A stretch of DNA of 64,000 nt from Pseudomonadota bacterium (GCA_043825875.1 JBDRRF010000045.1:10668-74667); one strand, 5' to 3'; counted from the stretch's first letter, positions 1-64,000 are shown. Translations and numbers: made by a program. Notes: generated by a model from the sequence alone, not told the origin.

Positions 1-3000
1 ATATTTTTCCTTCTCATAGCCTTTCATTTTTTGGTAATTCAAACTTCCTATGCATCAGAAAAACATACCGGCGATGTTTCTGGATTACAAAAACTAGCTG
101 GTGAACTTAAAGCGAAGGGGTATTACGACAAAGCTATTCCAATTATAAAGGAAGTGCTGGCTTTAAAGAGAGAGACTTTGGGTGGCAATAATGCCGATGT
201 TGCCCAATGCCTTGATCTTCTTGGTGAGCTTCATTATCTGGCTGGAAAATACCCGGAGGCAGAACCCTTTTTGAAGGAATCGCTTTCCATAAGGATGGAA
301 TTATTCGGTTCCAATCATATTGAAACAGCAGAAAGCTTTGAGCATTTGGGAACCTTATATGCTCTGATGGCAGAATATGCCAATGCGGTAAAATATCTCA
401 ATGATGCCCTTAAAATCAGGGAAACAACATATGGGAAAGATCATCCTGATGTCGCAGAAACCCTGGTAACTCTGGCAAGAGTGCAAATAGATAAGGACAA
501 TTACGACAAGACCGAACCATTGCTGAACAGGGCTTTGGCAATCCAGGAAAAATCTTTGGGGCCTGAACATCCTGATCTAACGAGAACGCTGAATACCCTT
601 GCATGGATGCACATTGATACAGACGACTTTGAAAAGGCTGAGTCTTTTTCCAGAAGGGCACTTGAAATCAGCGAAAAGGCTTTCGGCCCCGAACATCCTT
701 ACGTAGCCGACAGCTTGAATTACTTGGGAAGACTTTATTCTTCTCGTAGAGAATATGATAAATCGATAGAAACAAACAAAAGGGCACTGGTCATAAGAGA
801 AAAATTCCTTGGTCCTGATCATCCCGATGTTGGTCTGAGTTTGAACAATCTTGCGTTGCCATATTGCAGTCTTAATAAATACGATACCGCTAAATCATTA
901 TTTATCAGATCGCTGTCAATACGGGAAAAAACACTTGGGCCTGAACATCCATACTTGCGGGTCATCCTTGCAAATTTAGGATGGACTGACCAAGTTCTCG
1001 GAGATTATGAAGGAGCTGTATATTATTTTAAGCGCTCCCTGGCAATCAGTGAAAAGACGCTGAATCCGGATGATCCTAAAATTGCTAGAATATTAAGAGA
1101 CCTTGCAGAGCTTTATTATAAACTGGGGCAATACTCAAAAGCAGAACCACTTTTCAAAAAGTTTTTGGAAATAAACGAAAGAACTCTCGACCCAGGGCAT
1201 CCCCGTATTGGATTAAGCCACTCTTATCTGGGCTTTATTTCCCAATTCATGGGCGATAATCTAAAAGCTGAAAGTCATTTGCAAAAAGCCATTAAAATAG
1301 CTGAAATGAATTTTGATAATAACCCTGAAAACTTTGCAAACAGCCTTAGTAACTTGGCACTAATGTATGCTGATTCAGGTGAATATAAAAAGGCGGAACC
1401 ATTGTATCTGCGAGCACTGGATATCCTGGAAAAGACGCACGGCCCTGAACATTCCTCAGTTGCCCCTATTTTACACAACCTGGCAACGCTTTATAGCTAT
1501 TTGAACAATTTAGAAAAGGCAGAGGCGCTATATCAGCGGGCACTTGCAATCTGGGAGAAAACAGTTGGGCCTGAGCATCTAAATACTGCCAGTAGCTTGA
1601 ATCGTTTGGCCATGCTTTACGAAGAGGCAGGTGCTTACGAAAAGGCAGAATCTTTATACAGCCGGGCATTGAAAATACAGGAAAAGATACTGGTACCGAA
1701 CCATCCTGATGTTCTCAGAACACTCAATAATTTGGCAACGATTTATAGTTTTTCAAAAGATTTAACGAAGGCTGAACAGCTGCATAAACGTGTTTTGAAA
1801 ATCAAAAAGGATACGACCGGGACCGAAACCGAAACGTACGCCAACAGTTTAATCAATTTAGCAACGCTTTATAAAGCACAGAGAAATTATGCTAAAGCAG
1901 AACCTTTGTATAATCAAGCGATAGAAATTTATAAAAAAACTCTTGGTTCCGAGCATCCTAAGGTTGCCATCGGATTAGGTCTTCTGTCAGTGCTTTATGA
2001 GGCCATGGGTGATTTTGAAAAGGCTTATGATTTCATTACGCGCACATTGGAAATTGAAGATATGCTTCTTGATCAAGTGATGGGATTTACCTCTGAAGAT
2101 CAGAAGCTTAAGTTTGTTTCCACGAACAATTGGAGCCTTTATGATTTTCTGAATCTCGTCAATCAGCACTTGAGGCAAAATCCGGGAAAAAGAAAAAATG
2201 CTCTTAATGTCTGGCTCAAAAGGAAAGGTTCTATTTTAGAGGTTCAGAAGCGTTACCAGGAAGCCATCTTTTCTGGCGGCAACCCCGAATCAGCTAAACT
2301 GTTTGAAGAATTGAGCGCTGTACGTTCCAGTTTATCGAAACTGACCTTTGCCCAACCAGGGAAAGAAGATGAGAAAAGCTATAAGCAGAAAAAAGATGAT
2401 TTGAAAAATAAAAAGGATCGCCTGGAAGCCAGCTTAAGCCGGTTAAGCCAGCCTTTCGCAATGAATCAAAAGATTGCCAAAGCTGATTGTGAAAAAATAG
2501 CCAAGATGCTTATCCCTCAAACAGCGCTTGTGGAATTTGCCAGAATGGAAGGGATCAAATCCGAAAACAAAGATAAGCTGATTTTTTCGGCTCGATATAT
2601 CTCTTTTGTCCTTCATTCCGGCGATGGCAACAGAATCAGTATGGTTGATTTGGGTGATGCCGCTATAATTGATAAAATGGTCACACAATACAAAAAAGAA
2701 ATTTATGCATCAGGAACCGAGAAAAGTGATGCGGTTACCGAAACATCTCGAAAATTGTATGATCTGGTATTCAGGCCACTGTTGAAACATCTTGGAACTG
2801 TTAAAGAAATCTTTATATCGCCGGATGGAAACCTGAACCTGATGCCTTTTGAGGTGCTCCAGGGGCCTGATGGCAGGTTTTTGATTGAGGACTATACATT
2901 CAATTATCTCGCAGCAGGCAGGGATATCATCGGGTTTGGAAAGAATCCGGTTAATAGTGGAAAATATCTACTCATGGGTGATCCTGATTTCAATCTTGGG

Positions 3001-3798
3001 CCAGGTGAGAAGATGGCTTTTCTTAAACGGAGCAACATCAAAAATGATATGGGGACGCTTGTGGCAACACGATCCACCAATCTCAACGAAGTTTCTTTCG
3101 AGCCTCTTCATTATGCCAAAGAGGAGCTGAATGCCATCGGCGGAATCATGGGACAAGAAAAATCCGAGATTTATACTGGAGAAAAAGCGCTGGAAGAAAT
3201 ATTGATGAATAAACCAGGCCCTGAAATTCTGCATCTGGCCACACATGGCTTTTTTCTGAACAAGTATAATTTACCATCTTCGGGCAGAGGATGGCAGACG
3301 GCAGATTTGCCGGATAAGGATAAAAATCCGTCTGGCCGGACAGATAGGGTCATCAACGTTGAAAACCCGCTGTTGCGCTCCGGTATTCTTCTGGCCGGGG
3401 CTAAACGGTCTCTCATGTCAGGTGATATGGGGAATAATGACGGTATCCTTACAGCTGAAAAAATTCTCGGATTGAACCTTCACGGAACGAATATGGTGGT
3501 GCTTTCAGCGTGTGATACTGGATTGGGTGAGGTAGAAAGCGGAGAGGGCGTGTTCGGATTGCGCCGAGCCTTCACCCAGGCAGGTGCAAAAAGCCTTGTG
3601 ATGAGCCTCTGGAAGGTGCCGGACATGGAAACCAAGGAACTGATGGTACAATTTTATCGCAACATCAAATCGGGTTCTATGAACCGTTGCCATGCTTTAA
3701 GACAGGCAATTCTTGCACAAATGAAAATTGTCAAACAGCGCCAAGGCGATGCCAACCCACGCTATTGGGGAGCTTTCGTGTTTATGGGCGAGCCTTGA
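1..3798 (+). CDS. TPR-repeat / CHAT-domain (caspase-like) protease; 5' end probably lies upstream of the window
   Basis: Frame 1 is open from base 1 (IFFLLIAFHFLVIQT, a hydrophobic stretch). Many ~42-aa TPR repeats (LGPEHPxxAxSLNNLA type). The C-terminal CHAT domain has ISPDGNLNLMPFE, HLATHG (His ~3244), LSACDTG (Cys ~3511), SLWKV and YWGAF. Confidence 0.95.
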   Translation: MFFLLIAFHFLVIQTSYASEKHTGDVSGLQKLAGELKAKGYYDKAIPIIKEVLALKRETLGGNNADVAQCLDLLGELHYLAGKYPEAEPFLKESLSIRMELFGSNHIETAESFEHLGTLYALMAEYANAVKYLNDALKIRETTYGKDHPDVAETLVTLARVQIDKDNYDKTEPLLNRALAIQEKSLGPEHPDLTRTLNTLAWMHIDTDDFEKAESFSRRALEISEKAFGPEHPYVADSLNYLGRLYSSRREYDKSIETNKRALVIREKFLGPDHPDVGLSLNNLALPYCSLNKYDTAKSLFIRSLSIREKTLGPEHPYLRVILANLGWTDQVLGDYEGAVYYFKRSLAISEKTLNPDDPKIARILRDLAELYYKLGQYSKAEPLFKKFLEINERTLDPGHPRIGLSHSYLGFISQFMGDNLKAESHLQKAIKIAEMNFDNNPENFANSLSNLALMYADSGEYKKAEPLYLRALDILEKTHGPEHSSVAPILHNLATLYSYLNNLEKAEALYQRALAIWEKTVGPEHLNTASSLNRLAMLYEEAGAYEKAESLYSRALKIQEKILVPNHPDVLRTLNNLATIYSFSKDLTKAEQLHKRVLKIKKDTTGTETETYANSLINLATLYKAQRNYAKAEPLYNQAIEIYKKTLGSEHPKVAIGLGLLSVLYEAMGDFEKAYDFITRTLEIEDMLLDQVMGFTSEDQKLKFVSTNNWSLYDFLNLVNQHLRQNPGKRKNALNVWLKRKGSILEVQKRYQEAIFSGGNPESAKLFEELSAVRSSLSKLTFAQPGKEDEKSYKQKKDDLKNKKDRLEASLSRLSQPFAMNQKIAKADCEKIAKMLIPQTALVEFARMEGIKSENKDKLIFSARYISFVLHSGDGNRISMVDLGDAAIIDKMVTQYKKEIYASGTEKSDAVTETSRKLYDLVFRPLLKHLGTVKEIFISPDGNLNLMPFEVLQGPDGRFLIEDYTFNYLAAGRDIIGFGKNPVNSGKYLLMGDPDFNLGPGEKMAFLKRSNIKNDMGTLVATRSTNLNEVSFEPLHYAKEELNAIGGIMGQEKSEIYTGEKALEEILMNKPGPEILHLATHGFFLNKYNLPSSGRGWQTADLPDKDKNPSGRTDRVINVENPLLRSGILLAGAKRSLMSGDMGNNDGILTAEKILGLNLHGTNMVVLSACDTGLGEVESGEGVFGLRRAFTQAGAKSLVMSLWKVPDMETKELMVQFYRNIKSGSMNRCHALRQAILAQMKIVKQRQGDANPRYWGAFVFMGEP

Positions 3799-3821
3799 GT
3801 CTGAGGATAGGTAATCCCGAT

Positions 3822-4661
3822 TTACTGATGCTCAAAACTGAATGATTGAACGGTGGCTTTCGGAAAAATCTTTCCAATGGTTTCAATGCCGCCGCTTTTC
3901 AAATCTTCAATCCTTTTTGCGAAATCTTCAATTTTATTTTTAGAAGCCAGTAGGTACAGTTTTTCCGTGCCGGTATTTTTATCAAGATGATACCATTTGT
4001 TGCCGTCCGGGAGGAAAAAATCCTTTCCTCCAGCGATTAAGCCTTTTTCCAGTGATTCGATACTACCCGAACTATCCTGGAAAACGACATAGACATAAGC
4101 ATCCTTATCAATCTTTGTCTGAAACCGAAAATAATCGCCTGACTTCATTTCCCCGCCTGGTTTAACCTGAAATTCATTGTATTCAGGCTGACCGCCTCTG
4201 AATCCGCTCTGGGTTCTGCCTTGCAGCATGATCTGAATGGCATACGGACTGCCGGATTTATCCTGCAACATATAAATACCGCCAAGGATCAATAAAACAG
4301 TCGCGAAAGCTGCCACCGGTTTAAGGGAAAAGCCCTTTCCGAAAAAATCAGAAATTGCAGCACCAATTTTTTGAAGAATTGAGACCACCGGTTTTTTGTC
4401 TTTATCGATAGCGCTTTGAAGCCTGGGAAGCACTTCCACCTTTTCATCTTTCGCTTCTTCCTCAGCCATCCGTATATCCATGAACAAATCCAGACAGTAC
4501 CGGCAAGTGTTGAGATGATCCTTAACTTTGCCACTTTCTTCAGGACCGAGTTCACCGAATGCATAGGCAGATGTCTGATCTGCCATATGGCATTCATCTA
4601 CAATATTCTCTTTATCTTTCATAAACGCCTGCCTGAGGCTGTCCATAATTTTATCTGACAT
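3822..4661 (-). CDS. Anti-sigma factor: zinc-binding HxxxCxxC, one TM helix, C-terminal DUF4384-like domain
   Basis: HLNTCRYC motif; TM segment VAAFATVLLILGGIYML; C-terminus GDYFRF..DAYVYV..DSSG..LPDG..LDKNTGTEKLYLLAS; GGAGG RBS; directly follows an ECF sigma gene. Confidence 0.8.
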   Translation of the reverse strand: MSDKIMDSLRQAFMKDKENIVDECHMADQTSAYAFGELGPEESGKVKDHLNTCRYCLDLFMDIRMAEEEAKDEKVEVLPRLQSAIDKDKKPVVSILQKIGAAISDFFGKGFSLKPVAAFATVLLILGGIYMLQDKSGSPYAIQIMLQGRTQSGFRGGQPEYNEFQVKPGGEMKSGDYFRFQTKIDKDAYVYVVFQDSSGSIESLEKGLIAGGKDFFLPDGNKWYHLDKNTGTEKLYLLASKNKIEDFAKRIEDLKSGGIETIGKIFPKATVQSFSFEHQ

Positions 4662-4711
4662 TGCAACCTCCAGCCCAACCTGTTTGCGATTTCAAAGCGC
4701 CGCTATTAATT

Positions 4712-5395
4712 TTAATTGAAGATATCATCTTGATTTAAATTGTTTTTTCTCATGACTCGTTCAAGACAGCTCTTGAATTTTGCAAGAGATCCTGTTCCAT
4801 CACGGGTAAATTGTTTCTTGATCGCATTGATTTTTTTATCCAGTTCTTTTTTAGGATAATCTTTATCGCCAAGGCTCCTTTCGGCCATTTGGCTGTAGTC
4901 AAGCCCTTCAAGGTGCATTTTTACCAGATATGCGTCGCCGGGAGAGGTTTCGACCAACATCAGAAGCGCTTCATGAACAAGCTTTATCTTTTCTTTGTGA
5001 ATCATATCCTTTTCGGGGGATTCGTCGTCTGATCCAAATCCGTCAATCTCATGATCCTTATCACTTATATTCTTGTCGTAGGCGCTTTGGCGATATGCAC
5101 TTCTTACATTATCAACTATCCTGAAATTGAGAATCTTAAACAAATACGTCTTTAAAGAGGCCAGCCCTTTATAGTTACATATTGCCTTGGCGTTTATGAG
5201 TTCAACCCAGAAATCACTTAAAACCGAAGTGACTTTGTCATTATCAGTTGAACGAATCCGGCGGCGAGTATATACCAAAAATAATGGATGATACTCGCTA
5301 TAAATTTTGAGAATGGCTTTGCCATTGCCTGAACGGAGTTCGACACATAATTCCTGGGCCAATATGAGATCTTTTTCGTGGTTGTCTGCGCTCAT
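4712..5395 (-). CDS. ECF-type sigma factor (divergent)
   Basis: Sigma2-like segment (SDFW..YKGLASLKTYLFKILNFRIVDNVR) and sigma4-like segment (LEGLDYSQMAE); lies upstream of the zinc anti-sigma gene. Confidence 0.8.
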   Translation of the reverse strand: MSADNHEKDLILAQELCVELRSGNGKAILKIYSEYHPLFLVYTRRRIRSTDNDKVTSVLSDFWVELINAKAICNYKGLASLKTYLFKILNFRIVDNVRSAYRQSAYDKNISDKDHEIDGFGSDDESPEKDMIHKEKIKLVHEALLMLVETSPGDAYLVKMHLEGLDYSQMAERSLGDKDYPKKELDKKINAIKKQFTRDGTGSLAKFKSCLERVMRKNNLNQDDIFN

Positions 5396-5513
5396 ATGCC
5401 GAACATATTGAAGTTGTTTATCTTAATCAAAATTAGCTTGAATTCCGTTAGATCTTGGCCACTATTTTTTCTGTAATTTGAAGTCTTCCGTACCAGTCAG
5501 ACCAGCTTTTTCT

Positions 5514-5624
5514 GTTCAATCATCTAAGCAGAATTTTTTATTTAGACGATTGAACAAGTTTTTTCGTTTACTGACTAAACAAGTTTTTTCGTTCAATCGA
5601 TTGAACGTGTTTTTTTGTTCAATC
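5514..5624. repeat. Cluster of GTTCAATC/GATTGAAC octamers including an 18-bp perfect palindrome
   Basis: GTTCAATC at 5514 and 5617, GATTGAAC at 5548, palindrome CGTTCAATCGATTGAACG at 5590-5607, direct repeat AACAAGTTTTTTCGTT at 5553 and 5578. Confidence 0.8.
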
Positions 5625-5710
5625 ACCCAAACATCATTTACGGCAATTAAAACGAACATTAAAAGTTTTAATCAATTCAACGATAACCAACTAAAAACAT
5701 ATAGCGATTG

Positions 5711-5893
5711 TCAATATTCCCTGTTTTTTAGGTCCGTCAAAAACGTATCCAGCGCCTCAATCACCATTCCGGTAATGGTTGCGTTGTTTGCTGCAGCATA
5801 AGCTTCAACTCTTTCTGCTAGCCGGCAAGGAATCAGAATTTTGAATTCTTTTGTCGGATCGGAACATTGCTTTGCGTTGCTTTCGTTGTCCAT
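5711..5893 (-). CDS. Small ribbon-helix-helix-like DNA-binding protein
   Basis: 60 aa with a strand-helix-helix pattern: EFKILIP-CRLAERVEAYAAA-NNATITGMVIEALDTFL. Confidence 0.6.
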   Translation of the reverse strand: MDNESNAKQCSDPTKEFKILIPCRLAERVEAYAAANNATITGMVIEALDTFLTDLKNREY

Positions 5894-6527
5894 TTAGAAT
5901 TCCTTAAAACTGAAATTTTACAGGTTAAACACAACCACACATATGCTATCAGCCGGGTTTATTCAAGTTTTAGTTACAAAAATAAACATCTTAAAACGGC
6001 TCTCAGCTCTCCACAGAGGTATTTATAGGGGCCCTGTATGATATGTTTCTGCAATGATTACTTATAGTAAAATAGAACTATATATCATCTGTCAATACAT
6101 CATTGCTTGTTTAGAAGTTCTCGCCCACTACAGAGAGCCAGTCCTTTTAGACCTCGTTACCTGCCTGATAACACTGTCAACAGAAAATATTCTCATGAAC
6201 AGAAATCTTCCTTTATCAAGAAAATGATTACTTCTGGTCAGGATACCATTATATTTGTGCTATCATCAGTTTTTTCGGAAATCTGCATTTTGATCGGGTT
6301 TCTATAAAATATGAGAGCGGATTCAGCTAAATCAACCGGCCCTGAAATTGCGGAATTCTGCAAGGCATAATCAATCTTGTCAAAGCCGTCTTATCTGACA
6401 GAGCTGTTTCAGAAAGAATTCTAACTAATTGAAAACTCCTTTCTCAAGAAGCTGGATACTACATCCAGGATACCATTATATCTGTCCCAGTTTCCCGTTT
6501 TTTCAAAATAAAGAAGATAAGTTTTTC

Positions 6528-6680
6528 ACTCATCTTCTTTAATACTCATCTACTTAAAGACTCATCTACTTATATGTCCCTGTATTTGACCAACTTTGAA
6601 AAATGTTGGGCAATATCTGACCAATTTAACGGAAAGTCGGACAATATTTGACCAAATTTAATCGGGCGCATTTTGACCAT
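6528..6680. repeat. Iteron-like repeats (putative replication origin)
   Basis: ACTCATCT(T/A)CTT x3 at 16-bp period (6528, 6544, 6560). TAT(T/C)TGACCAA x3 at 31-bp period (6583, 6614, 6645), plus TTTTGACCA at 6671. All adjoin the 3' end of a Rep-like gene. Confidence 0.7.
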
Positions 6681-7761
6681 CCTCATGCGGAAAGAATACT
6701 GCATCTCTATAAAAGATTTCTTCTATCTTGTCGTTTATATTTCTCCATTCGCCTAAAATGAAAACACTTTGGCCTCGTGTCTTTCCTTCCGGGGTTAAAT
6801 GCTCAACTTTAATAATGCCGGCTTCTTTGAATACGTCGATATATTCCTTGACTTTATTTTTGTGTAAGCAACATTCCTCACCGACTTTTCGGTAGCTGGA
6901 ACAATAAGCAAGATATCCCTTATCAAAATATTTTTCTTTAATAGGATATCCTTTTGTGTCAATCCATTCACTACGTACTATGTTGGCCCACAGCCATTCA
7001 TATACAATACCAGGGCCTTTAAATATATGGCGGTATGCCTCATTTCTGATCATACCTCGTTTTGTTTTCATGAAGTATTCATCTCCTATTTGTTTTTTTT
7101 TCGGTTTTATTTTATTCTGGATGTGACAGACTTTTTGTGGATTGTTATTCTTTTTAGGTTTTTGTGTTTCTAATTTCCTAACAATTTTACCGGAGCGCAT
7201 ATTCTTCATTTTCTGGTATAGCTCTTTACTTACTTCCCCTCTCTTTCTTACCTTGTCAGGCAATTCATTGCTTTCTGTGATTTCTCTTTTAACCTGGCTG
7301 TAAATATCATGACCGTAAAATTTATCTATTTCATATTCATTGGACATCTTGCCAAGACCGAAATCAAACATTTCTAAAGATTGCATATCCTTTTTTAATT
7401 CTTTTCGGAACTTTTCTTTACACTCATCAGTTTTCAAATATTCTTCAAAATATGCATCCTGCTCGGCAAAAAAGGCTTTAGCATCAATCTCATCCTTATT
7501 GCCGTTTTCTTCATTATGTTTTGGTAAAGATCTTCCGGCCATTTTTTCTATATATTCCGAAAGCCCGTCAGAAAGATTTCTTGGTTCTTCTTCAGATTTT
7601 ACTGGCTGTCTTTTTCTCTCCAGACCTTTCAAATATTCACTGAATTCTTCGGGACTGAGAGTATCAGACATTTCTTGTATTTCAGCTTCTAAATTTTCTT
7701 CCCTTTCGTCCAAAATATCCAAAACATCTCTGTCATCATAGTTGATTGCACAATTATTCAT
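6658..7761 (-). CDS. Putative replication-initiator-like protein with C-terminal winged HTH
   Basis: Likely start ATG 7761 after GAGGAGG. Acidic N-terminus; C-terminal wHTH-like SYRKVGEECCLHKNKVKEYIDVFKEAGIIKVE; adjacent iteron-like repeats. Confidence 0.55.
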   Translation of the reverse strand: MNNCAINYDDRDVLDILDEREENLEAEIQEMSDTLSPEEFSEYLKGLERKRQPVKSEEEPRNLSDGLSEYIEKMAGRSLPKHNEENGNKDEIDAKAFFAEQDAYFEEYLKTDECKEKFRKELKKDMQSLEMFDFGLGKMSNEYEIDKFYGHDIYSQVKREITESNELPDKVRKRGEVSKELYQKMKNMRSGKIVRKLETQKPKKNNNPQKVCHIQNKIKPKKKQIGDEYFMKTKRGMIRNEAYRHIFKGPGIVYEWLWANIVRSEWIDTKGYPIKEKYFDKGYLAYCSSYRKVGEECCLHKNKVKEYIDVFKEAGIIKVEHLTPEGKTRGQSVFILGEWRNINDKIEEIFYRDAVFFPHEDGQNAPD

Positions 7762-7912
7762 AATAATCCCTCCTCTATTATTCTCCCCTCGCTTTATAAT
7801 TTTATGTGTGGGTGGGAGTGGAGGGGCACTCTTTTCAGCAAGGGAATGACCCTTGCCTAACCCACACACATTGTTTCCTGCTCAATTATAAATGCAGGAT
7901 TTTCTAAAAGTA

Positions 7913-8173
7913 TTATTCTGCATTTGTTTCTTGTCTTGAAATATCTTCATTGGCTTTTTTTACCGCAACGGGTAGAAGAAAACCTATGTCCTGATATTCT
8001 TTTATCTTAATGATGAGATGTATTTGGTCTTGTGTATAGCGCCGATAAGACCTTTCACCGCATACAATACGCTCCGGCTCCGGGATATATTTACTCTCCC
8101 AGCTCCTTAATTTCTTCAGGCTTACACCGGTTTTCTTTGATGCATCACCGATTGAATAGGTTTGACTTTTCAT
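7913..8173 (-). CDS. MerR-type HTH protein (regulator or excisionase-like)
   Basis: YSIGDASKKTGVSLKKLRSWE..RRYTQDQI; AAGGAGG RBS; short, with no effector domain. Confidence 0.85.
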   Translation of the reverse strand: MKSQTYSIGDASKKTGVSLKKLRSWESKYIPEPERIVCGERSYRRYTQDQIHLIIKIKEYQDIGFLLPVAVKKANEDISRQETNAE

Positions 8174-8354
8174 AATTAACCTCCTTGAAAGTATTATTCG
8201 GGAAATGTTGTTCCCTATACTGTTAGGGAGGTTAGTTTATTCCTATTAGAGGGATGTTTTTCTTATGCTTATAAAATAAAAGGTAGGTTATGCATATCCA
8301 GATAGATTTACAGAAAAGACCGTCCATACCATTTTAAACGACCGGATTTCTGCA

Positions 8355-8403
8355 ATGTAAATACAAGCAGTTGGACGATGTGGACGGTCTGGACGATGAT
8401 TTT
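8355..8403. repeat. ~49-bp intergenic motif, copy 1
   Basis: ATGTAAATACAAGcagTTGGACGATgTGGACGGTCTGGACGATG; near-identical copy 360 bp downstream. Confidence 0.85.
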
Positions 8404-8419
8404 TATCAATAAGATAAAT

Positions 8420-8650
8420 TCAATATATGTCTTCCTGATCATCATCACTGGTGAAATCTTTCTCAATTCTTAAACGTTCTCTTTCCTCTTCGGCAATTTG
8501 TTCAGACAAAGCACCAAACATGGCAATGTTCTCCCATCCAATGTCGATTGTATCGTGATTTGTCATGCAATCCTGTTCTTCGAAATCCGGACTGTCATCA
8601 TATTCAAAATCACCATCATCAAAACAGTCATCATTCATAAAGTCATCCAT
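8420..8650 (-). CDS. Small highly acidic hypothetical protein
   Basis: GGAGG RBS before ATG 8650; D/E-rich (DDFMNDDCFDDGDFEYDDSPDFEEQD). Confidence 0.55.
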   Translation of the reverse strand: MDDFMNDDCFDDGDFEYDDSPDFEEQDCMTNHDTIDIGWENIAMFGALSEQIAEEERERLRIEKDFTSDDDQEDIY

Positions 8651-8714
8651 AACTTCCTCCACTTATTTGTAATTATAGACCGCCCAAATACAACCAGATC
8701 GCCCAAAATACTAT

Positions 8715-8763
8715 ATGTAAATACAAGAACTTGGACGATATGGACGGTCTGGACGATGTTTTT
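8715..8763. repeat. ~49-bp intergenic motif, copy 2
   Basis: ATGTAAATACAAGaacTTGGACGATaTGGACGGTCTGGACGATG. Confidence 0.85.
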
Positions 8764-8775
8764 TTATTTATTTAT

Positions 8776-8967
8776 TTAATAACCGCACTGGCTGCAAATT
8801 ATTTTAAATTTCTTGCCGTTGTAAATTGTGATATCATTTCCAAGGTAACTCCCAAAAGTTACATGGTGGCCACAATCTAATACAAACTTTTTATCTTTAA
8901 GCACTTCCTGAAGTATGTCTCTTAATAATTGTGGCTCCTGATATTCTTTCATTTGTTTTTTTGTCAT
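8776..8967 (-). CDS. Small putative metal-binding protein
   Basis: AGGAGG RBS before ATG 8967; LDCGHH and CSQC motifs. Confidence 0.6.
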   Translation of the reverse strand: MTKKQMKEYQEPQLLRDILQEVLKDKKFVLDCGHHVTFGSYLGNDITIYNGKKFKIICSQCGY

Positions 8968-9047
8968 AATGACCTCCTGTAAATACAAAGAGCCCGCAAG
9001 GTCAGACCTTGAGAGCTCTTATAGTTGAATGAATTTTGTTTGTCTGT

Positions 9048-9851
9048 TTACGCAGCTATCCGGTTTGCATTCTCTTTTTCTTCAATACTGCCGTTTAAGA
9101 TGAGATTTAAGACCTTTTCAGTTTCGGAGATGACCTTCAGGCAAGCGCTATACGGGTTTAATTTGATTTCTCCGGCATACCTTTCAATGTATCTGTACGA
9201 ATTGCCCAAGGTGTCATTTTGTTGCTTGCCTACCAATTTACACAAAATGGCTGCACAAAGCTCGGCTACGATTTCCTGTAAAGCATCCTGGCCGTTTACC
9301 AATCTGCCTTTGATTTTTCCGTGACCAGCATGGCTGAGCTCATGAAAGAATACTTTTTCTTCAGGTGTAGCTAAGCTTATCTCTTTTCTTTCTTGGAAAT
9401 AGACTCCATGAAAGCGATATCTTCCCGGTATGGCTTTAACAGAAATTCCCCATTCTTTTGCTCTTTCTAATAAAGGAAAATCAGGAACCTCTATTTTTTC
9501 ATACTCCAGGGGCTCGCCATCCGTATCTTCCACACGAAAAACCGGCTTGCACCCGAATCCATAAAGCATCTGCCTTTCATCATCGCTATCAGCCACTTTT
9601 TTGATAAAGGGAACCAGAATATACAGGGCAGTACTTCCTTTTTTTACATAGCGGTTTACCTGTTTCCATTGACGATAGCCTCTTGCATCGCTTGTGCCTC
9701 CGAAAAACATCAGCATCCTGTTTAGAAGCGACCATTTGGCACACGGAATATCAGGGATGGGATATAGTGAATAACTTATAGCCTCCGGTATATCTCCGTC
9801 TCTGAACCTTTCCAGGACAGATTTTAAAACCTCTTTTACTTTTGAGTTCAT
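9048..9851 (-). CDS. ardC: ArdC-like ssDNA-binding/antirestriction protein with zincin-like motif
   Basis: WSLLN, RGYRQWKQVNRYVKKGSTALYILVP, VFRVEDTDGEPL, FFHELSH (HExxH), EIVAEL and SYRYI. Confidence 0.8.
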   Translation of the reverse strand: MNSKVKEVLKSVLERFRDGDIPEAISYSLYPIPDIPCAKWSLLNRMLMFFGGTSDARGYRQWKQVNRYVKKGSTALYILVPFIKKVADSDDERQMLYGFGCKPVFRVEDTDGEPLEYEKIEVPDFPLLERAKEWGISVKAIPGRYRFHGVYFQERKEISLATPEEKVFFHELSHAGHGKIKGRLVNGQDALQEIVAELCAAILCKLVGKQQNDTLGNSYRYIERYAGEIKLNPYSACLKVISETEKVLNLILNGSIEEKENANRIAA

Positions 9852-10015
9852 TCTTCATTCTCCTCTTTCAGAGTTAATTGTGATAGCTTACCTATTTCTA
9901 TCCTGTATTTTTGAGCACATTCTGGACAGATACCGTGGGATACAGGGAATTCTGCATTACCTTGTTTTTCACCCATAGGTTTTTTGCACCATGCACATAT
10001 AATTTGAGTTGACAA
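9848..10015 (-). CDS. 55-aa zinc-finger protein (absent from the ORF track)
   Basis: AAGGAGG followed by a TTG start gives MSTQIICAWCKKPMGEKQGNAEFPVSHGICPECAQKYRIEIGKLSQLTLKEENEE; the stop overlaps the ardC start (ATGA). Confidence 0.75.
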   Translation of the reverse strand: MSTQIICAWCKKPMGEKQGNAEFPVSHGICPECAQKYRIEIGKLSQLTLKEENEE

Positions 10016-10098
10016 AGTTGGCCTCCTTAAAATGGAAAACCCCGGCCACCATAAGGCAACCAGGGTTGTTAATTTTGAATAGATTATAACTACGAAGG

Positions 10099-11001
10099 CT
10101 ATCTTCTTTTCAGCCAGTCGATAAGGCTGGAAGCATCGCCTTTGCTAATGTGATCCAATACGCGACCATAGGTCTTCACGCAGTACTCGTTTACTTCCTG
10201 CTCGCTTATTCCGGCCTTATCAACCAGGTCCATGATGTATTTGTACTGATTGCCAGTGATCCCGACATTGTCTGAACCATTGCCGTTTTTGGGATAATTA
10301 TTATCTGCGGACTGATTTGATGGCTTCTGTGAAGACTGTCTTTCAGATTCAGGTGGAATGTCGTTTCGGGCAGCATCAATCATATCTTCTATATCTTGTG
10401 TGAAAAGTTCCGAAAGACCTGCTACCCGCAAGGTAGCGTCGATGTGCGCGGATTTCTCGGCCATTTTAAAGCTTTTGTTAATGTCGCTATCGTCCTGAAG
10501 AATACGTCTTGCTCCGGTGCCCTCCCCGGCCACAAATCCGCTTCCGGTGTGAAGCTCACACTTTAGAATTATTACTTTGATATCTTCTCCTCGCATTGAA
10601 GCATTTTCATATTCTTTCAGATTGGGAAACCTGGGGATCAGTCCGAGCATGCCACAGATTTTCTCAGCACCTGGTTTCCAGAGCGATGGTTTGCTCCAAT
10701 GCCTTGGATCAATGCATTCATTAGCGCGCCCATCTTTGGCCAGTCGGCATTTGTCTTTTCCGAAAACATGAATCTGGCCATAATCGATGCCTAATTCAAG
10801 ATTGGATTTTATCCATTGCAAAATAGCATTTCGGTTGGCTTCTCGGCGCATGAGAGCCTCAGAGAAACGCTCTGTCGGAATATCCATCGGATACACGGGC
10901 TTTATGATGGGAATAGCCTCTGCGCTTTCCTGGTTGAATTCAGGGGGCAATAGTACTTCTGTGTTGTTGTGTGTTTTCATATTTTGATTTTGATGTAACA
11001 T
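10099..11001 (-). CDS. Putative phage-type ssDNA-annealing/recombination protein
   Basis: AAGGAG RBS before ATG 11001. Core KPSLWKPGAEK..GEGTG..NKSFKMAEKSAHIDATL..LSELFTQDIED, then a disordered linker and a small helical C-terminal module (ITGNQYKYI..ISKGDASSLIDWL). Confidence 0.5.
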   Translation of the reverse strand: MLHQNQNMKTHNNTEVLLPPEFNQESAEAIPIIKPVYPMDIPTERFSEALMRREANRNAILQWIKSNLELGIDYGQIHVFGKDKCRLAKDGRANECIDPRHWSKPSLWKPGAEKICGMLGLIPRFPNLKEYENASMRGEDIKVIILKCELHTGSGFVAGEGTGARRILQDDSDINKSFKMAEKSAHIDATLRVAGLSELFTQDIEDMIDAARNDIPPESERQSSQKPSNQSADNNYPKNGNGSDNVGITGNQYKYIMDLVDKAGISEQEVNEYCVKTYGRVLDHISKGDASSLIDWLKRR

Positions 11002-11096
11002 AGTAAGTTCTCCTTTTGATTTGTTTGGGTTTAGAAATGCAAAAGGCGCTGTCTGTATGACACCACCTTTCATGAATTGTTGGTTATGGTTACTGG

Positions 11097-11318
11097 TTAA
11101 TTACGAATAGTACTTTCCTTCTTGCTGTGATCGTTAAAAGAGCACTCATGGCACTTTAATTTGTCCCGACAGGCAGCGCAGACCATGTTTCTATCCAGGA
11201 TCTGTGGCAGATAATCGAACACCATTTCAATGCTTTGTGTCATTGGAACTCCAAGTGCCCAGGCAATACGTCTTAAGGCGCTTGAGGACTTCATAGTTAA
11301 TTCCGGCGTGTAAGCCAT
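11097..11318 (-). CDS. Small hypothetical protein with Cys cluster
   Basis: AAGGAGG RBS; MAYTPEL..ALRRIAWALGVPMT..CAACRDKLKCHEC. Confidence 0.7.
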   Translation of the reverse strand: MAYTPELTMKSSSALRRIAWALGVPMTQSIEMVFDYLPQILDRNMVCAACRDKLKCHECSFNDHSKKESTIRN

Positions 11319-11400
11319 AATTTCACCTCCTTTAAAAACAAAAAAACCATCTGCCTGCGTGGGCAAAATGGCTCCTGATAAATGATTATGTTTATTCGCT

Positions 11401-11961
11401 TCAGGCTATTTCATCGTATGCCTTTTGGATGAGCCCATTGTCTGCAAAACTGTAATAACGATCATCCTCCATGTTGATGATTAGATGTTCAAGCACGTGA
11501 ATGCCGATAATCTTTGCTGCCTGAACAATAGTTTTAGTTGTGGCAATATCTTCTGGTGATGGCGCGGTATCATTACTTGGGTGATTGTGACAAAGTATAA
11601 GCGCCGCCGAATTCGCTATTATAGCGGGTTTCAGAACTTCCCTAGGCTGAACCACTGTTGATGTTAAAGCGCCAGTTGAAACGATGTTCAATCCGATAAT
11701 AACGTTCTTGGCATTCAGCATTAGCACACAGAACTGCTCTCGGTCTGACTGGCCATACTCCTCTATCAGCTTGCGAACAATTGGCCGTGCCTGAGCGGAA
11801 TTGGACAGACTGCACTGCTCAAAAGAAACACTTCCATCTTTGACAAGGGATACACGGTAGGTTGAAATAAACCTGGAATTATTAAAGTTGTTGGCCGGGG
11901 CTTCAAAGATGTTCTGCTGTATCATTCTTTTCGAGCCCTTGTTGAAGCTATTTTCTTTCAT
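11401..11961 (-). CDS. radC: RadC-like JAB-domain protein
   Basis: DREQFCVLMLNAKN..STGAL..PREV..LCHNHPSND..PSPED..GIHVLEHLI. Confidence 0.92.
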   Translation of the reverse strand: MKENSFNKGSKRMIQQNIFEAPANNFNNSRFISTYRVSLVKDGSVSFEQCSLSNSAQARPIVRKLIEEYGQSDREQFCVLMLNAKNVIIGLNIVSTGALTSTVVQPREVLKPAIIANSAALILCHNHPSNDTAPSPEDIATTKTIVQAAKIIGIHVLEHLIINMEDDRYYSFADNGLIQKAYDEIA

Positions 11962-12305
11962 AAAACATCTCCTTTCATAATATAGTTTGTTAATAACCTT
12001 GTTGAATTGAAGTAATAGACTTTCTTTCAACGCAAAAAAGCGATCTGCCGAAATGACAAATCGCCCTTCATTGCTGGTTTATGAATTGTGGTTACTGGAT
12101 TGGTTCAGATGGATATGTGAAAAGACGGGGTGGGGCGATAAAGTATAGAAATCCGAACTCTCTTCTATTTCATTATATGGGTTGTGGGCACTATAAATTT
12201 TTGGCTGTTTAAAAGTCCGACCATCATAAATATCTGAATATATTATTATTACTTGGTTTGAAGTAAATGGCAATACTTAACAGTAAGACAGGGGAAGCCA
12301 TATTC

Positions 12306-12500
12306 TTAAGATTTGTTTGAGCCTAAATTTCTTAACCAAGAGAATATCGCAGGTATACCACGAAAGATAAGTACAATAATAAGTGCGACAATTAATCCCA
12401 TCATCCACATTGTTGCTTCGATAATAAAATCTATCACTATGAATAAACAACAAAATCCGGCGAAAATACCATAAAACAACTTTAATATCAAATCTGCCAT
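12306..12500 (-). CDS. Small membrane protein
   Basis: Two hydrophobic segments; GGGGGA RBS-like sequence upstream. Confidence 0.45.
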   Translation of the reverse strand: MADLILKLFYGIFAGFCCLFIVIDFIIEATMWMMGLIVALIIVLIFRGIPAIFSWLRNLGSNKS

Positions 12501-12605
12501 AATATCCCCCTTTAATTATATTGTTTTAAACATTGATATGAAGTAAACGAATTCCAGGTAAATTAGTGGTACTACCTATTTTCCATAGAAGAATTAGAAA
12601 TATGT

Positions 12606-12743
12606 AACTTTACGAAGGCTGCTGAAGAAAAGAATGCAGAAAATTTGTTTATAATCAGGAATAAAAATTTAGCAAAGATTTATACGGGTAACTGGTATAA
12701 GCACAAAGAGCATTCTGAAGAGTATAGGGGAAGGTTGAATTGA
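12606..12743 (+). pseudogene. C-terminal fragment of a PLD-family (Nuc-like) endonuclease
   Basis: Translates to NFTKAAEEKNAENLFIIRNKNLAKIYTGNWYKHKEHSEEYRGRLN*, matching the tail that follows the HKD/GSxN motif. The HKD part is absent. Confidence 0.7.
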
Positions 12744-12897
12744 TAATTATTTTTGGTTGCTGTAGATATCATATTTTATGCTAACAATTCTTTAATGTTA
12801 GGAAATCGCCAGAATTGAGAAGTATAGGTTGAAAGAGAGTAACGGCCGCACCATAGGAGAAACTCGCCTCAGTGTCATAGATGATTACGCGGTCAGG

Positions 12898-13980
12898 TTA
12901 ATCGGATTTTTCTGATAGCATTGATATTAATAACTTTGGGTCCAGGCTGGATATATTTTCATCCAAAAGAATCTGACAACCTTGCTCAACCAAACTAATA
13001 AAATCTTGTGCATCAGAAAAATAGTTTTTAAATGCAAAGCGAACTTCTTCTGATGTATCAGCTTTTACCAAAACTATATCTTTTTCCGGATGATTTTTTT
13101 CTAACTCAAATAATGAGCGTAGTGCTTCAGGGCCACTTTTATACGTTTTTATTTCTAGCTCTCCTGATTTAGAAAAAATCAGTATGGCATTTTTATTTTC
13201 AGAGACAGTTGCCTTCGTAGAATTTAAACCTCTCAACATGTTTAATAAATTAATTGATTTTTCTAATGCAAGAAATTCTTTGACCAAATCGATGTCTGGC
13301 ATATTTGGAAATGGACCAGGCATATTTTCATATGAACGTGTCAATATCTCACTTGCGAGGGCCATCGCTTTTTGATATCTCTTGTCCCCTTTCTCGAACT
13401 TGGGTTGACTTAACGTAATAAAACCAATTACCTCAACAGCAGTAGCCCAAGCATGTTGAATAGCTGTGCGATATTGTATTTCTACAAGGAGCCCTTTTAG
13501 GTGCTTCCCAAACTCAGAATTAACATCGTATGAGTAAACATCATGAATACCCCTGTATCCTGAATATTTCGGTTTTTTTATATAATCATATTTGTCTAAA
13601 TCATTTTTCCTTTTGTGATGGAATCGTGCATTGTGAAAAGTCTCACGAAAATTATAGAGAGAAGTAGTATCCTTAAATATAAGACGGCATCCTGCTACAT
13701 CATCCATCCTCGATAGTTTCATTCCAGGAAGACGTGAAAGTTTACCGAAAATTGTTGTCCTTCGTTTATGTCTTTGTGCCACAGTAATGTTTTTGCCTCG
13801 AGTTCGCTTACGTAAGATTGCTTGGAATGTATTTAAAACAGCACGATGAGCAGCCCTCCATTCCTCTATGATGCTATAATCTATAATATTTAATATATCT
13901 TTGCGAATATTATTCCCCGCTCGATCAACTCTAGATTTTGAACCACCGGGAAATTTCTTTTCTTTTGTTTTTTCTATCAT
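12898..13980 (-). CDS. RelA/SpoT-family small alarmone synthetase, fused CapRel-like architecture
   Basis: SYNTH motifs RHKR..GKLSR, DVAGCR, GYRGIH and EIQYRT..QHAWA; C-terminal extension ending DIVLV..FAFKNYFSD. Confidence 0.85.
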   Translation of the reverse strand: MIEKTKEKKFPGGSKSRVDRAGNNIRKDILNIIDYSIIEEWRAAHRAVLNTFQAILRKRTRGKNITVAQRHKRRTTIFGKLSRLPGMKLSRMDDVAGCRLIFKDTTSLYNFRETFHNARFHHKRKNDLDKYDYIKKPKYSGYRGIHDVYSYDVNSEFGKHLKGLLVEIQYRTAIQHAWATAVEVIGFITLSQPKFEKGDKRYQKAMALASEILTRSYENMPGPFPNMPDIDLVKEFLALEKSINLLNMLRGLNSTKATVSENKNAILIFSKSGELEIKTYKSGPEALRSLFELEKNHPEKDIVLVKADTSEEVRFAFKNYFSDAQDFISLVEQGCQILLDENISSLDPKLLISMLSEKSD

Positions 13981-14329
13981 AATCGCTACCCATGTTAGGC
14001 CGAATGTGGCATTATCTCTATCGGTGCCAACTATGTATTGAATAGTTTCTTTTCAATAACAGAAAAATTTTAGGCTGTTGATATCCAATTAAAATTATAC
14101 GACAAATCTATTTAATATAATTGATATTATTAAACTTGTTCAAAATGCATTATATAATCTTAGGGAGTTAACTGTACAATGCCGATGCTGTCTGTTCTGA
14201 TTAGATTCGGTAATTTATTATCATGATTTCCGTTAGAAATCTACAAGTTTCATGAGAATGCACAATTTACTTCTTTCAGGAAGTTATATTGCATGCCATT
14301 ATTCCAAATATAGCCAAAGTTAAAAAAAA

Positions 14330-15463
14330 CTAATCGTCATCCGGTCCTGATGCACTTAATATTGCAATGATAGGAAGATGATCACTTATAGTATTATAAA
14401 ATACTTTCCCATCTGAGACTGAACCCATGACATCAAGGACTTCCGGGTTACAAATTATTTCTGAACTTGCAGCCTTGTCGTATATGACTAAATGATCATA
14501 TAAATTGCTTGTTCTTTGGCCATCGCTGTTTAGTGTAGACCCTGAGCCCTGTGTATTTATATGAAAGGAAACTAAATCGTTTAATTGATTAGGCTTTAAG
14601 TTAAAATCTCCAGCAATAAACAAGTCTTTTTCTCCAGGTCTTGAATTTGCCATCGATTTAAACACCTCATTGATATGTCTGACTTCATCTGATATTTCGC
14701 TAATATTACCGCAACTCCAGCGGGCATGATATGCAGCAATAAGAAAATCCACTCCAATAGATGTATTATTCACCGGTACTTCAAAACAGAAAAAAGCTGG
14801 TTCCCGTGAAAACATATCATTACCATAGCTATTCCCACTGCCATCGTTGTCCTTGTGATATATTAAATTATTCCATCCGGTACATGGCCGAATAATGGAA
14901 GACCGATAAAGAATTGCATAGTACTCTGAATTACTATCTTCATTATTTGGGCGAGGATTGTTTGTAATTATACCCACCCAATTAGAGCCTAATGCGGTTA
15001 AGAGGCTATTATATCCAGGATGCACATGCTGTTTCTGCATAACTTCTATTACTACTACGATATCAAAGTTAGCTTCAATAATCTGTGCCAAAACAGCATA
15101 ATTCTTATTATTCCCATGACCGAGCTTCTTAATATTCCAAGAACCAAGCCGAATTGTTTTCTCATATTCCACAGTGCCATGGATTAAATCAGACCAAGCC
15201 TTACTGACATATCCTTGAGTTCCATTATTCAGTTTTACCCGATACCAATAGGGGACAACGTCAAGTAATGAGGCAGATTCATCCGGCTTTAACTTCCCGA
15301 CTACCTGACTATTAGTACTGGGTTCTCCACGAACATTCAGGCGGCTTGTTACCCTGTCATTCGGAACAATTTGATCAGCTTGGGCAATGACTGCAATTGA
15401 AATAAAAATTGAAAGGATAAAACAGGCAGGTATTTTATTAAAAATTCTACTAAATAATTTCAT
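14330..15463 (-). CDS. Secreted SH3b + DNase I-like (EEP) nuclease/phosphatase
   Basis: Signal peptide (MKLFSR..IAVIAQA); SH3b LNVRGEPST..WYRVKL..GYVS; EEP motifs SWNI, IEV, REP, GDFN, YDH and SDHLPI. Confidence 0.88.
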   Translation of the reverse strand: MKLFSRIFNKIPACFILSIFISIAVIAQADQIVPNDRVTSRLNVRGEPSTNSQVVGKLKPDESASLLDVVPYWYRVKLNNGTQGYVSKAWSDLIHGTVEYEKTIRLGSWNIKKLGHGNNKNYAVLAQIIEANFDIVVVIEVMQKQHVHPGYNSLLTALGSNWVGIITNNPRPNNEDSNSEYYAILYRSSIIRPCTGWNNLIYHKDNDGSGNSYGNDMFSREPAFFCFEVPVNNTSIGVDFLIAAYHARWSCGNISEISDEVRHINEVFKSMANSRPGEKDLFIAGDFNLKPNQLNDLVSFHINTQGSGSTLNSDGQRTSNLYDHLVIYDKAASSEIICNPEVLDVMGSVSDGKVFYNTISDHLPIIAILSASGPDDD

Positions 15464-15521
15464 TGTTATTTGATTACTCGTAGTTTGTGGGTTTTCAGCA
15501 GCTTTTTCCATAGCTCTAAAA

Positions 15522-16544
15522 TTATGATTGAAGAAGCTTTGTCAGCATCCATATTATTTTCACCTGAAATAATCTGGCAAGATATTGCGGTAAAATCTTC
15601 TCACGCAGATATTTTGCAAGAGCTATCAACACTTCTTCATTTCGGAGTTTGTGTCTTCCAAAAGGAAGTTCAAAGTCTTTGCTATCTACTCGAACCTGTA
15701 TATGAGGGATTTTAAAATCATTTCGTAAATCAAAAGAAAAAAGATTATATTTATTTGTTACCAGTACACGGTTTTGATAAATCTCATAAATATTTGTTCC
15801 AAGTCCGATCACAGACTGATATCTGATCCCTTGTAAAACAAAGTCATAAAAACGTCCGAACCGCTCTGTTATAGATGTCCATTCCCCGCTAATTACTCGG
15901 ATGATAACTGCCAACTCAGGCGAATCCAATTTTTCTCCTTTTAACTCTAAGAGGTAGATCTTAATGGGCAGGTACCGAACATATCTATCCAATATATCTG
16001 CAAGCTGATTAACTTCATTTTTTACGGAATCTGATTTTGTGAATGTGATTGCAATTATAGTTCCTGACTTTGGTATTACAGGCTCGATACTCTCGATTTT
16101 TATAGCTTCATCATTTAGCAGATTTCCGGCCTTTAAGCGCCAACATTCGAAACCAGTAGATGTCGTCATTTCAAAGCCACATTGTCCCGGCATTGCCGCA
16201 ACACTGAGCTTTCCTATACCATGGCGACCGATTACTTTATTATAATTTTGCTTTTTTACAGATCTGTAAATGGTACAGTAATCAATGACTCCATTCCTGT
16301 CCATAACGTTCCTATCATCTTCAACAGTTATTATAATATTATTTTCATTTTCTGTTCCTGTTATCCAGCAATGACTTGCTCCTGCATTATAAGAATTTAC
16401 TACCAACTCCCTGATGTATTCCCTTGGATTTGCGAACTACGAGCACATATCTTCCTTAAGTCTTTTCCTGTCAAGCTGAATTCCTTTTTCAATAAGTTCA
16501 TACAATTCATTTCCCAGCTCATTTTTATTAACTTTATCTTTCAT
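15522..16544 (-). pseudogene. GHKL (Hsp90-like) ATPase pseudogene
   Basis: GGAG RBS and ATG 16544, in-frame TAG at 16437-16439, then YIRELVVNSYNAGA..VEDDRNVM..IGRHGIGKLS..GTII; G1 box degenerate; C-terminus appears truncated. Confidence 0.75.
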
Positions 16545-16783
16545 TATAATACTCCTTTTACTCCAAAACATAATAAACAAAAATTTATGCCACTCAAAGA
16601 CAACTGAATATGCCTCAAATATAAGCCGCTGGTTTTTATTATGCGTTGATTGAAAGCAATTATTTTTATGTGGTATTCATTATTGTCTCTTTCTATATTT
16701 GAAGTGGTTTAATTTAAACGGACACTATGCTAAGAGCGAAAAACAAGAAAGCGAGGTGTCTAATGAGCAAAGACCTAAAAAGA

Positions 16784-17410
16784 CTGAATCTCTACCCGCA
16801 GAGCGGGTAGGTTCAGGAAGTCCCCCAGAGGGGGACAATTACTTTAGGAAAGCCCCTTAGGGCTATTTATTCATCATCATCTAAATCTAATTCCAGCTGT
16901 TGTTGTTCTATGTTTTCTTGTTCACGAATGTATCTGCGTATGGTTTCTTCATCCAACCCAACAGTGCTAACACAATACCCTCTGGCCCAAAAATGCAGGC
17001 CGGTTACTCGCTTCTTTTTTAATACGGTTCGATGGATTAAAACGGCACTCTTGCCTTTTAGAAATCCAATTACAAAAGCTATACTGTACTTCGGCGGAAC
17101 GCTTAAGCACATATGGATATGGTCGGACATTAAATGCCCTTCCAACAACTCAACCCCGCGTTGGCGGCATAAATCGCGTAGTATGTCACCAACTTGTTTA
17201 CGAAATTTTCCGTATAACTTCTTTGTGCGATACTTCGGTACAAATACAACATGGTATTTGCAATCCCATCTTACATGGGATAAACTTTTCCAATCATGCA
17301 TAGGTAATTCCTCCTGTCTGCCTTTAGGGGCTTTCCCGAGGAATTACCTATATTATTTCTCACCGGATCGGTATAACCTATCCGGGTCCTCCACCAGAGG
17401 TGGAGGGTTT
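16784..17410 (-). mobile_element. IS200/IS605-family element (tnpA only) with subterminal hairpins
   Basis: Hairpins CTACCCGC-AGA-GCGGGTAG, GTCCCCC-AGA-GGGGGAC and CCTCCACC-AGA-GGTGGAGG (17388-17406) flank tnpA. Confidence 0.85.
16867..17301 (-). CDS. tnpA: Y1 HUH transposase
   Basis: CKYHVVFVPKYR, DHIHM (HUH), LKGKS, FWARGY and IRRYIREQ (catalytic Tyr). Confidence 0.97.
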   Translation of the reverse strand: MHDWKSLSHVRWDCKYHVVFVPKYRTKKLYGKFRKQVGDILRDLCRQRGVELLEGHLMSDHIHMCLSVPPKYSIAFVIGFLKGKSAVLIHRTVLKKKRVTGLHFWARGYCVSTVGLDEETIRRYIREQENIEQQQLELDLDDDE

Positions 17411-17620
17411 AGATCAAAACTAAACTGCACAAATGAATTTAAACAAGATGCCGTAAAACTGGTGTTGGAAAAAGGCTACAGTTGCCTTGAAGCCGCCAGG
17501 CGTCTTGGATAAAACACTTACCCTCGCACAAAGTTTATATTTGTATCATTAACAAAGTGAAGATTTGACGATTTGAATCTTCGAATCCTCGAATCCTCAT
17601 AGAGTCCTACTCAGTAATAA

Positions 17621-18034
17621 TTAATTTTTTCTAATCCAATTTGCACCACGGGCCGAAGGTGACAAAAGCAAGGATAGGATATTAATATAGAACACAATAT
17701 CTACAATAATATAATGCATTGCAAAATCTGATTTGGCATATGCTCCCAAATTGACTAAAAGGCCAAAACATGCAAAAATAATGGAGATGTTTCGAGCCGG
17801 AGCCTTTAATTCAGAAAGCCCATAAGCACAATAAAGCAAGATAGGAACGAAAATAACTGCCGCTGTTTTACCACTTAGAACCGCAATAACAAGTAAAGCT
17901 GCTAAAACAGATATTAGTACAGTTGCGGCTTTTACAACCGCTGGTTTTTTTACCGGTATACCGGTTTTATCTTTTGTTTCTGATTGTTTCAATTCTATAA
18001 TTTCTTGAGTTTCAATAAATTCTGCTGTTTTCAT
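17621..18034 (-). CDS. Membrane protein (~4 TM)
   Basis: AAGGAGG RBS; four hydrophobic segments. Confidence 0.65.
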   Translation of the reverse strand: MKTAEFIETQEIIELKQSETKDKTGIPVKKPAVVKAATVLISVLAALLVIAVLSGKTAAVIFVPILLYCAYGLSELKAPARNISIIFACFGLLVNLGAYAKSDFAMHYIIVDIVFYINILSLLLSPSARGANWIRKN

Positions 18035-18561
18035 AATCTGTTACCTCCTTTAATTAATTGTTCTTTTTGTGCAATGAAAGCGCATAATGTTCTATCCTTA
18101 ATTAATGATTAAGATATTTCTGTAGGGGCAGACACAATATTAATGGTTTGAAATCAAAATTTAACATTTGAAATATCATGCCTGCCCTAAAGATCTATTT
18201 AGGAAACAAATGCGAATATTTCTCACCACAAAAAATTATTATTTGTATTTTTCACTGTTATTATGAGTTGTGAGACAGGCAGAAACATGAGTACTCAAAT
18301 TTAAGAAGGAGGTTAATATAAAGTGTACCATATGGAATTTAATACGAATTACCTATAAAAAATTCTGTACTTCGACAGGCACATCTGATAGATATTCTCA
18401 TCCAGGTTTTTCGCCACTCAATTTGGACAGATTTTTTTGTTAAGGTCATTAACAGGGTTTTATATACAGAATATTAAACAGCTTAAACAAATAAACTATC
18501 ATTATAGACTATCACCTTTTTATATTTGTTTCGTAAGAAACATTACAAATAGGTTATAAAC

Positions 18562-19284
18562 ATGGCTTTTGTTACTGATAATATTGATTTGATTGAATCA
18601 GCGAAAAAAAATGATGAGTATGCATGGGAAAAGCTTATTAAAGATTATAAAATTTTCATTTATGGTATTATTTTGAAATATCATTTCAAACACAGAGAAA
18701 AAAAAGATGTATTTCAAGAAATTGCTTTAAAGCTTGTTAGTGCTATCAAAGATTATGATCCCTCTATATCTCGATTTTCTACTTTTGTAAGTATTATTGC
18801 AAATAGAAAGTGTATAGATATTTTAAGAGAAGAAAATTATCAACTATTTATAATAACAGATAATACTTTAATTGCAATGAAATATGCAGGTTTTAGTGAT
18901 GAAATTATTAACAATTTAAATAAAATAAAAAATCATGAATTTACAGAAGAAAGCAAATTTTTGGAAGTATTGGAAGAATTGCTTGACAATAAAGCTGACC
19001 TAGATATTTCGACAATTTTGAAATATACCAAAAAATACAAAGGTCGTTATCCACAGACTCCAGATAATATAGATATTCACGGAGAAGTTTTTAACATTAT
19101 TGATAAGATATATCTTGAAGAGATACTTAACAATTTGCCTGCTGATATAAAGAAGTTATTAATTTATCATTGTAAAGGTTATTCATACAATGAAATTGCA
19201 AAATTTATGGAAAAGGATTTTGATTGGGTTAAAAATAATCTATTTCGTATTAAAAAAAAATCACCTTTGATAAGAAAAAAATGA
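18562..19284 (+). CDS. ECF sigma factor with an inserted helical module
   Basis: Sigma2: AWEKLIKDY..DVFQEI..YDPSISRFSTFVSIIANRKCIDILR. Sigma4: LNNLP..GYSYNEIAKFM..WVKNNLFR. Confidence 0.85.
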   Translation: MAFVTDNIDLIESAKKNDEYAWEKLIKDYKIFIYGIILKYHFKHREKKDVFQEIALKLVSAIKDYDPSISRFSTFVSIIANRKCIDILREENYQLFIITDNTLIAMKYAGFSDEIINNLNKIKNHEFTEESKFLEVLEELLDNKADLDISTILKYTKKYKGRYPQTPDNIDIHGEVFNIIDKIYLEEILNNLPADIKKLLIYHCKGYSYNEIAKFMEKDFDWVKNNLFRIKKKSPLIRKK

Positions 19285-19311
19285 GAATTATTTTGATCGA
19301 GAACGAATATT

Positions 19312-20394
19312 ATGAATGTTAAAAATAAAAAAGAACATTTAACCGAAGAAGATATCCTTCTATATTGCGATAATGAATTATCACATGAAGAGAAAACACG
19401 AATACTTCATCATCTTGATTTTTGTGATAGTTGTAAACAGTTGGTTGATAATTATAGATCATTTTTGAATATTATGAATGACATGATTCCGAATGGTCTA
19501 TATTCAAAAAATAAGGAAGATTGCTTAGGATATATGGATATTGCCAATTATATCGAAAACAATATATCTCATAAAAAGAGAAAAAAAATTGAAGAGCACT
19601 TGAGTACTTGTGGCTACTGTTTGCACATTGTAATTGAGAGTATGCTTTCTCTTAAAGAAAACGTTATTGAAAAGGAACCACAATTTTTATTAGATAATAT
19701 TATAAATTCCATTTTTATTAGATTGCGCGAAGAAAAAGCTAAGATTTTGTTGAGTGACTTAAAGAGCTTTACCGAAAAATGTCCACTAAGTATTCGTAGT
19801 TTTTTTATTGAAAAAAAATCAAATATAGAAATTATTATTAAAAATACTTTTGCCTTACCCACACCACGGTATGCATTTGTTTTTGGTGAGCATAGAGCAA
19901 ATGTTTTAAGTCCTTTTGGAAAAGTCCGATTTCCAGTGGTATTTAAATGGATTCCATTTGAAAAAGCAGATAATTATATAGTTTCAATAGATGATATTGG
20001 CTGGGAAGGATACACTTCAAAATCAAAAATTAAAATTTTAGAAGAAGAAATCAAAATAAAATATAAAAATGAATATATGTGGCGACTAAAAGTTAGAAAA
20101 GGAGATGAAATCCTTGATGAAATAACAGGTTTTATTCAAATTGCCACAGAAGAAGAAATAAAAGAACTACAGCATATTGAGATCTATTTAAAAAATATTG
20201 AGTCAAAGCACAACCGGTTGATGATTTGGGCTATAATTCTTGAAGAAAAAGAATTTTATATAGAGGCAATACAGAATTACATAAAAGCTTATGAAATAGA
20301 TCCAACAAATGGTTTAGCATTCAGAATTGCTTATTGCTATGATTGCTTGGAATTAGAAGAACTCCGGGATGAATGGAATAAAAAAATTAGATAA
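19312..20394 (+). CDS. Anti-sigma factor with two zinc-binding HxxxCxxC motifs and a C-terminal TPR
   Basis: HLDFCDSC and HLSTCGYC; beta-rich middle region (LSPFG..VFKWIP..YMWRL); TPR-like end (EAIQNYIKAYEIDP); no clear TM. Confidence 0.8.
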   Translation: MNVKNKKEHLTEEDILLYCDNELSHEEKTRILHHLDFCDSCKQLVDNYRSFLNIMNDMIPNGLYSKNKEDCLGYMDIANYIENNISHKKRKKIEEHLSTCGYCLHIVIESMLSLKENVIEKEPQFLLDNIINSIFIRLREEKAKILLSDLKSFTEKCPLSIRSFFIEKKSNIEIIIKNTFALPTPRYAFVFGEHRANVLSPFGKVRFPVVFKWIPFEKADNYIVSIDDIGWEGYTSKSKIKILEEEIKIKYKNEYMWRLKVRKGDEILDEITGFIQIATEEEIKELQHIEIYLKNIESKHNRLMIWAIILEEKEFYIEAIQNYIKAYEIDPTNGLAFRIAYCYDCLELEELRDEWNKKIR

Positions 20395-20500
20395 TACGTT
20401 TTAAAAAACTATATGGCGTTGTTGCATACATAGCATTTTTGGTGCATCCATTTTTAGCTTAATAGCTGATGATCTTCATAATTATATAAAAGCTCTTTCA

Positions 20501-22174
20501 ATGAAAATAAGAAAATCAAATAAAAAAAATATCATTTTTTTTACTAAAATTATATTTTTTCAATCTTATATTGGCATAGCCTCTTGTGTTTACTATTTAA
20601 TTGCTGCTGTCAAAAACTTAATTAAATACTTGCCATCTCTTTCCAATAAAAAAGACCTTAATATAAATTGCATTCCCAAAGCACGTTCAGAAATATTAAG
20701 AATTCTAAAAATTTTAAAAACCAGTCAATCTTTAGAAAATAAATTGCCATGGCTATGCAAAAAAAATGAATTTAGCCTTAAAGAACTAATAACGATTAGG
20801 GTAAACTATATAAAGAATACGTGGAAATCGTATTTCTCATATAACATTTTTTTTCGTGAAGATATTAAAAATATTTATCGGTGGGGAATTTTATCTTCTT
20901 ATCCAGACCAACCAATTCATTCTTTTTTTGATTTTGGAAATTTAATACAGCATTTTCCTGATGATATTAAAAGTGAGTATTTTTCATATAATATAGAAAG
21001 ACATGATCAAAAGAACTTAAGTTTTATAGGGAAAAATCCCCCAATCTTATGGGATATTCTTCAGCATGTAGTGGAATTGCAGACAGAGTGGGCAGGGGGT
21101 CTGTTTTTTCTGCCTATATCATCAACTTCAGAAAAAGATTGTGATGATGCTTTTTATAAACCTCTATATCGTTTCTCGGTACATTTGATTGGTGGATTAG
21201 TGATTATTGCTGAAATGCTTTCTTCTATTGAGTCAGGTTTGGCATTTACTTCAGCATACTCAAAAAAGTTATCTGCAGATATAACCAAATTCTTTAATAA
21301 ATTGGATGAGCCTAAAGTGTTATTAGCAGATTTGATTTTTATTCATAGCGCTGTCCAAAAAATCTGGCTAATTATAAATGGGCGGTCAAAGGATGAAATT
21401 ACAAAATTTAACAATCGTAATTTAATTTATAATACTGATATTATGAACTTTAAAAAAAAATTTCCTATAGCCGAGCAGTTTAAAAAATTATTTTTAAATA
21501 ATCCTGTAACTATTTTGTTATTTTTTGATTTTTTATCCGATTTAAAATTGTTAAATCCTTTAGATAAAAATCAATACAAGATTTTATGTCATATTTTTAA
21601 AAATGAAATAGATGAAGAAGTTTTATATTGGCTGGCAAACCATACATATTCAAGTTTAATGAACCCTTATATGAAAGAGGGACTAACTTGTTTTGGAAAC
21701 AGGATTGCTCAAATACCGGCGGAACTATTCCAGTATAGAATTAACTGTTTTGGGGTACTTGTTAATACTCTATTTGAAGAACTTGAAGAAAATAAAGAAG
21801 TATTTGAAAATTTTTCGTGTTTTTGCATTTTTTTTTACGACATTCTATTAAGAGATTGGATGATAGAAATTCCTGCTGATGAATTTCCTAATCATCCTCT
21901 TCCAGAGCTTCAACCTGAAGTACTGCAGGATCATTACCCAAATGAAATTGTTGAAAGTGAAACGCTTTTTAGCCGCATTTTAATTTGGTGCAAAGTTAAG
22001 GAAAGTAATTCTTTCAAATCTGCATTTTCTACTTTTCTTAGTCCAATTAATAAACTGATAAATTTTAATAAAAGACCGAATTCAGAAAGCATAAAAGAAA
22101 CCATGGTGAGTTTTAAGCAGATATATAAAAAAGCTAAGCCTTATCTTACAGAACTAATTATTTCAGAAGATTAA
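20501..22174 (+). CDS. Hypothetical protein
   Basis: 557-aa ORF, 2 bp from the next gene; start uncertain. Confidence 0.7.
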   Translation: MKIRKSNKKNIIFFTKIIFFQSYIGIASCVYYLIAAVKNLIKYLPSLSNKKDLNINCIPKARSEILRILKILKTSQSLENKLPWLCKKNEFSLKELITIRVNYIKNTWKSYFSYNIFFREDIKNIYRWGILSSYPDQPIHSFFDFGNLIQHFPDDIKSEYFSYNIERHDQKNLSFIGKNPPILWDILQHVVELQTEWAGGLFFLPISSTSEKDCDDAFYKPLYRFSVHLIGGLVIIAEMLSSIESGLAFTSAYSKKLSADITKFFNKLDEPKVLLADLIFIHSAVQKIWLIINGRSKDEITKFNNRNLIYNTDIMNFKKKFPIAEQFKKLFLNNPVTILLFFDFLSDLKLLNPLDKNQYKILCHIFKNEIDEEVLYWLANHTYSSLMNPYMKEGLTCFGNRIAQIPAELFQYRINCFGVLVNTLFEELEENKEVFENFSCFCIFFYDILLRDWMIEIPADEFPNHPLPELQPEVLQDHYPNEIVESETLFSRILIWCKVKESNSFKSAFSTFLSPINKLINFNKRPNSESIKETMVSFKQIYKKAKPYLTELIISED

Positions 22175-22176
22175 TT

Positions 22177-24063
22177 ATGACGTTACAAAATATAGATAGT
22201 ATCAAGGAAGGTAAAAAATTTGAAAAACTTCAAGAAGTGTTGAGTGAAAGCCTCAGATTTTCAGTGTATCCCAAAGAGTTGATTGATCGATTTGGGATTC
22301 TATCTCTTGATACTATGAAGGCACTTTCAATTTCGGGATATTACATTCCGCTTTTTGCCTCCATCGATATATTTTGTTCTTTTTTTTCACCGTCACTACA
22401 ATACTATCAAAGTATAAATCCACTGCCGGTAAAACATCTAAATTTTAGCAAATTTTATTGTGAAAGCTATATTAGATTTTTAAAGGCAATTCGAGACATC
22501 CCAGCATTACAAAAGATGGCTAATTTATTTTACTTTGAGAAATATAGGTACAAAAATAAAAATAGTGCATCTGAATTATATTTTGATAACAATCTATTCT
22601 ATGAAACTTTTGTATTTATTATAAGAGATATGGCAATGGTATGTCCACTGACAAATATCCAACAAGTATATGATCCAAGTATTATTTCAATTATAACATG
22701 GGATGATTTATATATTCCATCACGTAAAAAATTTGCATTAGAAGAGGAAATAAATATTTTAAAAAGGTTGGGATTTGATAATTTTATTCCCTCTCCCTTC
22801 TCTGGAAATCATAGTTGGGGAAAAAAAATAGATATTCTTCTTAAATCCTTTTTCCTAGTGTCTCAAAATCAAAACACTAAATATAATCAGCCAATACACC
22901 ATATAAACGATCTGGCTAAAGAAAAAAAGACACAAAAGGTTGAGCTGCTTAACAGGAATAAAAAAATCATTAAAGACATTTCGAAAACATCTTATCTCTT
23001 TGATTATAAGCTTATTGACCTTTATATACTTAATGTTGATGATTTCAACCCGAGCGACAAATTGCGAAGAAAAATTGCACAGCTACAAAATATTTCCCGT
23101 CAGGCTATTGAGAAAAGTCCATTTAATACAGAATATACGGATCCAAAAGATAGTGGAGTCATCAACACATTTTACCTGTCGATGGATGACGATTTATTTA
23201 AGCTTAAATATCTTGAGAAGCAACCCATATTCTTTGGCAACCAACCTCCGATAAAAGAGCAGGAAAATTTGGGGGTTAGATTTTGTATGTTGGAAGATAT
23301 AAAATCTATTAGTGAAAAAATCTGCGAGAAAAATCGCTATCGATACCCCCATATAACTGTACATAAGCTTATCTCAATCCTGTTGTGTAGCGACATAATA
23401 AAATATCTTGGTAAAGTACCTGAATTAAATATAATAATGGATCTTATTATTTATACACTTTACTTCGATTCTGAAAAAGAGTCTTCTACTAAAAAAGTTC
23501 GCTTAAGCATGAAAGATCTAATAAATAGTAGGAAAGAAGTGGATCTTACCAATCTCAAAGAATTGCAGGAGAAGCTATTCCTTGAAGCACCGCTATTAAA
23601 AACATATAGCTTTGTACCCAATATTAATAACTATAATATATTATTCAACAGTATTAATGATTCTGATGATTCGTTAATGCGGATGTCGGGATGTAATCGT
23701 GTACTAAATTTATTTTTTGGTTGGGGTGGTTTATATCTGCAGGAGAATGCACTTAATAATTCTCAACAGGAAAAAAAGAATAAACACGACGAAGTAAACA
23801 AAAATGAAAATGAAGAGGAATACAATTTATCCACAAACATAAGGGATATACGTGCTAATAGCCAAAATATTTCACTTTACTCTCCAAACACCTACGTTAT
23901 TGAAACTAATTGTAAATACCTTTTAACATCAGGTCATGGATTAAATAGAACTGTTTTTAAGACTCAGATTAAAGATGATAAGCTATCTAAATTTTTAAAT
24001 AATACAAGAGAATATTTTTTAAACATATTAGTCGATGAAGCCATTGAACGAAAGTGCAGCTAA
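22177..24063 (+). CDS. Hypothetical protein (possibly a degenerate vWA-associated component)
   Basis: 628-aa ORF overlapping the next gene; the family guess rests only on the segment DDDLFKLKYLEKQPIFF. Confidence 0.65.
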   Translation: MTLQNIDSIKEGKKFEKLQEVLSESLRFSVYPKELIDRFGILSLDTMKALSISGYYIPLFASIDIFCSFFSPSLQYYQSINPLPVKHLNFSKFYCESYIRFLKAIRDIPALQKMANLFYFEKYRYKNKNSASELYFDNNLFYETFVFIIRDMAMVCPLTNIQQVYDPSIISIITWDDLYIPSRKKFALEEEINILKRLGFDNFIPSPFSGNHSWGKKIDILLKSFFLVSQNQNTKYNQPIHHINDLAKEKKTQKVELLNRNKKIIKDISKTSYLFDYKLIDLYILNVDDFNPSDKLRRKIAQLQNISRQAIEKSPFNTEYTDPKDSGVINTFYLSMDDDLFKLKYLEKQPIFFGNQPPIKEQENLGVRFCMLEDIKSISEKICEKNRYRYPHITVHKLISILLCSDIIKYLGKVPELNIIMDLIIYTLYFDSEKESSTKKVRLSMKDLINSRKEVDLTNLKELQEKLFLEAPLLKTYSFVPNINNYNILFNSINDSDDSLMRMSGCNRVLNLFFGWGGLYLQENALNNSQQEKKNKHDEVNKNENEEEYNLSTNIRDIRANSQNISLYSPNTYVIETNCKYLLTSGHGLNRTVFKTQIKDDKLSKFLNNTREYFLNILVDEAIERKCS

Positions 24064-26608
24064 TAAAAAGGACATTGTTGTGACAGATCATACTTTGCTT
24101 AAAAGCTTATATTACGCAGAAAAAGATAATCAAAAAGCTTGCATTGCAACAGAATCACCCGGATTACTCATTAATCTGCTACTAAATATAATGCCTGGGA
24201 AAATTTCCACAGTTCTATCATATCCCTATTATACAAACGCTTCTCAAAATGTATATATGATAAAAATACAGGAAATACCTCATGAGGCAATCAACGATGA
24301 CAGTATTGACTTGCACTTAAAGCGTCTACAGTCTTGCGGTAATATTATATATGCAGATAAATCTTTATTTGGAAATAGGCAACAAGGAACTATTGCTGAT
24401 CTTGCTAAGATGCTAGTACCAAACCAAATAGAGATTGAACGCTCATATGAAAATCTTGTTTTCTGGTGTGATGGGGCAAGAATATATAATAATGTTATAG
24501 ATGTTCTTTTTAGTCTAACAGTTAAAAACCTCAGAGTAGCCAGGCTAAAATTTGGAAACAATGAAAGATATTTGGTAAGGGCACAAGGTATCTCTTCGCC
24601 TGTCATTTTATCAAAATTTGGAAATATGGAAGGGCTTACAATGTTTTATAAGCCCTTGGTATTATCTGAAATATGGATCCAGTGGGGTTGGCGATATGAT
24701 TTTGTTGATGCATCTACTTATGAAATTCTTAGAGAGAAAAATGAGACTATATTCATCTTTAGAAACGGTTCTTCAGAAAAAATAAAGTCTGATAGCATAA
24801 ATTATATTCCTCTAATAAAATACATGAATTTGAAATTCGATATGATACAAGTTCATGAAGCAGCCCCAAGAGATTTTAACTATCATATCGAAAGAGAGTT
24901 AAAACTAAAAAAAAACACTCTGACTGATTGGGCTAGGATAGAGATAGAAGATTTACTTCAACAAGAACAGGAAATTAGGGAGAGAATTGAATGGCTTAAA
25001 AATATGGAATCGGTTTTTACCACTCAGGTTTCTTATAAAGTAATGTATTATCCTTTTAGTCCTCACAAAAAAGACCCAATATTTCCAACATATTTTTTTA
25101 GGAAGCAACACCTTCGTCAACTCCGCCAGTTGATGTTTTACTATGGTTCGGTAGGATCATTGGGTGATGGAGTTATGGTAACCACCTGTAGTTTTGTAGA
25201 GCAATCTAAACTTGGTAGATACAATATTGATAAGAAATATTATCCCCGTAGAGGTATAGTATTCGAGACTTGTAAAGATTGGATGGCCTATTCAGGATTA
25301 AGAGTTTTGATTCCCGAAGGATTTGATCTTTATCCTTACCTTGAAGTAGAAGAAGAAGACAAAACGGTTATAGTAAATGCTTTTCTGGAAACTGTAGGTT
25401 GTACAATCAACAGTAGAAAAAGGGAGGATATTAGAGCAAACCCTGAGAGATATCTTTATTTCATTTTTCCAAAACAAACTAATATTATTTCAGATTGGGA
25501 AAAGACAGATCTTGAAGCTATTATAATTCATGAAAAGGAATTTCGCAAATTCGATATCAAAATCGCAAATATGGGTATTCATTTTGCCATGAACGAAGAG
25601 GATAAAAATATAGCAAATCAAATATTTAACAATCATGTTACAGAAAATATTAAAGAACAGTTTAATAGCGTTATTACCCAGTTGACGCAATACTTAGAGG
25701 ATGCTTTTCAATATGAGCGACGTAAATTCAAGAAAAAAATCGAAGAATTTAATACTTATATTGAGAATCAAGATCAAAATTTTAAGGAATCAAAAAAAGC
25801 TGTTAATGATTCTGTTGGCAGGATAAAAAAATCAGAGAAAATCATTACTAGTTATGAAATATATCTTAGTAATTTTGTTGAAAGCTATACTTCAAAGATT
25901 CAAAGTAGTACTAAAAATATTGAAAATTTCATTAATGAGATTAAAGCTTTTATGCAGACGCTTAACAATGATATTGATGCTATAAATAGAAATAATAGTG
26001 AAGAATTAAATACAAAACTTTCTTTATTAAAAGAAGTAAAAAAGAATACATCTGAAACAATAGAAGAAATTATAAAACTTCAAGATAAACGAACTAAAAG
26101 CAATAAATCCTTACAAGAGATCAGAGATCTTGAAAACAAATTTTCGGATAAATATAAAGAGGCAAAATGGAACCGTTTAGAAATAAAAGATAATTTAAAT
26201 AAAATTTGGGAGATTGAAAAATCTTTTGAGGGCTTAAAATTAGAAATCGATAAAATATCTGAGCATATGCAAAAAATTGCTGAATCATCTTACCGTAGTA
26301 GTGTATATTCAGTATCATCAAATAAGCACCATGAAATTAATGTGTGGGTTGATGGTATTATATCGCATATGAACGAATTTAAGACAATGGCCAACAATCA
26401 GACAATAGTCAGCCATGATTTAACAAAGATTATAAATCAATTTAGAGAACCCATTGATCATATTACTGAAGATATTAAAACTTCACTTCCTCATTTAATA
26501 CGAAGAGAAGAGACTATCAACCAAAAAAAAATATTTTTCAAGGAAGCAAACAAATATTTAAAAGAACGTATTTCTAGTATTTATGAACTATATAAGAATT
26601 TTTCATAG
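24035..26608 (+). CDS. Hypothetical protein with globular N-terminus and long C-terminal coiled coil
   Basis: 857 aa; heptad-rich K/E/N/I region over roughly the last 320 aa. Confidence 0.75.
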   Translation: MKPLNESAANKKDIVVTDHTLLKSLYYAEKDNQKACIATESPGLLINLLLNIMPGKISTVLSYPYYTNASQNVYMIKIQEIPHEAINDDSIDLHLKRLQSCGNIIYADKSLFGNRQQGTIADLAKMLVPNQIEIERSYENLVFWCDGARIYNNVIDVLFSLTVKNLRVARLKFGNNERYLVRAQGISSPVILSKFGNMEGLTMFYKPLVLSEIWIQWGWRYDFVDASTYEILREKNETIFIFRNGSSEKIKSDSINYIPLIKYMNLKFDMIQVHEAAPRDFNYHIERELKLKKNTLTDWARIEIEDLLQQEQEIRERIEWLKNMESVFTTQVSYKVMYYPFSPHKKDPIFPTYFFRKQHLRQLRQLMFYYGSVGSLGDGVMVTTCSFVEQSKLGRYNIDKKYYPRRGIVFETCKDWMAYSGLRVLIPEGFDLYPYLEVEEEDKTVIVNAFLETVGCTINSRKREDIRANPERYLYFIFPKQTNIISDWEKTDLEAIIIHEKEFRKFDIKIANMGIHFAMNEEDKNIANQIFNNHVTENIKEQFNSVITQLTQYLEDAFQYERRKFKKKIEEFNTYIENQDQNFKESKKAVNDSVGRIKKSEKIITSYEIYLSNFVESYTSKIQSSTKNIENFINEIKAFMQTLNNDIDAINRNNSEELNTKLSLLKEVKKNTSETIEEIIKLQDKRTKSNKSLQEIRDLENKFSDKYKEAKWNRLEIKDNLNKIWEIEKSFEGLKLEIDKISEHMQKIAESSYRSSVYSVSSNKHHEINVWVDGIISHMNEFKTMANNQTIVSHDLTKIINQFREPIDHITEDIKTSLPHLIRREETINQKKIFFKEANKYLKERISSIYELYKNFS

Positions 26609-26641
26609 TGAATTTCAAGTTAAAAAGGGCAGGATTATTTT

Positions 26642-27286
26642 ATGGAAGAAATAATGAATACTGAACAATCAACTGACTTAATAAATGATGAAGAATTGTG
26701 TAAGTTGGTAACTAATGCAATAGAAAAAAAAGAAACTTTTAAAAATAATATGTCACACTTTATAGGATATACACAAAAAATAATTAATGACCGACAACTT
26801 GAGATACATGAACAAAACAATATCAAAACAGACAGACAAGAAGCTAATAATAATGGGAATAACTGGTCAAATTTAAAGCTTGTTAAAACAAAACATCAGG
26901 TAAAAAACCGGTTTGATGAACTGATGGAAGGGCTTTCTATTATAAATTACAAGAACCTTAGTAAATTTCGTATGGCTGGCAAAGAAGGTGTATTAACAAT
27001 ACGTCAAGATATTAATGTGGTAAAAAAAGAGTATAGAGAAAATTTGGAACACTTAAGTGAAATAAGATCTTTGATAAAAAGATGTTATATGCATCTCGAT
27101 GAATATTTATTGAATAAAGATCTGGCCTGCTTGGCTGACTTATATTTAAAAGAAAAAAATAATGAGTGTGAAATAGATTTGTGGTTACAAGATACAAAAT
27201 GCATAATTAATATGGTTGATATTGTTTATTCATATTTACTAAATAGGGTTGTTAAGACAACTGAAAAAGGATTTGTTGAAGGCTAA
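26642..27286 (+). CDS. Hypothetical helical protein
   Basis: 214-aa ORF with AGGA RBS within the co-directional run. Confidence 0.7.
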   Translation: MEEIMNTEQSTDLINDEELCKLVTNAIEKKETFKNNMSHFIGYTQKIINDRQLEIHEQNNIKTDRQEANNNGNNWSNLKLVKTKHQVKNRFDELMEGLSIINYKNLSKFRMAGKEGVLTIRQDINVVKKEYRENLEHLSEIRSLIKRCYMHLDEYLLNKDLACLADLYLKEKNNECEIDLWLQDTKCIINMVDIVYSYLLNRVVKTTEKGFVEG

Positions 27287-27302
27287 TTAGAAAGATATTG
27301 TT

Positions 27303-28325
27303 TTGAAAGATTTAATAGTTAACTATATCCACAGATGGTGGGCTAAGATTAAGGGGTCTTTTATACTGAGATCCTATAGTGATATTATTTGCGATCTATC
27401 TGGTACAATAAAGAACTTTTTAACAACCATAGTAAAGTTGTTAAAGCAGATTAAACTTCTTCTATTAATTTATTCTAGTGTTACAAAGTGGTTTTTTTCG
27501 TTCTTGTCTTTTATATTTATCATTGCTGTTACTCTCAGTTGTTTGGGTTATGCTTTTGCTAGTATCAGATTAAAATGGTTTGCTTATTTTTGGGACAATT
27601 TAATTCTCACAAGCTATGCTGCTACCAAATTTAACAACTTCTGGTGGATTATTTTGCCAATCTTTATGATTTTATCTTGGGTAGCTATACGCCCTACTGC
27701 TATTCCTTGGAGGGGTGGATGGCAGAAACGCTATAGAATGCTGATGATTACATACATTCTTTTTTTCACTTTATTTATTTTATTCTCCTGGCTGTTCAAA
27801 GCAACTTTAACAGGAACAAAATGGTGTTGGATGTTGGTATTATTTATTGGAGTTCACTTTCTTTATCTACTAAGCATCGCTGTTTTATTAAATGTTATAA
27901 GCAAGATACCCAAACTAAATAAAGAATATACCGAATCGACAAAAAGAATTATTGGCGAGAATCAACCCGTAAAATGTATTTTGGAAATGTCGATTTATGG
28001 AAACCTGATTATGAGAATGGCTGGAAATAGCTTTGATGGAGTGATAGGGGGCATAATTGATAAAATAAATATTAAACGGGGGAGAACTTACAATACATGT
28101 AAAAAATATTTTCAAATGTCATTTCATTTTTTATCTTTTGCAAGGATCTTTGATAGCCTTTTGGGTTGTCCATATTATGTTTACCATTTTGAATCAGTTC
28201 TAAAACATGAATTAAATATAGCAGAAATTAAAGCTCAGGATAGCATGTCTGAACATGTGATTAAAAAGGCACTCAAGGAATATGCTGTTAAAGATATATT
28301 TAATCCTAAAGCTGAGGAAAGATGA
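27303..28325 (+). CDS. Multi-pass membrane protein
   Basis: Four to five hydrophobic segments; ATGA overlap with the next gene. Confidence 0.75.
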   Translation: MKDLIVNYIHRWWAKIKGSFILRSYSDIICDLSGTIKNFLTTIVKLLKQIKLLLLIYSSVTKWFFSFLSFIFIIAVTLSCLGYAFASIRLKWFAYFWDNLILTSYAATKFNNFWWIILPIFMILSWVAIRPTAIPWRGGWQKRYRMLMITYILFFTLFILFSWLFKATLTGTKWCWMLVLFIGVHFLYLLSIAVLLNVISKIPKLNKEYTESTKRIIGENQPVKCILEMSIYGNLIMRMAGNSFDGVIGGIIDKINIKRGRTYNTCKKYFQMSFHFLSFARIFDSLLGCPYYVYHFESVLKHELNIAEIKAQDSMSEHVIKKALKEYAVKDIFNPKAEER

Positions 28326-29413
28326 GCGGTATCCCTGTAGAAATAAAAAAATATATAAGGCTGAAAAAAACATATTGCGAATATCTTAGGGAAACAAAAG
28401 AAGCAAGCAAACTTCTGTGTGCCATTGAAGAATTTGATACGCTCATAGACTATTTAGACAGCTATCAGGAATTAAATAAAATTGCCAGTGCCAAAGATCC
28501 TGACTTATTGATGGAACTAAGGCATGAAAGAGATAATATATTTAAAAAGTATAATGGCTTGATAAAATTATTTGAGTCTTTAACAAACAATAAAATAATA
28601 GATCCTATAATCAATACTCATACCCATATAATTGACAAATACCTCAAATTCAAATCAACAATAAACGAAAGGCGTTTATCACCAGATTTTGAGATAAATG
28701 AAGAAATTTCTGCACTCTTAGAAACTTGTCTTCAAATTTTAAGCAAAGAAAGTTTGAGCAAGCTTTTTGAATCTGCATCGGAATCTATTGAGGCAACACA
28801 CAAGGAATCTTTACATCAATTACCGTATCGATGGCATCGTTTTATCACTTTTCATGATAGGTCGATTTTGGAACAGTATGGTATCTTCAGGGTAAACCAG
28901 TTGGAGAGACATATCCTGTTTGCTGATATGGCAAAAAGAGAGACTACTCAAGATGACAAAAATATTGACTCAATTAATAAAGGCTTTTGGAATAAGTTGA
29001 GGGCATATCTTTTTTCATACAAAAACAATAATAGCAAAGTAGCACTAGATAGTATCTATGAAACTAAAGAACTTGATGAATATTTATTTGTTCGTGATAT
29101 GCGTTCGAAGCTTTTACAAAAATTCGGTCGTTCTATTCCACTAAACATGAACAATTTCATAATTAGGTTTTATAATGAATCTCATTTTTGGGATTGGGAT
29201 CATTTCAATTTAGAAAATATTGACTACCTACGTCTTGGTTTTGCTTACTTCCAGTATGCAATGGAACTGGGACATTATTCAGAATATGTAGGTATTATAT
29301 ACAGAAATGCATTGAAATGTTTCAATAATTACAATCTTATATTACCTCCAGATTTAACGGAAGAATTGGGTTATATATCATATAAAGTAGAACCTGTTAA
29401 TTTGATATCTTAG
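28322..29413 (+). CDS. Hypothetical helical protein
   Basis: 363-aa ORF, translationally coupled to the previous gene. Confidence 0.7.
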   Translation: MSGIPVEIKKYIRLKKTYCEYLRETKEASKLLCAIEEFDTLIDYLDSYQELNKIASAKDPDLLMELRHERDNIFKKYNGLIKLFESLTNNKIIDPIINTHTHIIDKYLKFKSTINERRLSPDFEINEEISALLETCLQILSKESLSKLFESASESIEATHKESLHQLPYRWHRFITFHDRSILEQYGIFRVNQLERHILFADMAKRETTQDDKNIDSINKGFWNKLRAYLFSYKNNNSKVALDSIYETKELDEYLFVRDMRSKLLQKFGRSIPLNMNNFIIRFYNESHFWDWDHFNLENIDYLRLGFAYFQYAMELGHYSEYVGIIYRNALKCFNNYNLILPPDLTEELGYISYKVEPVNLIS

Positions 29414-29466
29414 GCAGAAAATCAGAACTTTAAAGCCATAATAAAATAGAAGCAATTGAGGAACTG

Positions 29467-32400
29467 ATGCCCGGTAGAGAAGTCAAAACTAACCAAGAAA
29501 AAATATTTGAAATTTCTCGTAACGTAATAGAAATTCCTTCAAGAAACGGTATTGCTTTGGCAGGTTTTTATTTGTTCATGTATATAGGCTTGCTCATATT
29601 ACTATTTTTTACTTCTCAAATACTTACAATTCCAAAATATGATTTTATTGTCGATGCAAGATTAAGTGACAACTATATATATCAATTTTCCGAACCATTC
29701 CCAAATTCCCTGAATATGCCGGAGCTACAAAAGAAATTAACCCAACCGATTGTTTCTGATATGGCCCAGGATGATGAGCATGTGTTTTTATCCACATTTG
29801 GCCATGGTATTCAATCATACAATAAAAATAATTTTTTATGGAAAACATACGACGCCAATAGTACCAACGTAGCGGTTAAGAATGATATTAAAGAGGTGCA
29901 CTATCAAAAAGCATATAATGATAATAGATTGTGGACACTTAACTTTGAAGGCGGAATTTCACTAGGTAAAATAAACGGTGATAAGATAAATTTTGATTCT
30001 ATCTTTGCAAGTGATTCATGGAAATATTTTACTAGAGAGGAAATTACTACAACGCTAATGTTTGATAAACATTTTGTTGCGTTTGGAACAGCATCTAAAG
30101 GTGCAGCAATTTACGATACTGATAACCATAGCTGGTACGACCTCCCGAAGATAAGGGATAAAAGAGTAAAAAAAATAATTTATAATGATAATTTACTCTG
30201 GTTTCTGACCGATCAAGGGGTTAATGTTTATCAAAAGCATAAGGTTTCAGATATAAAAAATACATTCAAACATATTCAAAAGTACCAACTTAAACAACCT
30301 AACCTGAATAATTTGAAAGCCTTTGAAAGAGATTGTGCCATAGTGCTTACGGAGGATGGAGGGTGCTTTCTATTTAAAAAGAGATGGTCAAATAAATTAC
30401 TTGGAGGAATTGCAATTCCAAATTTAACACAAGACAATATAAGGTATTCCACTTATTGGAAAAATATGTTGGTAGTATGTGGTGAATCATTTGGGGTGGT
30501 GGCATATATACCTGAACAACGAAGTTGGAAAGTATTATATAATGGCCCGATGGAAAATTTTACAGATTTTCAATATAATAATAATTTATTGGTTATAGCT
30601 ACTATTAACGGTGTAGTTTTAATTAGTGAAAAACAAACTATTCGATTATTGGAAGGTAATTATGTAAGAAAGATAGCCCTTTCGAATAAAGGAATATTAT
30701 ATTCAATTTCAAAAGATAATTCTTCTATACAAGAAATTTGCTGGTCTGATATATATGGTCTAAACCAGAAAGTACTTTTTAGTAGTGATAGGCTGCCGAT
30801 TGAAAACCAGCTGATAATTAATGACGTTTTGTTTAATGATGGATCATTTTTATTAGCAACAGATGAAAATGGTGTTATAAAATATACCCTAAATGGAAGA
30901 AGGCTTGAACAGATAAATAGAACGGAATCAGGACAAATTTATAATGCAAAAAAATTCGGGATTTCTAAAAATGATATTTTTATGTTATCCGATTATACTC
31001 TTTATAAACAAAATAAACAAACAACTTCAACTGATTGGATAAAATTCAGAAAAGATGTAAAAAATTTTCATTTAGATACGGAAACCCATGATCTATGGGT
31101 CCAAAACAAAAATGAGAGTATAACTCATTTCAAAGGCGATGAAAATAGTGAAGAGATATGGTTTGCAGGCAAAGGCCCAAAGACACTTGATCTTTCTTCT
31201 ACTAAAGGGATTATATCATCGTCTTCGCCAGGAAAATTTCGTGCATATTTTCCTGATACAATTAAAAATGAAATGAATGTATATGATTCACAGCGGGGAA
31301 TTTGGCAACCTCCCTTTAAAATTCCCCACCATGAGTTTGAAATGTTCGAGATTCACGATGCAGGGTTATTTACTTTAGGAAATGATAATAGGATTTACTT
31401 AGATAAGCAAATTTTGATTGGTGATGGGAATTCTGCTAATTTTTTAAATCATGTGATGTCGATTAAACAAAAAGAGGAAAATGGAAAAATAACTGTTTAT
31501 GGACAACGAGCCAAAAGTGATTATGAACCTCGAATAGGTAAGTGGGTGCATGGACCCGATTATTCCTTTCTTCATAAAAATGAGAATATCTCAGCAGTAT
31601 TTTCATCGGAATTAAATTATGATGGCAAAGAAATAGCAAAGACTTCGTTAAATAGGGTATTGCTGATTGACAAAAAATGGGATAAAGCAACCGAAGTTGG
31701 AACATACATAAATAGTGACCAATTTGCTGGGAAGACCTTCTGGAATCTTTACGATGGAAAGCTTATTGGTCAGACAATTACAGAGTCCGAGAAAAACATC
31801 ACATTAAGCCGTTTAGAATATTTCTCTGGATCTGCTCCAGATTTATCTGAGACATTGGAAACATGGCTTTCCGAATCTAAAAACCTTAATATCATATCAC
31901 CATCGTATTGGCATGTTTATAATTTGGAAACACATTCTTGGGATAACTATCCATTACCTAATGGAAAAACGTTGAAAGCCGATTATAACGGAAATGAGCT
32001 GCAAATAATTAATGAAAATAAAATCTATTATTTATCATCCCCTGGAAAAATTAAGCACTCATTAACGATACCATCAGGCAAATTTAAGAAATTAAATTCT
32101 TATGATGGAAATAAAGTAATAACCATTAATGGCTCAAGTAATAAAACAAATAAAACTTTTTATTATACTGAAAAAGATTGGAAACAGCTGTTGTGTGATC
32201 GATCCAGGCTTAAAGGTAAATTTAGTAATATCTCTAAAATTTTTAATCACAATAGCGCGCTTTGGGTTTCTCAATCGGGAAATTTTATTAGCCGATACAA
32301 AGATGGTTCTTGGAAAAATATTAAAATCCCAGATGGATTCAAATTAGTATCTTTCTGGAACGGGCCTGATAATCATTTATTTTTGGTAGGCTACTTAAAG

Positions 32401-35400
32401 GAGTATAAAATTGCTTTGCCTTTCTATTTTTATAACAATGGCAGGATTGATCCTCTTCCTGGCATTCCTCAAATAATTAAGGATACAAGGTTAGAAAACG
32501 ATCGTTATCTCTGGGTTAAGGGTAATTCGAATGATACTATTATTTTTGACCTAAATAATCCACAACAGAAAGGATTAAATCTTAATCGAGTATATGAAAA
32601 CATGCAATCCAAAATAGCCTACCAATTTCTTTTTAATTTTAGTGATAAAACATTCACCATCTTGCCACTACAAGAAAGAATTGATGCAGTAAAAAAAATA
32701 TTAAGGCAGAGTGAAATCAAAGAAACCCATCTTCAGAGAGATGGAAGCACCCTTAAAGTATATATGAAAACAAAAGCGGATATCTTTATTTTTGAAAATA
32801 TTGATGGCCAATGGTTTTATAGTGAATCATATACTATGAATAGGAATAATAGTTTGACCAAAACAATAATAAATTCAATTAGCGATTTTGAGCCTGTTGA
32901 TCCAGCTAATTTTAACATCGAAAAAGCTGATTTCAGGATTGCACTTTCATCTATGGAAAAAAGTTTGATATCTATGTTTCTTAACAGGGGAGCACACCCG
33001 GGTCAAATATCACAAATTAAGTCAGCAGCGTTGAAATTTAATAATTTACCTGAAACTGAGGTAGTTAAAGTTGATAATGTTATAGTTAAACTGCAAAAAG
33101 ATGGAATACACGGTTTCATCGAAACGTCTGGCAGAACATACCCACTGCCATTTAGAAACGGCTGTTTTGAAATTGACGATGCTATTATAGATGCAACTAT
33201 TAACTCGACAGGACAGTGGGTTGCTCTAAGAAAAAACAGTTTAGCTTTTTATGAAGATAGAACTTTTAAAAAGCTAATAAATTACGGTAAATTCGATTCA
33301 ATTATTTCTAAAAGTGCTTTCATAGAAACTATGGGTAACGAGTTAATTTTAAATACGCCTGATGCAGCATTTTCCATTTCTTTATCAAACGGTATGATAC
33401 ATTTGACTCCCTACAAAAGAAATAATAATCAAACGATATATGCCAACTCTGTTACAGGTTTTGAAGTGGTAAAAAAGGGGGTAGATATAAACATTTTGAT
33501 AAATGGTGTTTCTTTTACCGGCAGGGAAAAATTTCCTTTTGATAATATTAAGAAAATTGCTGCCTCAAAATCAAATATATACCTGATGACAGAAGGGGCA
33601 GTGTGGAAATTTTATACATCATCAGGTAACTTAGACAAATCTGAATTTTATAAAATTCCAAAGCATATAGGCAAAAACAAAACATTTTCTTTGTGTTTCA
33701 GCAAAGGTATTTATTTGAACGATGGGAATTATCTTTACCACATAGACAAGAGTTTTAGTAGGGTATCAAATAACGAATGCCCTAAAATGATTAAGGTTGC
33801 AGATGAATTAGGGTGGCAATGGTATTTTCATCAGGATGGAATTATCTATTTCAAAGCAAACAAGGATGGAAAATGGACTAAAGCAATCCGTCAAAAAAGT
33901 GGGGAGCAGTTTCTTGATGATAAATTTGAATGGTTAACTTTTTTTAATGGGCATCTTTATGCCGCTCAAGGACTGGGGATAACAATGTTCTCTAAAAACG
34001 GAAAGGAGGACATATATTATTCTGGTGAAAAAATTGTTGAAATAAAAGAATTTAATAGATTCCTTTATGCCAAGAGTGAAAGCTCAAAGATCTATGTTCT
34101 TTCAAAAACTAACAAATGGAAAATTTGTAATGATACATCACTAAGTAGTATTTTTAACCGATACACTCAAGTTTATTCCGATCCATTTATAATAGTAGAA
34201 AAGTTCAAGAATTCACTTAGGTTTAAAACTATAGAAGGAGATATTCTGGATTGGGATAAGAGCAAAAGAAAATTTATATCGGATATAGCAAGGGATTTTG
34301 TAGTAATAAATGATACCTTATTTATTGTTAATAGCCAAAACAACAAAATTGTTTCATTTAACTATTCTGGGCAGCGTACAGGATTTCATCTTAAAGATAA
34401 GATAATTTCAGGCTTTGAAGAACATGAAAATAACTTCATAGCTTTATCTGATAAGGATAAATATATATTTAATCGGAAAACAACAAAATGGGAAAAATCG
34501 GATATTTCACAGATTGTAATAGCTCAAAAAGCAGGGATTCTTTTTAATAAACATTTAAACATTCCGGAAAAAAAGATTAATCCTGTTTTAAGTGGAAGAG
34601 AGGTGAAAAATTTTTGGAATAATGGGAAGTTCACTTTTGATCAGATAGAGACTTTTGCAGCGGGAAATAATAATTGGTGGGCAATGACAAAGAGTGGCCT
34701 GATAAATGTAAATAATGGTTATGATGCACATCTAATTAAATTCTATCCTGAAATAATAAATGCCTCTCGTATGAAAATTATAAACACCGAAATATTTTTG
34801 CAAATTGGAAGTCAAATGCTTGCTTTAGACGAAAATAGCGGAAAACTATCAAATACTAACATTCCAATATTCACAAAGACAGTTTTTGACTATAGTTTTG
34901 ATAGGAACAAAGGTTTTAAATGGATAATGAAAGAGGTAAGAGATACTGATCCACGACAAACATTTCTACTTAATACATCATGGCGAGAAAAAATTACGGA
35001 TGTTTTTTACCATAACCGGTTTTTCTGGGACCAGGTGTACAGTGCTGCTTATGAAATGGACAAAGGATTATATTGGTTTGTAACTCCCCAAAATTTAGCA
35101 GTTAATCGGTATGATATTCAGAAAGGAGGAAACTTTCAATTAGTTTTATTTCAAATTCCAGATGTGGGCATTGAACAGTATCCAAAGCACAGCCTTGTGG
35201 ATGCTGTATTTGCTAATAATACTCTTAACATTCTTTTTGTTGATTTTAAGAACAAGAGCGAAATCAACAGAAAATGGAATTTGTCCAAATGGCAAAGTAT
35301 AGAAAAAAATGATTATGCATTTTGGCATTGGGGGACTGTATATAATATAAAGGAAAATACTTGGAAACCTTTTAAGATGACTTATTCAGAATATGCATAT

Positions 35401-37131
35401 GCCAAAGGAAATGACATGTTCAGATTTGAAGGCCCTGATGATTATCCCGTTTTCGCTGAGTTAGATTATCCTAAGGGTTTTGGGAGATTCTCTTTTGATT
35501 ATATTAAGTCTATACATCCAATTGACAATACGGTTTGGGCAGGTACTAAAGGAGGGCTAATAAAACTAAGATATCTGTATTCTAAAGATACCAAGAGGCT
35601 TGAAATTGAAAAAATATTTTTAACGGACGATGGATTAAACAACCTATCGATATTAAAACTTAAAGAACAAAATCAAAAAGGATTGTTGGGATTACTGACC
35701 AGAAATAAGAGTGAGAAAGAGAGTGCGCAACAGATACAGATCCCTCTATGGACTCATGAAGAAAAATATAAAAAAGAGACACAAAAAACTTTGTTTATAA
35801 GAAACCCCCAAAACAAAATAAAATATATACTTTCTTATTACCCAGTTCTTGATGAATATATATTTTCCATTAAGCTTTCTAAAAAAGATAAAATTAATCT
35901 ATTTCAATGTCTACCCATACAGAACGAAAAAACATTAAAAGTCAGAACTGAACATCAAAAGTATATAATTAATATAAACAAAAAGGATATTAGCTTTGAT
36001 ATCAAACCGTCTAACAATACACAAACATTCTCAAAGCTAAGTTTTGCAGATTTTAATAATCCAAGACCTTTTTTGATTAATTTTAATGAAGAATTCTCGT
36101 ATGATAATAAGTTGAGCTGGGGCCATTTAAAAAATGGCAAACCTGCATTTAGATCTACGGATGGTAAAATATATGAAATTATCAATCTAATTGATATCAA
36201 TAACTTATATGTAAACCAAAAGGGTTTGTCTTGGAATATTTATAGTAAAAATGGGATGCTTTCATATTTTTATAACGAATTAAATGACAGGATTGAAGAA
36301 ATCAAAGAAACTCAGGAGGGCTATGAATGGATAAACCATGTTCCCCCTGCAGGAACAGGAATTTCACATTACCTGCATGAAAATGATATTATTGATGAAG
36401 AAAAGGGAACTTATTCAGGTATTATAACGAACGTTGAAAGTGAATGGATAAAACTTATTGTAAAACGGAACAAAATACCTCTAACAACAATTGGCAACAA
36501 AACTGATTATCATCTTCTATTAGGAAAAACGTATCTATTTCCTAAAAAAAGAGTCAAGATTATAAATACTATAAGAAAGCAAAAAACACCCTTGGTAATT
36601 GGAAAGCGAAATTATGATTTGAAAAATAGACTAGATAAAACCAATAAAATTCTTAACACAGAACGAGGACTTATAGCCTATACAAAAAATCAGTTTTTAG
36701 AATTTAATCTTGACCGAAAAAAAGTATTTTATTCGTCCTTTCCTTGCGATTTGCAACCTCATAATTTATGGGAAGAAAACGGTGATCTCATGATGAGTTT
36801 TGTGAAGAAAGGAGACACAGAAGAAAAAATTGAAACAGATGTATGGAAGTATCTCCCATTTTCTATGACTCCTAAAAGAACTGAAGAAATTACACCGCAA
36901 GATATTAAACAGATAAAAATAATAAATTCAAACAGGAGATTGATGGCAGATGAACATACTGGCTTTGTAGTTGATACTGGAAGAAAAAGAAAGAAGATTG
37001 AAAAAAGTAGTGAATGGGTTTTCGATACAAAAATAAACAAGGTTGTCAAATTTTCAAATGACAGTTCAAGAAAAGGTTACTGGATTGCAACTGATACCAG
37101 TGGGTTGATATGGAGTAAATATCCATTTTAG
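29467..37131 (+). CDS. Giant membrane-anchored, beta-rich (multi-propeller-like) protein
   Basis: N-terminal TM (IALAGFYLFMYIGLLILLFF); repeated blade-like motifs (VFLSTFGHG, LWFLTDQGV, LLATDENGV, VWAGTKGGL, YWIATDTSGL); recurrent G(K/R)FxFD motifs. Confidence 0.75.
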   Translation: MPGREVKTNQEKIFEISRNVIEIPSRNGIALAGFYLFMYIGLLILLFFTSQILTIPKYDFIVDARLSDNYIYQFSEPFPNSLNMPELQKKLTQPIVSDMAQDDEHVFLSTFGHGIQSYNKNNFLWKTYDANSTNVAVKNDIKEVHYQKAYNDNRLWTLNFEGGISLGKINGDKINFDSIFASDSWKYFTREEITTTLMFDKHFVAFGTASKGAAIYDTDNHSWYDLPKIRDKRVKKIIYNDNLLWFLTDQGVNVYQKHKVSDIKNTFKHIQKYQLKQPNLNNLKAFERDCAIVLTEDGGCFLFKKRWSNKLLGGIAIPNLTQDNIRYSTYWKNMLVVCGESFGVVAYIPEQRSWKVLYNGPMENFTDFQYNNNLLVIATINGVVLISEKQTIRLLEGNYVRKIALSNKGILYSISKDNSSIQEICWSDIYGLNQKVLFSSDRLPIENQLIINDVLFNDGSFLLATDENGVIKYTLNGRRLEQINRTESGQIYNAKKFGISKNDIFMLSDYTLYKQNKQTTSTDWIKFRKDVKNFHLDTETHDLWVQNKNESITHFKGDENSEEIWFAGKGPKTLDLSSTKGIISSSSPGKFRAYFPDTIKNEMNVYDSQRGIWQPPFKIPHHEFEMFEIHDAGLFTLGNDNRIYLDKQILIGDGNSANFLNHVMSIKQKEENGKITVYGQRAKSDYEPRIGKWVHGPDYSFLHKNENISAVFSSELNYDGKEIAKTSLNRVLLIDKKWDKATEVGTYINSDQFAGKTFWNLYDGKLIGQTITESEKNITLSRLEYFSGSAPDLSETLETWLSESKNLNIISPSYWHVYNLETHSWDNYPLPNGKTLKADYNGNELQIINENKIYYLSSPGKIKHSLTIPSGKFKKLNSYDGNKVITINGSSNKTNKTFYYTEKDWKQLLCDRSRLKGKFSNISKIFNHNSALWVSQSGNFISRYKDGSWKNIKIPDGFKLVSFWNGPDNHLFLVGYLKEYKIALPFYFYNNGRIDPLPGIPQIIKDTRLENDRYLWVKGNSNDTIIFDLNNPQQKGLNLNRVYENMQSKIAYQFLFNFSDKTFTILPLQERIDAVKKILRQSEIKETHLQRDGSTLKVYMKTKADIFIFENIDGQWFYSESYTMNRNNSLTKTIINSISDFEPVDPANFNIEKADFRIALSSMEKSLISMFLNRGAHPGQISQIKSAALKFNNLPETEVVKVDNVIVKLQKDGIHGFIETSGRTYPLPFRNGCFEIDDAIIDATINSTGQWVALRKNSLAFYEDRTFKKLINYGKFDSIISKSAFIETMGNELILNTPDAAFSISLSNGMIHLTPYKRNNNQTIYANSVTGFEVVKKGVDINILINGVSFTGREKFPFDNIKKIAASKSNIYLMTEGAVWKFYTSSGNLDKSEFYKIPKHIGKNKTFSLCFSKGIYLNDGNYLYHIDKSFSRVSNNECPKMIKVADELGWQWYFHQDGIIYFKANKDGKWTKAIRQKSGEQFLDDKFEWLTFFNGHLYAAQGLGITMFSKNGKEDIYYSGEKIVEIKEFNRFLYAKSESSKIYVLSKTNKWKICNDTSLSSIFNRYTQVYSDPFIIVEKFKNSLRFKTIEGDILDWDKSKRKFISDIARDFVVINDTLFIVNSQNNKIVSFNYSGQRTGFHLKDKIISGFEEHENNFIALSDKDKYIFNRKTTKWEKSDISQIVIAQKAGILFNKHLNIPEKKINPVLSGREVKNFWNNGKFTFDQIETFAAGNNNWWAMTKSGLINVNNGYDAHLIKFYPEIINASRMKIINTEIFLQIGSQMLALDENSGKLSNTNIPIFTKTVFDYSFDRNKGFKWIMKEVRDTDPRQTFLLNTSWREKITDVFYHNRFFWDQVYSAAYEMDKGLYWFVTPQNLAVNRYDIQKGGNFQLVLFQIPDVGIEQYPKHSLVDAVFANNTLNILFVDFKNKSEINRKWNLSKWQSIEKNDYAFWHWGTVYNIKENTWKPFKMTYSEYAYAKGNDMFRFEGPDDYPVFAELDYPKGFGRFSFDYIKSIHPIDNTVWAGTKGGLIKLRYLYSKDTKRLEIEKIFLTDDGLNNLSILKLKEQNQKGLLGLLTRNKSEKESAQQIQIPLWTHEEKYKKETQKTLFIRNPQNKIKYILSYYPVLDEYIFSIKLSKKDKINLFQCLPIQNEKTLKVRTEHQKYIININKKDISFDIKPSNNTQTFSKLSFADFNNPRPFLINFNEEFSYDNKLSWGHLKNGKPAFRSTDGKIYEIINLIDINNLYVNQKGLSWNIYSKNGMLSYFYNELNDRIEEIKETQEGYEWINHVPPAGTGISHYLHENDIIDEEKGTYSGIITNVESEWIKLIVKRNKIPLTTIGNKTDYHLLLGKTYLFPKKRVKIINTIRKQKTPLVIGKRNYDLKNRLDKTNKILNTERGLIAYTKNQFLEFNLDRKKVFYSSFPCDLQPHNLWEENGDLMMSFVKKGDTEEKIETDVWKYLPFSMTPKRTEEITPQDIKQIKIINSNRRLMADEHTGFVVDTGRKRKKIEKSSEWVFDTKINKVVKFSNDSSRKGYWIATDTSGLIWSKYPF

Positions 37132-37204
37132 CTTTTAATAATATTAATAGAATCGAAACTTTTTTTAATATAATTTTTAAAACAAATAAATCGGTAACAA
37201 TCAT

Positions 37205-38413
37205 ATGGTGGCAGACGAAAAAAACAATACTTGGGCAGTTCTGATGCGTAAAGCGTCTGAATGCAGCAATAACGAACCTGAAGAATGCAAGCTTAATGTA
37301 TTTAATTCCGTAAAAGAAGAAAAGGCTGAACAACAAAACTCAACAGAAATAATTAATTCGAAGAGAAGTTTTAACGGGTTTGCAGAACAATTATCAGTAA
37401 AATCCGACAAGCGCAAATATCTAAGTGAAACGGATGCCGTAGACCATAATAGCTCTTATGTCTTCGATTCGGAAAAGCACACAAGTAAATTCTTATGGCT
37501 TTTAAAAAGTTTGATTATATATTTCTTCGTTCCCTTATTAGTCTGCATAATATTGGTAATGATAGTCAAATATTATATTAGGGATGATAATAAGATACTG
37601 ACAAATATTTCCGAGAATAGTGCAAGTACGCAAGTTGATCTGGAATTGTTGAACAAAGATAAAGCAGATAATTCTGAGGAGGAAATAAATACCGAACATG
37701 TTATAAAAAATCCTGTTAATGACATTTTAAAAGGGGATGCTAATAAAAATTCTTTAACACCTTTACCTTATGGATATATAAAAAAAGATTTTAACTTAAT
37801 AGCACAGCGAAAATCCGATAGTTATTTATTGGACTCTAATATTGTGGCAGTTTTTTATCATAAGGATCTTAAAATGGCAATAGATAATAGAATGGCAATA
37901 ATTGATGATAATAGAGAAAAGCTCAATGCAAGAAGATTGTTGTCATTTGAGAGAGGAGATAAAGAAGATAAGATCCTTGATGAAATGATTTTTACAGTTA
38001 CACAAAAAGAAGTCGACTCTAAAATTAATGATATTGAAAAACTAAAGGTGATCTTGGGTGCGAAATCAATAGATAATGATGAAATAAAATTTATAAAAAA
38101 AGAGATAGAAGAAAAGACAATCAACCATTCAATTTTTTGTAAAATTGCCTTAGAAAATTTTTCCGTTTCTGAAAACACGGTTACAAAACGTATTAACCAA
38201 TATTCAAAGAATTTTATATATCAACAAGAATTTTCAGATTGGGCGCTAAAAAAATATGGTACAATTTCCAATTTCAGGAAAATAGTTCGATTAAACATTG
38301 CTGAAGAGACTTATATGAAATTACTCAAACAGGAGAGTAAAGACTTCGAAACAGCAATGAAAAACATCAAAATGGATTTCATTGTTAACAGAAAGAAAGA
38401 TACATTGAATTAA
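37205..38413 (+). CDS. Single-TM protein with SurA-N-like helical C-terminal region
   Basis: TM LIIYFFVPLLVCIILVMIV; ILDEMIFTVTQKEVDSKI and SVSENTVTKRI..EFSDWALKKYGTISNFRKIVR resemble SurA/PrsA chaperone domains. Confidence 0.55.
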   Translation: MVADEKNNTWAVLMRKASECSNNEPEECKLNVFNSVKEEKAEQQNSTEIINSKRSFNGFAEQLSVKSDKRKYLSETDAVDHNSSYVFDSEKHTSKFLWLLKSLIIYFFVPLLVCIILVMIVKYYIRDDNKILTNISENSASTQVDLELLNKDKADNSEEEINTEHVIKNPVNDILKGDANKNSLTPLPYGYIKKDFNLIAQRKSDSYLLDSNIVAVFYHKDLKMAIDNRMAIIDDNREKLNARRLLSFERGDKEDKILDEMIFTVTQKEVDSKINDIEKLKVILGAKSIDNDEIKFIKKEIEEKTINHSIFCKIALENFSVSENTVTKRINQYSKNFIYQQEFSDWALKKYGTISNFRKIVRLNIAEETYMKLLKQESKDFETAMKNIKMDFIVNRKKDTLN

Positions 38414-38547
38414 CAAGATTGTTAAAATAAAACATTTGAGAAACTTTAGAAATACATACGTATATGTATACATGTGTTGTATCCTATAATTAGCTGTGCA
38501 ATTTCTAAGAGCATAAAATTGGGCACACAGAATCAGAGGAAAATAAT

Positions 38548-39858
38548 ATGGCTTTAACAGTTGAAATTGAAAAACAGCTTTATGATTTTAACGAAGTTCG
38601 AGATATATCAAGCTTTAGTAATCCAGGCTTTTCTATAGCAATTTATAAGGCAGATATAGAAAAACTATGGGATGAACGAATATCCGGACAAATAGTTGAT
38701 ACGAACGGAAACGTCCAAAACGTGAGTTTGAAGATTTATCAATGGTGTCAATATCGACTCTTAAAACTCCAGGTAGCTTTGTCTCAATATTTTCTTAATT
38801 TTGAAAACCACATTGAGATGATGATAGCATGTGCCATTGCCCAAGAGCCAATTTTATTTATTGGCCCACCTGGTGTTGCAAAAACTGAATTGGCAATAAG
38901 CTTTTTTGGTGGAATTGGTTTAAGAAGGCCGACGGCAGATTCAAAAGAGAAACAAAATGATTCCAAATATTTTGAATATTTGCTATCTCCCTATACAGTT
39001 CCTGAAGAACTTTTTGGACTATTAGATATTGATAAACTGAAAGATGGTGAAGTAACAAGAATAAATCAAAATATGATTACAGGCAAGCATGTCAGGGGAG
39101 TATTTCTAGATGAAGTGTTTAATGCATCGAGCAATATTCTTAATACTTTGCTTACTTTAATTAATGAAAGACGCTATTTTGATAAAGGGATGTTCCAACC
39201 GGCTGATTTAAAAATATTGATTGGTGCTTCAAACGACACACCAGTAGGTAAATATGGTTCTGGGCAAGGATTTGCCGGGAAAAAATCAGCTGAGCTCAGA
39301 GCCTTTTATGATAGATTTACAATAAGGCTCTACTTTCCAACTCCACAGGAGCTGAGCCCTACCAATGAAGCTCTGATAAAAGATAATTACAAAAAAATTC
39401 TTGAGATTTCTCAAGAGCGGACCATGGAAAAATTAACCATGGAAAGGCCCCAGGAATTCAGGCAGATCGCATGTATTAATGATATTCTTTTGCTTGGTCG
39501 ACTAATAGGCCATCGGAATATGAAATTACCGGAAGAAATACAAGAGCTCGCACTTTCTGTCATATCAGGTCTGTCCCTTAAACGTTCAGTAAAGGAATTG
39601 TGCACTATGTCACCAAGAAAAGCTAACAAGGTGATACCCATGATTTGCGCTAGTTCCTTCCTGATTCCTCCAGAAAATCTCAGAACCAATCGCAATGGTA
39701 ATTTTTCAACGGAAGAATTGATAAAATATGTTAATAAAGACACATATCCAAAAGTATCAGAAAAAAACCTAACTGCATTCTATCATATTTGGGATTTTGA
39801 AAAAGACCGAGGACAATTAGAAAATGAGGTTAACACTTTATTGGAGCAAATGCAATGA
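38548..39858 (+). CDS. MoxR/RavA-type AAA+ ATPase
   Basis: Walker A GPPGVAKT; FEYLLSPYTVPEELFG; Walker B FLDEVFNASSNILNTLLTLINER; GASN; AFYDRF; sensor II MSPRK. Confidence 0.92.
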   Translation: MALTVEIEKQLYDFNEVRDISSFSNPGFSIAIYKADIEKLWDERISGQIVDTNGNVQNVSLKIYQWCQYRLLKLQVALSQYFLNFENHIEMMIACAIAQEPILFIGPPGVAKTELAISFFGGIGLRRPTADSKEKQNDSKYFEYLLSPYTVPEELFGLLDIDKLKDGEVTRINQNMITGKHVRGVFLDEVFNASSNILNTLLTLINERRYFDKGMFQPADLKILIGASNDTPVGKYGSGQGFAGKKSAELRAFYDRFTIRLYFPTPQELSPTNEALIKDNYKKILEISQERTMEKLTMERPQEFRQIACINDILLLGRLIGHRNMKLPEEIQELALSVISGLSLKRSVKELCTMSPRKANKVIPMICASSFLIPPENLRTNRNGNFSTEELIKYVNKDTYPKVSEKNLTAFYHIWDFEKDRGQLENEVNTLLEQMQ

Positions 39859-41183
39859 CACCCAAATACTGCCCTAATATGGATTGCAGAAAAGAGATTA
39901 TTATAAAAGGGCCTTTAGAATTTTGTGATGAATGCGGTAGGGCATTTATAGTTTGCTCAAATAGAGACTGCAGTACACCAAATCATATATCGGCTGTATA
40001 CTGTAAGGCTTGTGGGCAGACTATTACAACAAAAAATGGGATGATTCAATCATATAAACTTAGGATTCTTGATGATGGGGAAAAAAGAAGAGGATTGTTT
40101 GTAGAGTACAATATAAAGACTGATCAAAAAATTCCAGACAAGATAAAAATGGCCGATGTTTATGGCAGTCTTGTAGTTTTTACCGGTGATTCAGGAGGAG
40201 AGTATAATAATCTGTATTTAATACACCCTTTAATGAATTCAGAACCAATAAATATAACACAATTCCTTCCGTATAACAGTACTTTTTCTGGGTTTTTAAC
40301 AGCAACCAATAAATACATTTTTTTGGGCTCAAATCATGTGTTATATCGAATCGGCATACCGTCTGTATCAACAGCCATACCATCAAGAATTGATTTAAAA
40401 AAATATAATGTCCAAAGCTCTGAAGTATATTATCTATCCGAAAATCTACTTCTGCTAAGGAATGAGTCATCCTTAGCTTTATGGGATATTGAAGCGGAAA
40501 ATACAACTAACTATTTTGACTTTATTGGAGGAAATATTATCATTCAAGATGATACCCTCCTGATAGCTCAATCTCAAGCACTATCTTTTTTGAAATTAAA
40601 CAAGGAGGAAAAAATTCTTCAACCTGTAGCTAAATTAAATCTTGCTGAAAAGGGAAATATTTATTCTCCATGTTATGTTTGTGGTAAGCTCTATGCAATT
40701 TCGCAAAATAGTAAGGCCTTACTCCTAAAATGGAATTTGGGGAAAGATATACTACCAATAAATGAATTGCCTAAATCCATCAAAAAGGATGGTTTGCATC
40801 ATATTTATAACGTTGGAGTACTTCCTAATCGGTATTTATTGCAATTTAACAACCATGCCGAAATTTGTGATTCTAACAGAGACATGCCAGATTATAGGTT
40901 TGATGAACCCATATCACAACATATTGCAGCAAAGTCCTGTGGGATACTTATTGCCCTGCCGTTTATTAATCCCATAGGAAACAGTATCTATATTTCCTTA
41001 ATAAATGCTCAAAATGGAAAATATGTTTTTTCGACAGATTCATTTTCCATGGTATATGCAGATCCGGTGCTCTGGGGACCATATTTTTTCGTTTTGGCAA
41101 AAAAAAATGACGTGGATTCAATAAAGCTTTATGGTTATGATCTAATGAGAGCTAAAAGGGACTCCAACGATGCTGAAGCATAG
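39855..41183 (+). CDS. Multi-zinc-ribbon plus beta-propeller-like protein
   Basis: CPNMDC, CDECG, CSNRDC and CKACG, followed by a beta-strand-rich region; overlaps both neighbours. Confidence 0.7.
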   Translation: MTPKYCPNMDCRKEIIIKGPLEFCDECGRAFIVCSNRDCSTPNHISAVYCKACGQTITTKNGMIQSYKLRILDDGEKRRGLFVEYNIKTDQKIPDKIKMADVYGSLVVFTGDSGGEYNNLYLIHPLMNSEPINITQFLPYNSTFSGFLTATNKYIFLGSNHVLYRIGIPSVSTAIPSRIDLKKYNVQSSEVYYLSENLLLLRNESSLALWDIEAENTTNYFDFIGGNIIIQDDTLLIAQSQALSFLKLNKEEKILQPVAKLNLAEKGNIYSPCYVCGKLYAISQNSKALLLKWNLGKDILPINELPKSIKKDGLHHIYNVGVLPNRYLLQFNNHAEICDSNRDMPDYRFDEPISQHIAAKSCGILIALPFINPIGNSIYISLINAQNGKYVFSTDSFSMVYADPVLWGPYFFVLAKKNDVDSIKLYGYDLMRAKRDSNDAEA

Positions 41184-43140
41184 AAAGTCTTTAATTATAA
41201 ATCTATTTGCAGTACTGCTATTTTTTTCAATTTACCCTATGTCTGCCTTCGCAAATGAATATGATGCTGCTGTTTTGTATGATGGTTCAGGAAGTATGCA
41301 GGGCTTTTATCGTGCACACAGTATAACTAATCTCAACGAGAATTTGCATGATATTTTAACTGGACTGGGCTTTGCCGTAAAATCGTCTGTTTTTGTGTCA
41401 GAAAATGATACTAGTTTAATTCCTCTGTCCGAATTTATAAATGATCCGCATCCACCATGGGGACCCACAACACGTCTTGATGAAGCGTTGTCACTTGTTA
41501 TGGAAAAGCAGATTATAGTTTTTGTTACCGATAATGTCCAAGACACAGGGGAAGATAAGTATTCCAGCACCCGTTCTTTTTACGACATGCTTGATTATGA
41601 TTCTGTGCACGCTGTTCTTTTACTGCCTATACGAAAACCTTTTGATGGTATTTTGGATTTTGATAAGAATCGCTATCCCAACAGTGATAAATTGATTGAG
41701 GATCTCAAAAAGAAAAACAATGAAAGCATTATTTTTAGTAAGGCTGAAAACAATAAAAAGTATAATAAGATAAATATGAAAGGGGAAAAGTCCCTGGCTG
41801 TATATTTTATTTTCAATCAAATGCTTCCAAAAAAACAAATGGATTATTTCATGGAAGCTGTTCAGAGCAATTGTAATGTTGAACCATTTATAGTAAAGCC
41901 AATCAACCAGGGGAAATTTATTATAAAGGGGGTGAATAACAAGACTATAGTGGAGAATGCCTTTTCCTTGCTTGAGGAGACTTGTAATCCGAGAGATTCA
42001 GAGGTGTTTTCCCGTCCAAGACCTAATTGTGCTTTAGAAGAACCGCCATCAGGCATTTACTCCCCGATTTTTAAAACCTCTGAAAATAATTATGGCCTTT
42101 ATTTAGTTTCAAAAAAAGATAAATTTCTTTTAAACAAAACAAATTCTCTGCGCTTTTATTTCTCTCTTTTAAATAAATCCAGAGCCATTGATCTTGCTGG
42201 AATTAAAGGTGATTGTAAAAAAGATGTTAGGATTACTTTGGCGGATCTTCAATACAGTCTGCCACATTCTTTGCACAAAATGGTTAGAGCAAAACAGAGC
42301 ATAAAAGGGGGGATAATCCCGCCATTTATTCCATATAATGTGAGCCATGTTACTGATTATACCTTAGAAAACAATCAATTATCTGTTTTTTTTACTGAAA
42401 TCAAAATGCCGGCATATGAAACATTAATCTCATTGAAATCACTATATAGATTTGCTTTTTTGTCCTATGTTCCTGCTATGGTTAAGGGAAGAATAAATGT
42501 TAGCGTACCGATCGGTAATATTTCCATAACTAAGGATTATGCAAAGAAATATTTTACAAAATCTGAGCTTGATCAGAGTCGCATCTTTACACCGGTAGAC
42601 ATTGTACATTATATCAGTAAAAAACCCGTTGAGCTCCGTTTTGATTTTGTTTCGAAAAACATTGAATTACAACCCCCGCTATGGATAAAAATACCGGTTT
42701 ATCTCTTCTTAATATTCATACTCTTGGTTACAGTATATATAGCGATAAGTATAATGACACGTCATTATTTGTTGTTTGAAGATAACGGCAAAGCAATTGA
42801 AGTATATTTGCCTTTTCCTTTCACTAAAAGACAATACGCCAGGGAAGGAGAAACAATATTCTATGTCTACAGAGGATTTATTTATTATTTTATAAAATGT
42901 CCAAATTATTGCAATCTGAAAATTGATGATATTCCCACAAACTCAGTAATGATTAGATTAAACTCCTCATTCATTATTGAAAATTCACATATGAAGATTG
43001 TAGTAGAACCGGTTGATTATGGCAAATATTCAAATGTAGAGCATGAAGAATTATCAATTGTTGAAAAGAAAAAGAAGAAAAAAGAAAAAGAAGAAAAAAC
43101 TAACTATCCTGATAATGATTATAGTAATATGTTTGATTAA
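41170..43140 (+). CDS. Exported, membrane-anchored vWA-domain protein
   Basis: Signal peptide ending SAFA; MIDAS elements DGSGSM, T(TRLDEAL) and VFVTDN; TM near aa 505-530; short cytoplasmic domain with a charged tail. Confidence 0.82.
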   Translation: MLKHRKSLIINLFAVLLFFSIYPMSAFANEYDAAVLYDGSGSMQGFYRAHSITNLNENLHDILTGLGFAVKSSVFVSENDTSLIPLSEFINDPHPPWGPTTRLDEALSLVMEKQIIVFVTDNVQDTGEDKYSSTRSFYDMLDYDSVHAVLLLPIRKPFDGILDFDKNRYPNSDKLIEDLKKKNNESIIFSKAENNKKYNKINMKGEKSLAVYFIFNQMLPKKQMDYFMEAVQSNCNVEPFIVKPINQGKFIIKGVNNKTIVENAFSLLEETCNPRDSEVFSRPRPNCALEEPPSGIYSPIFKTSENNYGLYLVSKKDKFLLNKTNSLRFYFSLLNKSRAIDLAGIKGDCKKDVRITLADLQYSLPHSLHKMVRAKQSIKGGIIPPFIPYNVSHVTDYTLENNQLSVFFTEIKMPAYETLISLKSLYRFAFLSYVPAMVKGRINVSVPIGNISITKDYAKKYFTKSELDQSRIFTPVDIVHYISKKPVELRFDFVSKNIELQPPLWIKIPVYLFLIFILLVTVYIAISIMTRHYLLFEDNGKAIEVYLPFPFTKRQYAREGETIFYVYRGFIYYFIKCPNYCNLKIDDIPTNSVMIRLNSSFIIENSHMKIVVEPVDYGKYSNVEHEELSIVEKKKKKKEKEEKTNYPDNDYSNMFD

Positions 43141-43151
43141 GGAGCAGTAAT

Positions 43152-43652
43152 ATGAATAGAAAAATACAAATTTTTATTATAATAGTCTTACTTGCCTTAA
43201 CAGGAAGTATCTTGCAATGGGGTTTGATAAGCCATGGCCCATTTTATGCCCATGCAGGTGATAAATTAGACTGGGAAAAAGGCAGTGAAGGCCGGGATAA
43301 TCCTTCTGATGGTTATTATAATATATTATTTAAAACAGAGAATCTACTTTTGAAAGTATGCATTTTTGTTTTAATAGTACTGGTACTTTATATTTTATTC
43401 TGGACAATTTTTAATTTCCGCATCAAACAAAACAAATCTCCAGCAAAAGCCTTTACCGTTTTTTTCTCACTTTTCATGCTAAGCATAATTCCGGCAGTAT
43501 TTATCTGTTTTTCTGAATATGCCATGTTACAGACGTATGACAGCCAAATGACATATTTCTCACAGATCAACTGGATATATGTCGGCTTGTTTTGTTGCAT
43601 TTGGGTTCCCCTATCCATTGGGATGACATCTTTTTTAAAAGGTAGAACGTAG
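43152..43652 (+). CDS. Small multi-pass membrane protein
   Basis: Four hydrophobic segments; AGGAG RBS. Confidence 0.75.
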   Translation: MNRKIQIFIIIVLLALTGSILQWGLISHGPFYAHAGDKLDWEKGSEGRDNPSDGYYNILFKTENLLLKVCIFVLIVLVLYILFWTIFNFRIKQNKSPAKAFTVFFSLFMLSIIPAVFICFSEYAMLQTYDSQMTYFSQINWIYVGLFCCIWVPLSIGMTSFLKGRT

Positions 43653-43678
43653 TCAAATCAAAACATCAGGAGACAAAA

Positions 43679-46600
43679 ATGAAAACAGAATTGCGATATG
43701 GCAATGCCCAACAAGGGAATCAACTGTTTAATATTTCTCCCACCTTAATTATCGGATTGGGTGGTTCAGGAAAAGAAGTACTCATGCGGTTAAGAAGATT
43801 GTTTTATATGGACACCAAGACAACCGGGTTGCCAATTATCGAATACCTTTGGATTGATACAGACCCTCGCCGTCAAGACATCTCCGGTAAAGACTATGAT
43901 GCGATATCTAAAAAGTTATATTTTGAAAGTCCGGAAATAATTGACGCGGAAGTACAACCTGATGAAATCAATCATTATTTTAATCGTAAAAATAGGTATC
44001 AGCATATCTTTGAGTGGCTACATCCATCTATCAGTGATTTAGGGGATAATATGCTCAAATCAGGAGCCGGGCAAGTAAGACCTTGTGGTAGACTGGCTTT
44101 TTTCCACCATTATAATACAATTAGCCAGGTTATTAACCAGAAAATAAACCGTATCAGTAATGCAAACGCATACAAAGAAACCCTATCAAAAGGCTATATT
44201 GTCGACAATAACAGATTAGACGCATATATAGTATCTTCCATAGGCGGTGGTACAGGCGCGGGTATGTTAATCGATTGTGCTTTTCTATTAAAAAATCTTC
44301 AAGCAAATATCAATAACATCGGTATGCTTTTTCTTCCAACCGTGTTTGATAATATACCAGGTATAAATGATACATTTAGAAGCAAGATTCACGCAAATGG
44401 GTATGCCGCTTTAATGGAGCTTGATTATTTTATGGCCCCAAATGTTGGGACAAATATTGTTAATGCCAATTTTCCAAGATTTACGTTTAAATGGGATGGA
44501 CAGGAACATGAAATTGCCGCTCCTCCTTTTTTAAATGCATATATGATAGATGCAAAAAACAGCTCTAATAAAGCATTACAAAATAATACGGAATTGTTTC
44601 AAATGGTTGCGGAGGCGATGTACCTGGAATTTTCAAAATCGAAGTTTGGCGATAACAAGAGAAGTATTCGCAGCAATTTGACTCAATTTTTAAATGATGA
44701 AACCCGATTTTATGATACAGACGCGGAAGGCAATGAAATTTATTCCCAGTATTTTCCCAATCGCTATTTTTCCTTTGGTCTTTCATCCATAAAACTTGAT
44801 ATTGCAAGAAAAAAAAATGCGGCCGCCTATTTTTTGGCCCAATCAATTCTGGGTTTATGGGATTCCGGTAAGCCTGCGAAAAATGGAGTTTCTACGGAAG
44901 TCAAACAGGCGTTTAGGAAATATGACGGCGAGGTTTGGAATTACAAATCCATGCGGGAGCATTTTACTAAAGATGATGATAAACAGCAATGCTTGGACAA
45001 TTTTTATAAAAATAAAATACAGCAGGATTTTGAGTTGATTGGAAAAAGGATTCAAGATCAATTCAGGCATAATACAGTGAAAGAGATGTTTGATTTTTAT
45101 GAAACGCGATTAAAAGACACATTCAATGAAATTATAGAAGATGTGGAAAATGATATTTGGCACAAACAAATCAATAACATCAATACTTCCCTTGGGCCAA
45201 ATGGAAGCCATGCCAATCAAATCAACAAAAATGCGGAAAGCTGTTTTGATGACATGAAAATCTCTTTTTTTACTGAATTCAATAAATTTATCGCACTTCC
45301 CGGTGAGTTGGAAAATAAAAAAGGCAGAGAACAAGCTGCGCAATTTTTAAAAGAGTCTGTTGCAAAGCTAAAGAGTATTAAAGGAGAAGACTTTGACAGT
45401 AGGAAATACGACTCAGAAAAAGAAAATTCCTTTAAAGATCATGAAAAACCAGGAAAAGATGAAAATATATCTAAGCAACTGCAATTTTTAGTAGAAGCCA
45501 GACAGATAAAGGCACCGCTTTATTGTAAAACATCGGTAGGATATCATCAGAATGCCGTTGATGCTAAATTAAAGCAGTATATCAGTGATGTAGAAAATAA
45601 ATTGCAGAATATAATAGATCTTATGAAAGATGCCCTTTTAGAATGGTGTGAAATTCGATATCATAACGTCGTTTGTGAAAAAGCCTGGACGATTCTGGAT
45701 AATCTTTGTGAGGAGTTATCAGTTGAGGTAAAAATCGGACACGGTGCAGATGAAAAGACCGAATGGAGGGGGTTATCCGGTACGCTTGATCAGTATCACC
45801 AGGGATTGATCAGATGCAAGAAACGGTGTAAAGACCTGTTTGATGCCTATAACACCGAAGAAAAGCAAATACGCAACCATGATATTGTTATGGATTCTGG
45901 TGAAGCTTGGTATTTAGAAAAGATACATAGAACACTTCGAACAACTTACGCTGACGGAAACGCGCTTTCATGGGAGGATATCCTTGATAGGGAAACGGAT
46001 AAATATTTTGAAGATATAGTTAATGCAATACCTAACAATATGCTTCCGGAAGATGGCATAATTAATCGCAAGTGGGGCTTTAAATACTTATTTCAAGAAT
46101 TATCAAAACTAGACACATATCGTGAAAATAAGATCACTGATCATTTGGATTATTTTTGTAAAAACCGGCTTGACGGTTTCCTTTCAGATATTGATGCAGA
46201 TACTGAATTCCAAAGAGATCTTAAATATGAACAGATACTAAAACATATTACCTCTCTATCAGATTATTACATCCCATCATCTAAATGGATCAATACAATT
46301 CAAAATGACTTGCCATCTAAACGTATTATCGGAATTCCAGACCTGAATAATTTTCAAACGTTTGATACGGCGCAAAGAATTACTCAATATGCAGGGTGTG
46401 ATGTTTTTAAACATAATCCCGGAAACCTGATATTTTATTCAGAGTTGGCTGCTTTTCCGATGGTTGGAATTGGGGGGCTTGAAAATTCTCGCAAATTTTA
46501 TTTGGAGATATTGAAAAACAAGAATTTTCTTTACCATAGACACCTTGATTATACAATTATTGATGATTTAAGGGATATCCTTCCGCCTGAAAACGAAACA

Positions 46601-47134
46601 AAATCTCTTGATCGTTACAAGACAGGCCTTGATTTAATTGAAGCACTGATGCTCGGTATTTTGGATTATGATAAAGAAAAAGGAACGCTTAATTTTCTAC
46701 CACCTTTAGGCGATGTGCGGCTTGATAATATTATACTGGGTAAAAGTTTCCACCGAGCAGTACAGATATTATCGATGAACAATAAATATCATAATATTCT
46801 TACAGACCAGATCGAAAAAAGAAAAGCCACCATAAAATCACAAGGGCGCGATCTTAATTTTGAAATACTCATTCTAATCAACCACTATCAAAATAATGTC
46901 TATTTACCTCTTCAGAGGGGAGGCTATGGACTTGTTACCAATGAAAAGAGCAACACCCAAATTCTTTTAGACGGTTTGAGAGAGCAATACAGGCAGGATT
47001 CGATATCGCAGACTGGGAAACAAATTGATTGGGAGAAAATTCAACAACAAACCGATACCATAGATGAAATTTCAGATGTTTTTCCTTTTAAAGAAAAAGA
47101 AGCAAAGGCTGATTTAAGAATGCTGAAGGTTTAG
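43679..47134 (+). CDS. Tubulin/FtsZ-like GTPase (Tubulin_2 / FtsZl-type) with long helical C-terminus
   Basis: IIGLGGSG, IDTD, GAGQVRPCGRLAF, signature SIGGGTGAG (~44243) and ANGYAALMEL. Confidence 0.92.
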   Translation: MKTELRYGNAQQGNQLFNISPTLIIGLGGSGKEVLMRLRRLFYMDTKTTGLPIIEYLWIDTDPRRQDISGKDYDAISKKLYFESPEIIDAEVQPDEINHYFNRKNRYQHIFEWLHPSISDLGDNMLKSGAGQVRPCGRLAFFHHYNTISQVINQKINRISNANAYKETLSKGYIVDNNRLDAYIVSSIGGGTGAGMLIDCAFLLKNLQANINNIGMLFLPTVFDNIPGINDTFRSKIHANGYAALMELDYFMAPNVGTNIVNANFPRFTFKWDGQEHEIAAPPFLNAYMIDAKNSSNKALQNNTELFQMVAEAMYLEFSKSKFGDNKRSIRSNLTQFLNDETRFYDTDAEGNEIYSQYFPNRYFSFGLSSIKLDIARKKNAAAYFLAQSILGLWDSGKPAKNGVSTEVKQAFRKYDGEVWNYKSMREHFTKDDDKQQCLDNFYKNKIQQDFELIGKRIQDQFRHNTVKEMFDFYETRLKDTFNEIIEDVENDIWHKQINNINTSLGPNGSHANQINKNAESCFDDMKISFFTEFNKFIALPGELENKKGREQAAQFLKESVAKLKSIKGEDFDSRKYDSEKENSFKDHEKPGKDENISKQLQFLVEARQIKAPLYCKTSVGYHQNAVDAKLKQYISDVENKLQNIIDLMKDALLEWCEIRYHNVVCEKAWTILDNLCEELSVEVKIGHGADEKTEWRGLSGTLDQYHQGLIRCKKRCKDLFDAYNTEEKQIRNHDIVMDSGEAWYLEKIHRTLRTTYADGNALSWEDILDRETDKYFEDIVNAIPNNMLPEDGIINRKWGFKYLFQELSKLDTYRENKITDHLDYFCKNRLDGFLSDIDADTEFQRDLKYEQILKHITSLSDYYIPSSKWINTIQNDLPSKRIIGIPDLNNFQTFDTAQRITQYAGCDVFKHNPGNLIFYSELAAFPMVGIGGLENSRKFYLEILKNKNFLYHRHLDYTIIDDLRDILPPENETKSLDRYKTGLDLIEALMLGILDYDKEKGTLNFLPPLGDVRLDNIILGKSFHRAVQILSMNNKYHNILTDQIEKRKATIKSQGRDLNFEILILINHYQNNVYLPLQRGGYGLVTNEKSNTQILLDGLREQYRQDSISQTGKQIDWEKIQQQTDTIDEISDVFPFKEKEAKADLRMLKV

Positions 47135-47143
47135 GAGTATCAT

Positions 47144-49879
47144 ATGCTTTGTACCCAATGTGGCTGGATGTTTGATGAAAAAACCGACTGGTTTTGTTCT
47201 GGATGTGGGAAAAAAATTCGTGAGATAGCGGTTGACGATAATAAAACGCAATACACCCTTTATTACGGTAGAGGATCGTCACCTCTTAAAATTTCCATAG
47301 AAAATATAGGTGAATTTCCGGTCCAAATAACAAAATGGCAGTTGGTAAATCTCAAGGCCCTTAAATGTTTATGCGATGGCCGTAAACATGCGCCGGTAGC
47401 TCTTTTGAGCAATGATACAAAAGTAATTGAAATTAATTTTGACGATTCAGGATTGCCGTTTACCCAAGCAGGAATACTGAAAATTTATGCAGGAATTATT
47501 CCACCTATACAAGTTGTTATTATCTGTACTCCTGTACCGGGCTTTATCTTCCATATTGGGAATGAACTTGTGCGAAACAGCAAGGTTTGCTGTCTTGGCG
47601 ATCTTTCGAAGGAAATTGAATTGCCCTTAAAAATAGAAGTGCGTCATGCGCACCGTGTAAAATGGACTAAGTTCAGGATGTATCCAAAAAATCATCCTGA
47701 ACGATCTTTTCCCTTACCCAGCGGGTTAGAATTTCCGGTTGACTTGTTCGAAGGTATTCCATCAGAAATTTGTTGTCCATTAGGAAGAATTACAGGAGCA
47801 GAAGTAATTTGCGCTGAATTTCTATTTGAGAATTGTCAACCCGAAACTTTTACTATCGATATAATTCCCAAAGCCAAAATTAAGCACGAGCAAGATTTTA
47901 ACCCCATAAACGAAAATGCATTTATTAAGGGAAAATCAGGTCCACGAAACATAGAAATATCATTAGTAAATGATGGTGGTGTTGGGGCTGATATTGTTGA
48001 TATCAAAATTGACAACTTGTCTAAAAGTTGGATGAATCTGGTGTTGGCGATAGATAACCCAAAATTGATGCCATACGGTGATTCCAAAAGTAGGTTTGTT
48101 ATTAAAATAGATCCGGCAATGATTAAGAACACTCTTGAAGAAGGTCGGATTCAGATTGTTTATAGAGAAGACGATATAAGCAAAATTCAAACCCAGGAAA
48201 TATTCATCCCAGTTGAAGTAAAATATTCTGAAACATTGCCTTTTCCTATTGGAATTGACTTCGGAAACACAAGCACCTGTGTATCCTATTTTAACCCTAA
48301 AATAAATGAGTTTGAACTTGTGGCTCTGGATGAATTTAATGGTGAAAAAAAATATGAGTTTCCCACCATAATTGAGTTTAATCGATTTTGTGCTCCGGGA
48401 GAACATGAATCCGGTACCGGCTTTGGATATGGGTATTTGCTGGGTGAAACAAGATATGCTGTAGAAGAAAGAGGAGATAATCTATTAAATAGAGCATGGC
48501 ATTTTAAACAGGGTTTGGGACAAAATAAACCTATTAGCAAGCTTGATAGAACACATGGCAGATTGAGACAATTTACAGCAGAAGTTCTAACTAAATATTT
48601 TATCAAAGAAGTAATCCAAAGGTTTGAGGAAAACACCGGATACGATGTGAAAAGTATTATTCTAACCTATCCTGCCGGCTTTATGGATGACCAAATTAAA
48701 AGCCTGAAAAACGTTGTTGAACAGATTAAACCTGATTTGGAAATTATCACTGAAATAAGTGAACCTGAGGCACTTGCACTGCATTATCTTAATAAAAAGG
48801 AAATAATAAAGGATAAAGAAATATTTGCGGTATTTGACTATGGCGGAAGCTCGACTGATATTACCATAGGACAGATTAGTTGTGAAGATGGTGAAAAAGA
48901 GATCGAAGTATTGGTTAGCATGGGCAGCAACCAGCTGGGTGGGGACCTTTTGACGTTTGAAATCGCAAAAAGTATTTATAATAAAATCCAGGATGAGTTT
49001 AAAAGAACAAAGAAGGAAATCGATATGCTGTTTCCGATGAAACTGGATGATATTTTTTTAATATCACATTCAGAAAAAGAAACGCGATTTAATTTTATGA
49101 ATTTAATGAATAAGGCGGAAATGATTAAAACAAATAGAGAAGGACTTTATTGGAAGCTATGTGATCATCAAGAAATTCCTGTTGAAATTCATTCCTTTCA
49201 TAGGGTTAGAGGTCAATTTGAACCAATCCGGGTCAATTACAATATTGAAGATTTTAAAAATGTAGCAGAAAGATATATACAGCAAGGTCTGAATCACCTC
49301 AATGGGATGCTGCAGCATCTTAAGGAGCATGAGATTATAGAAAAAAACTGTTTTCTGGATTTCGTGGTGCTGGGAGGAAATTCATCTAGGTTAGAATTAG
49401 TTAAAAAATTAGCAAGAGATATTCTTGGACTAGATGAAAACAACATTTTCTTTGAAAGCGAAATTACAAAAACCGGTGTGGCATCTGGCGCGGCCCTTTA
49501 TGGAATGAAAATGCAAGATCCAGACAGTGATATTGTTTTTATCAATAATAGACGTGTTCGATATCCAATAGGTATCTACAAGCCTAATTCCTTTGATGTA
49601 ATATTTCCTGCAGGTGCTCAAATTGGTGCAACTATTAAACGACAATGGAAACCGGTCAAATTGTTTCTTTATAGAAATTTGGATCCGTCCAACCTAACCC
49701 ATTCATCTTTGGAACCTGTGACAGATGTTGGATATGATCTATCCCGGTATAAATCTGATAGTTCTAAAAAAATAACTTTTTATCTGACACTATCGGAAAA
49801 TGGTGTGAAAATTCAGCCCGAGAATAATGCGGAATCATCCAATAATGATTCGGATTTAATAGAGTTTAAATGGTATTGA
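47144..49879 (+). CDS. Atypical Hsp70-family ATPase with N-terminal double zinc ribbon and Ig-like domains
   Basis: CTQCG..CSGCG; Ig-like NIGEFPVQI and NDGGVGADIVDI; Hsp70 motifs IGIDFGNTST, LTYPA, ISEPEALA, FDYGGSSTDI, LGGD and LGGNSSR; short C-terminus. Confidence 0.88.
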   Translation: MLCTQCGWMFDEKTDWFCSGCGKKIREIAVDDNKTQYTLYYGRGSSPLKISIENIGEFPVQITKWQLVNLKALKCLCDGRKHAPVALLSNDTKVIEINFDDSGLPFTQAGILKIYAGIIPPIQVVIICTPVPGFIFHIGNELVRNSKVCCLGDLSKEIELPLKIEVRHAHRVKWTKFRMYPKNHPERSFPLPSGLEFPVDLFEGIPSEICCPLGRITGAEVICAEFLFENCQPETFTIDIIPKAKIKHEQDFNPINENAFIKGKSGPRNIEISLVNDGGVGADIVDIKIDNLSKSWMNLVLAIDNPKLMPYGDSKSRFVIKIDPAMIKNTLEEGRIQIVYREDDISKIQTQEIFIPVEVKYSETLPFPIGIDFGNTSTCVSYFNPKINEFELVALDEFNGEKKYEFPTIIEFNRFCAPGEHESGTGFGYGYLLGETRYAVEERGDNLLNRAWHFKQGLGQNKPISKLDRTHGRLRQFTAEVLTKYFIKEVIQRFEENTGYDVKSIILTYPAGFMDDQIKSLKNVVEQIKPDLEIITEISEPEALALHYLNKKEIIKDKEIFAVFDYGGSSTDITIGQISCEDGEKEIEVLVSMGSNQLGGDLLTFEIAKSIYNKIQDEFKRTKKEIDMLFPMKLDDIFLISHSEKETRFNFMNLMNKAEMIKTNREGLYWKLCDHQEIPVEIHSFHRVRGQFEPIRVNYNIEDFKNVAERYIQQGLNHLNGMLQHLKEHEIIEKNCFLDFVVLGGNSSRLELVKKLARDILGLDENNIFFESEITKTGVASGAALYGMKMQDPDSDIVFINNRRVRYPIGIYKPNSFDVIFPAGAQIGATIKRQWKPVKLFLYRNLDPSNLTHSSLEPVTDVGYDLSRYKSDSSKKITFYLTLSENGVKIQPENNAESSNNDSDLIEFKWY

Positions 49880-49893
49880 AATAAGGTGATACA

Positions 49894-50820
49894 ATGTTTG
49901 AGCGTCTGCTTAATTGGATAGGAAGAAATTCTACTAAAGGTAATAGGCGTACTCATAATATCCCAAGGCCTAATAGTCAAGATTTGCCCTCAAAATTAGA
50001 TAAATTACTAAGAGAAAGCAGGGGATGGACTGATGAAGATCTTAAGGAGATTGTGGAATCAGTTTACTTATTAAATAGCTATTGTTTGAAACTGCGTAAT
50101 GATTTAAGTCAATTGAACCGTCAGGTAAGTTCTGCCATAAATAACCAAAACAGTTCCCTTTTTTTAAATCATTCTCAGGAAATAAACAAAAGTAGTATGT
50201 CTATAGAACCTTTTTCAAAAATATATGAAGATATAGATGTTCAAAACAAATCATTTGTTGAGAAAAAACCTGATAATTTCTCTGCGGATAAATTAAATAA
50301 CTTACTTATGATTTGCCGGAAATATGAGGAGCTATTTGAAGAAGCTATTAAAAGTCTTGATAACAGAAGTTATCAATTGGTTGATAATTTTAACAAAGAG
50401 TTTAAAGTACCAATTAATCAAATTCTGGGACAGAAGTTAAAACTTGAAAAGTCATATCAATATTCTGATCCAAGCAAATACAAAATCTTATTTGAAAATC
50501 TTAATAATATTAATTTAGATTCATTGTCTCTATCCTTATGTGATGCTCTCGAAATGAAAATTACTCATGGTAAAACAAATGCGGATAATCAGAGTAATCC
50601 CATTCTTGAAAAATATATTGGCAAAATAACTGAAATGTTGGATTGGAAAGTGATAAATCCTGAAGCGGGTTCACTATATAACGAAGCCGAACACGATATC
50701 TTTGACCGCCGGCCTGCCGATAATAATAAAAAAGGTGTGATTTATAAAGTTCACAAAAGAGGATTTAAAGATTCAGGGAATAAAATTCTTTTAAAGGCAA
50801 AAGTAGGTATCACAACATAA
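49894..50820 (+). CDS. GrpE-like protein
   Basis: Coiled coil, then a GrpE head-like C-terminus: INPEAGSLYNEAEHDI..GVIYKVHKRGF..ILLKAKV; directly follows the Hsp70-like gene. Confidence 0.75.
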   Translation: MFERLLNWIGRNSTKGNRRTHNIPRPNSQDLPSKLDKLLRESRGWTDEDLKEIVESVYLLNSYCLKLRNDLSQLNRQVSSAINNQNSSLFLNHSQEINKSSMSIEPFSKIYEDIDVQNKSFVEKKPDNFSADKLNNLLMICRKYEELFEEAIKSLDNRSYQLVDNFNKEFKVPINQILGQKLKLEKSYQYSDPSKYKILFENLNNINLDSLSLSLCDALEMKITHGKTNADNQSNPILEKYIGKITEMLDWKVINPEAGSLYNEAEHDIFDRRPADNNKKGVIYKVHKRGFKDSGNKILLKAKVGITT

Positions 50821-50850
50821 ATAATTATTTAACAGGTAGTGTTAATTTAA

Positions 50851-51390
50851 ATGGAAAAAACAGAAATGCTAAAATCGATCGATACAATAGTATCGTCAAT
50901 CGATCTAAAACTCGAAAAAATTATAGATAAGCAAGAAGTTAAAAGAGAAGAAACTATCAATGAAGTAAAATTTTTTTTTGATAACCTTGCTGCAAAAATA
51001 TCTACAACATTTATTGGTGATTTACCGCGTTCACTGGAGTTGCTTGAAATTAAAATTGACGAGCTAATAAAGTATCAAGGAGATTTCAGTTCAAGCTTGT
51101 CCCAGATTTTGGCAGGATATGAGATTAAAATTGAAGAACGGATTAAAGAACAAATAAAATTATTTCAGAAAGAATGTATCGATAATCTGAATCAGCATCA
51201 AAAAATGCATAACGAAAAGTTAAGTGAGTTTATTAGAGCTGTAAATAATTTGTCTAACGTAATTACACAACTGAATAACAGTGTGGACAATTTTGATTCG
51301 GAAAGGTTTGAGCCGGCGATGAAACGGCTGGAAGATACAATAGATAAATTAAGTACAGATAAAAAGAAAGGATTTTTTAAAAGAAAGTAA
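50851..51390 (+). CDS. Coiled-coil protein with basic/aromatic C-terminal tail
   Basis: Heptad-rich sequence ending DKKKGFFKRK. Confidence 0.7.
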   Translation: MEKTEMLKSIDTIVSSIDLKLEKIIDKQEVKREETINEVKFFFDNLAAKISTTFIGDLPRSLELLEIKIDELIKYQGDFSSSLSQILAGYEIKIEERIKEQIKLFQKECIDNLNQHQKMHNEKLSEFIRAVNNLSNVITQLNNSVDNFDSERFEPAMKRLEDTIDKLSTDKKKGFFKRK

Positions 51391-51392
51391 AA

Positions 51393-54300
51393 ATGACAAG
51401 ATATGTCAAATCTATAAAATATCTATTAATGATAATACTGCGTATATTTTTGATCGTATTGATATCAGTAATAGGGTGCTCATCACCGCTTAATGAAAAA
51501 TCTATTGTTGAAGAGTTTATTTTTGATAATCAAGGAAAAATACTTTCGAATGTTAAGCCTGATGGGAGTAAAATAGTTTTCAAATATAATGATAGAGCAT
51601 TACCTAAAGACATAATACTGCCAGATGATCAAGTACGTTACGGGTATGATAAAAACGGGAACAGAATCTGGATGGAAAACAAAACCGGCCGTACTGAATA
51701 TAAATATGATGCACTTGATCGAATAAAAGAAATTATATTTAGATACAGTCCTGTGAGAACCATTGAATATGATTATGACCCTTGGGGTAGAATGCATGGG
51801 ATTATAATAAAACAAGAAGGCCATAAAATATATCATATAAAGTATGAATATGACCTTCTGAATAATATTAAAAAAATTATCGACGGCAAAGAAATTATTG
51901 AGTTTGATTATGATATTGCACATGGTAAGGTAACTCGCAGATTACCTAACGGCATAAAAACAATTTATAATTACTCTCCCGCTGGTATGCTTAAGCTTCT
52001 AAAACATTTAAGCCCTCAAAATAAACTCATAGTCTCCTATCAATATAGTTATGACCATTCTGGTAGGATTATACGGATTATTGAAAAGACATTATCAAAT
52101 ACGCAAATTGTAAACTATCATTGGGATATAAATGGTAATCTTAAAAAGTTAATATTACCAGATGGTAGTATAATCTACTATGATTATGATGAGTTCGGAA
52201 GACGGTCTTCTTTATCAAGAAAAAATGAAACAATTGGTTTTAAATATGATGGTTTTGGAAGGCTTGTACAATCGGGTGTAACCCGATATGGCTGGAATGA
52301 AAATGGGAATCTAAGTTCTTATAAAGGCAAAAAAGACAGCATAGAATTTGATTATACTGCTACTGATATGCTTTCAGAAATAAGGGCAAGGGGTTTCAAA
52401 TCACAATTCAGGTATGATGGTGACGGCAACCAGATTGCAAGTAAAATACAGGATGACATTTCTTTTTATTTGCCGAATCCATTGACACCGCAAGGTAATA
52501 CACTGGCCGAATTTGATAAGCATGGGAACTTGCGTTTCACATATCTATATGGGAAAGGATTACTTGGACGTCGCAATTCAAATGGAAGCATGAATTATTG
52601 TCTTGAAGATGGTTTTGGCAGAATTCGCAATATTTCAGACATAAAAGGGCGAATATTATCTCACCAACAAATGGTCTCTGCAAGAATAGAACGTCGTATT
52701 ACAGCAGACAGAATGCGTAGTACTTTTGATAGAAGAATCAAAAAGGCATGGGAACTTATTGAAAAAGGGCAAAGACTGCCATTGCCTTCACAAAGTGAAA
52801 TAGAAGCTCATGACCGATACTGGACCGAAGGAATTTATAACACTTCAGATCCCTATTACAAGATGATTCAATCTCTTGATACGGCGCAGGACATTAGAGA
52901 CATAGATACTTTTTTTAAAGTGTATGTTTCAACTCATTTTCTTATAGCAAACGACATGGTGGTAAGGCCTATTGCAGCTTTAACGCGCGGCTGGGGATCA
53001 TTTTTTGTTAAACAGACTGCAAGAACAGTTCATGATTTATTAACTAATTTTATTGAGTCAGTCTCGTCTGACGGGACTTCCATAACCAAGAACATAAATG
53101 AAAAAGGTCTAAGAACGTATGAAGATATAGCGAGCTGGAGCAAGTTTGCTATAGATATTAATAAAGTATTAACAGATAATTTCTCTACAGAAAATGCACT
53201 ATTCCGGAAGTTTTTACTTAAGAAGAATACAAGAGTTGTGTGCCTTGCTGAAGGCAGCCCCAATGGTTTTAATTGGGCTTTGAAGGCAAAATCAATATAC
53301 ACGGTTGTTATAGGACCTGTGCAAACTAAAAGCAGATGGTTTTTTAATTGGGCGGGATTTGGGAAAGATACGGCGCCTATTGTATTCAAAAAAGCTGTTC
53401 AAAAAGCTATAAGTAAAGGAAGGGATATCGTAAGTGATCAGATATCCAAGCAAACCAAAGATAATAAAGATAATGATGAAGATGAAGAAAAAAGCAAAAT
53501 CAAACAAGATTCTCAACGCAAGAAGAAGAGAAATAAATATGGTCTAAACAGTTGGTGGAATAACTTCTTCTGTCCATGGTGTGATGATGGAGGTGGACCT
53601 CCTGGAGGTCCACCTCCTCCTCCACCCCCTCCTGGAGGGGGTGGAGGAGGTATATTTGGTGATGGGATTAGCAGTTTGAGCTTTATCTATGATCCTTTTG
53701 AATTCATTTCTGCTAAACTTGGAGGCATTGATCTTAATGCGGAGCCATTTGCTGCCGAGAATTTAGATATTGGGCAACTTAAAGCTGTTGTTTATGATCC
53801 AGATAGAAAACGACTTGTGCTGGTGGGAGATAAACAAGCAGATTTTCCATCGATTCGGGCAAGTGATCTTGCTGAAGCTTTTTTATTGGTTCATCATCCT
53901 AAATTTTATGGCCCCCAATTCACACTAGATCCGTCTGACCCCAAAAATCCAGAAGGTAAATGGCTTAAGGCCGTATATATTCCGGAAATTATTCGTGGTA
54001 CGGAAATAGGAAGAATAATGTTCCAAACCGATTGGCTACTCAAACAATATGCCTTTGGTGTTGAAATTGATGATGATAATAGGCTTAAAGAAAGACAATC
54101 TGGAGTTGAAGATTATAAAAGTCAGGCGGATATATCATTTCTTGCAAATTCATCAACAGTTGAAACAAAAGAATGGATTCAAAAACTTAAAAATAAATGC
54201 CATAATATTGACATTGATATAGGTGATTTATATTTAACTGATAAAGAACAGTGGGCCAGAATTTGGATAGAAGTAAAAGACAAAAAGGTTAAATTATACG

Positions 54301-56954
54301 GAAATGATAAGTCCATATTTATTGAAGAACCCATGATGTTAATTAAAGCAAAACAACAAGTAATTGACCCAACTAGCAAAACAGGGCTTCGAGATATTGA
54401 AAGTGACAATCCTTCGGCTAAATCATTTGCATGTGAATTTGAGTGCCTTTATGATGAAATTGCCCATGAATCACCTGAATTCGCAAGATTAAAAGAGTTG
54501 ACTAAGGCTATTGTGATTGCCAAATGGTTGAAGAAACAGGATATCAAACTTAGCAATGAATGGCTCCAGGAAAGTATAAATAAAAATACGCGTTATGTGG
54601 ATAGGGTTCCAACTCTTTCATGGAAAAAACAGCAGCGAATTGACAATCCTAGGCCTGGAATCAGATATAAAATAAATACTATTCATCTTTTTGGTGGAGT
54701 CGATCAGACAGTTGATCCTATATATATAAATGATAATTTCAAAGTTGCCAAAATTGAGTATGAGGTGAAAAGAAGACTTGAACAAAATGATTTGGAGAGA
54801 TTTGAATTTAATATAGGACAACAAGAATATTCAGGAGTGGTTATTTCTTTGGGGAAGTTGGTTAAAAAAAGAAAAAAGTCGAGAATAAAATATGTAGATG
54901 GAGTAAAATACGAGATCGGGGAAAATGGAAAGGTTGCGAAAAGTACTCTACCTAATGGTGTTACTGTTACCTGTTCATATGATACCAGTGGTAGGATGAA
55001 CAAAATCAAATTCAGAAATAATACAGGATGGAGTTTAAACGGCAGAAAAACGACATCCGGAAGCAACTGGAAACTTAATGGTCCAAGAGGAAATCAAATA
55101 GAATACCAATATGATCAATCAGGTGCTCTAAAATACATCTATATAGACGGGAAAAGAACAGCATCATATCATTACAATAATGAGCTTAAGAATGTGACGA
55201 TTCAATATCCAGAATATACGGAAGATTTTAGTTATGATGAAATCGGCAATATTACTGAATATAGTGTGAAAATTAGGAATCAAGATGAAGAAAAAATAAA
55301 TTATACCTATGATGATATGAGCAACATTTCTGCCATTTATAGTACTAATTTTGGAAAAATTGATATCTCTTACATTAAAAACACCACGCTTCCTGAAGAA
55401 ATAAAATCTCAAATAGGATCTATAAAATATACCTATAATTCTGAACTGGGAATAAATGATATTTATTTCCCTGAAGATCGTTCTATTCATTTCCAATATG
55501 AAGATAATAATGTAGAGAAGATTATTTTTAACAGTGGCAATAATAACTCTGAAATCTTATTTGACGAGAAAAATCGGATTGCTAAGATTGAAGAGATGGC
55601 AGGAGATACCTTAAAATTCAAATATACAAAGAGTGACAGACTTGATTCTGTTGTAAGCTTAAATGAAAAAGATACAAAATTTTTATATGATAAAGATAAC
55701 AGGTTATCGAGAATTAATTTCCCGGATGGCCGTCGGATTGATTGCGAATACAATAACAAGATTTCTCAGGTTGAAGATAAACAGCCGCCAATCCAAAACC
55801 TAAAGTTAAAAGAATATCCTGCAGTTGGAAGGGCTAAACCAAACAATAAAACGATAAAGAAAACAATACGGTTGAATGACCATATTTCGGATATTATAGA
55901 ATCCACTGGCAGTATGAAAAATACATTAGTGTTGGATGTATATCAGGATGAAAAGAAAAAGGTCTATTTAAATGTTATAAATCCAGAAGAAGCCAAAGCC
56001 AGAGAAGTAAAAAATGAAAAAGCAATAAAAATTGTTGAGGCGATAAACCTTTTATCTACTACAAAAGGCCGCATAGGAAATACTGTTAAGAAAAACATTG
56101 AGGAACTGCATAATATGATTTTTCCTTTAACTTCATCGGAGATACGCATATTACCTGATGGTGGGGAAATTAAGGTAAAACCAAGGTTATTAATCATTAG
56201 TAATATGTCAAATTATAAATATGCAAATCTTCATAAGATAAAAATGCTTTCTAATAACTACAAATTGTATATAAAAGAGCAGGATACACCGACTCAAGAA
56301 TTTATATCTAATATTAAGAATATTGCTAAAATAAATAAAAATAATGATAATGTAGCATTTATAGTGAGTTTGCCTGACACAATGAGTCAGGAGGTTCAAA
56401 AAGAATGGAAGGCACTAATAGCTAAATATAAATCTCTACTGGAAGAAGATAAAATACTCGTTGAACCTTCAAAAGCTGAATTTACGGAATTTATAAAAAA
56501 ACAGAGGGATGACATTGTGGTCATTGAAGTAACTCATAATGAAGATGGCCTAGTATTGAAAAATAATGAGAAAATTACATCAAGTGATATTTTACATTCC
56601 GGTAAATTATCCATAAATTATCTGTTAAGTGGTCTAGGAGTCTGTAGTTTAACCAATGCAGAAAAAGGTAAGTTGGTTTCCGCGTTTAGAAAATCTGGTG
56701 TAAAGGTCGTAAATGCATCATCGAAGCCCGTATCTTCCGAAATTGCCTTTAAACGAATAGAAATGTTTTACGAAGTACTAAAGAACCACAAAGATTATAA
56801 ATTTGATATTTACGGGGATGAAATCATTGATATTATAGACCAAATGCTAATAAAATCTAATGATACTATTAATAATATAAATATTGAAAAATTTAATGAA
56901 GGTCATATTAATATAAGTAAAAGGAATTTTATAGAAGACACTTTTTTCATATAA
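51393..56954 (+). CDS. RHS/YD-repeat protein (lipoprotein-like signal) with two YD blocks and a C-terminal CHAT/caspase-like domain
   Basis: ISVIGCSS lipobox-like motif; YD repeats at about aa 40-420 and 1170-1455; Gly/Pro linker; C-terminus VIEVTHN..GLGVCSL..LVSAFRKSGVKVVNASSKPV..MFYEVL. Confidence 0.85.
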   Translation: MTRYVKSIKYLLMIILRIFLIVLISVIGCSSPLNEKSIVEEFIFDNQGKILSNVKPDGSKIVFKYNDRALPKDIILPDDQVRYGYDKNGNRIWMENKTGRTEYKYDALDRIKEIIFRYSPVRTIEYDYDPWGRMHGIIIKQEGHKIYHIKYEYDLLNNIKKIIDGKEIIEFDYDIAHGKVTRRLPNGIKTIYNYSPAGMLKLLKHLSPQNKLIVSYQYSYDHSGRIIRIIEKTLSNTQIVNYHWDINGNLKKLILPDGSIIYYDYDEFGRRSSLSRKNETIGFKYDGFGRLVQSGVTRYGWNENGNLSSYKGKKDSIEFDYTATDMLSEIRARGFKSQFRYDGDGNQIASKIQDDISFYLPNPLTPQGNTLAEFDKHGNLRFTYLYGKGLLGRRNSNGSMNYCLEDGFGRIRNISDIKGRILSHQQMVSARIERRITADRMRSTFDRRIKKAWELIEKGQRLPLPSQSEIEAHDRYWTEGIYNTSDPYYKMIQSLDTAQDIRDIDTFFKVYVSTHFLIANDMVVRPIAALTRGWGSFFVKQTARTVHDLLTNFIESVSSDGTSITKNINEKGLRTYEDIASWSKFAIDINKVLTDNFSTENALFRKFLLKKNTRVVCLAEGSPNGFNWALKAKSIYTVVIGPVQTKSRWFFNWAGFGKDTAPIVFKKAVQKAISKGRDIVSDQISKQTKDNKDNDEDEEKSKIKQDSQRKKKRNKYGLNSWWNNFFCPWCDDGGGPPGGPPPPPPPPGGGGGGIFGDGISSLSFIYDPFEFISAKLGGIDLNAEPFAAENLDIGQLKAVVYDPDRKRLVLVGDKQADFPSIRASDLAEAFLLVHHPKFYGPQFTLDPSDPKNPEGKWLKAVYIPEIIRGTEIGRIMFQTDWLLKQYAFGVEIDDDNRLKERQSGVEDYKSQADISFLANSSTVETKEWIQKLKNKCHNIDIDIGDLYLTDKEQWARIWIEVKDKKVKLYGNDKSIFIEEPMMLIKAKQQVIDPTSKTGLRDIESDNPSAKSFACEFECLYDEIAHESPEFARLKELTKAIVIAKWLKKQDIKLSNEWLQESINKNTRYVDRVPTLSWKKQQRIDNPRPGIRYKINTIHLFGGVDQTVDPIYINDNFKVAKIEYEVKRRLEQNDLERFEFNIGQQEYSGVVISLGKLVKKRKKSRIKYVDGVKYEIGENGKVAKSTLPNGVTVTCSYDTSGRMNKIKFRNNTGWSLNGRKTTSGSNWKLNGPRGNQIEYQYDQSGALKYIYIDGKRTASYHYNNELKNVTIQYPEYTEDFSYDEIGNITEYSVKIRNQDEEKINYTYDDMSNISAIYSTNFGKIDISYIKNTTLPEEIKSQIGSIKYTYNSELGINDIYFPEDRSIHFQYEDNNVEKIIFNSGNNNSEILFDEKNRIAKIEEMAGDTLKFKYTKSDRLDSVVSLNEKDTKFLYDKDNRLSRINFPDGRRIDCEYNNKISQVEDKQPPIQNLKLKEYPAVGRAKPNNKTIKKTIRLNDHISDIIESTGSMKNTLVLDVYQDEKKKVYLNVINPEEAKAREVKNEKAIKIVEAINLLSTTKGRIGNTVKKNIEELHNMIFPLTSSEIRILPDGGEIKVKPRLLIISNMSNYKYANLHKIKMLSNNYKLYIKEQDTPTQEFISNIKNIAKINKNNDNVAFIVSLPDTMSQEVQKEWKALIAKYKSLLEEDKILVEPSKAEFTEFIKKQRDDIVVIEVTHNEDGLVLKNNEKITSSDILHSGKLSINYLLSGLGVCSLTNAEKGKLVSAFRKSGVKVVNASSKPVSSEIAFKRIEMFYEVLKNHKDYKFDIYGDEIIDIIDQMLIKSNDTINNINIEKFNEGHINISKRNFIEDTFFI
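53589..53650. repeat. Two adjacent perfect inverted repeats encoding a Gly/Pro linker
   Basis: 14-bp arms at 53589-53602 / 53604-53617 and 17-bp arms at 53616-53632 / 53634-53650, each centred on a single T. Confidence 0.9.
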
Positions 56955-57235
56955 AAATGGCAATATTTTATTAAGTAACCCAAGATTAAATAACTGAATA
57001 TTAGGTAATCTTAAATCTAATATTATTTAGCCTATGATGCCTAAATAACAGTTAAAATGTATGCTTACCTAAAAGAAGTTTTAGAAAAGAGCTGCAATAT
57101 ATACTCTCTTCAACATTTATAAACTCCATTAAGTTCATTTATAATTCTGATATCTCATTTATATGACTATTATGCAACCATGCTATTTTAGACATCTCAT
57201 AATAAGGGTTAAATTATTCAACTATCAATTCTATT

Positions 57236-58711
57236 ATAGTCGTTCCTGGAAAAGTATATTAATATATATAATTATTGGATAAAACTTATAAAATATGCTA
57301 TATAAATTTGCAAGAATTTAATATTAATCCTTTACTTTTCTTGCGATTTTTTATCATATGATACCAAAAAGATCAGCATTCAAAGGCAAGCAAACAGACC
57401 TTTTTCGTGTTGAATTGATCCAAATCATTGACCCTGGCCACAGTTTGGTAAAACTTACAAAGGTTGTAAACTGGTTACTATTGGAAGAAATTTTTGGAGC
57501 AACCTATTGCCCGGATTATGGGCGATCGGCTATCAGCACTCAATTGATGGTGGCACTTCATTATCTCAAATACACTTACAACCTGAGTGATGATGGTGTA
57601 GTATCCTGGTGGATAGAAAACCCTTATTGGCAATATTTTTCAGGGATGAAATGTTTTGAGCATGAAGCCCCTATTGACCCATCGAGTATGACCCGTTGGC
57701 GAAAGCGTATAGGAGAGGCTGGGACGGAAAAGCTTTTACAATAAACCATAGAGACAGGATTGAAAATAAAAGCAGTCAAGCCATCGCAACTAAAGAGAGT
57801 TAATGTGGATACCACAGTCCAGGAAAAAGAAATCCAGTTTCCAACAGATGCCAGATTGTATGATAGAGCAAGGGAAAAACTGGTAGATGCAGCAGAAAAA
57901 CGCGGAATTGATCTTCGTCAGAACTACAATCGTTTATCCAAACAAGAGCTGACGCAGCAAAGCCGGTATGCTCATGCCAAACAGATCAAAAGAGCAAAGA
58001 AATGCACTAAAAAGTTAAAAACATATTTGGGGCGTGTGATAAGAGATATTGAAAGAAAGTATCCAAAGCCCGATCATAAATTGGATGAATTGCTGAAGAT
58101 CAGTACTCGGATTAAAAATCAAAAACAAAAAGAAAAAAACAAGATTTACAGTGTACATGCCCCGGAAGTTGAGTGTATTAGCAAGGGGAAAGCACATAAG
58201 TGTTATGAATTTGGCTGTAAAGTAAGTGTGGCGGCCACCTCTAAAGGGGGTTGGTTTGTTGGCGCCATAGCGATCTATGGCAATCCGAACGATAGGCACA
58301 CATTAGAAGATAAACTCAAACAGGTAGAACAGATAGCCCATAAGCCGGAATATGCTTTTGTTGATATGGGTTACCGGGGCCACGGATACGAAGGAGATAT
58401 CAGTGTTCATGTAGACAAACGCAGACGGGGGAAAACAGCAAGAAGGCTATGGAAATGGATGAAGCGAAGAGCTGCTATAGAACCGGGAATCGGACATCTG
58501 AAACGTGAACACCAAATGGATCGCAATCGATTGAAAGGCAAGTATGGAGACCGGATAAATGCCATATTAAGTGCAGCTGAAATGAACTTTGCCAAGCTGC
58601 TTAAGTGGCTGGCAGATTTTTTGCGCCTTATTTTTGCCATGTTTTATAAATATCAAAGAACGTCTTTTAGCTTTACTAATTCTTGAAAATTGGTTTTTCA
58701 GCACCGACTAT
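57236..58711 (+). mobile_element. IS5-family insertion sequence
   Basis: Imperfect terminal inverted repeats ATAGTCGTTCCTGGAAAA and TTTTTCAGCACCGACTAT flank a DDE transposase. Confidence 0.85.
57358..58686 (+). pseudogene. IS5 transposase with a premature stop
   Basis: Two same-frame ORFs split by TAA at 57742-57744; motifs ENPYWQYFSG, VDTTVQEK, KIYSVHAPEVECISKGK, VDMGYRG and RRAAIEPGIGHLK. Confidence 0.9.
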
Positions 58712-58879
58712 TTACCTCTAACAAATAATATACGTAATATTTCTTTATTTGATGCCGGAAAAAATCTGTATGAAAAGTGGTTAATTTGTAGCGGTTTTGG
58801 TCAAATTTCCTTCATTTCCCTTACTATCTAACATATTGAAGCATTTCCAATCAGGACGGAAAACTTATATATATTTGTT

Positions 58880-59647
58880 TTACTTTCCCCGGCCCGAAAG
58901 TAAAGAATTTTTCTCTAACTGAAAAAAACTAACTAATATATCTTCGTTTTTCTGAAAGTGGGCAATCAAAGACAGTATCTTTTTTCGCACAAAGTCGGTA
59001 GATATTACCGAATTTAGCCATGCATCAGGAATAACCATTCCTGTCCTAGTCTGATAATATAAAAGCTCAACTGCCCATAATTCATCAACCTCATCATTTT
59101 GCCCCACACTATCAGAGAACTTGACAGTGACTTGCCATAGTAGATTGGGATACTGGGAGCTAACATCCTGGAAGCTCCCGTCAAGATATGTGATTAGGCG
59201 ATAATAACTAGAGCAACAGTAGGTAGCAGTCGATAACTGCGGATAAGGTGAAGGATAGATGTCCGATTCCTTATCTGAGGTCAAAACTTCCTTAAGATTA
59301 CCCAAAACCCTGAAAAAAATTATCGGTGCTTCACCTTTCTTTTCAAAAACGCCATAATGGGGGCAATTGAACGTGTATGCTTTATAGATATAGTTACCTG
59401 TCTTGCCATCTTTCAATACAAGGTTCCAATGAGTTTGAGCTCCTGCTCCACGGAATTCAACCCCCAAGGCCTCTGGGTGGCTATCGTCATTCCAGTCATA
59501 TATATAATCCTGTTTGTTTTCCCAATTATACTCTTGAATTATCCAGCCACCTTGCTTATTAGGTGAGTTTAGTTCTTTTTGCTCAGCCAATGCAACATGC
59601 CATCCCACAAGCAATACTGCAATAATAATCAAAGCATCTCTTTTCAT
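58880..59647 (-). CDS. Secreted hypothetical protein
   Basis: Signal peptide MKRDALIIIAVLLVGWHVALA. Confidence 0.7.
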   Translation of the reverse strand: MKRDALIIIAVLLVGWHVALAEQKELNSPNKQGGWIIQEYNWENKQDYIYDWNDDSHPEALGVEFRGAGAQTHWNLVLKDGKTGNYIYKAYTFNCPHYGVFEKKGEAPIIFFRVLGNLKEVLTSDKESDIYPSPYPQLSTATYCCSSYYRLITYLDGSFQDVSSQYPNLLWQVTVKFSDSVGQNDEVDELWAVELLYYQTRTGMVIPDAWLNSVISTDFVRKKILSLIAHFQKNEDILVSFFQLEKNSLLSGRGK

Positions 59648-59676
59648 ATTTTTTCCATTTCACCTATTATAATGTT

Positions 59677-60189
59677 TCAGCTTGATTCGCCAGATCTTGA
59701 GCATTGATATAAAATAGCATCTATAATATTAATTTCTTCCATAAACTTTTTAACTGACTCAGGGCTAAATGTCTTAATTTGATCATACTTAAAAAATATT
59801 TTCATTTGCTGTTTTATTGCTATTTTATGTTCTTTATCAATATGACTAATATAGGAATCAATATCTTCACTATATGTTTGGTTCCTTTTAAACCAATACT
59901 CTCCCTCATCATTAAAATAAGCATCATGATACTCTATAATATCGATTATGGTGTCACTCAGCTTTATTTCGTTAATTTCATTTGAAACACTTTTGATACC
60001 AAGCTTGCAGTTTAGTAAATTATAAAATAAGCCACGGAAATCATGAATTGAAATACCAAAATGCCGATTCTTTATTTCCTGATATTCTTCAACACGACGA
60101 ATTACTTCTGTTAGACTTAAATTAATATCCCCACCGGCGAACAAGAGACAAATTGCAATGATATCTTGACTTAGAATAGAGGCTGCCAT
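59677..60189 (-). CDS. Hypothetical protein
   Basis: 170-aa ORF between two co-directional genes. Confidence 0.5.
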   Translation of the reverse strand: MAASILSQDIIAICLLFAGGDINLSLTEVIRRVEEYQEIKNRHFGISIHDFRGLFYNLLNCKLGIKSVSNEINEIKLSDTIIDIIEYHDAYFNDEGEYWFKRNQTYSEDIDSYISHIDKEHKIAIKQQMKIFFKYDQIKTFSPESVKKFMEEINIIDAILYQCSRSGESS

Positions 60190-60347
60190 CTATATTTCAT
60201 TACGAGTTGATTTTTTTGGGGTCATATTAGAATTACTTTTAAATATTTATTATTATTTTCTAATTCTATTATAGTGTTATGTGAGTACCTATATTATTCT
60301 GTATTTATGGTGGTTTTAACTATGTATTAATTTGTCTTCTTCAATTC

Positions 60348-61292
60348 CTATTCAAACATTTCCAATGCGACTATCTTTGATTTTTCAGGTGCAACGCCCA
60401 TTTCTGTCAAAAGGGAATTAAACTCTTCATCACACAATTCAATTTGGCTTTCTATGCTGTGGGCATGGCATGTGAAAATGGTATGCTTAATACCTTCCAT
60501 CATATTGGCTGCGATTGCCTGTGCGGCAAACCAATCCCCGACAATGGTTAGATAGTCCTGGCTTTTTTTGGGTTTAACAGCAACAATTTCAATGTTTGCA
60601 GAAGATGATTTGAGGAATTCGACTAACTCAGTTAAACGGGCATATTTTGCTTTAGGCCCGTACTGTTTGTAATTTAGATAGGGATTCACGATCAATCTAC
60701 AACCTGCTTCTGAAACATGCTTTTCAAGAGCCTGTCTTTCTTGTCTTTGCATATGGCAGCGGTTTGCCCTGAAATGCTCACCGTCCTTCTGACATACCAT
60801 ACCGTGATACCCCAAAACCATTGTGGAATATTCGATCATCATCTCGGTTCTGTCTTCAGGCAGCTCTTCACAATAATATTGAGGCCTGGAAGTCTTTACG
60901 GCCTTGTTAACAAGTCTCTCGAATGTGCCTATCGAAAGTCTTGCCCGTAGTTCCTCCATGTTGTCGGTATATGAAACGGCAAGAAGATGCTGGAGCATTT
61001 CAACGGGAATCAGGTCAAGAGTTATGGGAAGAACGGGAATATCTAATGCTATTGTGTACCCAATTTCCTGGTGTACCCAACCTCTCGTACTGGATTCATC
61101 GGTAATGAATGGCATAAAGACATGGGAACAGGAGATGAAGTTTTTAATCTGGACATGAAAACTACCTCCATAAATGAAATTTGCATCCGACATCAGACGA
61201 AGATGATTAGCTTTCAAGATATCTTCGATTTCGTTTACTTTTTCACGATCTTTGTGAGAATAACTAATAAAGACCCTGTATTCTTTTGCCAT
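60348..61292 (-). CDS. TIR-domain protein
   Basis: YRVFISYSHKD..SHVFMPFITDESSTRGWVHQEIGY..VLPI; the putative catalytic Glu is present; C-terminal domain unknown. Confidence 0.85.
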   Translation of the reverse strand: MAKEYRVFISYSHKDREKVNEIEDILKANHLRLMSDANFIYGGSFHVQIKNFISCSHVFMPFITDESSTRGWVHQEIGYTIALDIPVLPITLDLIPVEMLQHLLAVSYTDNMEELRARLSIGTFERLVNKAVKTSRPQYYCEELPEDRTEMMIEYSTMVLGYHGMVCQKDGEHFRANRCHMQRQERQALEKHVSEAGCRLIVNPYLNYKQYGPKAKYARLTELVEFLKSSSANIEIVAVKPKKSQDYLTIVGDWFAAQAIAANMMEGIKHTIFTCHAHSIESQIELCDEEFNSLLTEMGVAPEKSKIVALEMFE

Positions 61293-62873
61293 AAAGCCCC
61301 CTTCAGGGTTATTTTGTTATTACAATTTGTTATGGATTTTTACATCCCTGCCTTTTTTTCGAAAAGTGGTTTCCATAATTATTTCATATTATCCCCAAGC
61401 AATGTTAATGGAATTATGAAATTTAATAACGGAATTTGTATATGTGGTTATTATCTCAAGATGATACTTACAGTCAAGAATCATACATGGAAATCAGATG
61501 GCTATCCGTTTTTCTTTAGTTCGTTGATACGTTGGCCATTAGGTATATACTATATAAAGATAATCAGAACGATTAAGACTTAAATCATAAAGTATTTCTG
61601 TTTGAAAGGTAGGGAATTTGCCAAAATTGCCGTATGCTTTGTTTTAGTCAACTATCAATAAAAAAGCCACATTACTTTCAATAAAAAAAAGTATCTGCAA
61701 AATACGGCAAATACTATCCCAAGGATCTCATATAAAGTCTCTAAGATTTTTTATTGTAAACAAAACTTGCACAGATAATGATTTCTTCAGATATCTTTCC
61801 ATAACCACATGATATCAGCAAACCAGAAAACCTATGATAATTCTGTACTATACGTAACAATGTTTTTTGGGGGGAATTTCACCGGCGGGCTATAAAATCT
61901 TCACTTTGTTGATAAAGTCCCTAAATATACATAACAACAACGGGAATAAAGAGTAGACGACTTTAACAGATTATATGAAGGATAAACTGAATACGAGTTT
62001 GCTTCTAACGGTTTTAACGGTTTGTTTGTGCTGCTTTGAATTTTTATCACTGCTTTTTCTGTTATGCAGGAAAATAAAGGGATGTGGTGTTGGACAGGAT
62101 AGTGGAAAAGAATGGGATTAATTGTGGGACGGTATACTGGAAGGCACAGCGATTATTTGTTGGACGGTATACTGGTATAACATTTATATAATACTATACT
62201 ATTACTATATTGTGCTGTACATTCTATCTTTAAGTTTAATCCAGAACCCCGTATCCCACTATCCAAACATAACCGTATTTAATCCTTTTTCCATCCTTTC
62301 TCTGTTCGCTATCATAGTTTGAAAAACGAAAAGGACTGGATACTGGAACAATATCCAATCTGTTTTCCGACACCGGTTTCCTAAAGCTATTCGTTAATAT
62401 GAGGGTTTACTGCCTATAATAACGGCCATTTTCCGGTTGTTTTATGGGGGTTTTGTTCTTACAAGATTTTGGTTTAGGGATATGCTGTTTGTAGGAGATT
62501 GCATAGAGGGATGGGATAGTGATTGTGTTATAGATGAGGATGTTACTGCTATACTATTACAATCTAACTGCGATAGGAGAATGTCCGTATTTATGGTTCT
62601 GTGGGTGGCAGACTCACACACTTTTCCTTTTATTGTTCAGAAATACTTTTTTAGGACAAAAATTGTTATCTACGGCGCGCTTTCTTTCTTATCAAGTTGA
62701 ATGGATGAGAAGAAATACAAATAACCGAGGGTAGTGTTAAGCCAGCCACGGTGTAAGATACTGAAAAGGCCAGTACTGTATATAATGTTGTAAGATACCG
62801 GAATACTGGTACGATAAAAGTTCCTATTTTAGGATTTTCGATAATAAACAGGAAAAAGATAACCAGAAGCTGC

Positions 62874-63308
62874 CTAAACAAAGTCTATTGTTAAATCGAT
62901 ATATTTTTTTAAATCTGAACTGATCTTTTTGGACCACATCGTTGCGGTACCACAAAAAGGTAGCAAAATTGCTCCGCTCAAAATGGTTATTATTGCAAGA
63001 GAAGTAGTGTTATTTATCCATTTTCCTTCTCCTATCTCAATTTGAAAGTCATCAGGAGATCCATCAATCCGAACCGAGAAAGCTCTTGTTGAAGCAGTTA
63101 TAATTCTCCAAAGATTTTGCTTTGTTGCCTGAACAAGCCATTTTGTTTCGGCTTGAAGTTTTTGTGTGGTAAATTCTTTCTCCTTGAACCATTTCTCAAT
63201 GTTAGCTGCCAACACATCCAAATCCGCATTCTTCCCTTCATAATGTATTAAGATCGGGTCTGCCTGTTTTTTAATATAAGTTTTCATTTTATCTATTTTT
63301 GCTTTCAT
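62874..63308 (-). CDS. Hypothetical protein with C-terminal hydrophobic segment
   Basis: GAGG RBS; 144 aa; hydrophobic SLAIITILSGAILLPF. Confidence 0.6.
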   Translation of the reverse strand: MKAKIDKMKTYIKKQADPILIHYEGKNADLDVLAANIEKWFKEKEFTTQKLQAETKWLVQATKQNLWRIITASTRAFSVRIDGSPDDFQIEIGEGKWINNTTSLAIITILSGAILLPFCGTATMWSKKISSDLKKYIDLTIDFV

Positions 63309-64000
63309 ACACTTTTACCTCAAATGCAATCTGAAAATGGTAAGAATTTGCTATTCATATATTGATATATCGCATTAATCGGCTTGCATGTCAACTTTAA
63401 GCAGGCACTTTATCAGGGTAACCGCATTTGGATTTTACTTATACTTTAATTAGATTAAGTTGTTATTGTTGGGCTCGTTTAAAATCGGAAAACACCACTT
63501 TCGTCATTCAGGTGAAAGCCTGGCACGAAGTGACACGTAGTGAAGCGTAAGCGTCAACCAGTAATTTAAATGCGGTTACCCTGGGCATAGGAGTGTGCTG
63601 TTGTTTTTCGAGAGACCGACCGTAAGTTATCAAATACTATTATCTAATCCTTCTCTGACCTTGTACCCCGTCTCTTCTCTATGACCCCGTAAACTATCAT
63701 TTTTGATTATTGCACTTCGTCGCATCAGGTTGATAAAAAACAAGGCAGGTGCAGAAAAATATAAAGGCCACCGGTGCAGGATACCGGGAACACAGGAATA
63801 CTAATCGTTTTCGGATTTAGTCTCTTCCTTACCCTCATGCATAAACTCATAGGCAATAAACAGCGCTATCACAGCGAGAATGAGCCACCATAAGTTAATT
63901 GCAACCCACAGCAGAGATACGAGCACCACAAATGCGCCCACAGCCAATAATATAAATTTAATAAATTTCATGAGATGTCTCCTTAATTTTAATTTTGAAA

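Follow-up and report, generated by a model that had tools for sequence, protein, structure and literature searches.

A gene island joining a rare MoxR block to a recurring FtsZl1 tubulin/Hsp70 envelope module

On the evidence of its gene content, the island at positions 18562 to 56954 of the 64,000-nucleotide stretch of DNA analyzed here (the window) is two modules joined: a rare MoxR block (module A) and a recurring tubulin-like/Hsp70 envelope module (module B). Module A comprises an ECF sigma factor, an anti-sigma protein, five orphans, an fvmX7-like coiled-coil protein, a 2,554-aa beta-rich membrane protein and a MoxR ATPase; module B comprises a Zn-ribbon propeller, an exported MIDAS vWA protein, a small membrane protein, an FtsZl1 tubulin, a Zn-ribbon Hsp70 and a GrpE-like protein. 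By analogy with the Esr pathway of actinobacteria, we propose, with confidence that is evenly balanced, that the two modules form a trans-envelope system of threat sensing and response that functions in biological conflicts.

Gene content of the island

The genes of the island and the flanking transposases are the following.

16867..17301, -, IS200-type transposase, left IS remnant (Pfam Y1_Tnp, E 2e-35)
18562..19284, +, g1, ECF sigma factor, 240 aa (TIGR02937, 65 bits, cut-off 43; Pfam r2/r4)
19312..20394, +, g2, soluble anti-sigma-like protein, 360 aa (zf-HC2, E 1.5e-11)
20501..22174, +, g3, orphan, 557 aa (no family match)
22177..24063, +, g4, orphan, 628 aa (no family match)
24035..26608, +, g5, fvmX7-like N-terminal region and long coiled coil, 857 aa (hhalign to fvmX7)
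26642..27286, +, g6, orphan, 214 aa (no family match at cut-off)
27303..28325, +, g7, membrane protein with four predicted TM segments, 340 aa (hydropathy)
28322..29413, +, g8, orphan, 363 aa (no family match at cut-off)
29467..37131, +, g9, giant beta-rich protein, 2,554 aa (single N-terminal TM anchor, residues 29-47)
37205..38413, +, g10, single-TM protein with exported helical domain, 402 aa (TM 103-121)
38548..39858, +, g11, MoxR AAA+ ATPase, bpMoxR-type, 436 aa (PF20030, E 3e-32, 112 bits, cut-off 27)
39855..41183, +, g12, double Zn-ribbon and PQQ/BamB-like propeller, 442 aa (neighbor-family HMMs)
41170..43140, +, g13, exported vWA protein, 656 aa (signal peptide, full MIDAS, C-terminal TM, cytoplasmic tail)
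43152..43652, +, g14, small multi-TM protein, 166 aa (hydropathy)
43679..47134, +, g15, FtsZl1 (Tubulin_2) GTPase with long helical C-terminal part, 1,151 aa (PF13809, E 3e-62)
47144..49879, +, g16, Zn-ribbon, beta-rich region and Hsp70 nucleotide-binding domain, 911 aa (HSP70, E 1e-14)
49894..50820, +, g17, GrpE-like protein, 308 aa (PF01025, E 7e-6, barely above cut-off)
50851..51390, +, g18, coiled-coil protein, 179 aa (compositional matches only)
51393..56954, +, g19, exported RHS protein, 1,853 aa (RHS repeats, E 4e-29)
57358..58686, +, IS5-type transposase split by a stop, right IS remnant (DUF772, E 3e-18; DDE_Tnp_1, E 8e-9)

ORF calling bears out the unbroken plus-strand run and the tight packing reported in a preliminary description (gaps from -29 to +134 bp, four overlapping pairs, the widest intergenic gaps being 106 bp at g2/g3 and 134 bp at g10/g11), but the co-oriented genes number 19 rather than the 18 claimed. 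The same description is upheld with respect to AT-richness (32.1% GC in the locus against 39.1% genome-wide), the IS remnants on both sides (IS200-type on the left and IS5-type on the right, by Pfam), and the recognition of the ECF sigma, zf-HC2 anti-sigma, bpMoxR, Tubulin_2, HSP70, GrpE and RHS repeat families by Pfam/NCBIfam. A 137-aa ORF lies between the IS200-type transposase and g1. Positions 37001-57000 are covered, with 0 differences, by one contig of run X1, a possible source of the DNA. Promoter and terminator scans of the locus yielded counts equal to those for shuffled sequences, and all terminator-like sites on the plus strand fall within ORFs. The best explanation for the presence of the island is horizontal acquisition.

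The MoxR protein g11 is the only one of the 19 island proteins to carry a P-loop motif. Its Walker A/B and SPRK motifs are intact, and the P-loop reads GPPGVAKT; among 30 aligned relatives, GPPGTAKT was counted in one and TAKS in none. With regard to the MoxR-vWA pair of the preliminary description, both a MoxR and a vWA protein (g13) are present but their pairing does not hold: g13 belongs to the tubulin module and is exported, and therefore is not the cytoplasmic partner of MoxR. A weak candidate for a cytoplasmic vWA-like partner is g4, in which residues 338-354 resemble the hallmark of the FtsH-ternary vWA proteins, as a non-significant motif of 17-20 residues only. In hhalign comparisons with these vWA proteins, g4 reached 1-2% and was not ranked among 3,387 genome ORFs; a search of 8,000 scored candidates returned no g4 relatives, and the Atlas gave no usable match.

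The anti-sigma-like protein g2 consists of two zf-HC2 fingers, a beta-rich part and a TPR-like end, with no TM segment, and its C-terminal half may resemble DUF928. In the L089 locus, a 33% identical homolog is placed between MoxR and vWA. The ECF gene was seen in no other locus, a point against the threat-sensing proposal; the L089 record ends short of that position. The g5 protein, for which 12 relatives were found, is probably fvmX7-like: against a 12-sequence fvmX7 alignment, hhalign gave 63% (E 7e-5, 164 columns), with 14 controls at or below 1.1%. Splitting that alignment lowers the match to 0.9% (the eight planctomycete sequences) or 0.2% (the remaining four), which counts against the threat-sensing proposal. 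Pfam fvmX models match neither g5 nor its relatives, and Foldseek with the AF2 model of g5 (pLDDT 54), which has a helical C-terminal half, returned nothing but weak ACT-like rows. Comparison of g3, g6, g7, g8 and g10 with FtsH-ternary accessory alignments gave at most 3% throughout. The "giant propeller" g9 is indeed giant, but its assignment as a propeller is weakly supported, the protein showing recurring blade-like motifs and no significant Pfam or PDB match; these motifs hint weakly at several beta-propellers. It is 28% identical to its L089 counterpart over 1,300 aa, and g10, which may be SurA-like and which likewise has no significant match among PDB sequences, weakly matches (E 0.002) the L089 gene in the equivalent position.

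In module B, the N-terminus of g12 matches neighbor-family HMMs (E 4e-9 and 7e-8), and the family profile reaches BamB at E about 0.01. The MIDAS residues of g13 (D38/S40/S42/T101/D121) are invariant in 22 of 22 sequences, and a vWA match to PDB was obtained at E 2e-5. The T1 and T4 motifs of g15 and the nucleotide motifs of g16 are intact, and g17 aligns at 81% (hhalign) with the GrpE-ended neighbors in acidobacterial loci. Homologs of g13 adjoin tubulin in 53 of 165 other loci and those of g16 in 49 of 165; g14 homologs occupy the equivalent position in five.

A MotA-like plus OmpA/MotB-like stator pair is absent from the island, where PADLOC ZorA matches only the coiled coils of g5 and g18 (no TM segment); hhalign lent no support to reading g18 as a stator remnant (0.6%), and a stator profile search of genome G000 returned nothing at E 1e-4. 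In g19, a signal/lipobox is followed by YD repeats, a variable region, a domain at residues 774-1161, further YD repeats and a CHAT/caspase-like domain with H1715 and C1751; this type of architecture is also found downstream of the core in L089, L183, L184 and L185. Of the earlier designation "RHS-caspase", the RHS part is secure and the caspase-like end moderately supported. This C-terminal domain has no Pfam match but is called CHAT at 0.95 by the Atlas, with 129 of 256 features; the His/Cys pair is conserved in L089; and a model of the domain (pLDDT 52) has Csx29 as its top Foldseek match (E 6e-3), with VIA Z at most 6.1 and separase at 5.0. Together these data argue, with moderate strength, for a caspase-like (CHAT, clan CD) protease. 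The middle domain is conserved and unnamed, with DUF1598 detected in one of eight members at E 0.025 and no PDB match. Of 301 genomes from the phylum of G817, 16 encode it, and the five neighborhoods retrieved contain no core genes.

Recurrence of the modules and of their joint

The preliminary description had named failure of the genes to co-occur elsewhere as a ground for its rejection; the genes are found together in other records. Sufficient flanking sequence is available for 57 distinct tubulin loci; 32 of them, from Latescibacterota, Acidobacteriota and metagenome records, carry an intact module B, which often precedes a MotAB/ZorAB-like stator or an RHS/CHAT protein. This recurrence supports a threat-sensing role, as does the combination of a fixed core with changing cargo (RHS/CHAT, trypsin, TPR, WD40). 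The 15 of the 57 loci with a tubulin gene but without any core neighbor argue against it, as does the detection of MoxR in only one of 165 tubulin loci; 31 of the 32 fully cored loci were viewed within 10-kb flanks only, and these flanks contain no MoxR.

Module A is rare, and its linkage with module B was read directly in L089, where the gene order is g9, g10-like, MoxR, g2-like, g13, g14, tubulin, RHS, and where the contig carries a g5 homolog ten locus tags ahead of tubulin, matching the spacing in the island. In three further records, the linkage was assigned indirectly, from locus tags or the length of the contig. No Hsp70/GrpE pair lies beside tubulin in L089, another point against the threat-sensing reading. 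Given this absence and the MoxR-free flanks of the 31 cored loci, the full combination, originally presented as one system, is not an indivisible unit but a fusion of a widespread module with a rare block, although linked genes do recur.

In the MoxR tree, g11 falls within a 20-member clade (support 0.98). The four classic FtsH-ternary MoxRs in the tree do not form the sister group of this clade, which weighs against threat sensing; in favor of it, FtsH ternary loci house the nearest MoxRs found in the phylum, and g5 resembles fvmX7. Five of the 19 other MoxR clusters of the clade are linked to tubulin or to a g5 relative, and the joint is kept where the MoxRs are only 52-55% and the tubulins 32-36% identical, in both high- and low-GC DNA. 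No close tubulin was detected in 60 relatives, and the clade MoxR profile gave only a distant match, in one of 400 class genomes; no clade MoxR was found in five additional tubulin-bearing genomes or in 12 extended stretches from nine genomes. Neither the tubulin nor the g5 family has a relative on the viral contigs scanned, and plasmids yielded only distant MoxR/RavA proteins (73 records, <60% identity). Scanning of genome contigs with g15 as a single protein returned nothing; the alignment-based scan did yield relatives.

A predicted conflict system and its alternatives

Under the proposed mechanism, g9 and the exported vWA protein g13 would bind foreign or damaged material outside the cell, at its surface, and the membrane proteins g7, g13 and g14 would pass the signal inward. 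A MoxR hexamer, together with g5 and a cytoplasmic partner (g4 being the weak candidate), could set an ATP-dependent threshold, after which the FtsZl1 protein might assemble beneath the membrane, with a private Hsp70/GrpE pair that builds or dissolves the assembly. Two outputs can be envisaged: the zinc anti-sigma would let go of the ECF sigma factor, and the caspase-like protease packaged in RHS would become active. Where relatives carry a MotAB/ZorAB-like stator, that stator would serve as the input in place of the MoxR block.

The conflict reading is favored by the patchy spread, low GC and IS flanks of the island, and the same features count against the view, which we consider fairly unlikely, that FtsZl1, Hsp70/GrpE and MoxR have no conflict role and serve a housekeeping-like construction of the envelope, either by building, exporting and tethering a giant structure at the cell surface (g9, g13, g19) or by remodeling membranes. 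The variability of the protease and RHS cargo and the tie to fvmX7-like and bpMoxR-type parts are also at odds with envelope construction, whereas the dominance of chaperones in the gene set, the giant Ig/ASH-repeat proteins beside some cores (L104, L126) and the presence of the core in all 12 Latescibacterota rows of the tubulin tree (a quick tree) accord with it, as does the membrane remodeling that Makarova and Koonin (2010) proposed, in the part of their article drawn on here, for FtsZl1-vWA-OmpA operons (PMC2875224).

Export or display of the RHS protein as a polymorphic toxin, with cargo that attacks neighboring bacteria, appears improbable. Such an offensive contact system would account for the export of an RHS protein that includes a variable region and for the full RHS core with a DPxG motif ahead of that region in L089 and L185; however, the C-terminal domain of g19 is conserved as His/Cys caspase-like and not exchanged, an IS and not a small immunity-type gene lies downstream, the RHS core is shortened in the island and in L183, and many cores have no RHS gene. 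Least probable, in our assessment, is a mosaic of two independent systems, the MoxR block and the tubulin module, brought together by co-transfer without cooperating. Module B mostly occurs without MoxR, a 134-bp gap precedes MoxR, and seven of the 19 other clade MoxRs are on contigs >9 kb with no link among the relatives listed, all as expected of a mosaic; yet MoxR overlaps g12 by 4 bp, the joint persists across the divergence and GC range given above, and in L089 the anti-sigma gene sits within the joint.

Going beyond the threat-sensing proposal, one can speculate, with rather low confidence, that the island represents a distinct class of contact-sensing immune machines in diderms with interchangeable inputs: an Hsp70/GrpE-run FtsZl1 filament, switched by either a ZorAB-like ion motor or a MoxR block wired to a giant surface sensor, would respond to epibionts or predators by triggering an ECF regulon together with a caspase-like protease caged in RHS. 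Such a machine would be the equivalent of Esr in Gram-negative bacteria, with the cytoskeleton supplying the effector. Should surface attackers be sensed, the island would reveal the means by which Gram-negative bacteria perceive epibionts or predators, as well as a bacterial tubulin acting in immunity. In the literature found, no function has been demonstrated for FtsZl1 tubulins, which were described in 2010, and knowledge of the MoxR ternary systems is almost wholly predictive. In the island, both occur in a single gene order, which is retained despite about 50% divergence of MoxR and 65% of tubulin. Direct readouts are offered by the ECF promoter, the putative protease dyad and a presumably polymerizing GTPase with its own chaperone.

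Comparison with described systems

In agreement with the preliminary description, the set matches no named system, PADLOC having no model for it beyond coiled-coil noise, and the joint of MoxR block and tubulin module was not found in the literature. TPR-CHAT/Csx29 and other CHAT proteases have been linked to sigma-factor release. As in the TPR-CHAT/Csx29 case, a putative His/Cys caspase-like domain is encoded in the island alongside an ECF sigma and an anti-sigma; the difference is that the predicted island protease forms the C-terminus of an RHS protein destined for export, and would therefore need to be released by cleavage or return to the cytoplasm before it could meet g2.

With the FtsZl1 operons, as covered in the consulted part of PMC2875224, the island shares the FtsZl1 GTPase domain with a long helical tail, the exported MIDAS vWA and small membrane proteins, whereas the kinase, P-loop GTPase or OmpA that those operons often, though not always, include was detected in none of the 19 island proteins (Pfam/NCBIfam). 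In the same portion of that source, the neighbor table has one DnaK, one GrpE and one propeller entry and no MoxR, and the operon description includes no RHS, ECF or giant sensor.

The sections of Kaur (2020) on which we draw (PMC7159879) predict conflict roles for each class of part. In common with the MoxR-vWA ternary systems described there, the island has a bpMoxR-type ATPase, a probable fvmX7-like protein, several orphans, a putative caspase-like protease and a membrane-anchored beta-rich component; unlike them, it has no ubiquitin-like system, and its MoxR is joined to the tubulin/Hsp70 module. The FtsH ternary systems possess an FtsH-type AAA+ protein and a divergent cytoplasmic vWA; the 19 island proteins include no second AAA match or P-loop, and only the candidate motif of g4. 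The beta-propeller ternary systems have a GXXXTAKS P-loop, in contrast to GPPGVAKT. Their vWA carries a C-terminal four-bladed propeller; g13 is differently built, and no bpX family was matched in the island. The variable parts of the DO-GTPase GAP1-N2 systems include two combinations also seen in the island, tubulin plus vWA-TM proteins and Hsp70 plus GrpE; these themes are "non-overlapping" there but adjacent in the island, in which no GTPase P-loop or GAP1 match for the required DO-GTPase and GAP1 was detected in the 19 proteins.

The Esr pathway of Actinomycetales, in the available part of its description, senses epibionts through a surface propeller and MoxR/vWA (10.64898/2026.09.08.750141). 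The island, known from sequence alone, shares with it a putative large beta-rich/propeller sensor at the surface, MoxR, vWA and a predicted transcriptional response; the kinase, phosphatase, FHA, transglutaminase and Esx components of Esr were not detected, and the ECF/anti-sigma pair, tubulin, Hsp70 and RHS-CHAT protein distinguish the island from it. The joint between the two modules is conserved in a few unrelated records.

Organization and borders of the island

The region 18562-56954 encompasses 19 ORFs (g1-g19), all in one run on the plus strand, with intergenic distances of -29 to +134 bp and four overlaps; the preliminary description had correctly recognized an unbroken run but counted 18 genes. 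The AT-richness it pointed out is apparent from the GC content (32.1% in the island vs 39.1% in the genome), and the IS remnants it placed at both borders are the following:

16867-17301, IS200-type transposase
57358-58686, IS5-type transposase, split

Positions 37001-57000 are identical throughout to one contig of run X1, which is possibly the origin of the window's DNA. A short HTH_Tnp_1 fragment (17430-17512, plus strand; E 0.001, below the cut-off) forms the end of an ORF overlapping with the IS200 element, and this ORF looks like an IS3-type gene broken by the element. Small membrane-like ORFs without a family lie by both island ends (17621-18034 and 62874-63308, both minus strand). Shortly past the right IS, a stand-alone TIR-domain protein (60348-61292, minus strand; TIR_2 E 1e-14, weak ThsB matches) is encoded together with two genes of no assigned function, an arrangement that suggests a wider defence island.

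Family matches were obtained for g1 (ECF sigma factor), g2 (zf-HC2), g11 (bpMoxR), g15 (Tubulin_2), g16 (HSP70), g17 (GrpE) and g19 (RHS repeats), with all nucleotide motifs intact in g11, g15 and g16; the remaining 12 of the 19 proteins gave nothing above the curated family cut-offs. By hydropathy, g7, g9, g10, g13, g14 and g19 carry predicted TM or signal segments. PADLOC, applied to g1-g19, returned nothing beyond coiled-coil ZorA noise (g5, g18).

Distribution of the tubulin module

Module B, which consists of a Zn-ribbon propeller (g12), a vWA protein (g13), a membrane protein (g14), an FtsZl1 tubulin (g15), Hsp70 (g16) and a GrpE-like protein (g17), is widespread as judged by comparative genomics. 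An alignment of 26 tubulin relatives, used as the query, matched 168 times in genomes and 204 times in metagenomes; the best 80 of each set were retained, giving 160 loci. By tblastn, one detects homologues of g13 and g16 in 53 and 49 of 165 other loci, respectively. A tubulin ORF was called in 155 loci; 79 of these have at least 5 kb upstream and at least 3.5 kb downstream, and these collapse to 57 at 90% identity. The propeller, vWA and Hsp70 genes occur in the window's order in 32 of these 57 distinct loci, a number that corresponds to few independent lineages, perhaps six or seven, because the loci themselves had served to build the profiles and Latescibacterota account for 12 of the 32. 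The core is partial in 10 loci and missing in 15, 11 of which form a single Ignavibacteria clade. Co-occurrence of the genes in other genomes is found for the module B core in 32 of 57 distinct tubulin loci and for both modules together, Hsp70 and GrpE excepted, in L089, a second locus of this kind.

The coreless Ignavibacteria loci (L042, L045, L048, L049, L061, L066, L072, L074, L080, L159, L160) encode full-length FtsZl1 and have efp, accBC and a gene for an enoyl-ACP reductase as its neighbours; this FtsZl1 possibly has a housekeeping role. A different Tubulin_2 locus in a genome of the same genus (L177 in G002, 118-14865, minus strand) combines a vWA gene with a TrwB/VirD4-like ATPase.

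The five MIDAS residues of g13 are invariant across 22 sequences and its profile matches PDB vWA domains (E 2e-5); given the predicted signal peptide and C-terminal TM segment, this vWA domain would be exported. The cargo downstream of the core is variable. MotA-like genes, with OmpA-domain partners, lie inside the flanks of 14 of the 32 cored loci and also in three acidobacterial extensions; a MotA-like stator profile found none in the window's genome. The acidobacterial cores (L185, 368-19901; L186; L187) encode an additional Hsp70-like protein, a MotA/OmpA pair and two membrane proteins that end in GrpE. Elsewhere, the cargo includes trypsin, WD40, TPR, RHS and CHAT proteins.

Module A and the RHS protein

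Module A (ECF g1, anti-sigma g2, g3-g8, giant g9, g10 and MoxR g11) is rare but, by gene neighborhood, linked to module B. L089, the one locus outside the window with DNA-level linkage of both modules, encodes, in this order, g9 (28% over 1,300 aa), a g10-like protein, MoxR (52%), a homologue of g2 (33%), g13, g14, tubulin, a 153-aa ORF and RHS; Hsp70/GrpE were not found at its tubulin locus. On its 37,120-bp contig, the locus tags of the g5 homologue (-507), MoxR (-513) and tubulin (-517) have the spacing of g5, g11 and g15. The MoxR clade comprises 20 members with at least 48% identity, and five of the 19 other clusters are linked to a tubulin or a g5 relative. These include L089's record and Syntrophobacter sp. 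SbD2 (SBDP2_330007, SBDP2_330012); for two clusters, the longest contig has the same length as that of a tubulin (43,398 and 11,303 bp), and an equally indirect length match (18,775 bp) ties one more cluster to a g5 relative. The others comprise seven on contigs shorter than 9 kb and seven without a link among the matches listed. The window's tubulin clusters with L087-L090 (support 99, quick tree); among 60 relatives, four have tubulins, all distant, and distant MoxRs occur in four of 400 genomes of the phylum, with a distant match to the MoxR-clade profile in one of 400 genomes of the class.

The four distant phylum MoxRs sit in loci of the predicted FtsH ternary class (AAA, bpMoxR, fvmX2, WD40-vWA, TPR, fvmX7). 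Against a common origin, the tree does not join the MoxR clade and the classic FtsH-ternary MoxRs as sister groups. When the N-terminal profile of g5, a protein with 12 relatives, is compared with an alignment of 12 fvmX7 sequences, the match reaches 63% (E 7e-5, 164 columns) vs at most 1.1% in 14 controls, with only 0.9% and 0.2% against sub-alignments. An fvmX7 profile search of ~1,900 proteins places five g5 relatives on top and the reverse search recovers two fvmX7 proteins; g5 on its own was unranked in the search of its genome. Residues 338-354 of g4 align with the FtsH-ternary vWA hallmark, not significantly. The proposed MoxR-vWA pair is not supported for g11 and g13, because the vWA of g13 is predicted to be exported; g4 is a weak candidate for the cytoplasmic partner of MoxR. 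The putative giant propeller g9 has one predicted TM anchor and recurring blade-like motifs, but no significant match among families or PDB. A MoxR locus (L180 in G476, 3352-19900, minus strand) that encodes a CHAT-AAA fusion besides two AAA proteins and several orphans, with no Pfam fvmX match, may be another undescribed ternary variant. Planctomycete fvmX7 domains (L218-L245) often open frames of 1,100-1,400 aa, some as tandem copies.

The RHS protein g19 is predicted to be part of the system. Its signal includes a lipobox-like VIGC and is followed by YD repeats, a variable region, a conserved domain that has no name (774-1161), further YD repeats and a C-terminal domain, a plan that recurs behind the core in L089, L183, L184 and L185. 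In L186 and L187, the unnamed domain is accompanied by a CHAT protein, recognized by Pfam, whose gene lies on the other strand. The RHS or CHAT genes of L185, L186 and L187 share this unnamed, DUF1598-like domain. Of the claimed RHS-caspase, the repeats have a family match, and the C-terminal domain is probably caspase-like: its Atlas CHAT score is 0.95 with a low feature count, H1715 and C1751 are conserved in L089, the top Foldseek match of a weak model is Csx29 (only E 6e-3), and VIA is equivocal (Z at most 6.1, separase at 5.0). By eye, His/Cys motifs also end the RHS protein of L183 and the product of the gene after the RHS of L185.

Proposed mechanism and comparison with known systems

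From the parts, their predicted topology and their linkage, we infer a scheme, to which we give an even chance, in which g9 and g13 would sense at the cell surface, g7, g13 and g14 would relay the signal, and MoxR, together with g5 and a further partner, would set a threshold; FtsZl1 would assemble under the control of g16/g17, with ECF release and the caspase-like protease as outputs. Direct cleavage of g2 would require an extra step because the protease is predicted to be exported whereas g2 is soluble. By analogy, the strongest external support comes from Esr, the actinobacterial epibiont-sensing pathway, which depends on a surface propeller, encoded alongside MoxR and vWA, to sense Patescibacteria (10.64898/2026.09.08.750141). 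That these envelope-associated proteins constitute instead a machine for envelope construction is unlikely, and offensive delivery of a toxin, for which g19 would be the candidate, is decidedly improbable; a mosaic of unrelated systems, considered beside the recurrence of both modules in L089, seems the least probable.

A full-text literature search, with thin coverage of subscription papers, did not find this gene combination. Compared with the accessible portions of Makarova and Koonin (2010; PMC2875224), Kaur (2020; PMC7159879), Wang (2026; 10.64898/2026.09.08.750141) and a ParA preprint (10.64898/2026.10.19.760177), the island differs from FtsH ternary, GAP1 and Zorya systems in their defining features. 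It belongs to the FtsZl1-vWA operon class and is best filed as a variant in which two predicted system classes are joined.
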